A stretch of DNA of 64,000 nt from a virus (lineage: Duplodnaviria; Caudoviricetes): the IMG/VR virus record IMGVR_UViG_3300031994_000009, one strand, 5' to 3'. Below are positions 1 through 64,000 of the stretch, piece by piece. The notes beneath the pieces are model-generated. The model was not told the origin of the DNA. It searched no databases and worked only from the letters and a program-made list of their open reading frames with translations. Position 1 is the stretch's first letter. Every line of letters starts with the position of its first letter. The translations under genes were made by a program, and so were the position numbers.

Positions 1-67
1 CTTAAATATTTTGAAGTCTGGTCTTGACATTTTTCAGAAACAATATAATCTTGTGTTATTTATCCGT

Positions 68-3000
68 TTATGATGGAGCACCACCAATAAAATCATAGCC
101 AAGCCCCATAAGAACATTACCAATATTGTCCGAGTCCGATATACCAGAAACGTTTGGAGTGATGTGCAATGTAGAAAAGACTTCATTGATCGCAGAGATT
201 ATATCATCCTTTGTGATCGATGGTGCCTGCTGAGACGAAATTACGTTCTGGTTGACATTAACATTATTATCTCCACCACCCCCGTTTGAAGTAATTGTTT
301 GATGAGGAACACTTTGATAATTCGCTGTAGTAGCCATTTCCAACCTTGTTAAGTCAAGATTTTGGATTCTATCAAGCAAGTCCTTGAACGTTCCCATAGA
401 CTCTTGTGAGCCGTCAAACGACATCATAATATTCTTAACGCTTTCCCCGAATTTATCCAAAGCCTTCTGCCTTCTTTCTTCATCTTTAATAAGAATATTA
501 TCAAGATTCTTAAACGCAGTATTCAGACCCCTTACACTTGCGGTCAACTTATTAATATTATCCGTATTCTTCGGGAACTTCTTCTCGACAACATCGGTCA
601 TGAAAGTGACGATCGACTTGCTATTTGCTATAATTTTATTTCCGTCTATAGAACCACCCATAGACTTTCCTATCCTAACCATATTATCCAATGGATATAT
701 ACAGGAATTCATAACAGTCGGATCAACATCCATATTCAATAAAGAAGAAAATGCGGATGAAATTGCCAAGGAATTTTTCTGGACAAGTTCGGACGAAATG
801 CTTTCTTTGGACAAATCCTCAGATATTTTAATGACAGAATTAATAGGTTTCAACATGTTTTCTATTAGACTCGGATCAATTTCATTTGATTTTCCGATCA
901 ACCCTTCCTTTCCATAAATCTTATCTATAAATGTCCCTATCAAAGTAGAAATCAATGTTGCCGTCTCCGTCACGTTAACTGGTTTACCTTCTTTCAGGTT
1001 CCCTTCCATATCATACGTTATTTTGGATAACCCGTTAGAAGTTGGATTCAACCCCATAAGCATGTCAACAAATCCACACACTGGATCAACAATCATGGAG
1101 AACACGTTCATCATCTCGCCAACAGCTGTTGCCTTTTCACTCTGCCTTCCAAGAAATCTTTGGAAAAATGTTCTATCCCCATATATAATCTCGGACCAGT
1201 TCGCTATATTATCTTTATCATACAACGCATTGACAAATTCCCCAACAGATCCAGCAACATTCTGTGCAACACCAACGACGTCAATCTCCCCAAGTTTACG
1301 AACTGTACCGTTTGGATCGATCGTCACTGAACACAATTTATTACCATCCCCTACATCATATTTCATCAGCATATCGACAAATTTTGTCATAGGATCAACA
1401 ATTGTGGCGAATATCTTGAAAATATCTTGCGCGTTATACATCGACTGAACATTCTCCATTCCAAAACTCAAGTTCTCCACAAATTTCTTTACGGCTCCAG
1501 TCATTGTCTCTGATATTAATATAATATCAACAGGTTCTCCGTAATCTGGCTCTCCTGTAGTCGGATCTATCTTTTTTATGGGACGAAGACCATCTGGAGT
1601 GACAACTCCACAAACCTTAGATATTTTAGATATTGCGTCAACAACAGTCACAACACCAGATACAACTTCAGCTATTTTCTTGTACTGTTTATCTATATCT
1701 TTCATTTTGCTGAAACTTGAATCTACACTAAAATTCTTGGCGTTGAACGTTTTCATGATATTTTTTATGTCAACAGAAACAGTTTTAACAAGTTGTTCAT
1801 AACCTCCAGCTTTCTTTATCTCATATGAAACGGATGCTAGTTTCGATGTCACATCGATAACCTTATTAGCCATTTCTATTGTAGCGTTTGCTCCGCGACT
1901 TCCACTTGCAACTAAAGGACCAACCAACCCAAAAGCTTCAGCAACATATCTAAACTCACGTACAACTTTTCTCAGTCCATTAGCATCCTTCCTTAAGTCA
2001 TCCCATGATACATTATTTTTTTTCAGCAATAGATCTAAATTTACAAGATCTCTAGTTAAATCTATCGATCTCTTTGCCATCTCAATTGCTGGTAACATTG
2101 CAAGAGATCCAGCTGCTATGGCGACAGAGAACAAACCAGCAACACCTGCCAACGCACCGACAGCCCCGACAACAGCGGACATACCGCCAAGATCCGTCAT
2201 GACTTCACCGAATTCTACTCCAGACTCTTTCCTGATTTTCGTCAAACCAATTAATTCACCATAAACATCTATAGATTTATTCGCAAGAAGCAATATCCCA
2301 CCAAAAGCAAGCAAACCAACAGCCAAATCCGCAACAAGTTTCCCTGCAACAAAAGCAAGAACACCGACAGCTCCGACAACAGCGGACATACCGCCAAGAT
2401 CCGTCATGACTTCGCCGAATTCTACCCCAGACTCTTTCCTAAATTTAGTAAGTCGAACTAACACATAATATAAACCCATAGCACCAAGGGCCAGAATTTC
2501 CATCGCCCCAAGAGCTATTATACCAGTCTTAGCCCTATTAAGCAGTTTTCCAGCAAGCCATGCTATACCAACAAGACCTAAAAGAGTGAGTGATGTCAGT
2601 TTTAATCCATCCAATATGGTATCATACCTCTCTTTTACAAATTCACCAAGATAATTAGCGGCAACGATAATACCCATTGCAGCAAAAGTAAGCAATATTA
2701 TTCCAAATATTCCTGTTACAGTAGATCTTGTTACAACATGTTTAGATATCCACCCGATAAAACCAAAAACAAGTCCGATCGCTAGCAACGTGATAAACGT
2801 AGCGCCAAGTCCATAAAGAATATAATCAACACCTCCATAATTCTGTATAAGATACCCAAGTCCATATGCAACAACCAAAATCCCAGCAGAAGCCAATGTC
2901 AACGTTATTATCTCTTTGATTCCATTTATAGCACCAACTTCTTTTAATGCTTTTGCCGCAAATCCTATAAGTCCTATTAACACTGTAGTTAGTACAAGAG

Positions 3001-3901
3001 TTGCACCCAAAACAGCAAGACCGCCAAGGATAAGGGTTCTTGTCGGACCCATGGCAACCAGAAGTCCAAGTCCCATGCAAACAGTAATTAAGGCAACTGA
3101 ACGCCAAACGACTTTCATAACATCATTTATAGCTTGCATCGAACCTGCTTCTTTTATCTTCTTCGCAACAAATCCAGCAAGCACACCAATTGCGGCAACC
3201 GTCAATAACGTAGCACCCAAAACAGCAAGACCGCCAAGGATAAGGGTTCTTGTCGGACCCATGGCAACCAGAAGTCCAAGTCCCATGCAAAGAGCCAACA
3301 CACCGACACCTTGCTTGACGACCTTCATCAATTCGTTCATCGACTTCGAGATCTCATTGAGATTCTTCACAGTGTCAGACAAATTATTGATCTTTGCGAC
3401 TTCTTCAATGATCTCCAAATAAACTTTCACAGCACCTTTGGCTAATGTAAAACCAAGCTTTGCTCCGATAGCAGACGATGACATATTTGAAGCTTTTTTT
3501 ATGGCATCGACAAAAACAGACATGGAATTAAAAAGTTCTGCCGCATTCTTCGAATCTTCTACGCTAATTTTTGAATATTCTGCCATATCTTGAACAGAAG
3601 AAATAACAGACTCAAGAACCATTTTGAATCTTCTTATCGCCATAGGAGATATATTGGATATCGCGATAACACTTGGAGAAAGATTGTTCAAGAACTTTAT
3701 AATCTCTCCAAGGCTTGTGCCAGAGACATCCACTTTAAGATTATCTTCAGCTGGCTTTATATCCTTTGTATTTGCAACGTCACCCCTCGAAAGTTTTGCT
3801 GTAGCCTCGGCACTATCACCATTCTTCGGTGTCATGCTTTTCGCTATATCCTTGACGGACTGATTTATGCTCAATAATATTTCTACTGTGTTGGGACCCA
3901 T
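68..3901 (-). CDS. Probable tail tape measure protein (1277 aa)
   Basis: Long Ala/Gly/Leu-rich helical protein with hydrophobic ~70-aa internal repeats. Directly downstream of the sheath and tube genes and preceded by a late promoter. Confidence 0.55.
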   Translation of the reverse strand: MGPNTVEILLSINQSVKDIAKSMTPKNGDSAEATAKLSRGDVANTKDIKPAEDNLKVDVSGTSLGEIIKFLNNLSPSVIAISNISPMAIRRFKMVLESVISSVQDMAEYSKISVEDSKNAAELFNSMSVFVDAIKKASNMSSSAIGAKLGFTLAKGAVKVYLEIIEEVAKINNLSDTVKNLNEISKSMNELMKVVKQGVGVLALCMGLGLLVAMGPTRTLILGGLAVLGATLLTVAAIGVLAGFVAKKIKEAGSMQAINDVMKVVWRSVALITVCMGLGLLVAMGPTRTLILGGLAVLGATLVLTTVLIGLIGFAAKALKEVGAINGIKEIITLTLASAGILVVAYGLGYLIQNYGGVDYILYGLGATFITLLAIGLVFGFIGWISKHVVTRSTVTGIFGIILLTFAAMGIIVAANYLGEFVKERYDTILDGLKLTSLTLLGLVGIAWLAGKLLNRAKTGIIALGAMEILALGAMGLYYVLVRLTKFRKESGVEFGEVMTDLGGMSAVVGAVGVLAFVAGKLVADLAVGLLAFGGILLLANKSIDVYGELIGLTKIRKESGVEFGEVMTDLGGMSAVVGAVGALAGVAGLFSVAIAAGSLAMLPAIEMAKRSIDLTRDLVNLDLLLKKNNVSWDDLRKDANGLRKVVREFRYVAEAFGLVGPLVASGSRGANATIEMANKVIDVTSKLASVSYEIKKAGGYEQLVKTVSVDIKNIMKTFNAKNFSVDSSFSKMKDIDKQYKKIAEVVSGVVTVVDAISKISKVCGVVTPDGLRPIKKIDPTTGEPDYGEPVDIILISETMTGAVKKFVENLSFGMENVQSMYNAQDIFKIFATIVDPMTKFVDMLMKYDVGDGNKLCSVTIDPNGTVRKLGEIDVVGVAQNVAGSVGEFVNALYDKDNIANWSEIIYGDRTFFQRFLGRQSEKATAVGEMMNVFSMIVDPVCGFVDMLMGLNPTSNGLSKITYDMEGNLKEGKPVNVTETATLISTLIGTFIDKIYGKEGLIGKSNEIDPSLIENMLKPINSVIKISEDLSKESISSELVQKNSLAISSAFSSLLNMDVDPTVMNSCIYPLDNMVRIGKSMGGSIDGNKIIANSKSIVTFMTDVVEKKFPKNTDNINKLTASVRGLNTAFKNLDNILIKDEERRQKALDKFGESVKNIMMSFDGSQESMGTFKDLLDRIQNLDLTRLEMATTANYQSVPHQTITSNGGGGDNNVNVNQNVISSQQAPSITKDDIISAINEVFSTLHITPNVSGISDSDNIGNVLMGLGYDFIGGAPS
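2155..2440. repeat. 79-bp near-identical direct repeat pair (2155-2233 / 2362-2440, period 207) inside the tape-measure gene
   Basis: Both copies encode RKESGVEFGEVMTDLGGMSAVVGAVG, with 3 nucleotide mismatches by eye. Confidence 0.9.
3003..3291. repeat. 79-bp identical direct repeat pair (3003-3081 / 3213-3291, period 210) inside the tape-measure gene
   Basis: Both copies encode CMGLGLLVAMGPTRTLILGGLAVLGA and are identical at the DNA level. Confidence 0.9.
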
Positions 3902-3922
3902 GAAAATAACATGCGTTTGTGA

Positions 3923-3930
3923 TATTTATC
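3923..3930 (-). promoter_or_regulatory. T4-type late promoter GATAAATA
   Basis: Matches T4 TATAAATA, 21 bp upstream of the tape-measure ATG. The same motif and spacing recur at 10 other late genes. Confidence 0.7.
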
Positions 3931-3994
3931 AATAAACAAGAATTGAACAGGATCGATCCCAGTGGGATCTTTATCAAATAAACGATTCAACACA

Positions 3995-4029
3995 AAAAGA
4001 AAAGACCCTCCAAAACGAAGGATCTTTTC
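3995..4029 (-). terminator. Probable intrinsic terminator after the tail tube gene
   Basis: Imperfect stem AAAAGACCCT...AGGATCTTTT with an A-tract on the + strand (U-tract on the - strand). Confidence 0.5.
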
Positions 4030-4072
4030 AAGATATATCCAACAGAATTATAATTTACTGTAAATTACCAAC

Positions 4073-4693
4073 TTAGAGCATGAATTCATCCCAATAGTCA
4101 CAACGCAAAGTATATCCTGTCACCTTATAAAGCTGATTCTTGTTCATGTAATCCAACGAAGGAACTGGCAAGTTGGTTGTCGGGAAAACATTATAGAGAA
4201 TCCATTGCCAATAAGGTTGGTCTGCCTTGTCGTGAAGAGTGACAGTAACTGTAGGAGCGACGTAGTCAACTTTCAAACCTTGACGGCCAGTGAGAGGATC
4301 CCAGATGAGATCGTTCCATCTGCGCAAGATTTTCAGCGTGTATATATCTGGAGTTCCAGCCTTACTTCCACGGATATTGATTTCGAAGTCAAGCTTCACA
4401 TCAATATGAGTATTATCTGTGCCAGATTGAGCAAAGCTTCTGTCTGCGAACTTATAGTGCTGTTCAACTGCACCAGGAACTTTATTCGTGTCAAGTCCAT
4501 CAACCTTTTGAACACCTTCAAGCAACAGATTCTTGTCGTCATTGGAAATTCCGCCCGTTCCAGTGAGACCAGCTGGAAGCTGAAACTCTACCGTGAACAG
4601 ATTCTGATAGACTGGCTCATACATCTCCATAGAGACGCGGGATGTCTTGAAATGGGGAAGACCCATAAGACCTACTGATGTTATTTGTGCCAT
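4073..4693 (-). CDS. gp19: Tail tube protein (T4 gp19-like)
   Basis: 206 aa, directly after the sheath gene. EPVYQNLFTVEF, W.DLIWDPLTG and NVFPT motifs fit gp19-family tubes. Confidence 0.8.
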   Translation of the reverse strand: MAQITSVGLMGLPHFKTSRVSMEMYEPVYQNLFTVEFQLPAGLTGTGGISNDDKNLLLEGVQKVDGLDTNKVPGAVEQHYKFADRSFAQSGTDNTHIDVKLDFEINIRGSKAGTPDIYTLKILRRWNDLIWDPLTGRQGLKVDYVAPTVTVTLHDKADQPYWQWILYNVFPTTNLPVPSLDYMNKNQLYKVTGYTLRCDYWDEFML

Positions 4694-4725
4694 TATTTTA
4701 TTCTATCTTGTTTCTTTTAATTTGT

Positions 4726-7188
4726 TTAGGCGGTCGTTGACCTGTTCAAAGTGATCGGTACAACGATCTTCTCCATATTCTGTGAAACCCAAACACCAAT
4801 GTCTACTATACAGAACTTATTGTCAATAACTTCCTTGTCGTTGTTAAGATCATCACATTCAATCTCATACTTGACGAGAGCACCAGAGCTTTGCATAGCA
4901 TCAAGAATAGGACTAATCTTGGTGACAATTTCAGCACGAGTGGTAGGAATATTATATGTAAACACATATTCATCAAGCACAGCCTTGCAACTGATTTGAA
5001 TAGTATTTAGCAACTCTCTGACGTGTAAGAAGCTTAAATCAGAATTAACTATCTGGTAAGCGGTCCTGTCACCAAAGATAACAATATTACCGTTGCGATT
5101 TATGATTGGATTGATCCCGAAAGGTTCAAGATATCCACGATCGGTTTCATCGAAATCAAACTCAAGACCTATAATTTGTGAATTCTCAATTATTCCATTC
5201 ATGTTAGCAACAGTCTTATAAGGATCGCCGCCAGTGAATTTCTTCATGAACGAGTTAGACACATCTGCTGCAGGTGGAACGAGCAGAGTCCTCTGTCCAT
5301 CCCTATACTTGAAGAACGGGGAGAAGCAACCGCAATGATCCGCACCATTATCGAAATCAGGCAGACTGAACGATTCTGTATCAGCAGGGTAAACCAAATT
5401 CTGATTACCGCCCTGAGGTATATAAGCCGTATCAAACATAGGTCTAACATCATCAAGAGTGTTGTCCCAATCAGCCCCAAAGAAAGGCGCATCACAAGAT
5501 GCGAACTGAGTCATAGAAGGAATATTGATAATTGCTGTACAATGCTTCTTGTCCTTGGCAAGATTTGCCAAATGAATCTTTGCTTTACAGTTAGCACCCA
5601 TACCATATGCCATTGTATCAACGATATAACGGAATTCTATAGAATCATTGTTCAGCAATCCCCTACGAATACCTTGATCCTCAAGCATAGCATAAATCTT
5701 TTCCACACCAGCTTCATTGTTCACATTACCAGAAGAATCATAACCAGGCATATGTTTATGACACAATTTCAGACCTTCAAGAGAGAAAATCGTAAGTGTA
5801 TCATACATAGATTTAAACGATTCGTGGAACTCAAGGATTTGAACAGCACTAGAATCAAGAACAAGATCTGAAGCAGTAAACCTAAAACACGTCTCTGTCC
5901 CAATCATCAGACCACGCTTTTTGATGATTTTCGCCATCAAACCATTCGTTCCCCTAACATAATCGCCAATATTCACATTCATTCCGTCAGTTCCATTCAA
6001 AGTGAATTGAGTAGAAGAATCGATCGAAGCATCTACGATACTTGTATACACATACATATGTTCATTTGGGTGAGGTATATTATAAGACAAATATGTAATA
6101 GGATTCGTGCTACTATCAATTGTTATTTTGTTACCAACCAAATCTGGCACAAAATATGCCGATGTGTCTATGGATGGATCATACTCTCCATCTCCAACTT
6201 TATCATAGAAGAATACACTACCGTCCAATGATATAGCATCCAAAGCCTTATGGTTCACACCAAACATTAGACCAGTCTCATTTGACTTCTTGTTAACAAG
6301 ATAATCTATTGACTTTATGTTTCCCTGCTTATCTGTAAAGTTAGGAAGCAGACAACCTGTCCATGATCCGATCACATTAACAGAATCAAGGCGGAGAAAC
6401 TTATTCAATTGATCCTTCAAAAGTCCATCTTGTGTGAAATAATTGGACCAAACAACATCTCCAGCGAAAGAAGCATATTTAGACTCATCCCAATTTCCAG
6501 CGATCGCGATCACATCGACAAAATAATCAGACACATAGTCATTAGGATTGATCCAACTATATGGGATATCATCTTGATTTCCATAATAGTCCAAGAAAGA
6601 CAAATTATAACCTTGGATAGATTCTGATTTCCTAACTATAACAGATATATCCTTTGTGCCACAATTCGCGACACCGAACAAAGCAGATTCCTCTATGTTA
6701 GAAACACGAGAATCGATGCTTTCCGAACCATTGATAAAAGTGGTCTCAACGAAAGCGTTATCATCTGCGATCCAAAAACGAGTTCTGTCATACATGTTTG
6801 CATATGGAGCAACCCCTTTTTTCGAATCAATAGTTGGATCAAGAGACAACAGCTCATATCCTACTGTATCTGTATTAGACTCGATATTCCTCGTATCAAC
6901 ATTGAGCAGGTTCATCACATAAACTGGAGACTTCTGTAACATTGTGCGGATATTCCTATTCGTGAAACAACCCCTTCTCTCCATCTTCCTGTCTATGCCA
7001 CCGAACAACTTGTTGCACTCGTCCGTGTTGGAAACATAAACGGGACGGTTGAATGGTCCCTGTGTATTGAATCCCACGGCGAGACGAAGAGCCGACTGCA
7101 CATTGGATCCAGTGATAATGGAATTGTCAATCTCAATGAAATAAACGCCAGATGCCTTGTAGTCTGCAAAATTAATCTTTTGTGACAT
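4726..7188 (-). CDS. gp18: Contractile tail sheath protein (T4 gp18-like)
   Basis: N-terminal SGVYFIEID and GPFNRP motifs; C-terminal sheath domain with DRGYLEPFGINPI, FGDRT, LHVRELL and VIDN. Confidence 0.9.
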   Translation of the reverse strand: MSQKINFADYKASGVYFIEIDNSIITGSNVQSALRLAVGFNTQGPFNRPVYVSNTDECNKLFGGIDRKMERRGCFTNRNIRTMLQKSPVYVMNLLNVDTRNIESNTDTVGYELLSLDPTIDSKKGVAPYANMYDRTRFWIADDNAFVETTFINGSESIDSRVSNIEESALFGVANCGTKDISVIVRKSESIQGYNLSFLDYYGNQDDIPYSWINPNDYVSDYFVDVIAIAGNWDESKYASFAGDVVWSNYFTQDGLLKDQLNKFLRLDSVNVIGSWTGCLLPNFTDKQGNIKSIDYLVNKKSNETGLMFGVNHKALDAISLDGSVFFYDKVGDGEYDPSIDTSAYFVPDLVGNKITIDSSTNPITYLSYNIPHPNEHMYVYTSIVDASIDSSTQFTLNGTDGMNVNIGDYVRGTNGLMAKIIKKRGLMIGTETCFRFTASDLVLDSSAVQILEFHESFKSMYDTLTIFSLEGLKLCHKHMPGYDSSGNVNNEAGVEKIYAMLEDQGIRRGLLNNDSIEFRYIVDTMAYGMGANCKAKIHLANLAKDKKHCTAIINIPSMTQFASCDAPFFGADWDNTLDDVRPMFDTAYIPQGGNQNLVYPADTESFSLPDFDNGADHCGCFSPFFKYRDGQRTLLVPPAADVSNSFMKKFTGGDPYKTVANMNGIIENSQIIGLEFDFDETDRGYLEPFGINPIINRNGNIVIFGDRTAYQIVNSDLSFLHVRELLNTIQISCKAVLDEYVFTYNIPTTRAEIVTKISPILDAMQSSGALVKYEIECDDLNNDKEVIDNKFCIVDIGVWVSQNMEKIVVPITLNRSTTA

Positions 7189-7217
7189 TTTTATTTTCGA
7201 GATTATTTTTCTTTATT

Positions 7218-7225
7218 TATTTATA
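7218..7225 (-). promoter_or_regulatory. T4-type late promoter TATAAATA
   Basis: Exact T4 late consensus 29 bp upstream of the sheath ATG. Confidence 0.75.
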
Positions 7226-7244
7226 GCGAAATATCATTTTTTGC

Positions 7245-7282
7245 AAAAATCGAAAGGCCGTGATATAAAACCACGGCCCTTT
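7245..7282 (-). terminator. Intrinsic terminator
   Basis: Stem GGCCGTG/CACGGCC followed on the - strand by a T-rich tract, downstream of 7308..8195. Confidence 0.65.
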
Positions 7283-7307
7283 ATCTATATGAATATTGAA
7301 AATTTAA

Positions 7308-8195
7308 TTACTTCTCGTCTTCCTCAGCACCGAAAATGTCACCTAGATCGTCGAAGTTGAAATCCTCTTCATCTTCATCATTATCTTCTTCATCCTTATT
7401 ATCATCTGAATCTTCATCATCCTCATCACTCACGATCTCTCCACCGATCTCCTTTTCAAGATCAATACCCTTTGTCGCAAGATAATCCTTCAATTCCATG
7501 ACTGAATTGACATCAACACGAACCTCGTCATTATCCGAGTCTTCATCACCTTCGATGATTTCAATGTCATCCTCTGGAATATTTGCGTCAATCAGCTCAT
7601 CCTTGCACTTGTCCGCATCACCTTTCTTGACAGTAAGAATGACAGCTTTCATTTCTTCATCATCCTCGTTGTCATCTTCATTGTCGTCAGCGGTGTCATC
7701 GGAATTATCGTCAGTATTTTTATCATCGTTTCCATTATCATCTTTGTCATTATCTTGATTGTCATCCGAATCTTCATCATCGTCAGATTCAAACATCTTG
7801 CGCAACCTTGCGAACCTTGCAGAAACAGATTCCTGCATCGTGTTACCACATTCGTTGCATTCATCCATGTCATCCTGGTTGCAATTGTCACCACATTCGT
7901 TTTTCGCATCAACAGTTGCAGTAAACACCCAATTTCCAACACCTTCAACAGTGAAAATGACCTTGTTGTCTCTCTCGTCAAATTCGACATCATTTTGATC
8001 TATGTTTTGATCGTCAGCGACATTTGTCATAATATCATATGCATCCTCAATCGCAACCTTAGCATTAGGATACCTGTCCTCGAACTCAACGTTGTTGATA
8101 AGTTTTCCGTTGGCATCGAATTCTTCAACATTAAGCACATATTGTTCCTCCGATTCGTAAATCTTCTTGGTATTCAGGTTATATCTCCTTTTCAT
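7308..8195 (-). CDS. Highly acidic late protein, possible prohead core/scaffold or internal protein
   Basis: Asp/Glu-rich tracts, repeated x-x-E-S motifs (IYES, MQES, MFES) and an upstream late promoter. Confidence 0.45.
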   Translation of the reverse strand: MKRRYNLNTKKIYESEEQYVLNVEEFDANGKLINNVEFEDRYPNAKVAIEDAYDIMTNVADDQNIDQNDVEFDERDNKVIFTVEGVGNWVFTATVDAKNECGDNCNQDDMDECNECGNTMQESVSARFARLRKMFESDDDEDSDDNQDNDKDDNGNDDKNTDDNSDDTADDNEDDNEDDEEMKAVILTVKKGDADKCKDELIDANIPEDDIEIIEGDEDSDNDEVRVDVNSVMELKDYLATKGIDLEKEIGGEIVSDEDDEDSDDNKDEEDNDEDEEDFNFDDLGDIFGAEEDEK

Positions 8196-8219
8196 TATAA
8201 AATAATGTATATTTTCTTT

Positions 8220-8227
8220 TATTTATT
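8220..8227 (-). promoter_or_regulatory. T4-type late promoter AATAAATA
   Basis: ATAAATA core 24 bp upstream of ATG 8195. Confidence 0.5.
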
Positions 8228-8275
8228 TTCTTCGGACACAGCCGATCAACTGTTTTATGTTCTATTTATTGTTTT

Positions 8276-9133
8276 TTAAATGAAGAAAGCTGAAGCCTTT
8301 TTCCAATAGCTCATATAGGCATCCTTTATCTCCTGTCCATTGTCTTTTATTTCTTCCCCAGACATTGTCCTGACAATTCCATCTTCACACAGCACAAAAA
8401 CATTCTGGCAATCAAGGCAATAACAATTTCTGAATCTGACTGGTTTGCCAACAGTCTGCATCGTATGCCCGAAAATCTGCTCGCAATCCTTCACAAAGAC
8501 GTGATCGAACAAATGATCCGACAAATCAGCCCAAAGGAAACTGGGATGACTGCACCATCCACCCCGCGAATTTCCGACATCACCATATCGTTTAAGCCAA
8601 CTCTTATCTAAAGACATTTCCTTCCAATCGAAAGATTTCAGAAAGTCAAAAGTCATACCTTCCATACATTTCTCGTCACTGAAATCATCCCATGACTCAT
8701 CACACAGCCCCAACTTATCTGCATATTCCCTAATCCAGTTAAACTGAAAACCAGCATGGGAAAAAATGAAGTTCTTCCCGTTTACAGTAACAAACTTTAC
8801 ATAATCGAACAAATCCTTGTTTCCTGTGAACATTTCATTTATTTCAGGATAATGTTCATAATCCATGCGGCATCCACGCTTCGAACCGTCAAAATAATGC
8901 AGATCATGATTTCCTATAAGCAAGGTTATCTTATCTGGATGATCCTTTTTTATATCGATAATTGTCCTGAACCTAATCAAAGCATCATTCTGTGTTATGT
9001 TTTCATGTGGATATGGATCAACATAGTCACCAAGGAACACAATCTCAGAATCTGGCTCCGAAATTGCTTGCTTCAACGGTTCGTCATAGAACGATCGGCC
9101 ATGAACGTCTGGTATAATGTATATTTTCTTCAT
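8276..9133 (-). CDS. Calcineurin-like metallophosphoesterase
   Basis: Motifs DVHG, GDYVD, GNHD, HAG and GHT. Confidence 0.85.
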   Translation of the reverse strand: MKKIYIIPDVHGRSFYDEPLKQAISEPDSEIVFLGDYVDPYPHENITQNDALIRFRTIIDIKKDHPDKITLLIGNHDLHYFDGSKRGCRMDYEHYPEINEMFTGNKDLFDYVKFVTVNGKNFIFSHAGFQFNWIREYADKLGLCDESWDDFSDEKCMEGMTFDFLKSFDWKEMSLDKSWLKRYGDVGNSRGGWCSHPSFLWADLSDHLFDHVFVKDCEQIFGHTMQTVGKPVRFRNCYCLDCQNVFVLCEDGIVRTMSGEEIKDNGQEIKDAYMSYWKKASAFFI

Positions 9134-9135
9134 TT

Positions 9136-9627
9136 TTAGAATAATGGGTCTGAGTTTGATGTTTGAATTTTGGATGTAGTCTCTTTTGATTTATCTTCAT
9201 TTTTATCATATGGCAATTCCGAAATTGAAACACTATAATATAATAAGAGTTCACGAAGCAAATGCCGATGACAAAACTCGGTCGGTTTCTCGTAGCAAAG
9301 GAAAACGATCGCACTGTAGTCAAAGAAACGTCGTTTCAAATCATCTATATAAGAAATCAACGATCTTCCATTGTCTGACTTGAAATGAAACCTTTCGTTC
9401 AGTTCCTTATAATAGCGAATAGTGTAAACTGATTGATCGACCCTATTGGATTTGATGTCGGAAAGAAGATCGATCGAAGGAGCGAAAAGATTATTATCCC
9501 AAAAGTAGAAATTTAAAGGAGCTTTATCACCATTCAGCCAATCTGGACAAACGCGAGAAATTCCGACGGCTGCATAGTCCATCGGAATTTTCTTCAGGTT
9601 TGCATAATATGATGTAAACAATTCCAC
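9136..9627 (-). CDS. DUF488-family protein
   Basis: N-terminal FTSYYAN, a central APS.DLL and C-terminal LCYEKP..FCHRHLL, typical of phage DUF488 proteins. Confidence 0.75.
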   Translation of the reverse strand: MELFTSYYANLKKIPMDYAAVGISRVCPDWLNGDKAPLNFYFWDNNLFAPSIDLLSDIKSNRVDQSVYTIRYYKELNERFHFKSDNGRSLISYIDDLKRRFFDYSAIVFLCYEKPTEFCHRHLLRELLLYYSVSISELPYDKNEDKSKETTSKIQTSNSDPLF

Positions 9628-10034
9628 TATTTCTTATCTTTTCTTCCGTCTATATAACCAATCCTATAAGCATCTTCAAATTCAAGTATCAGACGCTTTT
9701 TTAATTCAGGATTATCAATTTGATGAAACACCTCAGACGGATAATTAAAAGAAAATTCTCTTGCTTTTATAACAACATCGTAATTAGACTCATCAATATC
9801 TGTAAATATTTTCAATTCTCTTGAAACAATTTCCTCAGCATCTTTCAACTTCTGTCTAAGATTTAAATCATCCTTTAATTTTGAGGTTTCTAAATCCTTC
9901 ATCATTTGATGAATTGTATCCAAAGCTGATACACAAAAGGTTCTGTTTGTCAGATAATCAGCGCTAATCAGTGTACCAATAAAAAACCAGATCTGATCTA
10001 TTTCGTAAAGTGAATCTATAATGTTATCTTTCAT
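9627..10034 (-). CDS. Hypothetical protein
   Basis: 135-aa AT-rich ORF translationally coupled between the polymerase and DUF488 genes. Confidence 0.6.
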   Translation of the reverse strand: MKDNIIDSLYEIDQIWFFIGTLISADYLTNRTFCVSALDTIHQMMKDLETSKLKDDLNLRQKLKDAEEIVSRELKIFTDIDESNYDVVIKAREFSFNYPSEVFHQIDNPELKKRLILEFEDAYRIGYIDGRKDKK

Positions 10035-10035
10035 A

Positions 10036-11811
10036 TCAAAACAAGCTTGGCGTATATGTCAATGAAGGTGCAATCTCGTTATATCCCAACGCGACGACGA
10101 TCCTGTTCAGCGGACTTAGCAACATCTTCTCGAATTGGATGTCAACATCCATTTTAGGAGCGAACTCCATAGGGAAAAGATCTGGAACAAAACCGAAAAC
10201 ATTCTCGCTATCCGTATAATAGTACCTAACCTTGTCTCCAGACTTCAGAAGATTGTATTTACTGCGATACTTCTTTGCCTTGTTGAAAAGCATGTTGTTA
10301 TAGATTGCAGCGGCCCTGACATGGATCGGGACTGGAAGCTTCTCGTTCGTGTCGATCGGGTTCCCGTTAGCATCCAGAACCTTCTTGAAAGAGAAATACT
10401 GGATCTCTGGGCTCTTGTCGTTCATGACAAAACTCTCATAGTTAGATATCGACTGTGATTTCGCGATGTCATTAGGGCTTTGCATTGCGAATCTCTTTTT
10501 TATGTCGACAAGTCTTTTGACAAGTTCACCAAGCGTAGGTTTCCTCCCCTTGTTCAGCTCTCCCATGATGAAAGTAACAAAGTCCTTCATCTCCTTTCTG
10601 CAATACTCAGGTGTAGATCCCTTCACCACATCAAAACCAGTATATGTTATGTGATGGCACGGATCGAACCTTGCCCCAGAGTCGATCCACTCGACATCGC
10701 ACATATAGTTCTTCTTCGCAAGAAGGATAATTGTCCTTGAAATCTTCTCAAGTTCGAATTTCTCAAGATTCTTGTGACAATGGAACTTCTGGGCATAGAT
10801 GTCAAACTTGCCATCCATATACTTTTCGAGAATCTCCTCATAGAATATGAGATCGAAATCAAGTTCCTGATCCTTCGAGACATAGCAAGCGTCTATGATC
10901 GGCTGCATTGTTATGTAAGCTGAATCTGTATTGTGGACAAGAATATCATTGGCAAAAAAAGTGTGATTTCCTTGAGAAGGATCGATCGCAATATCGTAAA
11001 CAAAATCATTATATCTTTCCGAAACAAGTTCAACATTTTTCACAGATTCCACATTTGACGTGTCTCCGCACATAACAACAACCTTATCTGTATATAAAAT
11101 TTCGAAAGGTTTTGCCTCGATCAAAACTCCATTTCTATATACCATAACAGAATGATCTTGTGTAACAGTAACAGATTTTCCAGAGTCAGATGTTATTTTC
11201 CACATTGACTTGTTCGTATAATGTCTCATTACATAAGCTGTTCTACAGAATCTTGAAGAGCATTGATTTGGATCATAGGACAAAACATCATAATTCATAT
11301 AGGCTCTTATCTTATCATGCGATTCGAATTGGCATAACTCGTCGAACAATGTCTTTATCTGAACTGGTTCATCTCCGACATAAACAACAGAGTCCCCCGT
11401 CACGCTATCTCCATATACTTGCATTGTATCGATCATAATCTTGTTCGTCCTTGCTGCGTTCATGAACTTTTCATAATCAAACGCATCGCCGAACAAAGCT
11501 TTCATCCTTTCGGCAACTCTCTTGTGACCATCAATGTCCTGATTCCACAGGTTCTTGATATAATCGTTAATTTGGATGACAGAATATTTGATAAGATCCT
11601 GGCCCTGTAAAGTGATGGACTCTGCAATATCCGTATTTGCGAGATTAAAGAACTCCGTACCAAACACACCATACACAGAGTTAATGAACGTCTTAGCGGA
11701 CTGCTGCATAGTGTTGTAGTAATCTTCCTCGTCTGTATATTCCGCGATTTTCTTCCTTAACAGATCCAAAGGACACGTTTCTGGATCAAAAATTTGATTG
11801 TTATCTTCCAT
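10036..11811 (-). CDS. gp43: Family B DNA polymerase, C-terminal half (split gp43B-like), containing an intein
   Basis: Contains motif B (KTFINSVYG), motif C (YGD|TDS, interrupted by the intein), KKNY and the thumb region. It lacks the exonuclease domain and motif A. The start was moved to the ATG at 11811 (MEDNNQ). Confidence 0.88.
   Translation of the reverse strand: MEDNNQIFDPETCPLDLLRKKIAEYTDEEDYYNTMQQSAKTFINSVYGVFGTEFFNLANTDIAESITLQGQDLIKYSVIQINDYIKNLWNQDIDGHKRVAERMKALFGDAFDYEKFMNAARTNKIMIDTMQVYGDSVTGDSVVYVGDEPVQIKTLFDELCQFESHDKIRAYMNYDVLSYDPNQCSSRFCRTAYVMRHYTNKSMWKITSDSGKSVTVTQDHSVMVYRNGVLIEAKPFEILYTDKVVVMCGDTSNVESVKNVELVSERYNDFVYDIAIDPSQGNHTFFANDILVHNTDSAYITMQPIIDACYVSKDQELDFDLIFYEEILEKYMDGKFDIYAQKFHCHKNLEKFELEKISRTIILLAKKNYMCDVEWIDSGARFDPCHHITYTGFDVVKGSTPEYCRKEMKDFVTFIMGELNKGRKPTLGELVKRLVDIKKRFAMQSPNDIAKSQSISNYESFVMNDKSPEIQYFSFKKVLDANGNPIDTNEKLPVPIHVRAAAIYNNMLFNKAKKYRSKYNLLKSGDKVRYYYTDSENVFGFVPDLFPMEFAPKMDVDIQFEKMLLSPLNRIVVALGYNEIAPSLTYTPSLF
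10930..11406 (-). mobile_element. Mini-intein (159 aa) in polymerase motif C
   Basis: Begins SVTGDS after YGD, has block B (VTVTQDHS), block F (VYDI) and block G (FFANDILVHN), followed by Thr. Too short to hold a homing endonuclease. Confidence 0.92.
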
Positions 11812-11826
11812 GACTAATTGATTTAT

Positions 11827-11851
11827 GTAATTATATACTTGATGACACAAA
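11827..11851 (-). repeat. Conserved 25-bp site, copy 1 (TTTGTGTCATCAAGTATATAATTAC)
   Basis: Close match to the copies at 16544-16569 and 34887-34912. Lies downstream of small orphan ORFs and upstream of the polymerase gene. Confidence 0.8.
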
Positions 11852-12010
11852 TTGTACCTAATTTTTCTGATTTTCAGCGAAATCTGAAGCAACTTTTAAA
11901 ATTATTTCAGCTTCAATTGGTTCATATTCCCATGTTAACTTAGGATATAATTGTTTCTCCCGTTGTAATTGTTATACGGTATATTGAACTCCTCATAATA
12001 TTTCAGCAAG

Positions 12011-12187
12011 TCAACACTTACTAGAATCTTTTTCATATCTTTCCAAGCTTCTGATGTCTATAAAACTTGGCCTTGGTTTTCCTTTTAAATACTCTTTTTC
12101 TATGACATTTGCTGTATCTAGAAGCTTTTGGTATAATTCTTTGTTCTTTTTATCAATATTAGAATTTGGGTCTATATATACATTCAT
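12011..12187 (-). CDS. Small hypothetical protein (58 aa)
   Basis: ATG at 12187 (MNVYIDPNS...) just after the folA stop; AT-rich. Confidence 0.5.
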   Translation of the reverse strand: MNVYIDPNSNIDKKNKELYQKLLDTANVIEKEYLKGKPRPSFIDIRSLERYEKDSSKC

Positions 12188-12200
12188 ATACTTACTTATT

Positions 12201-12707
12201 TTATTTGCGTCTGAAATCCAAAAAATAATACGTGAAATCGACATCTGGATCGTCATCAATTTCCTGCGATCTAACTAATTCCCATTCATCATGATCAAAT
12301 TCTGGAAACACAGTATCGCCATAAAACTCTTTGTCGATATATGTAACGAACATAAAACTTGCAAGATCCATGAATTGTTCATAGACCTTACCTCCGCCTA
12401 TAATAAAGGTTTGATCATCATTCTTTATCATTTCGAAGACTTCCTCGATATGGTGTGCCACCTCAAACCCTTCTGGAGCATCTTTCAGCCTTGAAGAGAG
12501 AATTATATTTCTTCTTCCTTTCAAAGGTTTCTGTTTCGGCAACGACATGTATGTGTTGTATCCCATCACCACAGTATGTCCTATGGTAATTTGCTTGAAA
12601 GACTCCATGTCCTTCTTTATATGCCAAAGAAGTCCACCCTTATCTCCGATCACCCCGTTAGACGACATTGCCACTATTATCGATATTTTATTCAAAATTT
12701 CCCCCAT
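12201..12707 (-). CDS. folA: Dihydrofolate reductase
   Basis: IIVAM..NGVIG..G.L.W, VVMG..T, PLKGRRNIILS, FIIGGG.VY and GDT.FP motifs. Confidence 0.95.
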   Translation of the reverse strand: MGEILNKISIIVAMSSNGVIGDKGGLLWHIKKDMESFKQITIGHTVVMGYNTYMSLPKQKPLKGRRNIILSSRLKDAPEGFEVAHHIEEVFEMIKNDDQTFIIGGGKVYEQFMDLASFMFVTYIDKEFYGDTVFPEFDHDEWELVRSQEIDDDPDVDFTYYFLDFRRK

Positions 12708-13654
12708 TTCTCTCTAAAAACGTCGTAAGCTATCTTTGTTGATTGTTCTTCGAACTTCTGTCTTGCCGACATAACTCTATCTTTCAGAAAATCGATCGCT
12801 GGCCTATATCTCTTGAAATTGTTCTTCGTAAGACGATTCACCACCTTGATGACATTATTTCTTGAATTGTCCGTTTTATCTTCCGATACAATCTTCAAAA
12901 TCGTATTCAAAGATTCAATAGCTTCAGTCAGCTTTGAATATGATTCCGTGGACTTAATTGCTTTAGTTACGCCAGAGGCATCCCCATAAGATCCTTGATA
13001 TGTTTCCAGTTCATGCTTCAGCTGGCCGATATGAGCGTTCCTTTCCGATCGATCCGTAAAGTATATAATCTTGTCAATGCAGTTCTCTATGTCGTTTGGG
13101 GAATTTTGCGCGATAGAACTATATCCTTGGAGGAAAGCGTCTCCAAGTCGTTTCTTCCCTCCACTTGTGACGAACATCTCATAATCGTTATACGCATGCA
13201 TTAGTTCGTGAGATACACTCTTCCCGATGATCCTGATTAGATCAATGTCACTAGGCCCAACAGCCCTGACGAACATGATAGGAACGAATCTAACGGAACC
13301 GTCCACAAATTCAATATGACTTTTTTCGCTGTATTTTCCTGAGCTTTTTGGCTCGATGTCCTCGGATCCATACGTGATATCGATAGTAAGACTAAACCCA
13401 GTAAAGAAAACATCCACACCATCGAATATTGACATATCCTTGTAAGTAAACACCTTTTCGTCCCCATGTCCCATTCCATAGACATCTGGCTTAATAACCT
13501 TATACAATGCCTGAACAATATCGGAAATGTTGTCTTTATATCCGTGCGACTCAAGTATGCTTGAATTGTATCCACTTTGTTCTATCATGAAGTGCCTATA
13601 CAAATGCTCATCAAGCAGACTATCAAATGTTTTCTTATGTTGAATGATTTTCAT
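12692..13654 (-). CDS. Putative zinc metalloprotease (HExxH), paralog A
   Basis: [10 protein letters not shown] plus a downstream ERNA. Clear full-length paralog of 38840..39814. Confidence 0.6.
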
Positions 13655-14478
13655 ACCGAAACCTCCCCCTTAATCACAGGCCAAGGATCATATCCTTCCA
13701 GTACAAAATCCTCATAATCAAATCCGAAAATGTCATTGACATCTGGATTAATCCTCATTTTCGGCAATGGTCTTGGATCCCTATTCAACTGTGTCTTAAC
13801 TTGATCGATCAAATTATTGTAAATATGAACATCACCGAAAGTATGAATGAAGTCTCCATATTCCAGCCCACACACCTGCGCAACCATCATTGTCAGCAAA
13901 GAATACGAAGCGATGTTGAACGGGACACCGAAAAACACGTCAGCACTCCTTTGATAAAGCTGGCATGATAACTTCCCATCTACCACATAAAACTGGAAGA
14001 AGCAATGACATGGAGGCAATGCGGCCTTACCGTTACTCACATTCTTTGCGAAATCCTTTTCCTTCTCGTCAGGCAAAACACTCGGATTCCATGCGGTAAC
14101 GATATGCCTTCTGCTGTTCGGGTTGTTCTTTATTCCATCAATCAATTCAGAAATCTGATCGATCCCCTCGTTGTTCCAATTCCTCCACTGGGCACCGTAC
14201 ACTGGACCGAGATTCCCGTTCGAGTCAGCCCATTCATCCCATATGGTGACACCGTGATCATTTAGATACTTTATGTTAGTGTCCCCTCTCAGCAACCACA
14301 ACAGTTCGTAGATTACAGATTTCATATGAATTTTCTTGGTCGTAACCAATGGGAAACCTTCCTGCAGGTTGAACCTCATCTGGTATCCGAACACGCTGAT
14401 CGTTCCAGTTCCAGTCCTGTCCCCCTTCTGGACACCGTTGTCCAGAATATGCTGCAATAAGTCCAAGTATTGTCTCAT
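13651..14478 (-). CDS. thyA: Thymidylate synthase
   Basis: [30 protein letters not shown] (catalytic Cys), YQRSAD..G.PFN and GD.HIY. Confidence 0.97.
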
Positions 14479-14732
14479 TTCTTGTCTGATTTGATTTTTT
14501 CCAAAATTTCAAAAACCATGATGTCTGGATCAGACTTGATAGCTTCCTTCATGTAAGAAACAATCTGATCGATTGCCAACATATAACAATCAGTTCCTCC
14601 GCGATAAGCCCCATCGAGAAAAGCTTCAGACCCGTTTACATCAACATATCCCTCTGAGGTTTGATCCAAATAAAGTTTTATTTGTTTCTTTACAAGTTCT
14701 TCACATTGATCATTAATATAAAAATTCTTCAT
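14475..14732 (-). CDS. Hypothetical protein
   Basis: 85-aa ORF coupled to thyA by an ATGA overlap. Confidence 0.6.
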
Positions 14733-14745
14733 AACAATTTGATTA

Positions 14746-15639
14746 TTAATTATGTATCAAAATTTCATCAACATTTCCCCTTTTCGATGAATCACGATTA
14801 ATCAATCTCTTTGCGGAAACTGTTTCGATAATATATCCGTTATATAGAGCATCGAAGTAATCTCCGCATTTAGAATTGCTCAAAAGGAACTTTCCACCAT
14901 CCTTGTTGATCCTATCACAAAACCCCTTCAGTTTTTCCTGATCCTTATCGTTAAAATCATCTTTTGTGTAAGATGTGAAATTCGCCGTATCGCTGATCGG
15001 CTTGTACGGTGGATCCAGATAATATATAGCGTCGCAACCCTCGGCTGATGCTATTTGTGTTACGACATCTGTCTTGGAATAGTCACCACACAATATTGCT
15101 ACTTTCTCGTTTAATGCGATATGGACCTTGTCAAGTTCATCCTCGTTGAACGCATACACATAATCTTTTTGGCCCCACGGAACGTTGAACTCTCCGTTCC
15201 TGTTCACGCGATATATCCCGTTGAAACAACATTTGTTTATGAAAACAAAAGTTGCCGCACCCCAAGCGTCCGACATTTTTATGTCGCCTTTTATCCAATG
15301 GTTGTAATGTAGCCTTATGATATTGAACCTCTCTTTTTTCATAGAATCCGCATTATACGACTCCTGCATGTTATAGAGTTGGTCCTTGAACTCCTTGTAT
15401 CTCTCCGTATCCTTGATGACCCTGTATGTGTTGATCAACTGTTCGTTAGCGTCATTTATTACGGCATATCTCATATTTGAACATGTGTCCAGAAGATGGA
15501 ACAGAACAGATCCACCACCAACAAACGGTTCGACATAGACAAACTCCCTTGAACTTTCCCTGAGTTTCCAGATTCGTTCGTCGATCTCATTGATCAACTG
15601 CGTCTTACCTCCAGCCCATTTTATAAACGGTTTAGCCAT
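14746..15639 (-). CDS. dam: DNA adenine methyltransferase, Dam family
   Basis: KWAGGK, YVEPFVGGGSV, FNGIYRVN..G.FNVP.G and YLDPPY. Confidence 0.92.
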   Translation of the reverse strand: MAKPFIKWAGGKTQLINEIDERIWKLRESSREFVYVEPFVGGGSVLFHLLDTCSNMRYAVINDANEQLINTYRVIKDTERYKEFKDQLYNMQESYNADSMKKERFNIIRLHYNHWIKGDIKMSDAWGAATFVFINKCCFNGIYRVNRNGEFNVPWGQKDYVYAFNEDELDKVHIALNEKVAILCGDYSKTDVVTQIASAEGCDAIYYLDPPYKPISDTANFTSYTKDDFNDKDQEKLKGFCDRINKDGGKFLLSNSKCGDYFDALYNGYIIETVSAKRLINRDSSKRGNVDEILIHN

Positions 15640-15666
15640 TTAAGAATGATTTCGATTTTTCGATAG

Positions 15667-15680
15667 TGCAAATATACGGA
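15667..15680 (-). promoter_or_regulatory. Bacteroidetes-type host promoter (-7 element TAnnTTTG): TCCGTATATTTGCA
   Basis: Upstream of the dam operon. The same 14-mer recurs at four other - strand operon starts. Confidence 0.75.
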
Positions 15681-15688
15681 ATATTTCC

Positions 15689-15724
15689 AAAAAAAGAAAG
15701 GCCGATCCAGAAGAAATCGGCCTT
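15689..15724 (-). terminator. Intrinsic terminator
   Basis: Stem AAGGCCGAT/ATCGGCCTT with a long U-tract on the - strand. Confidence 0.75.
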
Positions 15725-15747
15725 CCGTGGCAGCATAAAATTATTTT

Positions 15748-16509
15748 TCAGATTTCGATAACCAATGGATCATATGTCACATCGTATCGTTCGTTCTTGA
15801 TGCTTACGTTAGCTGTAAGAGTCGTACCATATTTCTCGACATTATGGTTTCCACTATGGACATGGCCACAAAGCCATAATCCGATGATCTTGTCACGAAC
15901 ACATTTCGTCAGGACGGAAGATCCATATTCTGGTTTGTCATATTTCTCCAATGACACTCCAGTATCATTGACAAACTTGCCAGGACTATGTGTAAGCAAT
16001 ACGTCAACCCTATCTGGAATCAGACGGAACAACGCTTCAAGTTCTTCATCGTTCCTATAGAATGCCCAACCATAAAGTTCAGGAATATATGGTGTTCCAT
16101 AAAAAACCTTTCCTTCGATCTCTACTGAATTGTCATGGAGATAAACCATTTTTTCGGAGAATCCAAAAACTTCAGCAACATAATCCGATAATGTAATGTC
16201 CTTATATTTTTCATCGTCTCCGCCGACAGTTCTCCATCGTGGGATGTTAGGATCTATATTCTGTGAATTTGTCCAGTCATTAAAGACATATTCAAAAACG
16301 AAATCATGGTTTCCAGCGATAATGACGATTTTCTTACAATCCAATCCATCACACCATTTCCTGAAAGTTTCTTTCATCCACTTCACGCTTTGCGGAATAT
16401 TTCTTTGCATACGGAGAGGAACGATGTCCCCGCATATACACACGACATCGCAACTTTGCTTAATAACGGGAAGATCCCCGTGCATATCAGATAACGCTAT
16501 GATTTTCAT
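15748..16509 (-). CDS. Metallophosphoesterase (MPPED/239FB-like)
   Basis: SDMHG, CGDI, AGNHD, LLTHSP and CGHVH. Confidence 0.85.
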   Translation of the reverse strand: MKIIALSDMHGDLPVIKQSCDVVCICGDIVPLRMQRNIPQSVKWMKETFRKWCDGLDCKKIVIIAGNHDFVFEYVFNDWTNSQNIDPNIPRWRTVGGDDEKYKDITLSDYVAEVFGFSEKMVYLHDNSVEIEGKVFYGTPYIPELYGWAFYRNDEELEALFRLIPDRVDVLLTHSPGKFVNDTGVSLEKYDKPEYGSSVLTKCVRDKIIGLWLCGHVHSGNHNVEKYGTTLTANVSIKNERYDVTYDPLVIEI

Positions 16510-16543
16510 ATCAACAAAAAATTGTTTCTCCTTGTAAAATTTG

Positions 16544-16837
16544 GGTAATTATATACTTGTTGGCACAAAAATTTACTTCAATGAATTTTTACACATCAAA
16601 TATAAATCATATAAATATTCTTCGCTATATGGTGTTTCTTCAGATATGTGGTACCAACGCCATTCATCAACAAAACCACCAACATAGTGACCTAATTTTT
16701 CTGGTATTTTATCCATTACTGAATAAGGTACATCACTACCCCTTAATAATGCAATAATGTCTTTTTTATCTAAATCAACTTTCATTTTTTACATATTTTT
16801 TATAAACCAATTAGTTACATATTGACTTGTGCCATCA
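16544..16837 (-). mobile_element. Putative single-gene cassette bounded by inverted arms plus the conserved 26-bp site
   Basis: The site at 16544-16569 includes arm TGTTGGCACA (16558-16567). The inverted arm TGTGCCATCA is at 16828-16837. Together they enclose a 70-aa orphan ORF. Confidence 0.5.
16573..16785 (-). CDS. Small hypothetical protein (cassette cargo)
   Basis: 70-aa AT-rich ORF whose stop is 3 bp from the conserved site. Confidence 0.65.
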   Translation of the reverse strand: MKVDLDKKDIIALLRGSDVPYSVMDKIPEKLGHYVGGFVDEWRWYHISEETPYSEEYLYDLYLMCKNSLK

Positions 16838-16860
16838 TATTTTAAAATTAGAATTATTTT

Positions 16861-18033
16861 TTAAGAACAATAAATTTGACGAGACAACAATGGACCTCCC
16901 ATAGCAGTATCATAACAAATGTACTGCTGCTGTGGCCTCTCATACTCAAACCCATTAGTAAGGGCAAAACTGTTATATGAAATAATAGATCCATTGACAA
17001 CAGCATTTGGCGTATTCACGCTTGAATGGAAATGACCGATAAACAACATATCCTGATGAAACACCTTGGAATATTTCAATACAAGACGATTCAGTGCTGG
17101 ATAAATTCCACAGACAGTCCCAGTACCTCCAGACTTGATCTGGAACCCGTGTGCGAAGATAAACGTCTTATTGTCACAAGTGTGGACGATCGCCAACTCG
17201 GACTCTGGGATATAGAATTCCACTGGAAGGTTTGTAATCTCACACTGTTTCTTTATATTCTGGTACATCATCCATTCGTATGACATCTTATACCCGTTAC
17301 TGTGTTGAATCTTCTTCGTTGTTCTTGAGTGGTTTCCGACGATCCCGACGAAACGGATCTTCTTCAATTTCTTCAACGATGGATTTTCACAAAGGTATTT
17401 CAAGCCAGAATATATGAGAGACTGTGCCTTCAACGTAGCTTCAAGAGGGGACAACTGGTTAGTTTGCTCAAGCTCAGAATGTATGTAACCACTGATTGTA
17501 TCACCTAAAGAAGCAAAGATCAATTCATTCACATCATCTTGCACCAAGCAAGCAGCTAAGTTCCTGAAATATGTCTCTATCCTTTGCTCCGCTATCTCTA
17601 TATTATATTCGTTAAGGAAATTCACAGATTCTGGTTTGACAACCTCTTCTATATGGGCATCGCTGAAAAGTGCAACAGCATACCTATGACCCTTCTTTGT
17701 CGAAATAGGCCCAAAGTCATAGATCTGGAACGGTTGAGACTTGACTTCCTTTGTTTTCAGAAATTCCTGATATTCCGCTTCATCTTCTCTAGGCTTTTCA
17801 ACAGTAATAACTTTTACTTCCTTATCTTTTTCTTCATTGATATTCCCAGCATTAGCTCTAGAGAAAAGTTCATAAACTATGTCTTCATGGACAAAATATC
17901 CTTTAGAATTGATCGACTTCCTGATCTTGTCTCTGTTGACACCTATAGCTTTTGACAATTTTCTGATGCTTTCATACACATTTCCGTTACTGTCGATAAT
18001 CTTATTAGGAACGCTTGTAACTACATTAGCCAT
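16861..18033 (-). CDS. N-terminal HTH fused to a calcineurin-like phosphoesterase/nuclease
   Basis: The N-terminus (GNVYESIRKLSKAIGVNRDKIR) is NUMOD1/HTH-like. Catalytic motifs FSDAH, LGD, GNH, AHG and GHFH. Confidence 0.75.
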   Translation of the reverse strand: MANVVTSVPNKIIDSNGNVYESIRKLSKAIGVNRDKIRKSINSKGYFVHEDIVYELFSRANAGNINEEKDKEVKVITVEKPREDEAEYQEFLKTKEVKSQPFQIYDFGPISTKKGHRYAVALFSDAHIEEVVKPESVNFLNEYNIEIAEQRIETYFRNLAACLVQDDVNELIFASLGDTISGYIHSELEQTNQLSPLEATLKAQSLIYSGLKYLCENPSLKKLKKIRFVGIVGNHSRTTKKIQHSNGYKMSYEWMMYQNIKKQCEITNLPVEFYIPESELAIVHTCDNKTFIFAHGFQIKSGGTGTVCGIYPALNRLVLKYSKVFHQDMLFIGHFHSSVNTPNAVVNGSIISYNSFALTNGFEYERPQQQYICYDTAMGGPLLSRQIYCS

Positions 18034-18444
18034 TTATTCTTCACTTTCTTTTTTCTTTTTTCCATAAACCTGAGCATAGACATCCAATTCTTTTTTCCTA
18101 TTCTCATGAAGTTCGAAATCATAGTTTGTCTTCAACCCATACATTAGGTTAAACCATTCGAACTCCCTTTCTACCGTGCTTCTTTTCCAATTAGTCTTTG
18201 GTGCATAATCTTTCCAATGCTCGAAAAAATAAACCTTCCACGAAAGAAACTCATCGAAATCATCGAAGCAATATCTCTGAAACCAATCGTTTCTGTATTC
18301 GATATTTGGATCGATCTTGGATTTATCGTCTGGCCATTCAGGTAATGTCATCAAATAGTCATAATCAATCCCGAACTTCTTCAGTTCAGAATTAATGACA
18401 TCTTTCGCAAACTGTTTTGCTGTGATTTTCTTTGTATAAGCCAT
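18034..18444 (-). CDS. Hypothetical protein
   Basis: 136-aa ORF in the operon. Confidence 0.65.
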   Translation of the reverse strand: MAYTKKITAKQFAKDVINSELKKFGIDYDYLMTLPEWPDDKSKIDPNIEYRNDWFQRYCFDDFDEFLSWKVYFFEHWKDYAPKTNWKRSTVEREFEWFNLMYGLKTNYDFELHENRKKELDVYAQVYGKKKKESEE

Positions 18445-18461
18445 TTATAAAATGGTTTGTT

Positions 18462-18713
18462 TTAGCTATCTCCGTAAACTTCATTGTAGTTATATTGCTC
18501 ATATCTGGAAGCTATTTCGTGTAAACGGTGAGCAAAATCATTGTTATCCGTATATATTCCACGCGATCTTGCATATTCATCGATCACATCATCCAATGTC
18601 TTTTTCTTGTATACGTTATTATCCATGAAATCCTTTACAGGATGAGATTTTGAGATTTCAGAGATTCCGTATCCTAAAGCGCAAAGCGCAACATCTTTTA
18701 ATAAGCTTCCCAT
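18462..18713 (-). CDS. Hypothetical protein
   Basis: 83-aa ORF directly downstream of a host-type promoter. Confidence 0.6.
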   Translation of the reverse strand: MGSLLKDVALCALGYGISEISKSHPVKDFMDNNVYKKKTLDDVIDEYARSRGIYTDNNDFAHRLHEIASRYEQYNYNEVYGDS

Positions 18714-18733
18714 GATTTTATTTTTATAAACGA

Positions 18734-18747
18734 TGCAAATTTACGGA
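18734..18747 (-). promoter_or_regulatory. Bacteroidetes-type host promoter TCCGTAAATTTGCA
   Basis: TAnnTTTG core, 20 bp upstream of ATG 18713. Confidence 0.7.
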
Positions 18748-18782
18748 TTTTTGAACAAACAAAAAAGAAATTGTTTAGAAAA

Positions 18783-18995
18783 TTACGATTTATTTTCATT
18801 TTCTCTTGGTTTCTTAAACCAAATAAACCCAGAAACAACGATCAAACAAAATAGCCAGAGAATAGATGCGATTGCTCCAACAACATATCCTAACAATTTC
18901 TTCTCTGTTTCGGATCTCTTTATAACAACGATAAAAGTTACAAGCAAAACAATCGTGACTATCAGATATAATATCAAAACTCCAACAAAACTCAT
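18783..18995 (-). CDS. Small membrane protein (2 predicted TM helices)
   Basis: Two hydrophobic segments separated by KRSETEKK, with a basic C-terminus. Confidence 0.55.
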   Translation of the reverse strand: MSFVGVLILYLIVTIVLLVTFIVVIKRSETEKKLLGYVVGAIASILWLFCLIVVSGFIWFKKPRENENKS

Positions 18996-19053
18996 GTTAG
19001 AAACATTTCTTTTCTTAATTATATAGAAAAAACACGAAACCCATTAAAAATAG

Positions 19054-19061
19054 GATAAATA
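19054..19061 (+). promoter_or_regulatory. T4-type late promoter GATAAATA
   Basis: 22 bp upstream of ATG 19084, at the start of the baseplate operon. Confidence 0.7.
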
Positions 19062-19083
19062 ACCTAAAGTTTTTACAAGCTCA

Positions 19084-19335
19084 ATGTTCAATCCAAATAA
19101 ACACAGCGGAAGATGGTATTGCACAAGACACCAAGACCATTATACGGATCTAGGTTTCGACTATCATGGACACATATATGAAAAGACATTGAGCCATGTC
19201 ATATTCCAAAATAAAAGGAACAAAGCTATACTTTCTAGAATAGAGCCTATGATTGAATATGCGATCAACGCGGTTAAACAGATTAAACTTCAATTCATAT
19301 TCTCTCTCGACAAAAACGACACAAGAATCAACTGA
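19084..19335 (+). CDS. Small virion-operon protein
   Basis: 83 aa, TGATG-coupled to the baseplate gene. Confidence 0.65.
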   Translation: MFNPNKHSGRWYCTRHQDHYTDLGFDYHGHIYEKTLSHVIFQNKRNKAILSRIEPMIEYAINAVKQIKLQFIFSLDKNDTRIN

Positions 19336-22300
19336 TGGGCACATTCAATTACAGTCGTTTCAGATATTTCGACAAAAATGGACATGAACTTGTAATAAAG
19401 CATGTACCACAAGTTAAACTGTCGATCCAAAACGATAACATACCTGAGTTCGGAGCGGAATACGCATTCGTAAACGGAGATCCATCCCTGCAGAACATTG
19501 CACAAAATTCATCTATTGTGCAATTAAAAGCTGGAGATAGATTCAATCTTGCGGACAATTCATCCCCGCTAAACGTCAAAATCTCCATAACAAAGGACGG
19601 AAGCACAAACGAATCGGAAGGTTTGATATCAAATTCTTCTACACACACTTTATATACACTAAAATCATATAGCAGCAGCAACGGAGAAGAAAACATACCG
19701 TTAATTCACTATAATGAAGGTTCATTGTCTTTGAAATCCTTTATGATAGGGCAAAGTAATCTTGACATAAGCAACTCTGCGAATTTCTTTCCAACATACA
19801 CGTTTAATTCAAGGATATCTTTCGACAGAATCTCAACTGGTTTAGTAGAGACACAGACAATCTATGTTCTGGTTGAGAATGAAAACGACATAGACGAAAA
19901 CGGTGTACCAAAACTGACGACTGTCCAAGAATATGCGGAAACCAACCAAGACGCTTCGGCATATATCAATAGGTTCCAACTGTTCTTCTTCATAGATTGC
20001 AGAAACCAGAAAGATTTCAGGATGTTCCACGTCAAATACGATGAGATGGAATGGTCCGACAGATCGATACTTGATTTCAGAAAAGAATACGAAGACGGGA
20101 GCAACGACAACGGATATTCCGTGAATATCGGATTCAGCGGAGAGAATGACGGTGTGTATGAGCAGAATCTTTACGTGTGCATCCTTGACAAATCCACAGA
20201 AAGCGAAGATTATCCAGGAGACGTATACCCAGTTGGGGAAATTCTTATGACAGCAGAAACAGAAGGGGAGGACGAAAGATACAGGGCATTCTTCACAAAT
20301 TTCGGAATTCCAGACCCGAATGAATACGACAAGATCTTCAACGAAACGAACATGAACGAAGATCTCCCCGACTTCAACAGCATCAACAAGCATTCCAAAA
20401 AGATGTTCCTCGCGTATGACAAAATATTCCCATATATAGGAAGCTACAAAGCCTTGATTAACGCCGTAAAGGTTCTTGGATACGAAGACGAAATATTCTT
20501 TAAAGAATGGTACAAGGAGATCGGAAACTCCGCCATGGAAGACAGCGGATACACAACATATGAGATAACATACGGTTCCAAACTTCACACCAACATAATA
20601 CAAAACGCTGTATTATCGGAAAGAATTCACCTTAGAAAGATGAACTGGCTTAGTATGTTATACAGGATGAGCATAGAGCTAGACGAATTCGAGGACCTGT
20701 ATGGATTCCCGCATGCGATAACAAACTACAGGAACTTCAACACGGACAAACTCATGAAGCTGTTTGGATTGAAAGAATGGCTTGAGAAATACGTGATAGG
20801 GGTGAACTGCCATATTATAGACATAGGGGGGGAAGGGCTTGTTTTTGAAAGATACAATCTACAGAAATTTGGATCCTATCAGAACGTAATAGACGTTACA
20901 AGGGAAAAAACAATAAGTCCCATCATTAAAAACTCCGTTGAAATCATGCACGACGGATCGGCAAACATTAATGTAGAGCTTCATTCGAACGGAGAAACGA
21001 CAACGATAGAAGACTGCGCAGATATAAAATTTTCTGATTTTTGTGAAGGATATTTTAATGAAAGTGGAGTTTTTTGCCAGTTCGACGAATACGTTGAAGA
21101 TAACAACACATACCGATATTACGGAAAAACATTTGAGATGAACGAAAATATAGAGTCAATTATAATAAGAACAAAAGGAACACATGACTCTTATATGTAC
21201 AACGCGGACTCATCCAACGCTGACATATATCAAAACTTTTCTTCAATTCTTATAGATAATAATGAAATTTTCTTCGACGAAACGCATGACTTCGAAAAGG
21301 CATTAAACTCCCCGTTTAAGAGATTACCATTCATTGAAATAGAAAACGGAATAATCAAAAGATACAAAAACGATAGGGACAATACTGGAGAACTCCAATA
21401 CTACGCAAACATATATCCAGACAGTTCTAATAATTTATTATATTATAGAATTGATGTATTAAAAGATGCAGAATCTTCAACAAAATCATACTGGCTCGAT
21501 GAAATTCCAACATTCCTGCCACCAATATCTGTATTATCAGATAATAACATAACGATCACACCACCGTCAAAAAGACTAGGAACAGATCTAACCGCACAAG
21601 ATATGGTTAGACCGTTAAGCAAACCATATAGCATTTCTGTAGAAAACGGAACATCAGTAGAATACCAAAGACAAGATTGGTACACTAACTACGGTTTAAG
21701 ATTTTGTGTAGATAATGCGCACGGAATACCTTGTTTCAAAATTATAGGGTACGAGGAAAAAAATATTATGTTAAGCGGAAACAAAAGAACACATGTTCCT
21801 AGAATAAGACAAAGGATCACAGAGCCAAAACAATACGAATATTTTCTTGAAATAACAAATGGAAGACTAATATTTCCAGACGTAAGAAAAGATTTTATAT
21901 CTATTATTAATTTTGAATACAATCCAGAAACACAAAAAAGAAAAATATATGTCACAACATATAAAGACACAATTCATTCATCAACATATAAGTATATAAG
22001 TGGAAAATCCAGCAAAACTATTATTGATAATTTTATATTTGGGTGCGAGTATATAGGATTCATTAACAACTATGACGCAAACCCTCAACAGGCAATCACA
22101 TTTAATAACACCAAACAAATTAAAGTATTTCATGCTGGAGATTATGAGGTCAGTAATATAATATACAACAAAGATAACTTCGTTTTTTCAAAAAAGGCAG
22201 AAGGTATATGTAAAGTAAAAACACCATCTGCTGATCTTATTATATTGACAGCAGATCAGAGTTCAAATAATGCATACGAAATATACGACTCCATCGCTCC

Positions 22301-23915
22301 ATATGATTACATCAACTTGTTATTTTCTAGTATGAAAAAACAGGAAGATTGTATATTTGGCTACAAGCCTAAACTTCAAATTAAATCAATAAACGATCTT
22401 ACCGTTAACTATGAAGGTATACAAGAAAAAACAAACGGGGAACAAGATTGGGGAACACTTCATACTTTGAGTAAAAGAGATTTTTCCATAGCAACAATAT
22501 CATCATTGAGCGACAGATTTGACATTCCATGCTATACTAACAATATTGAAATGGAAAGAAACATTGGGTTCACGATGATAAGAAGAACTCCACACACATC
22601 TCACCTTTTCTGTGACACAAGCACAGAAATGATGAATATACTTTCTTATATGAATATCACACAAGGCACTGTGATCGAAACACTCAATGAATTAACACAA
22701 GACACATATTATATCGATGGAACGATGGTGGATGTTACATTGTTTGTCTATAATACATTATGCGAATACCCTATATATTCAACACCAGGTGTTATGATAC
22801 CAATAGAAGGATCTGAATACGACGAATACAGATTTATGCCATTGTCCCAAGTAGATGCATATGACATCATCGACAACTTTTTAGGAAAACAAAACATATC
22901 TTTTTATGTCATTCCAACGTGGACTCTTCCCGTTTATTTCGGAGGTCTTTCGTCAGAAACAAACACAGTTGGTTTCAGTTTAATGTTCTATCCATTCAGC
23001 AAAACATTAAAAAATGAATCTATGGGTATGCTCCATTTTAGAAATTCATATCATCAAAATTTAAATCAACCTTATTTTGGACATGGATCTTATAAAATAA
23101 TAGACACTATCATTAGATCATCAACATCTGGAAGACTTCTCCTATCAGCAAGTGTTAATCCAAATCCAAATCAGATCCGAGTAGAACAAAGATCTTTCGA
23201 CGGTTCCACATGGTTTTCTCCAAATAGTTTGGATTTTATGGAATATAAGACAGACATATCTAGCGATCTAAGCAACAATATGAATGGTTATTTTAGCATG
23301 ATAGAAAATTCATATGCAAAAAAAGCTAAATTTTTCATAGATTCTCAATATTCTGTATCTTTAAGAGATTTCGACACTATGTATGCTATGCAAATATGGG
23401 AATGGGATTCATCCGTATACGAAAGCACAGCAGACATAAAAACACAATATATATACAATGTTCCAGTTTGTATTAATAAACCTTTTGTCAGTTTACTCGT
23501 AAAAATAAATGACAGTTCTCCTCAATTTTCAATGTCTGGATTCATAGGGAACGGAAAATATGCGATAGAATGGAGAATATACAAAAGAATCGACGGAACT
23601 AACAGAAAACTCGTGATGAGATGTAGGAATCTTGTGATGAACTTGAAGCTGTTTGATCCTGGTATATACGATATAGAATATGATTATTTCGATAGAAACG
23701 GAAATAAATACACAAAGAAAATGTATAACGCCGTAACATATACTGGCGAAGAAAACATAGATACTGCAATAAACCAAACAGAGAATATCCCGTATAATTT
23801 TGAATGGAGTGACTACGTTTGCGCAAAGAACGAAATTCATTATCAGTTTGAATGGAGCGATTATGTATGCGCTGTTGAGGAAGTTAGTTCTGACACTTAC
23901 TGGGAAAACATATAA
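19335..23915 (+). CDS. Baseplate wedge-like structural protein (1526 aa)
   Basis: The IFPYIGSYKALINAVKVLGY segment resembles the baseplate wedge (gp7-like) signature. Late operon with a C-terminal PKD/Ig-like segment (PGIYDIEYDYFDRNGN). Confidence 0.55.
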   Translation: MGTFNYSRFRYFDKNGHELVIKHVPQVKLSIQNDNIPEFGAEYAFVNGDPSLQNIAQNSSIVQLKAGDRFNLADNSSPLNVKISITKDGSTNESEGLISNSSTHTLYTLKSYSSSNGEENIPLIHYNEGSLSLKSFMIGQSNLDISNSANFFPTYTFNSRISFDRISTGLVETQTIYVLVENENDIDENGVPKLTTVQEYAETNQDASAYINRFQLFFFIDCRNQKDFRMFHVKYDEMEWSDRSILDFRKEYEDGSNDNGYSVNIGFSGENDGVYEQNLYVCILDKSTESEDYPGDVYPVGEILMTAETEGEDERYRAFFTNFGIPDPNEYDKIFNETNMNEDLPDFNSINKHSKKMFLAYDKIFPYIGSYKALINAVKVLGYEDEIFFKEWYKEIGNSAMEDSGYTTYEITYGSKLHTNIIQNAVLSERIHLRKMNWLSMLYRMSIELDEFEDLYGFPHAITNYRNFNTDKLMKLFGLKEWLEKYVIGVNCHIIDIGGEGLVFERYNLQKFGSYQNVIDVTREKTISPIIKNSVEIMHDGSANINVELHSNGETTTIEDCADIKFSDFCEGYFNESGVFCQFDEYVEDNNTYRYYGKTFEMNENIESIIIRTKGTHDSYMYNADSSNADIYQNFSSILIDNNEIFFDETHDFEKALNSPFKRLPFIEIENGIIKRYKNDRDNTGELQYYANIYPDSSNNLLYYRIDVLKDAESSTKSYWLDEIPTFLPPISVLSDNNITITPPSKRLGTDLTAQDMVRPLSKPYSISVENGTSVEYQRQDWYTNYGLRFCVDNAHGIPCFKIIGYEEKNIMLSGNKRTHVPRIRQRITEPKQYEYFLEITNGRLIFPDVRKDFISIINFEYNPETQKRKIYVTTYKDTIHSSTYKYISGKSSKTIIDNFIFGCEYIGFINNYDANPQQAITFNNTKQIKVFHAGDYEVSNIIYNKDNFVFSKKAEGICKVKTPSADLIILTADQSSNNAYEIYDSIAPYDYINLLFSSMKKQEDCIFGYKPKLQIKSINDLTVNYEGIQEKTNGEQDWGTLHTLSKRDFSIATISSLSDRFDIPCYTNNIEMERNIGFTMIRRTPHTSHLFCDTSTEMMNILSYMNITQGTVIETLNELTQDTYYIDGTMVDVTLFVYNTLCEYPIYSTPGVMIPIEGSEYDEYRFMPLSQVDAYDIIDNFLGKQNISFYVIPTWTLPVYFGGLSSETNTVGFSLMFYPFSKTLKNESMGMLHFRNSYHQNLNQPYFGHGSYKIIDTIIRSSTSGRLLLSASVNPNPNQIRVEQRSFDGSTWFSPNSLDFMEYKTDISSDLSNNMNGYFSMIENSYAKKAKFFIDSQYSVSLRDFDTMYAMQIWEWDSSVYESTADIKTQYIYNVPVCINKPFVSLLVKINDSSPQFSMSGFIGNGKYAIEWRIYKRIDGTNRKLVMRCRNLVMNLKLFDPGIYDIEYDYFDRNGNKYTKKMYNAVTYTGEENIDTAINQTENIPYNFEWSDYVCAKNEIHYQFEWSDYVCAVEEVSSDTYWENI

Positions 23916-23927
23916 AATAAGCATAAA

Positions 23928-24257
23928 ATGGAAAAAATATACAGTAACAATGGATATGCAAGAATGAAGACCCTTACTATATCAAGAGGAGAAGATTCTA
24001 GTATATATTCATTCGTGTCACAATTCGTATATAACAGTACGACATACCCTTCATTGACGGACGAACAATTACAAAAAATGGATCGCACAAGTTATATAGA
24101 CAGACTCAGATCATTTGTAAATTACATATATAGTATAAACGAAGGATTGCAATCAGACTGTCCATACATGGCTCAAGGCGCAGAAATCTATAATACAGAT
24201 TGGTGCCCAATAACTGGGCCATCTTCAGAATATAATTGGGATAACATACAAAGTTAA
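23928..24257 (+). CDS. Hypothetical structural-operon protein
   Basis: 109 aa, co-oriented in the late operon. Confidence 0.65.
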   Translation: MEKIYSNNGYARMKTLTISRGEDSSIYSFVSQFVYNSTTYPSLTDEQLQKMDRTSYIDRLRSFVNYIYSINEGLQSDCPYMAQGAEIYNTDWCPITGPSSEYNWDNIQS

Positions 24258-24279
24258 TCAAAAATCAACAAATAAAAAT

Positions 24280-25182
24280 ATGCCGACACCAGTAAGATTT
24301 AAATATGGATCATATTCCGATTACAAAAATATACAGCACGATGATGGCACTTTATATTTCATAACGGATCGAGGTCTTATTTTCAGAGGTGATTCTCTTG
24401 TTACTCATAATATTGATGCAAGTACATACACCGACTCATCTGGAAACATTATTCTAAGAATATCTGACAATTCTGGATGGCCAAATGAAACAACATTTGA
24501 TGTTTATACTATACAATCCATACAAAACATATTAGCGACTTTTATTGCTGCTGCGGATGCCATGAAATTCAAAGGCGTTCTTGGAACAGGAAGCGGAATG
24601 ACGCAAAATCTGCCAAATTTTGGTTATAAAATAGGATGGTGCTATAAAGTTGGAACGGCTGGAACATATGCTGGAAAAGAATGTGAGGTTGGCGATCTTA
24701 TAATATCCATAAACGACGGGCCATCTTCAGCACCTCAACAACCAATCAACGAAGATTGGACAATTGTACAATCTAATGATTATGCAGTTTCCGTGCCAGA
24801 TATAAATTATACTCTAGATTCGAGTTGCATCGTTGTCGGAAATGGCGGTAGAATGGTAAGAAAAGTCACACCACATGCAAATCAAACAGACATGTTTTTA
24901 GGGGTAGATTCTTCTTTCAATCCAACATGGAAACAAATATCCTCAGCAGATATTACTGGTATTATTCCAGTCACACACGGAGGTACGGGACAATCCGCAT
25001 TTAATGATGGTTCTGCATTAATCGGAAACGGAGAAAATCCAATACAAACAAGAGAAATATCAAATAGTATTATAAACGGATACGCAGAGTCAAACGCATT
25101 AGTCACAGCACAAGGAATTATAGAATATGTCAACCAAGCTAGTCAATCTGCGACAGTTAATTGGGAAACTATAGAACCATAA
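24280..25182 (+). CDS. Tail fibre-associated protein
   Basis: DGTLYFITD N-terminal module, AMKFKG...GDLII...WTIVQ module and the IPVTHGGTG fibre motif. Confidence 0.6.
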   Translation: MPTPVRFKYGSYSDYKNIQHDDGTLYFITDRGLIFRGDSLVTHNIDASTYTDSSGNIILRISDNSGWPNETTFDVYTIQSIQNILATFIAAADAMKFKGVLGTGSGMTQNLPNFGYKIGWCYKVGTAGTYAGKECEVGDLIISINDGPSSAPQQPINEDWTIVQSNDYAVSVPDINYTLDSSCIVVGNGGRMVRKVTPHANQTDMFLGVDSSFNPTWKQISSADITGIIPVTHGGTGQSAFNDGSALIGNGENPIQTREISNSIINGYAESNALVTAQGIIEYVNQASQSATVNWETIEP

Positions 25183-25184
25183 TA

Positions 25185-25934
25185 ATGCCTAATCAAGTAC
25201 ATTTTAAAGTAGGATTAAGAGTAAACTATGAAGATCTGGAAGGTAGCGAACCAGATCAAAATACTTTATATTTTGTAAACTCAAATGGGCAATTTGACCC
25301 ACATGGGATGGGAGACGATGGTGATTTGTATCTAGGAGGATATTTGATTGGTGTCAGTAGAGCAGAAAAAACGCAAATAGACTCAAGTATATCACAAATT
25401 GAACAAATATTATCTCAATTACAAACAGTAGATTCAAGTTCATGGTATATAGGAGATGATTCAAGTGCAATGAATGGATGGCAAAAAACTACGCGGCCAT
25501 TATCAAAAGACTATTGCTATGATGTTTCCCTTGGCGATTTCATATACTCTGACAAACTTGAGATAAGCGTTTCCCTAACATTAGAGAATTGGTCAAATAT
25601 TGGATATCTCGCTCAAATATATGCAGAGATTGGTTTTTATGAACACGCAGAAGGAGATGATCGTCTATCTTGGAGAATTGCTTATTTAACTGGAAATCCC
25701 TTTTCAACACAAACAGTAATGAGTTATGTTGCATCAAAAGACACACAATATTGGTCAAATAACGTTCATTTTTCTGGAATAATATATGGTCCTTTCTATA
25801 CATCTGAAAACAATTATATGCTTAGACTACACATAATAGTTCCAAACGAAAGATACATAGTTGCAAGATCAACAACAGCAGATTCAATAAACGCTAGTCA
25901 ATTAATAATAAGAGGATACCGTTCATTGATATGA
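25185..25934 (+). CDS. Tail fibre-associated protein
   Basis: The N-terminus (VHFKVG...DQNTLYFV...GDLYLG) resembles that of the preceding gene. ATG at 25185. Confidence 0.55.
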   Translation: MPNQVHFKVGLRVNYEDLEGSEPDQNTLYFVNSNGQFDPHGMGDDGDLYLGGYLIGVSRAEKTQIDSSISQIEQILSQLQTVDSSSWYIGDDSSAMNGWQKTTRPLSKDYCYDVSLGDFIYSDKLEISVSLTLENWSNIGYLAQIYAEIGFYEHAEGDDRLSWRIAYLTGNPFSTQTVMSYVASKDTQYWSNNVHFSGIIYGPFYTSENNYMLRLHIIVPNERYIVARSTTADSINASQLIIRGYRSLI

Positions 25935-25939
25935 AAAAC

Positions 25940-25972
25940 AAAAACCGAGATCAACTTTGACCTCGGTTTTTT
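25940..25972. terminator. Bidirectional intrinsic terminator
   Basis: AAAAACCGAG...CTCGGTTTTT between convergent genes. Confidence 0.8.
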
Positions 25973-25983
25973 GCTTTTATAGT

Positions 25984-26646
25984 TTAACCAATTGATGCGT
26001 CTAATGATGGAATATCAATAGGATCTTTTTCTGCCCCATTCATGATATAAGCATAATATCCTTGAGACATCATAGCCCATCTATCTTTCAAATCTTCAAT
26101 TTTCTGCGTTTCCGCTTTATATTCATCGACAAGTTCATGCAACCTTTCATATACAGGAAGATATTCATCCCAGATTTCTGCCATATGTTTTGCGGATTCA
26201 TACCCGAATCCAGCATAATTCTCAAAAAGAATAAAAGCATATTGAACTGGAGAATACTCAAGCGAAAGTTCTTTTGGATTATTTTCATCAAAATTCTTAA
26301 TAAACTCGTTCAATAAATCTGAGAAATTCAGTACACCCACGAACATTCTCTGTGTCCAGAAAGAATTGTCGTTGAATTCTTTCATGAATTTTGCGACTCT
26401 CAATGCATTGTCCTTATCTGCAATCACATAATCCTTTCTTTCTTTCAAAGCATTTGCTGCAGCTTCAAAATCAGCCTTTGCCTGATTGATGTCGTCTTCT
26501 GTAGGGGTCTTATCTGGATCGATCCAGAACTTGCCCATGTTGTTCACGTTAAACTCGGAAATAACTTTACGGCGTTCAGCCTCTTTCTGTGCAGCAATTT
26601 GCACATCATCAAGTTCATTTTTTTCTTTTGCGGTTTTCTTTGCCAT
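25984..26646 (-). CDS. Hypothetical protein
   Basis: 220-aa helical ORF. Confidence 0.7.
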   Translation of the reverse strand: MAKKTAKEKNELDDVQIAAQKEAERRKVISEFNVNNMGKFWIDPDKTPTEDDINQAKADFEAAANALKERKDYVIADKDNALRVAKFMKEFNDNSFWTQRMFVGVLNFSDLLNEFIKNFDENNPKELSLEYSPVQYAFILFENYAGFGYESAKHMAEIWDEYLPVYERLHELVDEYKAETQKIEDLKDRWAMMSQGYYAYIMNGAEKDPIDIPSLDASIG

Positions 26647-26652
26647 TTCTAT

Positions 26653-26913
26653 CTATGGTTTCTTTTCTATTTTTCTCCATTTAGGATAATCACATTCACA
26701 TGAAAAATAATAATCTATCTTTGGATCATAGCCTTCTGGAATTCCCTTCACATCAGTAACTATTTTTCCAGTGTATACAAGAGTTCCGTATCCTGTCAAC
26801 TTATGATAAGGAAACTTGTCATACTTTATATATACATTTCTATATTTTTTTACAAATAATGACACAGTGCCCAAACTCCTATTCCTATAGTCCCCAACAT
26901 CCCCAACATCCAT
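26653..26913 (-). CDS. Small hypothetical protein, start uncertain (possibly frameshifted)
   Basis: The open frame fills the gap between two genes. The best-placed ATG (26837) is 2 nt out of frame across a (TA)4 run. Confidence 0.35.
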   Translation of the reverse strand: MDVGDVGDYRNRSLGTVSLFVKKYRNVYIKYDKFPYHKLTGYGTLVYTGKIVTDVKGIPEGYDPKIDYYFSCECDYPKWRKIEKKP

Positions 26914-27302
26914 AACAATGCTTTTGTAAGCGTCATTCTGTATCCAGTATATATGAATAAAATCCCATATGATAATGTTGGGTTCCCTTCCTCATCGACA
27001 AAATTATTCACTTGCGGAACAAGATACTCACTCCACCCTAGATCCTGTCCGAGATATTGTACGGCTGGTTTCAGCTTAATCATCACCATTCGGTCAAAAT
27101 CATATCCAGCGTTCATTAAATCCGCATCAGTACAGTTGATTTGCATATATAGTATGTTTCCAAGCCAGTTCTTTTTTATCCCTAGATTGTTCATACCAGA
27201 TTTCGGTTCAGCAAGCTCCCTCTTAATGTCTTTTCTGAACCTGAAGAAATTCTTTATGTCAAAGAATGATTGCACTATTTTTTTATCACTAAAATCAGTC
27301 AT
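26850..27302 (-). CDS. Hypothetical protein with a C-terminal membrane anchor
   Basis: C-terminal ALLWMLGMLGTIGIGVWALC. Confidence 0.65.
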   Translation of the reverse strand: MTDFSDKKIVQSFFDIKNFFRFRKDIKRELAEPKSGMNNLGIKKNWLGNILYMQINCTDADLMNAGYDFDRMVMIKLKPAVQYLGQDLGWSEYLVPQVNNFVDEEGNPTLSYGILFIYTGYRMTLTKALLWMLGMLGTIGIGVWALCHYL

Positions 27303-27309
27303 TTAATAA

Positions 27310-28071
27310 TCAGTCATTAAATATTTCACAGTATATATCATATAAATCAGGATATCTGAGTTTCACCTCATCAGACAAGCACCTCTTTCCTTTAAGGAGC
27401 CAATTTTGGACGGAAAAAAGAGTCATATTGTTATCCTCTGCGATTTGTCTGGCGTTCTTTTTGTTTACATACCTTTCCTTCATTACTATCCTGAGATGAT
27501 CGGGGAGATACTCGATACATTCCACAGATGCATCATATATTTCAGATTTTATCTCACTTTTTGTTATCGAAACAATACATTTTCCATCAAAATACATATT
27601 ATCTGACATAAACTCATAAGGATCAGAATTAGAAATGTTTGTGCTTTCTTCTTCGTCAGGAACATCGCGATACATATCAGATAAATCCACTGGAACAATA
27701 TTCAACTTATTGTTGACACCCTTGTTCTTTAAATACTGGATTGTTGTATTGTACGCGATTGTATATAGCCATGTAGAAAATTTAGCGGTATCTGGATTAT
27801 ATGTATTTATATTGAACCATACCCTTTCCAACGTGACGCTAATCACACTATCAGTGTCATATCCATTACCAGTCATGCTTCCTATAAACGATTTTAAGCC
27901 CCAATCACATCGTTTCACAAGAGCATTGAAACTCTTTTCGGTGTGATCGATCATGAACCTTTCCGCAAGCTTTTGAATATCCTTAGCATCCTTCTTGTTT
28001 TGCCTTTTCTCTATAGAATCACAACATTCCGTTTGAAAAGGAACATCAAAGATATCAATTTTATCAGGCAT
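27310..28071 (-). CDS. RNA polymerase sigma factor (sigma70/ECF-like)
   Basis: Region 2 (AKFSTWLYTIAYN) and a region 4 HTH (LPDHLRIVM...ARQIAED...VQNWLLKGK). Confidence 0.8.
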   Translation of the reverse strand: MPDKIDIFDVPFQTECCDSIEKRQNKKDAKDIQKLAERFMIDHTEKSFNALVKRCDWGLKSFIGSMTGNGYDTDSVISVTLERVWFNINTYNPDTAKFSTWLYTIAYNTTIQYLKNKGVNNKLNIVPVDLSDMYRDVPDEEESTNISNSDPYEFMSDNMYFDGKCIVSITKSEIKSEIYDASVECIEYLPDHLRIVMKERYVNKKNARQIAEDNNMTLFSVQNWLLKGKRCLSDEVKLRYPDLYDIYCEIFND

Positions 28072-28435
28072 TATTTATTTCATCGGTTTTCTTCGTTTTA
28101 TCGACAACATTTTCTTCTTGTTTAGAAATCGGAATCGGTTCGAAATATTTCAAAAAGTTATCCTTTTTCTCAATAACAGACATTAACTTCGAAACAATCT
28201 TATATGGCAAACCAGACAAATCTTTTATAAACTCATCAAGCTTAGCAACTGGCATGATCCTTCCACACTCTTCGATCCTGTCAATGAATTGTTTTGTATC
28301 TGCATACGCCATATCTCCAAGAATTGTCTTCAAATCCCTGACAAACATATCGGTTATTCTATATGTTTGGTAATATTGAACAACCTGCGGTTCTGGCATA
28401 TCATTTGAATTAGATAATTCTTTCTCAGTATTCAT
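28064..28435 (-). CDS. Hypothetical protein
   Basis: 123-aa ORF in the operon. Confidence 0.65.
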   Translation of the reverse strand: MNTEKELSNSNDMPEPQVVQYYQTYRITDMFVRDLKTILGDMAYADTKQFIDRIEECGRIMPVAKLDEFIKDLSGLPYKIVSKLMSVIEKKDNFLKYFEPIPISKQEENVVDKTKKTDEINNA

Positions 28436-28454
28436 TTTTATAATATTTTGATTT

Positions 28455-30278
28455 TCAATTTTTTACTATAGATAAAGCTGGAATTATTTGTAATCGTTTC
28501 ATAAAATCTTGATTAAACATATTTGGTGCAGTGTGCATCAATATGGTATAGCATCCATCGAATATGAATGTTACACACCAATCATGATCATTCCTTACAC
28601 CTCGTCCAACTCCTTGCAATATAGATATTGCAGTAGTATTGCTATACCATATGGGTCTTAGCTTTTGTTTTGCTGCAACAAACTTATCTCCAAGACTTGG
28701 ATAAGGAACTTTCATTATAATCTGGAACCTGCAAAGATCATCATCAAAAGAAAGACCCTCGATCAAACTAGGTCCGACAAGAATCTTATCATTACAGTAT
28801 TTAAAATATTGAATAGCTTCACCTTTCTCTTTGGTGTCGTCATATAATATCAAACGTTTCCTTGTACTTGCGGAAACATTTTCAAGAAGAGACTTTGCGA
28901 AAGCATAACTCCCAGTCTGTATTATACCCCTCTTCCCAGAATACATAGACACAGTTGCGTCGATCAACTCACATACCTTTGGAAGATTATAAGCCTTCAT
29001 ATTATACGACAACTTATAATCTGGAACATAATATATAGGAGAATTTGTGAAATCAAAAGTTGAAGGTATGTCGATGTAATCAAATCCATCAAATCCCATA
29101 TCAACCGAAAATTGATAAGGATCCCCAATCGTAGCCGACATATACATCTTTCTTTTTGAATGTACATGAAACTTCTCACCCATCAGATAAGATTCATCAA
29201 TACAATTGAATACGATATTCTCCATATTCTTGTCATCCCAATTTTTGACAATGTTGATGGATCCTATCTTTGTGATTATGTCAACATATTCAGAAAAAGA
29301 AGATATATGGTTAGATATAAAATCGCAATCTCTGGCAAGGCCCTTGTCCTCTTTGGAGAGTATTTCCTTGTTGTCGTTCTTGCTAGAAATCTCCCTCATA
29401 ATAGTATCTATCCCATCAGAAACAACTTTCATTGTTTTGACATATTCCTCTAGCAAATCCAATATTTCAATATTATCTTCCGTTTTCGCAATCTGATACC
29501 TGATGTTTTGGATTTTGTTTGTGATTTCTGGATCATCACATCCAGCCACGACAATTCTCCCTATCTTGGCAAGATCATCTTTATTGAAAGAAGGGGAAAA
29601 ATGTTTCTGGACTATTTCAACTATCTTATGGGCTTCATCACAAATAACAAAATCCCTACTTGTAAACGGAGCCATTCCATGCAACATCTTTTTGACAATA
29701 TTCTGCTGTATCAACCAAAAAGAATATGTACAAACAAGAACATCGGACTCCATCGCCTTCTCCCTATCCAATATATACTGGCAGGTCTGTGAACACTCTG
29801 GAAACTTTTGCTTGATGTCTCCATAAGACTTACACCCCTTCAACTTGCATTGACCAGACGAAAAACTCAATCCATTTATGCTACATGTATATGCTTGTTG
29901 GCCTTTGATGACAGCCCAATTCGGAAAATATTTCTCAATATCTCTTGCATACTGATCGATTAAGTTTAGATCTGATGCAAGAATATACCCTTTCATGTCG
30001 TAATACTTGGAAAGCACCATGGCTATTGTCATAGCCGTGATGCTCTTTCCAGAACCAGTAGGTGCTGATATAATGACATTTTCTCTTCCGTTGAGCCAAT
30101 CGTCGATCGTCCTTGCTACAGCTTCCTTTTGGTTTGGCCTGAATTGGAATAATGGTCCAAAACACTTTTTGGAAACAGCATCAATCTGATCCATGATTTT
30201 CTCAAATCCTGGAGAAACCGTTTTCTTTTCTTCGGGTTCTTCAATAGAAGATGTTATATTTTCATCAAACTCTGCCAT
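28455..30278 (-). CDS. DinG/XPD-family SF2 helicase
   Basis: FRPNQ Q-motif, APTGSGKS, a Cys cluster (putative Fe-S), DEAH, MSAT, KVPYP and QGVGRGVR..D. Confidence 0.88.
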   Translation of the reverse strand: MAEFDENITSSIEEPEEKKTVSPGFEKIMDQIDAVSKKCFGPLFQFRPNQKEAVARTIDDWLNGRENVIISAPTGSGKSITAMTIAMVLSKYYDMKGYILASDLNLIDQYARDIEKYFPNWAVIKGQQAYTCSINGLSFSSGQCKLKGCKSYGDIKQKFPECSQTCQYILDREKAMESDVLVCTYSFWLIQQNIVKKMLHGMAPFTSRDFVICDEAHKIVEIVQKHFSPSFNKDDLAKIGRIVVAGCDDPEITNKIQNIRYQIAKTEDNIEILDLLEEYVKTMKVVSDGIDTIMREISSKNDNKEILSKEDKGLARDCDFISNHISSFSEYVDIITKIGSINIVKNWDDKNMENIVFNCIDESYLMGEKFHVHSKRKMYMSATIGDPYQFSVDMGFDGFDYIDIPSTFDFTNSPIYYVPDYKLSYNMKAYNLPKVCELIDATVSMYSGKRGIIQTGSYAFAKSLLENVSASTRKRLILYDDTKEKGEAIQYFKYCNDKILVGPSLIEGLSFDDDLCRFQIIMKVPYPSLGDKFVAAKQKLRPIWYSNTTAISILQGVGRGVRNDHDWCVTFIFDGCYTILMHTAPNMFNQDFMKRLQIIPALSIVKN

Positions 30279-30280
30279 GG

Positions 30281-30294
30281 TGCAAATATACGGA
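30281..30294 (-). promoter_or_regulatory. Bacteroidetes-type host promoter TCCGTATATTTGCA, likely leaderless
   Basis: TATATTTG is followed by only CACC before the helicase ATG. Confidence 0.75.
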
Positions 30295-30314
30295 TTAAAA
30301 ACGAAAACAGGAAA

Positions 30315-32384
<2,070 letters not shown>

Positions 32385-32389
32385 CTATA

Positions 32390-32851
32390 TTATTTTTCTA
32401 AAAATTTCTTAAATCTCTCCACGTTAGGTTTATCAAGATCGATCGTGTTCTCTTCTATATCACTTTTGGTATAATAATCATCAGACTCGCATGCATTGTA
32501 ATAACAGTAATCAACGAATCTTAGCAGATTTGGATTAGGAAGATCAACCTCGAAAACATCTTTCCAAATGACAGAAAACCTTTCAGCCCAATAATTCTCC
32601 TCATCTTTTGTCAAAGATCTACTTGTTCCAAAATCTCCACTATCTTCTCCATATGTATAAAATAGAACATAACTTAAATAGTAGTTTATGCGTTCACCAT
32701 CATCAAGCACTTCTATTTCAAACCCTATATTATTAGTATCATGAAAAGAAGATATTTCTATAAATTTACTGTCTAATTTTTCATCAATTATATCATATCT
32801 TTGATCCCAAATAGGATACATCACAGACTTTTTATGTGCGTAATCACTCAT
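32390..32851 (-). CDS. Hypothetical protein
   Basis: ATG at 32851 (MSDYAHKK); YCYYNAC motif. Confidence 0.6.
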   Translation of the reverse strand: MSDYAHKKSVMYPIWDQRYDIIDEKLDSKFIEISSFHDTNNIGFEIEVLDDGERINYYLSYVLFYTYGEDSGDFGTSRSLTKDEENYWAERFSVIWKDVFEVDLPNPNLLRFVDYCYYNACESDDYYTKSDIEENTIDLDKPNVERFKKFLEK

Positions 32852-32855
32852 AATT

Positions 32856-33881
32856 TTAATATGGTTTTGGTGCAAATTTCACAAATTCAGATCTCAATGC
32901 ATTAAGCCTTGGCTGATACATTTTCTTATATTCTTCCCACTCATGAGATGGAACAACATCATCAACGTAGAGTTCTCGCCAATAGTTATTCGCGGCAGAA
33001 TAATTCTTGATTTCGCCATAAGTAACGATCTGTTTTGCAAACTCATACAAACGGAAACAATGAAACAATGATTTGATTGCCCTATACCAATCATAATCTG
33101 CCTTCACTGTAAGTTTCTTGTGGCATTTTGCCCAACTATTGTTCACGATAGCAGATACGTTCTGGCGCAATTTCCATCGATCGAGTTCGATGTGTTTCTG
33201 GTATCCGCGCATAAACCCGACATAAAACTCTTCTGGAAGATATAACGCCTCATATGCAACAATGTTGTTGTCAATTATCATCTTTATAAAATCACTTCTT
33301 CTAACATAAAACACATGAACAGGAAGATTCTTGTACATTTCATCCAAGTTCAACAATAGCTTATCAATCATCTTGCTATCCCCTTTTTTGTAATCGTCTA
33401 GTCTTTCATACATACAATCTCCACCATACATCTTAGGTAAGGAAATATAATCATCCACGACAGCAACCACATCGACATCTGATCTATCCGTTGGTTCAAT
33501 TTCATACACAACCGATCCTCGGAAAAACGCAAAATCTATATGGGAATCGATCTCATCTTGTTCGCTTGGGAAAGGAGGATCAATCACAATGTCTAATCTT
33601 TCTTCCAATTTGCTGTGAACAAGTTTCGTGAATTTTTTCGCATAGTCCGAACATATATCCAACGCAGGATAATATTCATCCTCGTTATACATATTTTCAC
33701 AATCGATTCCGATATATTTTGCAACAACACCAACGAATAAATCATTGGTATCTTCATAGATCGAATCAAAAGACACTTGTTTCTCAAGCCATTCGCCAGT
33801 TATTGTTTCATCAACATACTTATCATACGCTTTATCAAGAGCACATCTTATATCTTCTAAATTGTATTTTTGATTTTCCAT
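32856..33881 (-). CDS. Pol-beta superfamily nucleotidyltransferase
   Basis: GS.VY...SDVDVVAVV (GS + DxD) and C-terminal KSLFHCFRL. Start placed at ATG 33881, after the promoter. Confidence 0.7.
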   Translation of the reverse strand: MENQKYNLEDIRCALDKAYDKYVDETITGEWLEKQVSFDSIYEDTNDLFVGVVAKYIGIDCENMYNEDEYYPALDICSDYAKKFTKLVHSKLEERLDIVIDPPFPSEQDEIDSHIDFAFFRGSVVYEIEPTDRSDVDVVAVVDDYISLPKMYGGDCMYERLDDYKKGDSKMIDKLLLNLDEMYKNLPVHVFYVRRSDFIKMIIDNNIVAYEALYLPEEFYVGFMRGYQKHIELDRWKLRQNVSAIVNNSWAKCHKKLTVKADYDWYRAIKSLFHCFRLYEFAKQIVTYGEIKNYSAANNYWRELYVDDVVPSHEWEEYKKMYQPRLNALRSEFVKFAPKPY

Positions 33882-33896
33882 CAATAAAACATTTGA

Positions 33897-33910
33897 TGCA
33901 AATATACAGA
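33897..33910 (-). promoter_or_regulatory. Bacteroidetes-type host promoter TCTGTATATTTGCA
   Basis: TAnnTTTG core upstream of the NTase-ligase operon. Confidence 0.7.
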
Positions 33911-33915
33911 TTTTT

Positions 33916-33923
33916 AATAAATA
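33916..33923 (+). promoter_or_regulatory. T4-type late promoter AATAAATA
   Basis: 21 bp upstream of ATG 33945, back-to-back with the host-type promoter. Confidence 0.6.
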
Positions 33924-33944
33924 CAGAAACAAATTTTTTAAATA

Positions 33945-34178
33945 ATGGGAAAATCATCAGATCAGAACATGAAGCTCGTCGACGTAAATTGTGGAAGGAT
34001 GGTCCCCATGGGAAACCTTAATCCTAACGTCGCTGGGAGTTACGCATATATGAGGAATGAACTTGACCAGAAACAACATTCAAGCAAGAGTTTCCATGCT
34101 GGAACGAGCTACGGATTTACACCAGGATACACAACAAAAGGATTAAATAACGTGCAATGGGGAGTGGCAACGTTTTAA
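33945..34178 (+). CDS. Small late hypothetical protein
   Basis: 77 aa, follows a late promoter. Confidence 0.55.
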   Translation: MGKSSDQNMKLVDVNCGRMVPMGNLNPNVAGSYAYMRNELDQKQHSSKSFHAGTSYGFTPGYTTKGLNNVQWGVATF

Positions 34179-34858
34179 AGAAAATATCCAAAGAAGACAA
34201 AGAATCGATTAAATATCTTCTTGAGAATTACACTGCAGAAGAACTTCTGTCGGAAAGCAAAATAGGAAGGAAAATCCTACCTTACCTTGGCGCTGGTTTG
34301 ATGGCTATGTCGTCTTGCTCGATCGATCCAAAAATCAACGCTGAAAAAGAACCGACGGAAATCGTATCTGACACTTTGACCAATAACACCAACAAATTGA
34401 TCGATAACAGAATAGAAGCCGCAACCGAATACATAGACGCAAATCTGAAAAGAAACGGGAAAAGCATAGACGATGTGCCATTTGATATAGCCGATCTTGT
34501 GATCGCTTGCTATGAAAATGACTTCGATCTCCCTCTTGCCATGGCGCAACTCCAGAACGAATCCCATTTCGGGACAGATGGAGATCGACAGAGAAAAACA
34601 AAAAGCCTGTTTTCTTTAGGGCTATACGACAACGGGACAAACAAGAAATACTACAACACGTACAGGGAGTCGATCGAAGATTACATAGACAAGATGAAGG
34701 AACACTATTTGCAAAACGGGAAAGTTTCCGTCAACAAACTATTAATGAACTTCGTTGATGATCAAGGCCACAGATATGCACAAGATCCTAACTATGAAAG
34801 ATCTATAATTTCAACAAGAAACAAAATAATCAAAACATATCCAATTTTAGCAAATTAA
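34157..34858 (+). CDS. GH73-type glucosaminidase (peptidoglycan hydrolase)
   Basis: LAMAQLQNESHFG (catalytic Glu), S.F.LG.YD, ESIEDY and the YAQDPNY motif. Confidence 0.8.
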   Translation: MGSGNVLKKISKEDKESIKYLLENYTAEELLSESKIGRKILPYLGAGLMAMSSCSIDPKINAEKEPTEIVSDTLTNNTNKLIDNRIEAATEYIDANLKRNGKSIDDVPFDIADLVIACYENDFDLPLAMAQLQNESHFGTDGDRQRKTKSLFSLGLYDNGTNKKYYNTYRESIEDYIDKMKEHYLQNGKVSVNKLLMNFVDDQGHRYAQDPNYERSIISTRNKIIKTYPILAN

Positions 34859-34885
34859 AAGAGCGGCCATCTGGTCGCTCTTTTT
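34857..34885. terminator. Bidirectional intrinsic terminator
   Basis: AAAAGAGCGGCCA-TC-TGGTCGCTCTTTT between convergent units. Confidence 0.8.
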
Positions 34886-34886
34886 A

Positions 34887-35131
34887 GGTAATTATATACT
34901 TGTTTGCACAAATATAGTTGTAATTATTTAATTTTCGGCAAAAACTAACTTTCTAATTGAATTTCTGATTTAATATATGTGTGATAGTCTATATATTCTG
35001 TTATCACTTTGTTTTTTAATATGGTTGTTCTGTATATTGGTTTCTCAAAGTCGTAAACCATGCGGATATTTTCAAAATCAAATGTCATTTTAATATTACT
35101 TTTATTGTATTGATTCTTTTCTGTGCCATCA
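34887..35131 (-). mobile_element. Putative single-gene cassette bounded by inverted arms plus the conserved 26-bp site
   Basis: The site at 34887-34912 is 25/26 identical to 16544-16569. The inverted arm TGTGCCATCA at 35122-35131 is identical to 16828-16837. They enclose a 47-aa ORF between the portal stop and its terminator. Confidence 0.5.
34945..35088 (-). CDS. Small hypothetical protein (47 aa; cassette cargo), not in the ORF track
   Basis: MTFDFENIRMVYDFEKPIYRTTILKNKVITEYIDYHTYIKSEIQLES*, read directly from the sequence. Confidence 0.45.
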   Translation of the reverse strand: MTFDFENIRMVYDFEKPIYRTTILKNKVITEYIDYHTYIKSEIQLES

Positions 35132-35136
35132 GGTTT

Positions 35137-36921
35137 TTATGCTTCTGGCGCAGGTTCTGGTTCTGCAGTTGGTTCTGGCTCTGGTGCTGGTTCTTCTCCG
35201 AAGCCTCCAGCTGGTTCTTCAAACCCTCCTCCGCCGCCAAACTCACCGAATCCTCCTCCAGATTCATCTCCGAAACCACCGCCAAGTTCTCCCATTCCAC
35301 CACCTTGTTGCGCTCCAGCTTCCGCAGCCTGTTGCTCTTCTTCCTTTCTCATCTTCTCTATCAGTTTCCATTCATCATCTGTTATACTCAGATATTTCTG
35401 GACAAGATACTTCATCGGGAACAACGGCTTTCCGTCCGCACCATTCAATCCAGAAAGCTTGGTTATAATATCAGAAGCTATGCCAAGTATTGCAGCTTCC
35501 TTTGCAAGCCTGAACAGATTCTCCTCAACCCACTTTAACCCTATTGCGTTTTTCAACACGTCGTTTCCAGCAAATTGATGATTGTGAAGGCAAAACTGGA
35601 TCCACGTAGGTTTGATCAGAATCTCCTCGACAATGTCACGAATTTGTTTCACAAAGAGAGAGAACCTGTATTCCTCCCTTGTCATGTTGTTACTATCTGG
35701 GATAGATGACACATCATTACCGTCAAAAAGCATATTAAACCTGTCTTTCGGAAGCTTGGATTCGATGATGAATCTCTGCCAGAACCATTTCAACTGTTCC
35801 GTCGAATTCATGTCGTGACCCTCGATCCCTATCTCGCTAATCTCGGTAGAAGTCCCCTCTTTCGACGGGAATATCATCGTCTTGGCAAAACTGAACTTAG
35901 GCTGACCGTTTACCGTGATTTCCCCAGAGAAATTGTCAATGTTTATATCCTCCTTGTAATAAGCCTCAAGCTGGCGAAGCCTTGTCTTTGCGACCTGATC
36001 AGATTCCGTTCCGATCGGAACGACGATCTTTATACGTTTTTGCGCATTCTGGATATTCCATATGATACGGGAGTTTTCAAGGGTCCTCAACATGTTAAAT
36101 GAATGGATAAGCCTCTCGCAATAAGAAAAATGCGAAACGAAGTTTGTTTTTGCCCATGAAATATAGATGACATTTGTGTCAAGCAGAACCCTTTCGTTTT
36201 CTGCGTCACCCTTGTTTATGACCCAGACCTTATATTCCCTTTTATTGTTGTCAAACCTGATCTCTGGCTGCAACTTTGTCGGATCCAACTCCTTGAAACC
36301 TATAATATCGTCAGCAACACCCTTGTCGTTTTTCTTATCGGAATAGATGATCTCGAAAGCAAGGAAACCATCGACAAGGAACTTCTTCACATAATGCCAA
36401 GCATCGTTCGACTTGTTGAAGTTGAACATGTGGTAAACCCTTCGATAAGCCTTGTTAAGCTCATCTACGATCTTCTTCCCGTTCTCTGGCTTCAGTATTG
36501 AGCGAAGCTGCCTTGTATTAGGATAAGCGAAATAGTGCATGTCGTCGTTCACTATGACCTCGTTCGCTATGGTCTCAAGAACAAACTCAATCTCACCCTG
36601 CAACGCGAACTTCCTGAGGAAATCCCTTCGCATCTGATAAGTCTGATCGTAGAAAGCGATGAAATTGTTGTTTCCAGCTATATTGTCATATTGTCGCGTA
36701 AAGAGATCGTCAGCCCCGAACATTCCACTGTTCACAGCACCGAACACGTTCGGATCCATGCTTCCTGGTTCTTCCGTGGAACGCATCTGCTTTATAAGGG
36801 AACTATTCCACTTGATACCTAAAGCGCTAAGATTAAGAAGGTTCCTTTCGAATGCCCTGTTAGCACCTTGGTTGACTTGGGCGATCGATGTCCCCAAAGA
36901 TTTCAATGTATATCTTGGCAT
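35137..36921 (-). CDS. gp20: Portal vertex protein (T4 gp20-like)
   Basis: EIEFVLETIANE, FLVDG..AFE, FNMLRTLENSRIIW, EG.STEI and TREE.RF motifs, with an acidic Gly/Pro-rich C-terminal tail. Confidence 0.88.
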   Translation of the reverse strand: MPRYTLKSLGTSIAQVNQGANRAFERNLLNLSALGIKWNSSLIKQMRSTEEPGSMDPNVFGAVNSGMFGADDLFTRQYDNIAGNNNFIAFYDQTYQMRRDFLRKFALQGEIEFVLETIANEVIVNDDMHYFAYPNTRQLRSILKPENGKKIVDELNKAYRRVYHMFNFNKSNDAWHYVKKFLVDGFLAFEIIYSDKKNDKGVADDIIGFKELDPTKLQPEIRFDNNKREYKVWVINKGDAENERVLLDTNVIYISWAKTNFVSHFSYCERLIHSFNMLRTLENSRIIWNIQNAQKRIKIVVPIGTESDQVAKTRLRQLEAYYKEDINIDNFSGEITVNGQPKFSFAKTMIFPSKEGTSTEISEIGIEGHDMNSTEQLKWFWQRFIIESKLPKDRFNMLFDGNDVSSIPDSNNMTREEYRFSLFVKQIRDIVEEILIKPTWIQFCLHNHQFAGNDVLKNAIGLKWVEENLFRLAKEAAILGIASDIITKLSGLNGADGKPLFPMKYLVQKYLSITDDEWKLIEKMRKEEEQQAAEAGAQQGGGMGELGGGFGDESGGGFGEFGGGGGFEEPAGGFGEEPAPEPEPTAEPEPAPEA

Positions 36922-36928
36922 CTGAAAT

Positions 36929-37606
36929 TCAATTCTTTTGTGTTGCCTTATTTATCTGTGGCCGATATTGATTGGCAATAAATTCCGCCTGAAGTTTCGC
37001 GAGATTGACTCCACGGACGGCATCCTTGAACGACAGAAATGGAATATATTTCCATTGATCATATTCTATCATCCTAGTTTTCAGCATATTGCTTCTTGAA
37101 TATGTTCTGACACAAGACGATATGTCAATGTTTGTCCTTGATTTGATGTATTGGAACACACCACTTATGCCCTTCATAAGCGCAACACCGAGATCCTCGT
37201 TGACTTTCAATTCATTCCCATCATTTCCAACATTGTCATAAAACTCTTTATAAGAATCCGTCAATATGTCAAGCAAAACCGCCCTGACGTCGTTAGGAAG
37301 AAAATTGAAATTTATCCCAGTGACCGTTCTTTGATCTGCACCCGTACATAATATCATAGGACACATGTCATAGAAACTGTTTCCGAAAGCTTCTTCCTTT
37401 TCCTGCTTGACGTACATGAAAATATAGAACATGGATGGTATGAAGTTTGTCGGAGACGATCGTTCCATGTCCATTCCACCGATCTCTCTAATCTTATCGT
37501 TGCCTACCTTGTTTTTTTCCAGCAGATCGTTCACCAAAACATCAAAAGCAAGAGCTTCGGCTTTGTTTCTGTCAGATTTCCTATAAAGTTCGATAAAAGT
37601 TCCCAT
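36929..37606 (-). CDS. gp2: DNA end protector protein (T4 gp2-like)
   Basis: The FYIFMY...YD.CP.I...GINFNFLP pattern resembles gp2 (Y.F.Y...YD..P...GLNLHYLP). Near the gp4-like gene. Confidence 0.6.
   Translation of the reverse strand: MGTFIELYRKSDRNKAEALAFDVLVNDLLEKNKVGNDKIREIGGMDMERSSPTNFIPSMFYIFMYVKQEKEEAFGNSFYDMCPMILCTGADQRTVTGINFNFLPNDVRAVLLDILTDSYKEFYDNVGNDGNELKVNEDLGVALMKGISGVFQYIKSRTNIDISSCVRTYSRSNMLKTRMIEYDQWKYIPFLSFKDAVRGVNLAKLQAEFIANQYRPQINKATQKN
36949..36956 (-). promoter_or_regulatory. T4-type late promoter GATAAATA
   Basis: 27 bp upstream of the portal ATG, inside the end of the gp2-like gene. Confidence 0.6.
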
Positions 37607-37610
37607 TTAA

Positions 37611-37784
37611 TCATTTCTTTGGTGTTTTTCTTTCAAGCCATTCATAATCATCAAGCCACTTATTTCTTAGAGCATTATTATAAGCCGCAAAATTTCCAAG
37701 TTCAAAATCATAACGAGTTTTATATTTTTTAGCTTCTTCGTAACAACGATCATAGTCGTTCCAATATCCTCTTGGTTTTGCCAT
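37611..37784 (-). CDS. 57-aa stand-alone repeat unit of the kind seen in homing-endonuclease DNA-binding arrays; not in the ORF track
   Basis: MAKPRGYWNDYDRCYEEAKKYKTRYDFELGNFAAYNNALRNKWLDDYEWLERKTPKK fills the gp4-gp2 gap exactly. Confidence 0.6.
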   Translation of the reverse strand: MAKPRGYWNDYDRCYEEAKKYKTRYDFELGNFAAYNNALRNKWLDDYEWLERKTPKK

Positions 37785-37785
37785 T

Positions 37786-38376
37786 TCACCCTATAATCCC
37801 CATCTTTTCGAGAGTCACCTCCGTATAAACCTTAAACTCAAATCCTTTTGATTTACACCAAGCAATAGCCGCTTCCCATTTTTTTATATTCTGAAGATAA
37901 TTCTTAACTGCAGTAACATAAGCCTTTTGTTCCTTCAACCTAGCTCCAACTGGTGGTGCGATCGGTCTTTCGGTTTGATATTTTGGTTTAATCTCTATAA
38001 TCAGTTTTATATTTTCTGAACCATCTTGATCTAAATCTTTTCTCAAACAAACATAAAAATCTGGATAATAGTTAGAAACAGGCCAGTTTACTGGATTATT
38101 TGGATCTGCGTTACAACGCTTACAAGCATCGAAATCAACTCCAGCTGGATTTCGATATTGAATACAACAAGGCTCCCCTCCCCACTCTATCACAGCAGGA
38201 TTGTTATCACACCATCGCGCAAAGGCTAACTCCCACCCTGATCTATATATTACATCTCCGCCAACGAGTTTTTCATGGTGTTGCGGAATGTATACACCCT
38301 GATGTGATTTACCAGAATCGTTCTCCATCATTGGTTTCGGTGGATGTGCTTTCTTATAAGTCTTTACATCTGCCAT
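37786..38376 (-). CDS. gp4: Head completion nuclease (T4 gp4-like, TnsA-type PD-(D/E)xK)
   Basis: IYRSGWE..F..WCD, YYPDF, IEIKP..QT, N..KWEAA and F.V.TE. Confidence 0.85.
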   Translation of the reverse strand: MADVKTYKKAHPPKPMMENDSGKSHQGVYIPQHHEKLVGGDVIYRSGWELAFARWCDNNPAVIEWGGEPCCIQYRNPAGVDFDACKRCNADPNNPVNWPVSNYYPDFYVCLRKDLDQDGSENIKLIIEIKPKYQTERPIAPPVGARLKEQKAYVTAVKNYLQNIKKWEAAIAWCKSKGFEFKVYTEVTLEKMGIIG

Positions 38377-38378
38377 TT

Positions 38379-38840
38379 CTATCTTCCTAATTTAATTTCT
38401 TCAACCTTTATTCGGTTCTGTATAGCATATATAATCCCGTCGATCGTCTTGATAGTGTTGTCAAGATACGAAAGATGGGAATCCATTATGTCGATGAGAT
38501 ACTTCTCGTCAGACAGCTGGGCCTCGATCTGATCCCTGATCGCAGCCTCTGTCGGGAACATATATGTCGTCGCCCCTTGCGCCGTCTTGATCATCCTAAT
38601 CTCTTTATAAAGATTTGCGTACTTCTCCTTGTATACCTTTGTCCACTTTGCGATTGTTGCCGCAAGGGAATGATAATTCTCGACAGCTTCCTGACGCTTG
38701 GTATAAACATTTGACTGCAATACAACGATCTTGTCCATGTCTTTCAGACATGTGTTCATCTCTGTAATCCAGTTTATCCAATATTCACGGCGTTCCGAGA
38801 ATTTCTGCTCTATGTCGGCGAATTTATTCTGTTGCTCCAT
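38379..38840 (-). CDS. uvsY: Recombination mediator UvsY-like
   Basis: Helical 153-aa protein with C-terminal YLDNTIKTID..IYAIQNRI resembling UvsY; close to uvsX. Confidence 0.65.
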   Translation of the reverse strand: MEQQNKFADIEQKFSERREYWINWITEMNTCLKDMDKIVVLQSNVYTKRQEAVENYHSLAATIAKWTKVYKEKYANLYKEIRMIKTAQGATTYMFPTEAAIRDQIEAQLSDEKYLIDIMDSHLSYLDNTIKTIDGIIYAIQNRIKVEEIKLGR

Positions 38841-39814
38841 CAGAACTTAAATTGATCCTTTAAATATATGTCGTATGCGATTTTCGGAGCCTGCTCCTCG
38901 ATCTTCATCTTTGCCTTAACGACACGATCTTTCAGAAAATTAAAGGCTGGTCTGAATTTCTTGAATTTGTTTCCTGTCAACGCATTGACTACTTTGACTA
39001 TGTCTTCGCTATTTTCCCCAGTTGTGTCGCTTAAAGCAAGATTTTGTAACTCGTTCAACATATCAATGACACTCATAAGTTTCTTATAAGTCTCCGTTGA
39101 CTGTATCGCTCTTGTAAACGTCAATGCTGTAAACATCGCTTTTACATTCCTGTAATGTTCGAGTTCTTGCCTGATTTGGGCAACATGCGCATTTCGTTCC
39201 GATCGATCGGTGAAATAGATAATCTTGTCGATATAGTTTTCTATGGTGTTTCTTGAATTTTTCGCGATCGTTGAATATCCCTTCATAAAAGAATTTCCAG
39301 GTCTTTTCTTTCCTCCGCTATTGACAAACAGTTCGTAATCGTTGTATGCGTGCGTCAACTCGTGTCCAAGGGTCTTACCGATCAATCTCCTTATTCCAAG
39401 ATTGTCACAGCCATTCACTTTTATATAAATTTCTGGAAAAAACTGTACGGAATCTCCATCATATCTAAGCAAGCTCTTTTCATTATACAATCCAGAAATT
39501 TCATCTGTTTTATAACTGGTATTATAATCAACAATAATGGTAATTTTAAACCCTGTAAAGAAAACATCAACTCCCTTGAAAATAGACATATCATCATAGA
39601 TAAATCTATTCTCTGTATTTTCTTCCATCAAACCAACGTCTGGATTTATGCGTTTATATAACGCTTGAATCAAATCAGCAACGTTATCGACATAACCATG
39701 CGATTCGAGAACACTATATGATGCTGAACTCAACTCCATAGCACAATGTCTGAAAAGATGTTCCGTCAAAACATCTTCAAAAAGATGATCGATTTTTTCA
39801 TTATTTTTTCTCAT
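38840..39814 (-). CDS. Putative zinc metalloprotease (HExxH), paralog B
   Basis: GHELTHAYND plus ERNA. Shares blocks such as GVDVFFTGF and [16 protein letters not shown] with 12692..13654. Confidence 0.6.
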   Translation of the reverse strand: MRKNNEKIDHLFEDVLTEHLFRHCAMELSSASYSVLESHGYVDNVADLIQALYKRINPDVGLMEENTENRFIYDDMSIFKGVDVFFTGFKITIIVDYNTSYKTDEISGLYNEKSLLRYDGDSVQFFPEIYIKVNGCDNLGIRRLIGKTLGHELTHAYNDYELFVNSGGKKRPGNSFMKGYSTIAKNSRNTIENYIDKIIYFTDRSERNAHVAQIRQELEHYRNVKAMFTALTFTRAIQSTETYKKLMSVIDMLNELQNLALSDTTGENSEDIVKVVNALTGNKFKKFRPAFNFLKDRVVKAKMKIEEQAPKIAYDIYLKDQFKF

Positions 39815-41043
39815 CACTCGTCCTCCCCCAAAAATTCGGAAATATCATCGTTTTTCTCACTTGACGGAAGTTCGAAACTTGGCCTGATTATAGTCTCGTC
39901 TAATTTTCTCAGAAGATCTTCTGTAAGAACCTTTGGAGAAAACAGCTCTATCGCTGGAACCTCTTTTCCGAGATGTTTTACGACAATGTTCTTTGAAGTG
40001 TCTTTTGGGAAAGCATAGCATTTCTCCCCCTTCTCGTTTGTCATCTCCTCGCAAACCTGCTTCTCAAGATCGCTCATCTTTTCATAATCCTTTACACTGA
40101 TGATTTTCCCTTTCATTATTCCAGAATTTTCCCATGACAAATAAGCCTCTATACCGATATAAGGATTCGGGGCCTTGAAGAAAGGGATCCAGAACTTGAC
40201 TTTCTGCGGGATAGTGAAACGAGACTTCTCTGGTTTAGCCGTAACAATGACACCAGTCTTCGTAAATTCTCCTACCTTTTTCTCAGCGATCTTCTCAGAC
40301 TCCCTGTCATCTAGCTTTGCCGTGGAAAGCAAAAGGGTGACAGATGCGTTAAAGTTGATACCAGACCCTCCAGTAACGATCGTCTTCGAGAACATTTCCT
40401 GTGTACGATAGATATGACTGTTCACCACAAAGGGATATCCAAGCCTGCCAAGGATCGTCGCGTTTGTCCTAAAAAGCGCTTTAACTTCCTGCTGCTTTGT
40501 GAGGTCTCTTTTGCCATTTCCCTCAATGGTATCGTTCAATTCCTTGTCAGAAGTCAAGTTTCCGAGAGAATCCAGCACGAATATGATTTTCGGCCTCTCT
40601 TCTTCTGGCATTTCCATCATTGTCTTACATGTTCTTGATATGAATGTTGACACCTCAGAGATTGTGGTAACTTGCTTTATGATGAAATTGTCAGTATCGC
40701 ACCCAAGGCGCTTCACGAAATCAAGATCGATCGCAGACTCAGAATCCATATAGATTGGTGTATATCCTTTCTTTTGAGCATTCCTGCAGATGCTTAAGGC
40801 AAGATACGACTTTCCAGTACCTGGATCTCCAGCAAGAACAGTACAACGTCCAGCTGGAACACCCTTGAACAACGATCCGCTTATCGCAGCATTCAGAATA
40901 TAACTGCCAGTATCAATATAATCGGAAATAACAGCCGTCTTACTCTCTCCAAGAACCTCTGCTGATTTGTCGAATTTTGATATGATATCGAACACTGAAG
41001 TTTTCTTCGATGAAGATTCCACCGATAATGATTTCTTTGCCAT
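39814..41043 (-). CDS. uvsX: RecA-like recombinase UvsX
   Basis: DTGSYILNAAISG, Walker A (GDPGTGKS), DSE, Walker B (VLDSLGNL), NSHIY and TGG.G. Confidence 0.9.
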   Translation of the reverse strand: MAKKSLSVESSSKKTSVFDIISKFDKSAEVLGESKTAVISDYIDTGSYILNAAISGSLFKGVPAGRCTVLAGDPGTGKSYLALSICRNAQKKGYTPIYMDSESAIDLDFVKRLGCDTDNFIIKQVTTISEVSTFISRTCKTMMEMPEEERPKIIFVLDSLGNLTSDKELNDTIEGNGKRDLTKQQEVKALFRTNATILGRLGYPFVVNSHIYRTQEMFSKTIVTGGSGINFNASVTLLLSTAKLDDRESEKIAEKKVGEFTKTGVIVTAKPEKSRFTIPQKVKFWIPFFKAPNPYIGIEAYLSWENSGIMKGKIISVKDYEKMSDLEKQVCEEMTNEKGEKCYAFPKDTSKNIVVKHLGKEVPAIELFSPKVLTEDLLRKLDETIIRPSFELPSSEKNDDISEFLGEDE

Positions 41044-41054
41044 TTTGATTTCTC

Positions 41055-41351
41055 CTATTTTTCTTTTTCTATGATTTTTATAAAATTATCCTTTCTCATG
41101 CAACGCCAGTCGTCCTTTTTCAGATCCCAGTAGTTCAGAACGTCTTTATTCGTGTTCTTTATCCTGTCATCGCCTCGATCGATCTCTGGAATAAGGGATG
41201 GTTTTAATGTACCTCTAGCTTTCCTCTCTGTTCCGTCAATTTTCTGATACACAAACTCAACAACATCTTTCTTCAGCAATCTCCTTAGCCTTTGGAGTTC
41301 TGATCTCTTGGTCTTTCTGGCCTCTGATATTTGTTCAATACTACTCATCAT
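41055..41351 (-). CDS. SH3-like beta-barrel protein (WYL_2/DUF2693-like)
   Basis: VVEFVYQKIDGTERKARGTL...YWDLKKDDWRC. Start placed at ATG 41351 because the late promoter abuts 41378. Confidence 0.7.
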   Translation of the reverse strand: MMSSIEQISEARKTKRSELQRLRRLLKKDVVEFVYQKIDGTERKARGTLKPSLIPEIDRGDDRIKNTNKDVLNYWDLKKDDWRCMRKDNFIKIIEKEK

Positions 41352-41378
41352 ATTATATCGAGAAAAAAATGGTTTCAT

Positions 41379-41386
41379 TATTTATA
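41379..41386 (-). promoter_or_regulatory. T4-type late promoter TATAAATA
   Basis: Exact consensus, 27 bp from ATG 41351. Confidence 0.65.
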
Positions 41387-41405
41387 GAGGTTAATTTTTC
41401 GTACC

Positions 41406-41413
41406 GATAAATA
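41406..41413 (+). promoter_or_regulatory. T4-type late promoter GATAAATA
   Basis: 26 bp upstream of ATG 41440, divergent from the previous promoter. Confidence 0.7.
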
Positions 41414-41439
41414 CACAAAATGTTTGTTTTACAAGTAAA

Positions 41440-41991
41440 ATGTCATCAACAAAAGTAACAAAATCAGAGCTGAACGATCTGAAAACAAAATTCTCGATCA
41501 GACATTTCATAGCTGATCTTCCAAGATTGTTAAACGAGGCTTTCGGAAAAATCGTCAATTGCATCACATACTTTTATGATCCAGACGAAGAAACAATAAA
41601 AGCAAATAAAGCAGAAATTACATACATAGACGCAACAACAATAGTTGCCCAGAACCTGAAATTTAAAGGGGAAAACGAGCAAATTTATACATTGGACCAA
41701 TTAGCTGATTCTGTCATAGCACTTCAAGGACAAACGATAGAAGTTCTTGATATTCCAAGAAAATGGCCCTTATATGCAGACTATTACAGCAACAGACCAC
41801 AAAATCCGTCAGATGGATGTAAAGTTCTTATCAACGAAGGCGTCGAAACATATTCATCTTCCACCCACACATGGACTTCTCATGCGATTGAAGATGGCGT
41901 AATATACCTTGTGGCGAACAATATGCACATATATCAGTTCAACCAAGGACAAGGATGGATGGATCTTGGAACATATCCAAACAACGATTAA
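41440..41991 (+). CDS. Hypothetical structural protein
   Basis: Late operon; C-terminal carbohydrate-binding/fibre-like module (DG..YLV...IYQF...GW.DLG). Confidence 0.6.
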   Translation: MSSTKVTKSELNDLKTKFSIRHFIADLPRLLNEAFGKIVNCITYFYDPDEETIKANKAEITYIDATTIVAQNLKFKGENEQIYTLDQLADSVIALQGQTIEVLDIPRKWPLYADYYSNRPQNPSDGCKVLINEGVETYSSSTHTWTSHAIEDGVIYLVANNMHIYQFNQGQGWMDLGTYPNND

Positions 41992-42007
41992 AACAACATT
42001 GTAGAAA

Positions 42008-43900
42008 ATGGTCAAGAAATTAAGAACACCAGTTATAAGGCCAAGAACACAAGGAGGCACGTTCTATACATTCGGATCCGCACTTGAGGATATAGGCTTA
42101 AACATAAACGAAGGAAGAAATAGGGTCGAAATGTCCCATTATATTCTTCTCGACATACCAAACTTCGACAAAAACAGAGACGCTTCTTCTGGAAACCTTC
42201 ATTTAAGAAACAATATGGATTACGCAAACGATGTCTCCATAAATCAAGGAGACATGATGTTCGCGGAATCTTTCCAAGATTACGTTCTGAACATGGAAAC
42301 TGTTGTCAGAAATCAGTCAGAATATAACTTTGCGTCATCGAAAACTGTTTCAGAGAGAATATTCTGGAAATGGTTATTTAAGGACAGACCAACGGAAACA
42401 TTTTTTACACGGGACAGTAGTTCTGGATATTATTACGAAAACCAGAGTACTTCCATAGCAAAAGCGTTTGGCACAATATCAGCTGGTGCCCAAAGGACAG
42501 ATGACAACGGAATATACAACGAAACCTTTGTTCAGATTCCTTCTTCTTATGGCCAAATGAGGGTTCATTTTAAGCAAGTGTTCGACGAAAACTATACGAT
42601 CGGATCGTATACTGGGACAACACAAAACGCCATAGAAGGATTCGGGGACGGAAACGGATTGAAATCATCAACAACATGTAGGTTCACATGGGATTCAGCA
42701 ATATTCCCATCACCAGGAACGGCTATAACACATGTTTCCACAAACATAATTTTTGTTGTCACAGAAACAAACATCAACAACAGGTATGTCTATGCAAAAA
42801 CGGAATCCAGCACAACTGGAATAGGAAACACTGGATCGTTCAAATGGATTAGAAATGGATCGGAACAAACATCAAATTACACAGCATTTTCTGATGGTCC
42901 ATCAAACACTGTTATATCCACAACGGAAATATCATCTATTCCGATAGCAGATTCAAGCAATAACGGATATTACATATACACCGTATCAAATAGCGGAAAA
43001 CTTGCGTCAGACTCATTTGAGGCAGAATTAGACATAGCAAAACTACGCCAAATATACGAAAATACTTCCCTTACATACGATGACATAGGAATGGGAAAAG
43101 TAAAGGACGGTTCTATATATACAGATTTCACATTCAATGCAATACTTATATACTACTCAATATACAACTCCGATAAAACAAAAAGACTCTCAACAAATGC
43201 ATATGGTATATATATACTTGACAATTCCGTAAAATCTGAAATCGACGGAATATTTTTCTTCCCGTCGCTAAAAAAGATCCAGTCATCAACATTAAGACAA
43301 GGCACTTCATATTCATTTAGAATTAATATAAAGCCAACCACAGCATATAGCGGGGATATTCACGTCGAAGACAATTCAACGGTAGCATTTGCGATGTCAG
43401 AGGATTTTAACGATGTGATCAGAAATCTATCAAGTTCTATTACTACGCTAAAATCAAACACTCAATTGCTATATTCCATTAAAAAAAGGAACGATCAAAT
43501 CGAAGACATGGTAACAAAAACCATGGAGCATATCGATGAGATAGAATCTAATATAAATGGAATAATTAACGGAAACTTTCCGTACACAGCATCTGGAATA
43601 TACAGGCAAAATCCTCTATCGAATATATCAGGAACGCTAACGCCAACAATGGCAAGAACCCTTATAGATTCTATGTCAATTCAATACACAGAAGACGGTC
43701 AAATGTGTATATCAATTAATATTAATAACATGACAGGGGATTTATTAATGATCGGGAAAAACCTGCAAAAAATAATGAACAATAATACGTATTTTGATAT
43801 GCTCACAATTCTTATGATTCTTATAGCAAGATCAAAGACGTCCGTATCAAGAACAGAGACAGACGAAAGTATCATTATCCCAGCATCATCAAGATTGTAA
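42008..43900 (+). CDS. Hypothetical structural (baseplate/tail) protein
   Basis: 630 aa in the late operon; beta-rich core followed by a coiled coil. Confidence 0.6.
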   Translation: MVKKLRTPVIRPRTQGGTFYTFGSALEDIGLNINEGRNRVEMSHYILLDIPNFDKNRDASSGNLHLRNNMDYANDVSINQGDMMFAESFQDYVLNMETVVRNQSEYNFASSKTVSERIFWKWLFKDRPTETFFTRDSSSGYYYENQSTSIAKAFGTISAGAQRTDDNGIYNETFVQIPSSYGQMRVHFKQVFDENYTIGSYTGTTQNAIEGFGDGNGLKSSTTCRFTWDSAIFPSPGTAITHVSTNIIFVVTETNINNRYVYAKTESSTTGIGNTGSFKWIRNGSEQTSNYTAFSDGPSNTVISTTEISSIPIADSSNNGYYIYTVSNSGKLASDSFEAELDIAKLRQIYENTSLTYDDIGMGKVKDGSIYTDFTFNAILIYYSIYNSDKTKRLSTNAYGIYILDNSVKSEIDGIFFFPSLKKIQSSTLRQGTSYSFRINIKPTTAYSGDIHVEDNSTVAFAMSEDFNDVIRNLSSSITTLKSNTQLLYSIKKRNDQIEDMVTKTMEHIDEIESNINGIINGNFPYTASGIYRQNPLSNISGTLTPTMARTLIDSMSIQYTEDGQMCISININNMTGDLLMIGKNLQKIMNNNTYFDMLTILMILIARSKTSVSRTETDESIIIPASSRL

Positions 43901-43924
43901 AAAAAGAAGCGGTTTATTTATAAT

Positions 43925-43955
43925 TGGCCGAGAATGAAAAATCTCGGCCATTTTT
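43925..43955 (+). terminator. Intrinsic terminator
   Basis: TGGCCGAGA/TCTCGGCCA stem followed by a T-tract. Confidence 0.75.
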
Positions 43956-43963
43956 GTTTTTTC

Positions 43964-43971
43964 AATAAATA
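43964..43971 (+). promoter_or_regulatory. T4-type late promoter AATAAATA
   Basis: 27 bp upstream of ATG 43999. Confidence 0.6.
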
Positions 43972-43998
43972 CAACAAAGACAATTTCCACCATAAAAT

Positions 43999-46326
43999 AT
44001 GGCAAACACAAATAGTTATACCGAAAACATGGCATCTTTGACGGAATCAGCAAAGGAAGTCATGAAATATGCCGAAGCGATGAATGAAGCGGTTATAGGA
44101 AACAACGCCGAAATCGTGATGGGAGACGATGTCGTTATGCCGTCTTTCGAAAATGTTATAAACAGGGTAGAAAGGGCTGAAAGAACAATATCAAGATTCA
44201 CAGCAGGAAAGGGAGTTATAGAAACAGACGACGGGACATACAGAAAAGTCAGAGTCGAAACAATATCAAGACCAGCAAACAACATAACAAATCTTGATAC
44301 TGTTAGTAGGTTCTCCGTAAACCCAAACTGGTTTTTTGAATCATTGCAGTATCCTAGATGTGAAGTGAAAATAGATCTCGCTGGAAAGATTGAACCAGAT
44401 TCAGACAGAGTGTATGTTAGTAGAATCATCGTATCAACAAAACAAAGAAAATTCACAGATAGAATAAAAACAGATCTTTTATCATCAACGCTCAAATACG
44501 GAGATATGGTAGAATACCTTGAATCTAAATCAATCGAATACAAGGAAGACGTTGATGAAATAAAACTTCCATTAACATACGAAAAATTCAACGGAGAATT
44601 TCAGGTTACAGCAATCAATCTTGTAAAAAACGAGGAAAATGGTTTAAACTATACATGGTACTATCTCTCTACATTAAACTATGCAAACGTCAGAGAAAAC
44701 GGAACAATAGAGGATGTTGGCCACATGATACAAATCGGAGACTTGCTCAGATACAACAACACATTATTTAAGGTCATCGCAGTAAACCAGAACGAGAACA
44801 GAGTAAGACTGGAATATAATGTAGGATACGACACGGTTGGATTATACGACACACTCGAACTCTACACAGATCCATTCAGCGAAAAAGTCATAAGCGTTGG
44901 CATAGGTATCGACGAAATTGACATCATATACATAAAAGGTGTAAACGAGAATTTCAACTTGTTGTCAAAAGACTGGTCAAATCCGATCGTTTTCCATACA
45001 AATGATCTTATATTCGATGATGACGATACATTAGATTTCATACACTATTATGTTCAGAACGTATCTGACTTCGGAAATATGTGGATTTCACAAATTAAAG
45101 AAGGAAGGATGCCAGCATATGGAGGAAAAATACCTACTGCACCAGTTCTTAATGCGGACGATCTAAGAGTTGTACAAATCAACACACAATTAAACGCAAC
45201 ACTCGACACACAGAGATATAACCAGCTTACCTCTGAGATCGCTTCCATTAAATCTAATATATCAGCAACAAGACAGACGATATCATCCAACAAAAACCTT
45301 CTTATAGAAGAAACCGATCCAAACAGAAGGACGACTATCCAAAATTCGATCAACGTCGACACAAGCAAACTTAATAACATGAGCACACAATTCAGCTCAT
45401 TGGTCGATGAGTTGAACACATTGCTTAACGAAGCTGGTGCCATCAACTATTCACCAAAATATCATGTAAGGGGGTTTTTCACGATCCCTGGTCCGCAATA
45501 TACCATAGATAACGGAACCGAAAAAATAGGAAAACAATCAATTATAGGATTCGAAATTCTGTACAGATATCTTAAAAGAGACAACACTGGGACAGAATTA
45601 CAAACTTTCAGCATAACAGACGCACAAAATAATGTCGAAGGCTCTGTCGTTTTAAGAGATGGAGAAAACGGAGAAGAATCGGGAACAAGAGGAACATCTT
45701 CACAACAAACTGAATCGGCATTGGCAACAGATCAGTCAGCATCCGTGAATTCTTTTGTAGAAAGTGCTGTATTTAGCGACTGGTGTGTTATGCCATCGGC
45801 GATTCTTGAAAAAATATACAATCCGAATACAGACACTTTTGAATGGAAATCTGAAAAAACGGATGGAACCCATGTCACGATTAACCAGATAGACATTCCA
45901 ATCAGATCTGGCGAAAAAGTTCAGATAAGAGTAAGATCCATATCTGAAGCTGGATATCCATATGCCCCATTAAAATCAAGATGGAGCAATTCTGTCATAA
46001 TAGGATTTCCAGACAACCTTACTACAGATGATGCCGTCACGTCTATACTTGATAGCGTTAAAAGCGATATGACTTCAGTTGTATTGCAAGAAACATTATC
46101 CGCTGCTGGAATGTACACTCACATTTCAGACATGAATTCAAAATATAAACATAGTGCAGAAAACTTACAGTACACATCATCATCGATTCAAAACGGAAAC
46201 CCTATTGTTGTTACAAAATCCGTTGCAGAAGAACTCAGAAATTTAAGCATGTTAATAGAAAATACTGGAAGACAACTTAATGCTTTGCAAGAAGCGTTCG
46301 AAAGACATATCGAACAAGGTCAATAA
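43999..46326 (+). CDS. Hypothetical structural protein with a central coiled coil and an Fn3-like C-terminal part
   Basis: 775 aa; the VQIRVRSISEAGYP..PLKSRWS segment resembles the end of an Fn3 domain. Confidence 0.6.
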   Translation: MANTNSYTENMASLTESAKEVMKYAEAMNEAVIGNNAEIVMGDDVVMPSFENVINRVERAERTISRFTAGKGVIETDDGTYRKVRVETISRPANNITNLDTVSRFSVNPNWFFESLQYPRCEVKIDLAGKIEPDSDRVYVSRIIVSTKQRKFTDRIKTDLLSSTLKYGDMVEYLESKSIEYKEDVDEIKLPLTYEKFNGEFQVTAINLVKNEENGLNYTWYYLSTLNYANVRENGTIEDVGHMIQIGDLLRYNNTLFKVIAVNQNENRVRLEYNVGYDTVGLYDTLELYTDPFSEKVISVGIGIDEIDIIYIKGVNENFNLLSKDWSNPIVFHTNDLIFDDDDTLDFIHYYVQNVSDFGNMWISQIKEGRMPAYGGKIPTAPVLNADDLRVVQINTQLNATLDTQRYNQLTSEIASIKSNISATRQTISSNKNLLIEETDPNRRTTIQNSINVDTSKLNNMSTQFSSLVDELNTLLNEAGAINYSPKYHVRGFFTIPGPQYTIDNGTEKIGKQSIIGFEILYRYLKRDNTGTELQTFSITDAQNNVEGSVVLRDGENGEESGTRGTSSQQTESALATDQSASVNSFVESAVFSDWCVMPSAILEKIYNPNTDTFEWKSEKTDGTHVTINQIDIPIRSGEKVQIRVRSISEAGYPYAPLKSRWSNSVIIGFPDNLTTDDAVTSILDSVKSDMTSVVLQETLSAAGMYTHISDMNSKYKHSAENLQYTSSSIQNGNPIVVTKSVAEELRNLSMLIENTGRQLNALQEAFERHIEQGQ

Positions 46327-46349
46327 CAAAAATGATGAATATTTCATAA

Positions 46350-49300
46350 ATGGCAACAATATCAACAACAAAGAAAACAACCATAATAAAATCGGATTCC
46401 GATAAAGTGTTTTTTTATAATGCTGATGAACCTTTTGATGCATATAACTTAAAAATTTATGTAAATTCACAAAAACTTGTATTATATCAACCTGTTAGGT
46501 TATCACCAAAAAATGGTTGTTTCGTCATATACATTGACGCAGCATATTCTATCAACACTGTGAACATTAACATAGGAGACGATATACTTCAATACACTGC
46601 ACCAAAAGGCGATATATACATGTTCGAAACATATGATAGGGTTGAGAACATGATGGATGACGCAACTTCATTCATGCTTCTTCGGACAAATCCTAAATTA
46701 TCGGGAAACGTAAAAGTTGTCGTTACATCAGACGGAAATATGTATATGGACACATTTAAAGTGTCAAAAGGACTTTCTCAGCAAAAATACAGAAAGATTC
46801 CTATTAATCCAAATGAATATTACGGCAGAACCCTTATGGCAAAATTCAGGGACATGCCGATTGATGATTTTTATAAAATAGAAGAATCTTGTTACGATTT
46901 GTTCACATCAGCAAACGATCTAGACGAACAATATTATGACAAATATAATTGCGGCGTCAGAACAAACAACGACAAATTATATAGCGAAAATTTTTCTCTT
47001 CTCGCACCATTATGTATAAGAAGAAAAATTCCAGATTTTTTCTTAATCTTCAAAGTCAAAAACTACGAAGACAATCTTTCTGTAGAAAATTCAAACTTCA
47101 TTGTAAGAACACCATCATTTATATTAGAACCAGATAATTGCGAAATTGTTAAATGTTTCGATTTAAGGGAAGGTACTGGAATAGGAACATACATAAGAAA
47201 CATGTATGAATATCAGAGAGGTTTTGTTGGAGATGCATATGCAAGCGAAACCCTTAACGGTATGAACATATTCAACGGAATATCTTTAGAAAAGGGAGTC
47301 GTCGCAAAGATATATGAATCTGGTTATGAAGCTGAACTAGTAACAAACCAAGTAGCTTTAAATGATTATTACACGGAAGGATTTAAAAGAAACCATATAG
47401 TCAGTAAAGATATCATAAATTTTGAATTCATGTTTGATGATCCGAGCGAAAAAATGTTCTCGATTAACCACTATTATGGTATATATGTGAGATTGAACGG
47501 AGATCCAGAGACATTCAGTTGTATCGACACATCAACAAATGGCGATAATATTCTAGACACAAGCGTAGGAGGGCAAAATTTTGATCCTTCCTTTGTTAGT
47601 GCAATGTTATATGGAATATCTACTCCATATGGGTTTGAAAGACTGACGGAAAATGTATACCAAAGTAATACGGTAAAGCGTAGAAAGCTCACCCCACATA
47701 AAAATATCGCAAAATTAGAAACAATCGATATAACAAAATATATGGATGGAAATTATTTTTTTGCATCCGTACAACTAAATGACGTTTTAGATCCTGGCGA
47801 GCATTACAGAATAATAGACAACGAAGATAAGAAAATATATGATGTCATAGTATCTAACGCATACGATGAGGACTATCTATCTGATTTTTCTTATGATTCA
47901 TCAATATATAATAATTTTGAATATGAAATAACGAGAATATCAATCCATAATAACAAATACAGAAAGCTTACACATAATAGCGAAAAGGAAAAAATTATCG
48001 GAGAGCAAGTTGGATTAATTGCTCAAGCTTTTAATTCTTTCGACACAAAAGGCAAAATAACAGCATTTACTGACGAAAAAAACTTTTTTTCCATAATCAT
48101 AAAAAAGAACAAAACTTTTACACATTCACAAGCATTTCTGATAGAAAAAATTCAATCTTTCTGTGGGTATAATACCACAAATATCAATAAAATGACACTC
48201 GAACCATGGGAGGATGGATATTATGAAGATCAATCTTCATATCTATTTGGAATAAACGACATAGAGAGATTTATAATATCGCCAGAAAACGAACAATTAT
48301 CTATATACTTCCCTAAAGGATTTGAATGCATGGGAGATAGGTTTGCTCAGGTAGCTTGTTTCATCAATATACAAAAACCAGACGAAGATTTATATTCAAC
48401 TCTCGTCGATCAAGATGTTACTAATATTATAACGCAATACAGGACAGTTATATACCCTATGCAATACCCAGACGATGAACGTTCATATGATCCTCTAAAA
48501 AAACTTATTCAACTATATCTTATAACAGACGATCTACAAATTAACATAAAAAATTTATATTCTGTCCTTGGGTTCGGCCCAAAAAAGAGCTACTATATGG
48601 TTTTCGAAAAATCTCCTATGATACAACTCAATGACAAAATCTTTTTGTATCAGAATTTTCCTATGAATGTTGGAATATGTTCCATCTTTCAGATAAAAGA
48701 TATGTATCATACGATACTTGATCATGAAAATCAATATATGCTATCAAGTGGAAACGATTTTGTCGAGACAACTGGAAACATATCATCAACAAGAGGGGAA
48801 TATCAAAATCATAATAACATATTCTATCAACAAATCGGAACATACACCGAAGAAAATTTTACAAACTATATAGATAAATTAAACACATATATCCCAAATT
48901 ACAGATATAAACTTACAAGTGACGCTAGTTTAGGATATTATCTTCATAATCTTCTTGAAAAAAACCATACAAAAATGGATATAGCAATCACTGTACCCAA
49001 TTGTTGTAAATGGAAAATAGCTGGAACAGATCATTGCGGAAATAGACTAAGAATTATGTATAATCTCATGAATGGAGATCAAGATGTTGACGTAGCACCG
49101 TGGAGACCAGTTTTAGAAGAAAATTTCGATTCATACTGGATTCCAAAAGACACATCAACTCATATAGGACTCATTTCTACAACAAACAATAATATAGAAA
49201 ACAAATACGTCAGAAACTATAATTCTTTTGATGATTATGAAACTTTCAGCGAATCAATACATTCAGGATTAGCTTCATTGGAAGATTTGATATTTTACAA

Positions 49301-51089
49301 AATGAATCAGGATTGCAGATTTTCAAAAGTATATGACTATGGAACAGATGCCATTGAATTTATTTCTGGTGGCGTAAAGGTAAGAATTAAAAGTTCTGAT
49401 ATATCAAAATTTAATATAGCCTCATATATAGGATATTCTGCCATTCTTATTTGCATGGATGGTAATAATCCAAGAAGGCCATCTACATATGAATTATTCG
49501 TTGACGAAAATACAGAGCAAATGGCTTTATTTGTATTTAACGGAATAAATGGAGATTCTATAAAAATATCCCCAAATGCCGCAACACAAGATAATTTTAG
49601 CGTAAAACATTCAACAAGCATATACAAAGGAATTCCTAATGGTGGATCATCTTGGGATTTTTTAGATAATGATTTTTTATATAAGTCAATTTGGGATTTA
49701 GACAACAATGATTTTTTGGATCCATCCTATGAAAATTATAAAGTTTTCCTGCTATCTATACCTCACAACAGCGGAATAATAGAAGACTCGTATGTGATGG
49801 TAACAGGAAATCTTACTGGATTTGTAAAAAGAGATGACATAGATGGGAAAATTTACATGAGATTAGAAAACGTCGAAGCAATAAAAGACGGAGAATTAAC
49901 CACTGTAACTTATGCTACAAATTCAATCAATACTGTTGACATGTATATTGTTGGACAATCAACAGAATTAGCATCCGATTCACCAGCAAGAACAAAGACA
50001 CTAACGCTGGAGGAAATGAGATCTCTTACAAACAACTATAGTATTTTTATAAAAAAACAAGAAAAATCTCTTGAATACGACGAAACTGACAATATACTTC
50101 AGATTAGATTTGTCGAACCATATTACACAAAAAGACAAGAAGATAGTAGTATATATTCTACATTTGGCATAACATACCCATCATATATAGAACCTGTCAC
50201 AACAAATATTCTTCCATTTACATGCAACGATATTAATATACAGTATGCATCTGACGCTTTTCACAAATGCTTTAATGCCGCAAATATTATGTTTGAATAT
50301 AAAGTTGGCATTATTTCTAATATTCAACAAACATGGCTGAGAAAAGTAATAGATTTAGATGCCATAATGATGAAAACATCAATCAACACAGAATCACTTA
50401 AAGAACAAAATTCTGGGGAATCCACATCTGATGATATATTTACATATACAAACACAACTGGATTGACTTTATATAGGGGAATAAACCCAATTGTACCATA
50501 TTGGTATACAAAAATGTGTAGGCTGTTTAACAAATTCGATAATTATATCGATTATTTGGGGGCTTTTTCTGGGTATGAAAAAAACACATATCTTGCATCA
50601 AGAGCCATTACTCTTAAAACAAAAAACAGCATAACAGGAAATATTATATCATCAATAACGATCGATAAATGGTTCGACACAAAAATTGACAGACAGAGAA
50701 ACACTATCAAACTTGATATAACAGAAAGCTTAGTAGAACTGATCAATGATTCAGAAGGGTATTCAGAAGCATGGTCCAAACTTTCAAATTTATTAAACTC
50801 AACAAGCATAACAGATATAGATTATACAACATATAAAACCAAATATATAACAAATACAATATTAAAGTTTATATCAATAAACAACAACACTCCATTCACT
50901 CTATACATGAATCCATCTAGCACATCTTTTGAATTTGTTCCAACCTCACCAACAGGAAATAATGTTAAAAAAGCAGAAAATATAAAAAATACACTCATAG
51001 AGGAAAATGGAAAACTTTACATGATAATACAAGATCTTGAACCAAAACAATATTTTGCAAAAATAGAAATCACGATCATAAAAGAATGA
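46350..51089 (+). CDS. Large hypothetical structural protein (1579 aa)
   Basis: Long ORF in the late virion operon. Confidence 0.6.
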   Translation: MATISTTKKTTIIKSDSDKVFFYNADEPFDAYNLKIYVNSQKLVLYQPVRLSPKNGCFVIYIDAAYSINTVNINIGDDILQYTAPKGDIYMFETYDRVENMMDDATSFMLLRTNPKLSGNVKVVVTSDGNMYMDTFKVSKGLSQQKYRKIPINPNEYYGRTLMAKFRDMPIDDFYKIEESCYDLFTSANDLDEQYYDKYNCGVRTNNDKLYSENFSLLAPLCIRRKIPDFFLIFKVKNYEDNLSVENSNFIVRTPSFILEPDNCEIVKCFDLREGTGIGTYIRNMYEYQRGFVGDAYASETLNGMNIFNGISLEKGVVAKIYESGYEAELVTNQVALNDYYTEGFKRNHIVSKDIINFEFMFDDPSEKMFSINHYYGIYVRLNGDPETFSCIDTSTNGDNILDTSVGGQNFDPSFVSAMLYGISTPYGFERLTENVYQSNTVKRRKLTPHKNIAKLETIDITKYMDGNYFFASVQLNDVLDPGEHYRIIDNEDKKIYDVIVSNAYDEDYLSDFSYDSSIYNNFEYEITRISIHNNKYRKLTHNSEKEKIIGEQVGLIAQAFNSFDTKGKITAFTDEKNFFSIIIKKNKTFTHSQAFLIEKIQSFCGYNTTNINKMTLEPWEDGYYEDQSSYLFGINDIERFIISPENEQLSIYFPKGFECMGDRFAQVACFINIQKPDEDLYSTLVDQDVTNIITQYRTVIYPMQYPDDERSYDPLKKLIQLYLITDDLQINIKNLYSVLGFGPKKSYYMVFEKSPMIQLNDKIFLYQNFPMNVGICSIFQIKDMYHTILDHENQYMLSSGNDFVETTGNISSTRGEYQNHNNIFYQQIGTYTEENFTNYIDKLNTYIPNYRYKLTSDASLGYYLHNLLEKNHTKMDIAITVPNCCKWKIAGTDHCGNRLRIMYNLMNGDQDVDVAPWRPVLEENFDSYWIPKDTSTHIGLISTTNNNIENKYVRNYNSFDDYETFSESIHSGLASLEDLIFYKMNQDCRFSKVYDYGTDAIEFISGGVKVRIKSSDISKFNIASYIGYSAILICMDGNNPRRPSTYELFVDENTEQMALFVFNGINGDSIKISPNAATQDNFSVKHSTSIYKGIPNGGSSWDFLDNDFLYKSIWDLDNNDFLDPSYENYKVFLLSIPHNSGIIEDSYVMVTGNLTGFVKRDDIDGKIYMRLENVEAIKDGELTTVTYATNSINTVDMYIVGQSTELASDSPARTKTLTLEEMRSLTNNYSIFIKKQEKSLEYDETDNILQIRFVEPYYTKRQEDSSIYSTFGITYPSYIEPVTTNILPFTCNDINIQYASDAFHKCFNAANIMFEYKVGIISNIQQTWLRKVIDLDAIMMKTSINTESLKEQNSGESTSDDIFTYTNTTGLTLYRGINPIVPYWYTKMCRLFNKFDNYIDYLGAFSGYEKNTYLASRAITLKTKNSITGNIISSITIDKWFDTKIDRQRNTIKLDITESLVELINDSEGYSEAWSKLSNLLNSTSITDIDYTTYKTKYITNTILKFISINNNTPFTLYMNPSSTSFEFVPTSPTGNNVKKAENIKNTLIEENGKLYMIIQDLEPKQYFAKIEITIIKE

Positions 51090-52723
51090 CAGCATTTTCA
51101 TATAACTTTCACTATAAACCAAGCGGAATAACATCAAATTCCAAACCAGCTGGACTGTCGTTATACGGCATTGATGGAAACAACGGGGATGATGGCCTTA
51201 TTGGTTCTTCCGTGTATTTTTTCGATTCCATTATTATCACAGATTTACAAAAGGAAATAATTCTAACAAGGATAGATAACGGAAAAACAATCGATGGAAA
51301 CGGACCAGCTGTAAGATCTTATGTTGTTGGGGATTTAATTATATGTAAAAGAGGAACTGGAGGTCAAAATAATATATACAAAATAGTGGAGCCCCAATCA
51401 ATAAACCACAGATTCGATCTGAAGCAATGGGGAGTCATAGAGCAACCTTTACCCATTCATGCACTGATAGACTACTATCTTGATGACGCTATTTTAAAAA
51501 TGAATATAAACGCAAAGCCTTCTACAACAAGAATGCCAGTTAATAGGTCTTTTGATTCATCGACTGAACTTTATTATACAAACGGAGACGCGCTTGATGT
51601 TTCAACTGGAACAAATCCTAATATACCATACCACATATCACAACCATACATAAATGCCTTTAAGACGATTTACGGATTCGAGATGAGTCCATCTATAAAA
51701 TTCACAAGTAGCGAAATACCCAATGCTTTTGATTTTTACCTAAAGATAACGATACCATTATCAAAAGGTCTCGTTGGAACAAACGGGTTTACATTAGAAA
51801 AAGGATACACAAATTATTATGATGGGAACGGCCCTTCTCATTTTAGGGTGGAACCTATGAACAACAACATAAACTTGGTCAAGTTTGAAAAAATACTTGA
51901 AATTCCAATGAACAAGTATGCAAATGATACGATTTGCGGAACATTTCATAACCCAACATATATATCAGATTTAGCTTCTGATAAACTTCACCCAGCGGGG
52001 AACAATATAAACGTATCATTCTTTGATCCAAAAAGATCAAAAGGTTGGGAAGTTAAACAAAACCCAGTTGGTTCAGAAAAATATTTTAAGTGGTTTAAAA
52101 TCTACATGGGCCAAATCGAAAACGGAGATGAGAATTATTGCATAGACGGAAGAAAAACAAACAATGTACTATACAATGCATCGCACAAACAAGATTTCTA
52201 CAATACGCGAATAGAAAACGTATTAATGAATGATTCATACGATCTATGGTACACCATGATGCAATTTTCAAAAAGAAAAAAATTAGTTGAACAACACGAG
52301 CCAGTCGCACCAGGATATGAGGATGAAAAATGTAACATCAATTTTAGAAGCGGCGAATCTGCTTATTTCTCTGGAATGACACCATGCTGTTTCCCGACAG
52401 ATTGTTTCTCTGACAAATATATAGGATGGGGACAACACGCTAGATACATAGGATCTGGTCCTTATCACACATATGATGCATATGTTACAATGAACAGATG
52501 CCTTAATATATTCAATAACGACATTGACATTGATAGTCACGAACAAGAACACTATGTAGAAGAAAGAAACATTGTCATGCAAGACTATATGTTTCAAGTA
52601 TTATACAGTTTCATTTTTAATCCAGCAAACACATTCGAATTAATATACGTCGAAAAAGCAACTGGTATCTTAAAATCAAAAAAAATTAATATTACAGAAT
52701 TCCAATTCAACTATACGTCATAA
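51086..52723 (+). CDS. Hypothetical fibre/baseplate-associated protein
   Basis: N-terminal GIDGNNGDDGLIG (short Gly-X-Y) followed by Y..GDLII. Confidence 0.55.
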   Translation: MTAFSYNFHYKPSGITSNSKPAGLSLYGIDGNNGDDGLIGSSVYFFDSIIITDLQKEIILTRIDNGKTIDGNGPAVRSYVVGDLIICKRGTGGQNNIYKIVEPQSINHRFDLKQWGVIEQPLPIHALIDYYLDDAILKMNINAKPSTTRMPVNRSFDSSTELYYTNGDALDVSTGTNPNIPYHISQPYINAFKTIYGFEMSPSIKFTSSEIPNAFDFYLKITIPLSKGLVGTNGFTLEKGYTNYYDGNGPSHFRVEPMNNNINLVKFEKILEIPMNKYANDTICGTFHNPTYISDLASDKLHPAGNNINVSFFDPKRSKGWEVKQNPVGSEKYFKWFKIYMGQIENGDENYCIDGRKTNNVLYNASHKQDFYNTRIENVLMNDSYDLWYTMMQFSKRKKLVEQHEPVAPGYEDEKCNINFRSGESAYFSGMTPCCFPTDCFSDKYIGWGQHARYIGSGPYHTYDAYVTMNRCLNIFNNDIDIDSHEQEHYVEERNIVMQDYMFQVLYSFIFNPANTFELIYVEKATGILKSKKINITEFQFNYTS

Positions 52724-52726
52724 ACT

Positions 52727-53557
52727 ATGAAAAAAATTTATAAACCAGAAAACGGAATATATGGATACGCTCCAGCTGCACCAGATGGCGCAAGAGGAAA
52801 AGACGGTAATGATATATTTTATTCACCAATAAACCTCGATAAGAATATTAACATAAGTATAACAAAATCACTTATAACAAATAACCATGTATTAAGTTTA
52901 ATTCAATCTATACAATATTCGGAACGTGTCAACTATTCTGACGGAGATCTTATTCTAACAAAGGACGGCTCCGTTTATATCATGAACGATATTGAAGACG
53001 ATATAAGAATAGACAGGGTTGGAAGCATAAAGATTCCTATAATAAACCAATATGAAGGAAACTCTCCATTAAGTGGATACACTATTATTTTTGCAATAAT
53101 ACATAATTTATATACATCAGAAAATATTTACAACTATATCGAAGGATGCGAATCTCCCCTATACCATCACAGAGACTCGATTGACGCTTCCACATATGGT
53201 AACTATATTGTATGCACAGCATCTCTCGAAAAAGTCATACCAGTTTTAGACGGAAAATATATCAAACTTGTCATTAATTTTATAAGCGGCATGAGATTTG
53301 AAAAAATACTAACGGAAAAAGACTATGCTGATCCAATATTCATAGACAATAGATATATTCTTAATTACGGTCATACGGAAAACGAAGTATACAGCACAAA
53401 TACTGGATTTTCTAACTATGATGAAGAAAAATCTGTTTCGTTTGAACTTCAAACCAATCTATCGGAAAAAGGAAAATTCTGTATGGCAGACGGATATATC
53501 GAATATTCATATCAGGAAAAAACATACAGACAAAAAATAATAATTTCTAATGCATAA
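52727..53557 (+). CDS. Hypothetical fibre/baseplate-associated protein
   Basis: N-terminal PDGARGKDGND and YSDGDLIL; a similar head to its neighbours. Confidence 0.55.
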   Translation: MKKIYKPENGIYGYAPAAPDGARGKDGNDIFYSPINLDKNINISITKSLITNNHVLSLIQSIQYSERVNYSDGDLILTKDGSVYIMNDIEDDIRIDRVGSIKIPIINQYEGNSPLSGYTIIFAIIHNLYTSENIYNYIEGCESPLYHHRDSIDASTYGNYIVCTASLEKVIPVLDGKYIKLVINFISGMRFEKILTEKDYADPIFIDNRYILNYGHTENEVYSTNTGFSNYDEEKSVSFELQTNLSEKGKFCMADGYIEYSYQEKTYRQKIIISNA

Positions 53558-54642
53558 TGAGCACAACCGATCATTTAATATCAGATAAAGTTTTTCGCAT
53601 GAGCGGAGCATGCTCTACCTTTCTTCCAGGAATCGATGGAAGCACTGGAAACAGGGGACCGATGACATTTCTCGGATCAACAGACTATACAGATCCAGAT
53701 CATTATCTAGGAACAAAAAACATACAATTTATCCTTCCAGTTGAACCGCACACATGGTGTGTTATAAGAAACACATATGGATACACCAAGCCACTTCCAT
53801 TTGACTATATTATCTTTGCCACAAATAATCATACATATCTATTGTACATTATTACTGTAGACAACGAAACACAAAACGGATGGACTGTTACGACTGAACT
53901 TATAGACCAATGGGACACCGATATAGAGGACCCAGATGATCCAGAAATAATAGATGTGACTATAGGAATAATAAACAGACTAATAACAAGAACATATATG
54001 ACAAGAGGACTGTCAACAAACCCTATTCTTGATCAAGATAATATGAAAATTACAGGATATGCAGATAACGCAAAAAATGGTATCATAGAATATGGGTTTA
54101 GATTCAACGTTACATCAAGAAACTCTGAAACTCTTGGGCATTTTAGAATACAGTTGGAATTTAACACGAATTTACAATCACCAGCAATGGACACAATCAT
54201 AGCGGAAAGATTTATTGATCCATCAACAATGATAATCAATAACATCATAATGGAAGATGAACATCAAGAAAGGGAGCTTGAACATTATGATAAAGAGAAA
54301 TTGACATTTAGAGGATATATGGGAAACTATTCTTGTTCAGCAAAACAAGGAGGAGGTTCATATAATTTTGATAGAGAAAAACTTGATAATTTTACTGTCA
54401 TTATAAAAGACTTCAACGAAGGAACAAAAGACAAAAACTTTGCAAGGGATATATGTATACCACGAGTTGTATTAGAACAATCAAGAGCAATAGGACATCC
54501 ATATGTTTGCAAAATATACGGATACGCACACGCACATGATAGAATATATCATAAAATTTACATAGGAGATATATCATCAGAACTATATAATATAATAGAT
54601 GGTATAGCAGACGGTGAACAAAATAACACTTCAAGTGAATAA
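53557..54642 (+). CDS. Hypothetical fibre/baseplate-associated protein
   Basis: N-terminal LPGIDGSTGNRGP. Confidence 0.55.
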   Translation: MSTTDHLISDKVFRMSGACSTFLPGIDGSTGNRGPMTFLGSTDYTDPDHYLGTKNIQFILPVEPHTWCVIRNTYGYTKPLPFDYIIFATNNHTYLLYIITVDNETQNGWTVTTELIDQWDTDIEDPDDPEIIDVTIGIINRLITRTYMTRGLSTNPILDQDNMKITGYADNAKNGIIEYGFRFNVTSRNSETLGHFRIQLEFNTNLQSPAMDTIIAERFIDPSTMIINNIIMEDEHQERELEHYDKEKLTFRGYMGNYSCSAKQGGGSYNFDREKLDNFTVIIKDFNEGTKDKNFARDICIPRVVLEQSRAIGHPYVCKIYGYAHAHDRIYHKIYIGDISSELYNIIDGIADGEQNNTSSE

Positions 54643-54672
54643 AAAAGCCCGATCAAACAATCGGGCCTTTTC
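54641..54672. terminator. Bidirectional intrinsic terminator
   Basis: AAAAAAGCCCGAT...ATCGGGCCTTTT between convergent genes. Confidence 0.8.
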
Positions 54673-54678
54673 TTCATT

Positions 54679-55671
54679 TTATTTTTTTATTTGTCGACGA
54701 ATAGTAGCATATTTTTGTTCAAGATATTTCCAGAATACATCGTAAATGTTCTGTGACGAGAAATTAGCAAACAATGTCGGTCTTGAATTCTTTTTATCCG
54801 TAAATAAATCCCTTAATTGCAAAGCGATATAGTCTTTTGTTTGACAATCAACCCATTCTTGTAATTTTTTCATCTTTACGACATCAATCTTACGATAATC
54901 ATTGTCGTCCCAAGAATACCCAGAATATGTCACATCTGGAGGGAGTGTCTTTACCCTTGCACCTATACAGTACGGCCTCATTTCGAGACTTTCTCCTATT
55001 TCGTTTTGTGGCATATACATATAGTCCATCATATAGATGTTCTTGTAATACTCATCCCCCATATAGTCAATAAAACAACATCCGAGCAAACAATCATCGA
55101 CATGATCGACACCATCCCTGACCTTCATGTTCATATCAGAATACATGTATTTCAACGCATGCTTCAACATACCTTCCATCACAGACTTGTCGAAAATAAG
55201 AAGATCCCCACGAACATAAAGATCGTTACAGAATCTTGTGTTCATGTTAACAATACTGTTTATAGCATTTCCGTAAATTCTGTCCGTTTTGAATAAATTG
55301 ATAGCCGAATCCAACAGCCTCATGTTAAGAAACATCGAAATGTTAATACGAACATACCAGTCATATTTCTCTAACCTGCTGACATAGTCAAAAGCCTTGA
55401 TTGTTTTCTCAAAGGTTCGATACACACTTTCGACATCTTTCACTTTCATCAGATACAAATTTTTGTATTCCTTTGAAGTTTCCACCTCAACTTCATTCTT
55501 TATGGATTCGTCGCACCAGTAGAAATACCAATCATAATTGTGTTTCATATCATCTTTATGATCGTTCTGGTATTTGATCATGGTTTCCTTGATAGCTTCA
55601 AGGTTTCTTGTGCTAGGCTCCATGTTAGCAGCCATAACCATGATAGCAACATTTTTTCTTCTATTTTCCAT
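54679..55671 (-). CDS. Glycosyltransferase-like protein (GT31/Galactosyl_T-like)
   Basis: EKTIKAFDY...YDWYVRIN.S.FLN..LL and HVDDCLLG resemble GT31 blocks, but the canonical DDD is replaced by NIS. Confidence 0.55.
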   Translation of the reverse strand: MENRRKNVAIMVMAANMEPSTRNLEAIKETMIKYQNDHKDDMKHNYDWYFYWCDESIKNEVEVETSKEYKNLYLMKVKDVESVYRTFEKTIKAFDYVSRLEKYDWYVRINISMFLNMRLLDSAINLFKTDRIYGNAINSIVNMNTRFCNDLYVRGDLLIFDKSVMEGMLKHALKYMYSDMNMKVRDGVDHVDDCLLGCCFIDYMGDEYYKNIYMMDYMYMPQNEIGESLEMRPYCIGARVKTLPPDVTYSGYSWDDNDYRKIDVVKMKKLQEWVDCQTKDYIALQLRDLFTDKKNSRPTLFANFSSQNIYDVFWKYLEQKYATIRRQIKK

Positions 55672-56554
55672 CGATCTCAAGTAAATTATATTTCGGTTTA
55701 ACATATTGTTTCGGTAACTTGTTCACAATCACCTCATTATTAGGAACATTGAACATAATTATCGCGTTCTGCCCATCCTTGTAGTTTTCATATCTATCTA
55801 TAATCCTATCCCTTAGCCCAATCTGGTGATCAAAATATTTCCTTGATGACCAGTTGTCAATTTTCTTCCTTATATCCCTTCTTATCCATGATAAATGGTG
55901 CATCTTCACCGTCTGAAAATTAAATATGGCATATTTCACGTTTTTATCGTTAATCTCATACCTTCTGGTAGGATCGCTCGGCTTGTCAAAAGAACCGTTC
56001 TTAAAACTGAACCTGAAACCACTCTCAGATATAAAAGGAACATAACACCTAAATGGCCACACCATTACATGCTGATAGTCCCTGTAATAATTCACATACT
56101 CACAATATGACACCATTATCTCTGGATGTTGATCTATTATATTCTTTGCCTGAAGGAAATCACCAGCGCAATAAAATTCATCACTATCAATAACCATACT
56201 ATGCGAACATTCACAATCATATTGAAGATAGTCGAGTATAAAGTTTCTCTTATCGGTTTCAACCAATCTTGGCGCATGATTCCCCATATCCTCATGCAAA
56301 GTCTTAGGGGTAAACCAGATTATATGATCAACGAGATTCTCTTCTACAAGCTTACCTACATAAGAAACAACAGACTGATCGATTGAGACACCATAATACG
56401 ATTCATTTTGCAAACATATCGTTATCTCGTCAACAAGATCCCTTACTTCTGAAATCATGTTTCTGAGATGGAACACATCGTCAAAAACTATAATCCCATA
56501 CCCAAGCTTCCTGATGACATGGGGTTCTTGAACGTTTGAACTTCCATCAGTCAT
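55661..56554 (-). CDS. GT-A fold glycosyltransferase-like protein
   Basis: E..KRN, the DxD motif in MVIDSDEFY, and MHHLSW.R..I..K..N. Confidence 0.6.
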   Translation of the reverse strand: MTDGSSNVQEPHVIRKLGYGIIVFDDVFHLRNMISEVRDLVDEITICLQNESYYGVSIDQSVVSYVGKLVEENLVDHIIWFTPKTLHEDMGNHAPRLVETDKRNFILDYLQYDCECSHSMVIDSDEFYCAGDFLQAKNIIDQHPEIMVSYCEYVNYYRDYQHVMVWPFRCYVPFISESGFRFSFKNGSFDKPSDPTRRYEINDKNVKYAIFNFQTVKMHHLSWIRRDIRKKIDNWSSRKYFDHQIGLRDRIIDRYENYKDGQNAIIMFNVPNNEVIVNKLPKQYVKPKYNLLEIDGK

Positions 56555-56720
56555 TGAAACGAACAACATAGATTTTATGGGATGTCGGATCTACGATCGA
56601 CTTGTCCTTCGTAAGATCGATCGATCCAACTGGAAAATTAAAATAATTACCTTCTGGCGTGACGACAAACCAATCGTCACTCTCCAGTTCTATATCCGCA
56701 TACAAAATAAGATCTTCCAT
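56547..56720 (-). CDS. Small hypothetical protein (57 aa), not in the ORF track
   Basis: MEDLILYADIELESDDWFVVTPEGNYFNFPVGSIDLTKDKSIVDPTSHKIYVVRFND*; overlaps the glycosyltransferase start. Confidence 0.5.
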   Translation of the reverse strand: MEDLILYADIELESDDWFVVTPEGNYFNFPVGSIDLTKDKSIVDPTSHKIYVVRFND

Positions 56721-56780
56721 TAGAATAAAATCTTTTATAATTTATACTTCCATTTTTTTGTAATCATTAAAAGAGAAAAC

Positions 56781-56821
56781 AAAAAATCGATCAAAAACCT
56801 TTGTAAAGTCTTTGATCGATA
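56781..56821 (-). terminator. Intrinsic terminator after the WG-repeat gene
   Basis: ATCGATCAAA/TTTGATCGAT stem with an A-tract on the + strand. Confidence 0.65.
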
Positions 56822-56852
56822 ATCTTTTTATAATAAGAATTTATTTTTTTCT

Positions 56853-58841
56853 TTATTTTAATTTTCCATTGATATCTATAACATAACGTTTTCCATCTAA
56901 AACAACATGGCCAAAACCATTTTTAAAATCAAAAACTTCATCAAACCATTTATCGGACAAAAGTTTCCCTTCCTTGTTTATGAAGTTCCATTTCCCGTTT
57001 AATTTTACACGCGCAAAACCTTCTTCGAAATCAAAACCTTTATCAAACCATTTATCAGACAAAAGTTTTCCGTCCTTAGTTATGTAATTATATTTCCCGT
57101 TTAATTTGACACACGCAAAACCATCTTTGAAATCATAATCTTCATCAAACCATATATCAGACAGAATTTTTCCTTCCTTGGTTATATAATTCCATTTCCC
57201 GTTTAATTTGACACGACCAAAACCTTCGTTGAAACCAAAAGCATCATCGAACCATTTATCAGACAAAATGTTTCCTTCCTTGTTTATGAAGTTCCATTTC
57301 CCGTTTAAGTTGACACCTGCAAAACCTTCGTTGAAACCAAAAACTTTATCAAACCATTTATCAGACAAAATGTTTCTTTCCTTGTTTATGAAGTTCCATT
57401 TCCCGTTTAAGTTGACACCTGCAAAACCTTCTTTGAAATGATAAACGTTATCAAACCATTTATCAGACAGAAGTTTTCCATCCTTGTTTATGAAGTTCCA
57501 TTTCCCGTTTAATTTTACACACGCAAAACCTTCGTGAAAATTATCAGCTTCATCAAACCATTTATCAAACCGAATTTTCCCTTCCTTGTTTATGAAGTTC
57601 CATTTCCCATTTAATACAACACACGCAAAACCTTCTTCGAAATCATAAGCATAACCAAACCATGTATCAAACCGAATTTTCCCTTCCTTGTTTATGAAGT
57701 TCCATTTCCCGTTTAATTTTACACGCGCAAAACCTTCTTCGAAATCAAAACCTTTATCAAACCATTTATCAAACAGAATTTTTCTCTCCTTGGTTATGAA
57801 ATTCGATTTCCCGTTCAATCGAACTACAGCAATCACATCATCAAACCATGTAACAGTTTCGAATATATCCTTTGGATTTTCACCATTTTCCAGACGTTCC
57901 TTGGCTTCGTCGAACGAAACGATTCCCATGGCCTTAAGTTCTTCCCTCGTGTATGGTTTAAACGTTTCGTAGAACGGGATACCAAGAACATTCTGGACCT
58001 GTTCAGCCGTGTGCAACAGTTCGTTATTCTCGCCATCATGTTCGTGGTTCCACCTAGTGGTGATGATAGTCGGCTCTCCATCAGTATCTATCAGGACGGA
58101 CACCATGCTCAAGCCATAATTGTCCAGAGGGCATCCTTCACCGACTTCCTCCTTTACATTTTCGAACCCGTCCTCAAGGCAGAAATAGAACCTTGAACCG
58201 TACTTTGCGTATGAATCATAGCTACCGTGCGTTACGCACCAGCTTGTGTATTGTCCGTACTTCTCCGCATCCTTCGCCGAGTTTATGGCGACGACGTTGT
58301 ATCTTGTGTTCTTCTTGATCTTTCCAGACAATTGTTGCTGAACCAGCTTGTTATGCTCCCTGCGCTTGTCATTGAGTTCGTTCTTCAACGCATTGAAATT
58401 CATGCCGTTCAAATTGGAGTCAAGAGTCTTGTTGACTTCATCATTGTTATAAGCAAACAGAACAAGCTGTTTGAGGAGCGCAATGTCACTCAGGTTATTG
58501 GAGTCCTCGAAATAGCCCAGCTCGCCTATGGCGATTCTCGCAAGGCCGATTGTGTACTTCTCTGGACCCTTTCCCCTTCTTATGTCAAAATATTGCAGAA
58601 AATCCAGACGGAGGAACATCATGAGATTGGCACCGTTGTCCATGCACTTCTCGAACAGCGTAGAGTTATATTGCTTCAGGCTGGATTTGACGCTTTCTGG
58701 AAGATCAGACACCTTATAATCCAGATAAGGATTCAACGCAGGGGAACAATGCTGCCTTATCACCTTCTTGACATAGTCTGACGCCTTGTCCTCGAACAGC
58801 ACCAAAGACGGAGATGAAAATATAGGGTTCTTGACGAGCAT
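56853..58841 (-). CDS. WG-repeat protein with an N-terminal SWC-motif domain
   Basis: N-terminal domain with YGQYTSWCVT and C-terminal 34-aa WG-type repeats (F.EGFA.V.LNGKWNFINKEG). Confidence 0.8.
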   Translation of the reverse strand: MLVKNPIFSSPSLVLFEDKASDYVKKVIRQHCSPALNPYLDYKVSDLPESVKSSLKQYNSTLFEKCMDNGANLMMFLRLDFLQYFDIRRGKGPEKYTIGLARIAIGELGYFEDSNNLSDIALLKQLVLFAYNNDEVNKTLDSNLNGMNFNALKNELNDKRREHNKLVQQQLSGKIKKNTRYNVVAINSAKDAEKYGQYTSWCVTHGSYDSYAKYGSRFYFCLEDGFENVKEEVGEGCPLDNYGLSMVSVLIDTDGEPTIITTRWNHEHDGENNELLHTAEQVQNVLGIPFYETFKPYTREELKAMGIVSFDEAKERLENGENPKDIFETVTWFDDVIAVVRLNGKSNFITKERKILFDKWFDKGFDFEEGFARVKLNGKWNFINKEGKIRFDTWFGYAYDFEEGFACVVLNGKWNFINKEGKIRFDKWFDEADNFHEGFACVKLNGKWNFINKDGKLLSDKWFDNVYHFKEGFAGVNLNGKWNFINKERNILSDKWFDKVFGFNEGFAGVNLNGKWNFINKEGNILSDKWFDDAFGFNEGFGRVKLNGKWNYITKEGKILSDIWFDEDYDFKDGFACVKLNGKYNYITKDGKLLSDKWFDKGFDFEEGFARVKLNGKWNFINKEGKLLSDKWFDEVFDFKNGFGHVVLDGKRYVIDINGKLK
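56856..57830 (-). repeat. Tandem 102-bp coding repeats (9 units starting at 57764, 57662 ... 56948, plus a degenerate first unit)
   Basis: Exact 102-nt periodicity of TGGTTYG. Units 1 and 8 are identical for 29 residues. Confidence 0.92.
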
Positions 58842-58855
58842 TTCAATTAAATTCT

Positions 58856-59368
58856 TTATTTCATAGTTGCAAGATATTTCCACTTACCGATATCATGCAT
58901 CATATCGTCAAGTTCGTTGACTATTCCTGTATATTGTTCATCACTCTCTATCGAAGCACAAAGCTGTAATGTAACATTAGAAAACTCTTCCAGAACATCG
59001 TTAAGATCAACCATGGTTGTAATTTTAGGAACAATATTGCCAACCTTGATCCTGAATCCACAAATCCCCATAAGGTTTTCTGCTATGGAGTCTTCAAAAG
59101 ACTCTATATCGGAAATCATCGCATCGGTAAGAACGTGTCTGGAATTCCTTTCACTCTCCCAATGTATTTCCCTCAACCTTATTCTCAATCCCTCAAGGTA
59201 CATTATATAATCGAGAACAGCTTCCTGTGGAGATAATGAAGGTTGTTCAACATCTGAACCATTTGCTATCAGCATTATAGCATTCGCCAGACTTTCCTTA
59301 CCATACTTATCTTCTAAAGATTCAAGGAGGACCCTGTCCTGACGAAGCATCCTATTTTGTTTAGACAT
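58856..59368 (-). CDS. Ferritin/Dps-like four-helix protein (DUF5856-like)
   Basis: LEG...RL.EIHW...H.LTD...D.IAE..MG and a C-terminal K.KYL. Confidence 0.7.
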   Translation of the reverse strand: MSKQNRMLRQDRVLLESLEDKYGKESLANAIMLIANGSDVEQPSLSPQEAVLDYIMYLEGLRIRLREIHWESERNSRHVLTDAMISDIESFEDSIAENLMGICGFRIKVGNIVPKITTMVDLNDVLEEFSNVTLQLCASIESDEQYTGIVNELDDMMHDIGKWKYLATMK

Positions 59369-59392
59369 TTATTCACAAAACAATAATTTGTT

Positions 59393-59400
59393 TATTTATC
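59393..59400 (-). promoter_or_regulatory. T4-type late promoter GATAAATA
   Basis: 24 bp upstream of ATG 59368. Confidence 0.7.
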
Positions 59401-59402
59401 TG

Positions 59403-60971
59403 TCAGAACAAAGCTCTTTGACGAAGATCGATCTCAAACGAACTGCATCGAAAACCTCTCGAACGGTACATAGAAAGTCTCTCAATCCCGTGTTTATATG
59501 CATAATTGGCATCATAATAGCCTCCACCATATCTGAAATCATCAACAAAATCAATCATAATTGTTCTTTCCTTCCCTGGAAACATACGCATCCCTCTACC
59601 AAGAATCTGAGCAAGAATGGTATCTGATTTTGTGGTTTCCACCAAAAATATGTTGAACATATTAGCTATGTCGATTCCTTCAGAAAAACAACCCATAGAA
59701 GCAACAATAATGGTATTCCCGCTCATGTCTTCATCCATAGACTTCTTCATCTCTTCGCGGACATTCGACGGAATCGATCCATCGATGTAGAACACGGTTT
59801 TGTCCGTCCCGTCACGAAGACGATCATATATTCGACGACCGTACCCGTTCTCAACATCGGAGAAAATGACAAGGGTGTTCTTTGTCGTCTTGGCTATCAT
59901 ATCACAAATATACCTTAACCTTATCGTGCTGTCCCTGATAATATCCTTCTCATAATTGAGTATCTTGGAACCGACAGTTGGATCATCCTTTTTACTAACA
60001 GCTCTCATCTTATACAAATCATTAAGTGTACTGTCATCAAGATACTTGATAATAAAGCTGTTAACATAAACAGGTGTTGCCGATTTCTTTTGATCGATCA
60101 ACTCACTACTGGACAACCTAAACACAACTGGACCTATATAGGAAGCAAGGACAAAGGCGTCATAACTGTCTTCCTTAGGGAATGTTCCAGTCATCCCAAT
60201 CTTATATTCAGCGTTCACACACTTCTTGACAATTTTCCTTATGCTCACTGAAGTAGCATGATGACACTCATCAACTATAACAGCATCAAACTTCTCGAAA
60301 AACTCTGGTTTCTTTTTGCAAAGCGACTGATAGTTTCCGAAAACAATATTCTCGTCGTATGTGTCCTTTTTCTTCGTTCTTGAATGAACTTCACTATAAT
60401 TCCAATCAGTAATCATCTGATTTTCAGAATCATACTCAACAAATTTCTCTGCAGTCTGTGTTGTCAAATCAGTCTTAGGAGTAACAATCAAGATATGCTG
60501 ATAATTAAGATAATCCTTCATGAACCTGAACAACATATATGCCATCAGAGTCTTTCCCCCAGATGTGCTTACCTCCATACAAGCTTTCTTATATTCAAGC
60601 ATTCTATAGACACCTTCCATCTGATAATCCCTAGGATGCTTTGGAGAATTCTGATAAAGTTGATCGATATATTTCGAGAAAGTCTCATATGATATGGAGC
60701 TGTTTCTTATCTTCTTGTCGAAATCATCCAAGAAACTAATATGGTATCCGAATCTCTTGCATGTATTGATCAAATCTATCCAAAGTCCAACTGGTATCAA
60801 ACCGAACGCATTCATGAACTTCTCGTCGACGATAGCATTCGGGTTCTTACTTTTTATAATGAACCATGAGTTGACCTTCTTCGTGAAACTCAACTTCAAC
60901 TGGTTCATTTCCAATGCGTCACCATCGACATGAATCCATTGCAAATCATCTGTCAATCTTGCAGTAAGCAT
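59403..60971 (-). CDS. uvsW: SF2 DNA helicase UvsW-like
   Basis: PRDYQ, STSGGKT, DECHH, GMTGT, FSEGIDI and QILGRG.R. Confidence 0.88.
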   Translation of the reverse strand: MLTARLTDDLQWIHVDGDALEMNQLKLSFTKKVNSWFIIKSKNPNAIVDEKFMNAFGLIPVGLWIDLINTCKRFGYHISFLDDFDKKIRNSSISYETFSKYIDQLYQNSPKHPRDYQMEGVYRMLEYKKACMEVSTSGGKTLMAYMLFRFMKDYLNYQHILIVTPKTDLTTQTAEKFVEYDSENQMITDWNYSEVHSRTKKKDTYDENIVFGNYQSLCKKKPEFFEKFDAVIVDECHHATSVSIRKIVKKCVNAEYKIGMTGTFPKEDSYDAFVLASYIGPVVFRLSSSELIDQKKSATPVYVNSFIIKYLDDSTLNDLYKMRAVSKKDDPTVGSKILNYEKDIIRDSTIRLRYICDMIAKTTKNTLVIFSDVENGYGRRIYDRLRDGTDKTVFYIDGSIPSNVREEMKKSMDEDMSGNTIIVASMGCFSEGIDIANMFNIFLVETTKSDTILAQILGRGMRMFPGKERTIMIDFVDDFRYGGGYYDANYAYKHGIERLSMYRSRGFRCSSFEIDLRQRALF

Positions 60972-60973
60972 AA

Positions 60974-60987
60974 TGCAAATATACGAA
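60974..60987 (-). promoter_or_regulatory. Bacteroidetes-type host promoter TTCGTATATTTGCA, likely leaderless
   Basis: TATATTTG is followed by only CATT before the uvsW ATG. Confidence 0.72.
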
Positions 60988-61062
60988 TTTTTTATCTAAT
61001 TAGAAAATAATCAACAACTTATTTATAAAAATTTCAAAAATACATATATATCTGAAAAATAG

Positions 61063-61070
61063 CATAAATA
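61063..61070 (+). promoter_or_regulatory. T4-type late promoter CATAAATA
   Basis: 23 bp upstream of ATG 61094. Confidence 0.65.
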
Positions 61071-61093
61071 CAAGAAAGACAAAGATAAAGTAA

Positions 61094-62614
61094 ATGGTTC
61101 CAGCATCCATACAGGAAGCCGCCGTACAATTCGCCAACACCATACTTGGGCAGCTTAACTCAGCAGCTGCGGAAACTGGTGGTGTAGAAGTGTTATGGTT
61201 CAGGTTACAGCCAGACCATCGATCGCAGGATGTCATATTTCAGTCATACACTCTTTATGGTGTAGAGGATTGCCCGTTGAAGTTTAAAGCTATGTATTCA
61301 GATAACTCTTACGATGACGCAACGATTACCTACAACATCATGGGAATCAACTTCGCGATTCCGATGACACTCGACATTGCTTTGGAAACATGGAAAAAAG
61401 TAACATCCGATGACGGGACCATCCCACAAAAAGGAGACATCGTGTTCATACCAATATCCAGAAAACTAATGGAGGTCGTCTCCATGCAGCCGATCAAGTC
61501 CTTGGGCGCCCAGCTGACTGGATACAAAGTGAACCTTTCAATATATACACCAACAAGAAGCAGGATCGTTGGCGAGAATCTGCGTGAAACCATAGAGACT
61601 ACAACCACCAACCTTGAAGAAAGATTCGGAAAAGACATAATAGAGAATGTAGACGATATAGTCGACGACAACCAGCTCGACATCTACACATCAACGTCAC
61701 AAGACAAATACAAAAAACTGAAAGCAGAAAAGACCGAAGAATCAGTCATATCTGAAATCAGGACGATCGAATCGTATAACCTTGTGATCGACGGTCATAC
61801 TGTTTCAAGAAGCCATTATAAAGTGTCTACGGACAGCGGAAAGTTCGTTTCTTACAACGGTTCAGACTCTTTCAGCAAAAAAGACTGGAGGTGTCTGTCA
61901 TGCTGGGTTTTTGCAAACGAGCGAGAGGACAAATCTTTCAAGAACATCAAGGGAGTGATGAACATAATAAAAGAAGATGACAGCACGTTCATAGAAACCA
62001 CAGTAGGAAACAAGTTCAAGGATGGAGATAATGTCGTCATCAAGAGAGGGGTCATATCAATCCCAGGGATCGTTGTAGGACGAAACAGGATAGCCGTAAA
62101 CGGAATATTGATAAAGAATCTGATGAAGGCAATGCCAAACATGGCATCATTGCCAGGGTTTGTTATAACACACGACAACGTACTTAACCTGATAGAAAGC
62201 GATGCTCTCTCAATCAGGATCAAAGGAGGTTCTTTTATTTCTGTGTCGACTCCAGACGGGGAAAGGCTTGTGCAGATGCAAGCACCGATGGAGCAAGAAA
62301 AATGGTATGGGATTGTGGTAAATCTCGGAACAGAAATAGTCGCTGACATATATTCGTCGATCCCAAAACTTGAAAAAATATCAACTTCATCGATAAAAAA
62401 CGATCTATATGACGAAATCAATGTGGAGAACTACTACATAACTGGTTCCGAAGAAAGGATAACGAACATCAGGCTATACAAGACAAGGAACACAGACATA
62501 GACAAGCAGATGACAGATCTTGCTTCTTACAACATCAGAAATAACAGCGAGGCCATTGTCAACGACAGCGCGGACATATACCTCAACAAACCATATACAG
62601 GGAGACAAAGATAA
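61094..62614 (+). CDS. Neck/head-closure protein (T4 gp14-like) with a C-terminal extension
   Basis: D.IF..Y and PQKGDIVFIP...LMEV resemble gp14 (P.EGDLIY.P...LFEI). The C-terminal beta domain is LamG-like. Confidence 0.6.
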   Translation: MVPASIQEAAVQFANTILGQLNSAAAETGGVEVLWFRLQPDHRSQDVIFQSYTLYGVEDCPLKFKAMYSDNSYDDATITYNIMGINFAIPMTLDIALETWKKVTSDDGTIPQKGDIVFIPISRKLMEVVSMQPIKSLGAQLTGYKVNLSIYTPTRSRIVGENLRETIETTTTNLEERFGKDIIENVDDIVDDNQLDIYTSTSQDKYKKLKAEKTEESVISEIRTIESYNLVIDGHTVSRSHYKVSTDSGKFVSYNGSDSFSKKDWRCLSCWVFANEREDKSFKNIKGVMNIIKEDDSTFIETTVGNKFKDGDNVVIKRGVISIPGIVVGRNRIAVNGILIKNLMKAMPNMASLPGFVITHDNVLNLIESDALSIRIKGGSFISVSTPDGERLVQMQAPMEQEKWYGIVVNLGTEIVADIYSSIPKLEKISTSSIKNDLYDEINVENYYITGSEERITNIRLYKTRNTDIDKQMTDLASYNIRNNSEAIVNDSADIYLNKPYTGRQR

Positions 62615-64000
62615 TGGCAAACGGTTGGCAAAATATTCAACAAGAATTTCTTAACAACGCTGTTAGGAATGCAGTTAACGCGCAAACGGATCAGATAATA
62701 TGGGATGCTGGCATGGATTTCATAAACGATCGGACCAGCTTCTTCGATTCAAGACTGTACAGGCAACTGAGTTTGTTCACAAGCAGCGAAAAATCACAAA
62801 GAGACGAGCTATTCTACCCGCATTTCGACTATGGATCATTCGTGACAGATGTATACGAAACCCCGACATCCGTGCAACAGATGATAGAGGAGGCAAAAGA
62901 CGAGAACCAAAAACAAGGATTAATAAAAAGAAAAGAATACATTGAAGACTTTATCAACAAGAACTACAATGCATATTTGTCACACAGATCCCTTGTACAC
63001 CCATACGCTCTCGTCAGGCTTGCTGGATCTTTTGGACGACCATCCACAGTTTCACTGTTCCTAACATACGATCAGTTCAACAAGAGGAAATTCTATGAGA
63101 TAGACGGCGAGGAGAAATTCTCTGGAAACTACTCCAAGACCCCGACGACTACAACACTCATCAAATGGGGAAACGAATCACAGAGGGGAAAGACCCCATA
63201 TTCGTTCCAAGATTTCATATTCTGCAAGTGGTGGAATAAGATAGAGAACAACAGATTGATAACACTAAGACGTTATGCCGCTCCAGTGACAGACAACATA
63301 GAATTCTCAGATTATGAAGTGAGTCCTATAGCCAATTCAGAAGAAGACGGAACATATCAAATACAAGATTCATCTGGAAACGTTCAGTCTTTCGCTGGAA
63401 GAAACGGAACCGCACCATGGACACCTCTTGCAACCGCAGTAACGTATTTCGGCGAAGAGACTGGAAACAAACTGTCTGACATATTATCATTCTCTGCACA
63501 TTACAATTGGAAAGCGATAGAAGCGGACAAAACCCCGATCGACATCTCATCCACACAGAACGATATGGGAAATGGATTAGTCAGCGATCAAATGAGCGGA
63601 CTGACTAGTGGTCTAGGAACAATAGCGAAATTCATGGGGTTCATGGGCGAAGTAAACAATGGAAGAACATTGAACCTTGATGGTGCGCCATCAACGCTTC
63701 CTCCAGATCCATATAAGAACGGTCCTTACGAAAACAGGATTCTAGGTCCAGTCAATGTCATCATGAACACATACAGAAGGGAAAGGGGGCTTGAGTTCAA
63801 ACAGGACGGGCTGAAGATAAAGTTCGAATACGTATCTAGGCCGATCGCTGGAATAAACAACAAGGCCGTTCTACTTGATCTGATGTCAAACATACTTGTC
63901 CTAACATACTCGTCTGGATCATGGTTCGGAGGAATGTGGAGATACAAATGCGACAAGCCAGCCGTTTATCCATGGAAATATGGAGACGCGATGAACAAAA
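62614..64000 (+). CDS. Late structural-operon protein, truncated by the window end; not in the ORF track
   Basis: The ATG overlaps the previous stop (TAATG). The frame is open to the end of the window: MANGWQNIQQEF...DFIFCKWWNKIENNRLITLRRYAAPVTDN... Confidence 0.7.
   Translation, partial: MANGWQNIQQEFLNNAVRNAVNAQTDQIIWDAGMDFINDRTSFFDSRLYRQLSLFTSSEKSQRDELFYPHFDYGSFVTDVYETPTSVQQMIEEAKDENQKQGLIKRKEYIEDFINKNYNAYLSHRSLVHPYALVRLAGSFGRPSTVSLFLTYDQFNKRKFYEIDGEEKFSGNYSKTPTTTTLIKWGNESQRGKTPYSFQDFIFCKWWNKIENNRLITLRRYAAPVTDNIEFSDYEVSPIANSEEDGTYQIQDSSGNVQSFAGRNGTAPWTPLATAVTYFGEETGNKLSDILSFSAHYNWKAIEADKTPIDISSTQNDMGNGLVSDQMSGLTSGLGTIAKFMGFMGEVNNGRTLNLDGAPSTLPPDPYKNGPYENRILGPVNVIMNTYRRERGLEFKQDGLKIKFEYVSRPIAGINNKAVLLDLMSNILVLTYSSGSWFGGMWRYKCDKPAVYPWKYGDAMNK

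Follow-up and report, generated by a model that had tools for sequence, protein, structure and literature searches.

The motif of about 24 bp that recurs between genes in this phage DNA is very probably (we put it at roughly 0.88) a terminal inverted repeat (TIR) of the IS1595 family, and the window, that is, the whole 64-kb stretch analysed from a genome of about 181 kb, would hold three transposase-less derivatives of that family, two of them with one tiny gene. The TIRs are identical to those of an autonomous IS1595 copy, the family makes 8-bp target duplications, insertions 2 and 3 are polymorphic among related phages, and cassettes with the same cargo are found elsewhere. Element 1, 5' of polB, is probably an ORF-less MITE of about 131 bp, and elements 2 and 3, about 250-350 bp long, are mobile insertion cassettes (MICs) that hold a single phage gene apiece (70 aa and 47 aa) in the same sense as the surrounding operon. 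The phage, whose portal is of T4 type, is related to the Prevotella Lak megaphages, and its hosts are likely Bacteroidales.

Three short elements with damaged ends

A scan of the window with a degenerate 25-nt form of the motif gave exactly three matches (11827-11851, 16545-16569 and 34888-34912, each on the minus strand) and none in 100 dinucleotide-preserving shuffles. The exact 10-mer TGTGCCATCA, which is the inner box of the ~24-bp motif (its outer part being GTATATAATTnCC), occurs twice on the plus strand, at 16828-16837, close past the stop (16861-16863) of the upstream SbcD-like exonuclease gene, and at 35122-35131, close past the stop (35137-35139) of the upstream T4-type portal gene. 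Scan and shuffles confirm the three motif copies and two inverted 10-mers described in a sequence-only reading of this DNA. That reading also placed an orphan ORF beside each copy, which holds for copies 2 and 3, where a 70-aa and a 47-aa ORF lie between arm and motif, but not for copy 1, which has no directly preceding orphan ORF. The units measure 131-349 bp with no or one small ORF each, and their right TIRs depart from the TIR consensus at one or two of 24 positions.

The right TIR of element 1 (11826-11849, minus strand, two mismatches to the 24-nt consensus) lies 18 nt 5' of the ATG that opens the gene for the C-terminal part of DNA polymerase B. A probable left TIR is found inverted at 11931-11956 on the plus strand, about 80 nt upstream of copy 1, with 18 of 24 matches and one gap; its local p of about 0.03-0.05 makes it moderately significant only, and it is similar to a TIR variant with the inner box TGTGTTAACT in the phage contig G001. 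If this left TIR is genuine, element 1 spans 11826-11956.

Insertion 2 (16509-16857, minus strand, 349 bp) contains a right TIR at 16544-16567 (minus strand, one mismatch), the passenger ORF70 (16573-16785, minus strand) and a decayed left TIR at 16828-16857 (plus strand), which matches exactly over its inner 10 nt and has diverged further out, with mismatches at 7 of 24 positions. Its right TIR is identical at 23 of 24 positions to that of a complete ORF70 cassette in the contig L126. The insertion extends 35 nt past the outer end of this right TIR, and therefore it does not represent a simple in-place transposition left unchanged since; the extra 35 nt contain a 12-mer, GGAGAAACAATT, found again at the left end of element 1. 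A 14-nt resemblance between the 3' end of the exonuclease gene and the end of insertion 2 was too weak for use (10 of 14).

Insertion 3 (34886-35136, minus strand, 251 bp) ends at most 1 nt from the outer end of its right TIR (34887-34910, minus strand). A degenerate, TIR-like second copy lies in tandem just inside (34919-34942, minus strand), followed by the passenger ORF47 (34945-35088, minus strand) and by a truncated left TIR at 35122-35134 (plus strand), which adjoins the portal stop. What had been taken for a 10-bp arm at 35122 is in fact 13 nt matching the TIR interior. Copy 3 does lie, as had been proposed, between the portal stop and a terminator, which is intrinsic and bidirectional, occupies about 34862-34886 in the flank outside the element, and offers in its A-run the insertion target.

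A flanking repeat, the 6-bp TAAAAA, is seen at element 3 alone and is missing from elements 1 and 2. A tblastn search of the 64-kb window with an IS1595 transposase found no homologue, in agreement with the proposal that the units lack a transposase of their own. We met no intact TIR pair in the window and, since the left TIRs are truncated or decayed, the copies are probably immobile now. None of the three is a textbook insertion.

Empty sites in sister phages

The positions of insertions 2 and 3 were compared, over 15800-35799, with contigs of sister phages about 90-95% identical to the window and coming from three independent ruminant metagenomes (X3, X4 and X5). Cover by these contigs has holes, for instance at about 23.8-25.8 kb, which were given no weight, and several low-'side' joints among them were left out as probable repeats or other organisms. 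The sister contigs skip both insertions. At insertion 2, position 16508 is joined to 16858 in X3 and X4, so that the empty site reads exonuclease stop, 2 nt, phosphoesterase ATG. At insertion 3 the junction is 34885 to 35137 in X3 and X4 and 34881 to 35134 in X5, and the terminator follows the portal stop immediately. G002 and G003, two relatives at a greater distance, likewise have no insertion at the exonuclease/phosphoesterase site, and in G002 the portal site is empty too, with a terminator right after the stop.

Insertions 2 and 3 thus show precise empty sites and insertion polymorphism, bearing out the view that they are small mobile units, each with one unrelated orphan gene, missing at the same loci in relatives. 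Insertion 2 on its left side and insertion 3 on its right side end within 1 nt of an outer TIR end, and not at the 10-bp arms where the unit boundaries had been drawn. The TAAAAA that flanks element 3 occurs as a single copy in the sister strains. Megablast against 50,697 phage records retrieved no close relative of the window, and the portal loci of 16 relatives in IMG/VR lack the motif. Two of three pattern matches in IMG/VR (L017 and L019) fall inside coding sequence and look like chance.

The ends are very probably TIRs of an IS1595 family spread through Bacteroidales

A 21-nt core of the motif has 78 exact matches in species-representative genomes, all in Bacteroidales MAGs with the exception of one in a Chitinophagales MAG. 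Rumen and gut Bacteroidales MAGs contain 12-55 copies each (a reversed-pattern control gave 0), and there the motif pairs with its own full reverse complement at a distance of 96-810 bp. An 8-bp target duplication is perfect in 15 of 33 such TIR pairs and matches at 7 or more of 8 positions in 24, against 5% and 17%, respectively, under shuffled pairing; non-homopolymer examples include TAAATATG, ATAATTAA and AAATCATT. Duplications of 8 bp are also present in L126 and G001. One copy of 2801 bp, at 409-3209 of contig L051, has 24-nt TIRs of the identical type and a perfect duplication, and encodes a 311-aa IS1595 transposase (PF12762, 3e-45; NF033547, 1e-61). Most members of this TIR family, which is widespread in uncultured Bacteroidales of rumen and gut, are derivatives without a transposase, and the TIR pairs in bacterial chromosomes surround non-coding cargo. 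In the MAGs the motif is preceded by conserved GC-rich DNA, which has no Rfam match at the gathering threshold; readings of this DNA as IS200/IS605, omega-RNA, group II intron or ncRNA promoter were superseded by the TIR and target duplication result.

These data bear on the mechanism suggested by the sequence-only reading, a tyrosine recombinase (of Xer or integron type) acting on dif-like core sites and inserting or excising promoterless mini-genes. The idea drew on units 2 and 3 having a 10-bp arm at either end, in inverted orientation, and on the palindrome-like 10-6-10 site produced when the two ends are joined on paper. Each unit end has a single arm, however, and never two around a spacer; the arm is the inner part, and the supposed 6-bp spacer with its TATAAT stretch the outer part, of one ~24-bp TIR found at both ends of intact copies. 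The indel boundaries lie away from the arms, intact copies have the 8-bp target duplications that a conservative site-specific recombinase does not make, and the enzyme associated with the family is a DDE transposase. We consider a recombinase origin highly improbable.

Phage copies and the promoter alternative

Units of the form TIR-ORF-TIR, 1.1 and 1.3 kb long and with A-run duplications, are present in G001, which in addition encodes a transposase sharing 90% identity with the L051 enzyme; the ORFs inside the units were themselves ruled out as transposases on examination. Insertion beside the A/T runs of terminators is seen in L126 as well as in G001.

The motif contains TATAAT and was first read by us as a phage-specific promoter, a reading dropped after the orientations in G001 and the TIR pairs of host genomes. 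As an alternative it would be a phage or host promoter travelling with genes in the manner of promoter-early stem-loop cassettes (PeSLs), and recombination between its copies would have produced the insertions. PeSLs, found in T4-type phages, combine a sigma70-type promoter with a stem-loop upstream of it; they work as direct repeats for homologous recombination and involve no TIR, target duplication or transposase (PMC2839356, PMC4122927). In both cases short conserved intergenic motifs border strain-specific orphan-gene indels, with degraded half-copies adjoining, and degraded half-PeSLs near indels are known from the literature (PMC4122927). Copies 1 and 2 lie 18 and 35 nt 5' of start codons in the same orientation, and G002 has a real promoter at the equivalent place upstream of polB. 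On the other hand, the copies lack a -35 element at 17-bp spacing and share no hexamer there, and promoters in the phage and its relatives are of the Bacteroidetes type, TAnnTTTG (ccGTATATTTGCA 5' of five genes). In G001, 6 of 13 copies point at terminators or at 3' ends of convergent genes, and the inverted pairs in bacterial chromosomes, with their 8-bp duplications, enclose non-coding cargo. PeSLs flank genes as direct repeats with the stem-loop upstream, whereas the partners in the window are inverted and the sole hairpin, at copy 3, is downstream. A promoter origin is therefore very unlikely, although the TIR may have weak outward promoter activity.

Cargo genes and history of the window copies

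ORF70 has 29 homologues at 45-94% identity and ORF47 has homologues at 78-91%; neither could be assigned to a family in PHROGs, Pfam or the ESM Atlas. Homologues of both are found in ordinary operons of other phages without TIRs, among them the closest homologues of ORF70 (90-94%). Both genes also occur in TIR-bounded cassettes in unrelated phage contexts. ORF70 lies within a complete 293-bp cassette with both TIRs intact in contigs L126-128, and ORF47 is found in a cassette of L135 with a full 24-nt left TIR, at a position homologous to the truncated one of element 3, and a right TIR deleted internally. The stretch deleted in L135 is that between two tandem TIR-like copies of the right end. 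Similarity between the window and these contigs is limited to the cassette, with nucleotide identities of 78.6% (L126-128) and 88.8% (L135).

The TIR-less setting of the nearest ORF70 homologues would fit a different history within the same family, in which the window copies, at least insertion 2, arrived already decayed, through recombination with another phage, either homologous or illegitimate. The 35 extra nucleotides of insertion 2, with their 12-mer shared with element 1, and the missing target duplications of elements 1 and 2 point the same way. Against this, one end of each insertion (the left of 2, the right of 3) keeps to the outer TIR end, the TAAAAA around element 3 is found only once in sister strains, and the sites (just past a stop codon; a terminator A-run) are of the same kind as those of the intact L126 and G001 cassettes. 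We judge arrival in a decayed state to be unlikely, less so than the recombinase and promoter alternatives.

Under transposition into the phage genome, which we favour, the cassettes would move in trans by means of a DDE transposase supplied by an IS of the host or by a co-infecting phage such as G001, and would land in AT-rich intergenic sites, for instance terminator A-runs. Their cargo would be expressed by read-through of the operon. The outer part of the left TIRs would have been lost afterwards, leaving the copies fixed as they appear now.

Relation to known elements

The window TIRs are the same as those of a copy encoding a DDE_Tnp_IS1595 transposase with a Zn-ribbon, and passengers unrelated to transposition are a further feature in common with the IS1595 family, as is, for the relatives of these elements in MAGs, L126 and G001, the 8-bp target duplication in AT-rich DNA. 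The window copies differ in lacking a transposase, in their small size (about 130-350 bp) and in their damaged left TIRs. Forms of IS1595 that carry passengers are named 'transporter IS' by Siguier, Gagnevin & Chandler (2009), as relayed in PMC3129680 and PMC7986276. MITEs and MICs, as defined in PMC3129680 and including MIC231 of Bacillus cereus, likewise have IS ends around non-transposase cargo, depend on a cognate transposase in trans and are multi-copy in their hosts. Here, in contrast, the cargo is a single 47- or 70-aa phage gene, and the carrier is a large lytic-type phage and not a bacterial chromosome or plasmid. The mycobacteriophage elements MPME1/2, a 2009 description by Sampson and colleagues, are reportedly about 440 bp long with short inverted repeats and one small ORF. 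They are thus similarly ultra-small, bounded by inverted repeats and polymorphic among related phages, but have no sequence relation to the window elements, whose ends tie them to IS1595; we know of no enzyme identified for MPME transposition. Judged by their ends, the window copies appear to belong to the IS1595-derived family by descent. They add members to kinds of element already known (MITE, mobile insertion cassette, IS1595 passenger element).

Implications

Tentatively, and with slightly less than even confidence, we propose that rumen phages and Bacteroidales share a pool of IS1595-ended cassettes of about 250-300 bp, each with a tiny phage gene captured out of an ordinary operon, which a transposase shuttles between unrelated phages. 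If so, few gene-carrying transposable elements would be smaller, and orphan genes, which may serve in anti-defence, would have a dedicated route of exchange between phages; shuttling would be active, with the transposase borne by host or phage.

The window indicates that the ends of a host insertion sequence can bring some orphan mini-genes into conserved operons of huge phages. It also indicates that what resembles a TATAAT promoter between genes can be the end of a transposon, a point relevant to promoter annotation in phage metagenomes. Through the shared transposon ends, an uncultured Lak-like phage is tied concretely to one specific lineage of rumen Bacteroidales, likewise uncultured.

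Motif copies and small ORFs in the window

A scan of the 64-kb window with the 25-nt degenerate motif gave exactly three matches, all on the minus strand (copies 1 to 3, at 11827-11851, 16545-16569 and 34888-34912), and none of 100 shuffles gave any match, so the three sites described in the sequence-only reading are indeed present. The same reading had placed an inverted 10-mer upstream of a small ORF for copies 2 and 3, and this could be confirmed: TGTGCCATCA occurs exactly twice on the plus strand, at 16828 and 35122, each time only a few nucleotides past the stop codon of the upstream minus-strand gene. Between this arm and motif copy 2 lies an ORF of 70 amino acids (ORF70, 16573-16785), and between the arm and copy 3 one of 47 amino acids (ORF47, 34945-35088). 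A bidirectional terminator directly follows motif copy 3.

The insertions are absent from sister strains

We compared the window, which derives from a sheep gut metagenome, with contigs approximately 90-95% identical to it from three other ruminant or gut metagenomes (X3, X4 and X5). The sister contigs lack both ORF-bearing insertions: at site 2, position 16508 is joined to 16858, skipping 349 bp, and at site 3, position 34885 is joined to 35137, with 251 bp skipped and 2 nt replaced (in X5, this junction joins 34881 to 35134). Empty sites were thus found at both orthologous loci where the earlier reading had proposed to look for them, between the exonuclease and phosphoesterase genes and downstream of the portal gene. 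In the empty form only 2 nt separate the exonuclease stop from the start codon (ATG) of the phosphoesterase gene, and the terminator adjoins the portal stop. Two related IMG/VR phage contigs, G002 and G003, show an equally tight exonuclease/phosphoesterase junction, and in G002 the terminator comes directly after the portal stop. Since sister contigs and these relatives are empty (G002 and G003 at the exonuclease site, G002 at the portal site), the empty state is ancestral at sites 2 and 3. Insertion 2 extends from 20 nt outside the arm to 48 nt past the box, and insertion 3 from 5 nt outside the arm to just past the motif; the limits of the indels therefore lie elsewhere than at the 10-bp arms, where the units had been thought to end.

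The motif as the terminal inverted repeat of an IS1595 element

A scan of species-representative genomes found 78 exact matches to the 21-nt core of the motif, 77 of them in rumen or gut Bacteroidales MAGs and one in a Chitinophagales MAG. The MAGs carry 12-55 motif copies each, versus 0 for a reversed-pattern control, and the motif is paired there with its own full reverse complement at 96-810 bp. A perfect 8-bp duplication flanks 15 of 33 such pairs and one matching at 7 or more of the 8 positions flanks 24 of 33, against 5% and 17%, respectively, with shuffled pairing. At one locus (L051, 409-3209), a 2801-bp copy with identical ends is flanked by a perfect TAAATATG duplication and codes for a 311-aa transposase of the IS1595 family (PF12762, 3e-45; Zn-ribbon PF12760; NF033547, 1e-61). 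Taken together, the pairing, the 8-bp duplications and this transposase-encoding copy identify the motif as the terminal inverted repeat (TIR) of an IS1595-family element. The ...TATAATTnCC side forms the outer end of this TIR, whose inner part is the 10-mer of the sequence-only reading. The dif- or integron-like tyrosine-recombinase system that had been proposed is contradicted by the architecture of the site, the target duplications and the kind of enzyme associated with the elements.

The MITE cargo of this TIR family in MAGs (for example L052 5990-6555; loci among L043-L120) is 300-500 nt long, conserved, GC-rich and ORF-less, and comprises at least three sequence families; despite its structured-RNA look, an Rfam search gave no match at the gathering threshold. 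According to record titles (L043-L120), the uncultured Bacteroidales MAGs with the exact TIR core come from yak, sheep, goat, buffalo and horse gut. Because exact core copies are almost confined to these MAGs, they make an uncultured gut Bacteroidales lineage the likely host of both the window phage and G001, an unrelated phage carrying the TIR.

G001 is a 147-kb IMG/VR phage contig with only three weak protein matches to the window. It holds 13 motif copies on both strands, about half of which point at terminators or ends of convergent genes, and the order inverted motif, ORF(s), motif occurs three times. Two TIR-bounded units there contain single genes (277 and 291 aa). At the end of the contig lies a complete IS1595 transposase gene, 90% identical to that of L051, and position 67505-67720 holds a second transposase fragment. 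Stretches of G001 (loci L035-L042) with such features include 60705-61825, 122318-123601 and 91-1670. Since G001 starts inside the IS, the contig may contain an assembly break or be chimeric.

Cargo genes and the present state of the window copies

ORF70 has 29 homologues (45-94% identity), most of them without TIRs in tight operons of various phage contigs. A 76%-identical copy, however, occurs in three samples (L126-128) within a complete 293-bp cassette (24-nt TIR, 25 nt, ORF, 7 nt, 24-nt TIR), flanked by A-runs and adjoining a terminator. Homologues of ORF47 were also found in operons (L133, L134), and at L135 in a cassette whose left TIR is complete and whose right TIR has an internal deletion, with 8-nt flanks that are nearly identical. 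Similarity to the window is limited to the cassette in both cases (88.8% over 224 bp for L135, 78.6% over 248 bp for L126). ORF70 and ORF47 would thus move as cassettes, in the pattern of mobile insertion cassettes (MICs; definitions in PMC3129680). From the earlier single-gene cassette idea, mobile one-ORF units that are absent from sister strains can be retained, but not the recombinase mechanism or the arm boundaries. Both ORFs are co-oriented with the surrounding operon, in the window as in L126 and L135, making expression by read-through the most likely prediction.

The right TIRs in the window are nearly perfect (1-2 mismatches in 24). Element 3 has lost all but the inner 13 nt of its left TIR; TAAAAA flanks this insertion and is single in sister strains. 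The left TIR of element 2 keeps its inner 10 nt, and its diverged outer part ends at the indel boundary. On the right side, insertion 2 has 35 extra nt of unexplained origin, within which a 12-mer recurs at the left end of element 1. The latter, upstream of polB, appears to be an ORF-less MITE of about 131 bp whose left TIR is moderately supported only. No transposase was found within the 64-kb window. The window copies probably entered by transposition, or possibly by recombination for insertion 2, and we infer that they are now fixed relics.

The phage and its relatives

The window encodes a T4-type portal (PF07230; 42% identical to portals of Prevotella Lak megaphages), ThyA, DHFR, a Dam methylase, a metallophosphoesterase and an SbcD-like exonuclease. 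In IMG/VR, the phage is most closely related to G002 (portal 81% identical), G003 and G004. PolB (10036-11811, minus strand; 591 aa) is only the C-terminal part of a family B DNA polymerase, with a sub-threshold Intein_splicing match at residues 179-294. Since G002 has the same arrangement (601 aa), the polymerase of this phage group seems either split or scarred by an intein.

Promoters in the phage and its relatives are of the Bacteroidetes type. The strongly conserved ccGTATATTTGCA, with a T-rich stretch about 15-20 nt upstream, precedes five window genes (minus-strand starts 15639, 18713, 30278, 33881 and 60971), the last almost leaderless, with the promoter 4 nt before its ATG; in G002 a TAtcTTTG box lies 19 nt ahead of the polB start. 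Between Dam methylase and polB, the window (11860-14745) holds an 85-aa ORF, ThyA, a 320-aa ORF of unknown kind and DHFR, whereas in G002 (L033 7100-9080) this place is taken by two unknown ORFs, a ThyX-like gene, a terminator and the TAtcTTTG promoter. The route of thymidylate synthesis has here been replaced as a block, with element 1 at the downstream edge of that block.

Kinship and significance

The ends of the window elements place them in the IS1595 family, as non-autonomous MITE/MIC derivatives. In size and in occurring in phages they are similar to the MPMEs of mycobacteriophages, and they share with PeSLs only their place at indel edges. The kind of element is real but ordinary, of an already known class. 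What is notable is the very small size and natural presence/absence polymorphism of the cassettes, the evidence that genes were captured from phage operons, and the link to a host for an uncultured large phage.
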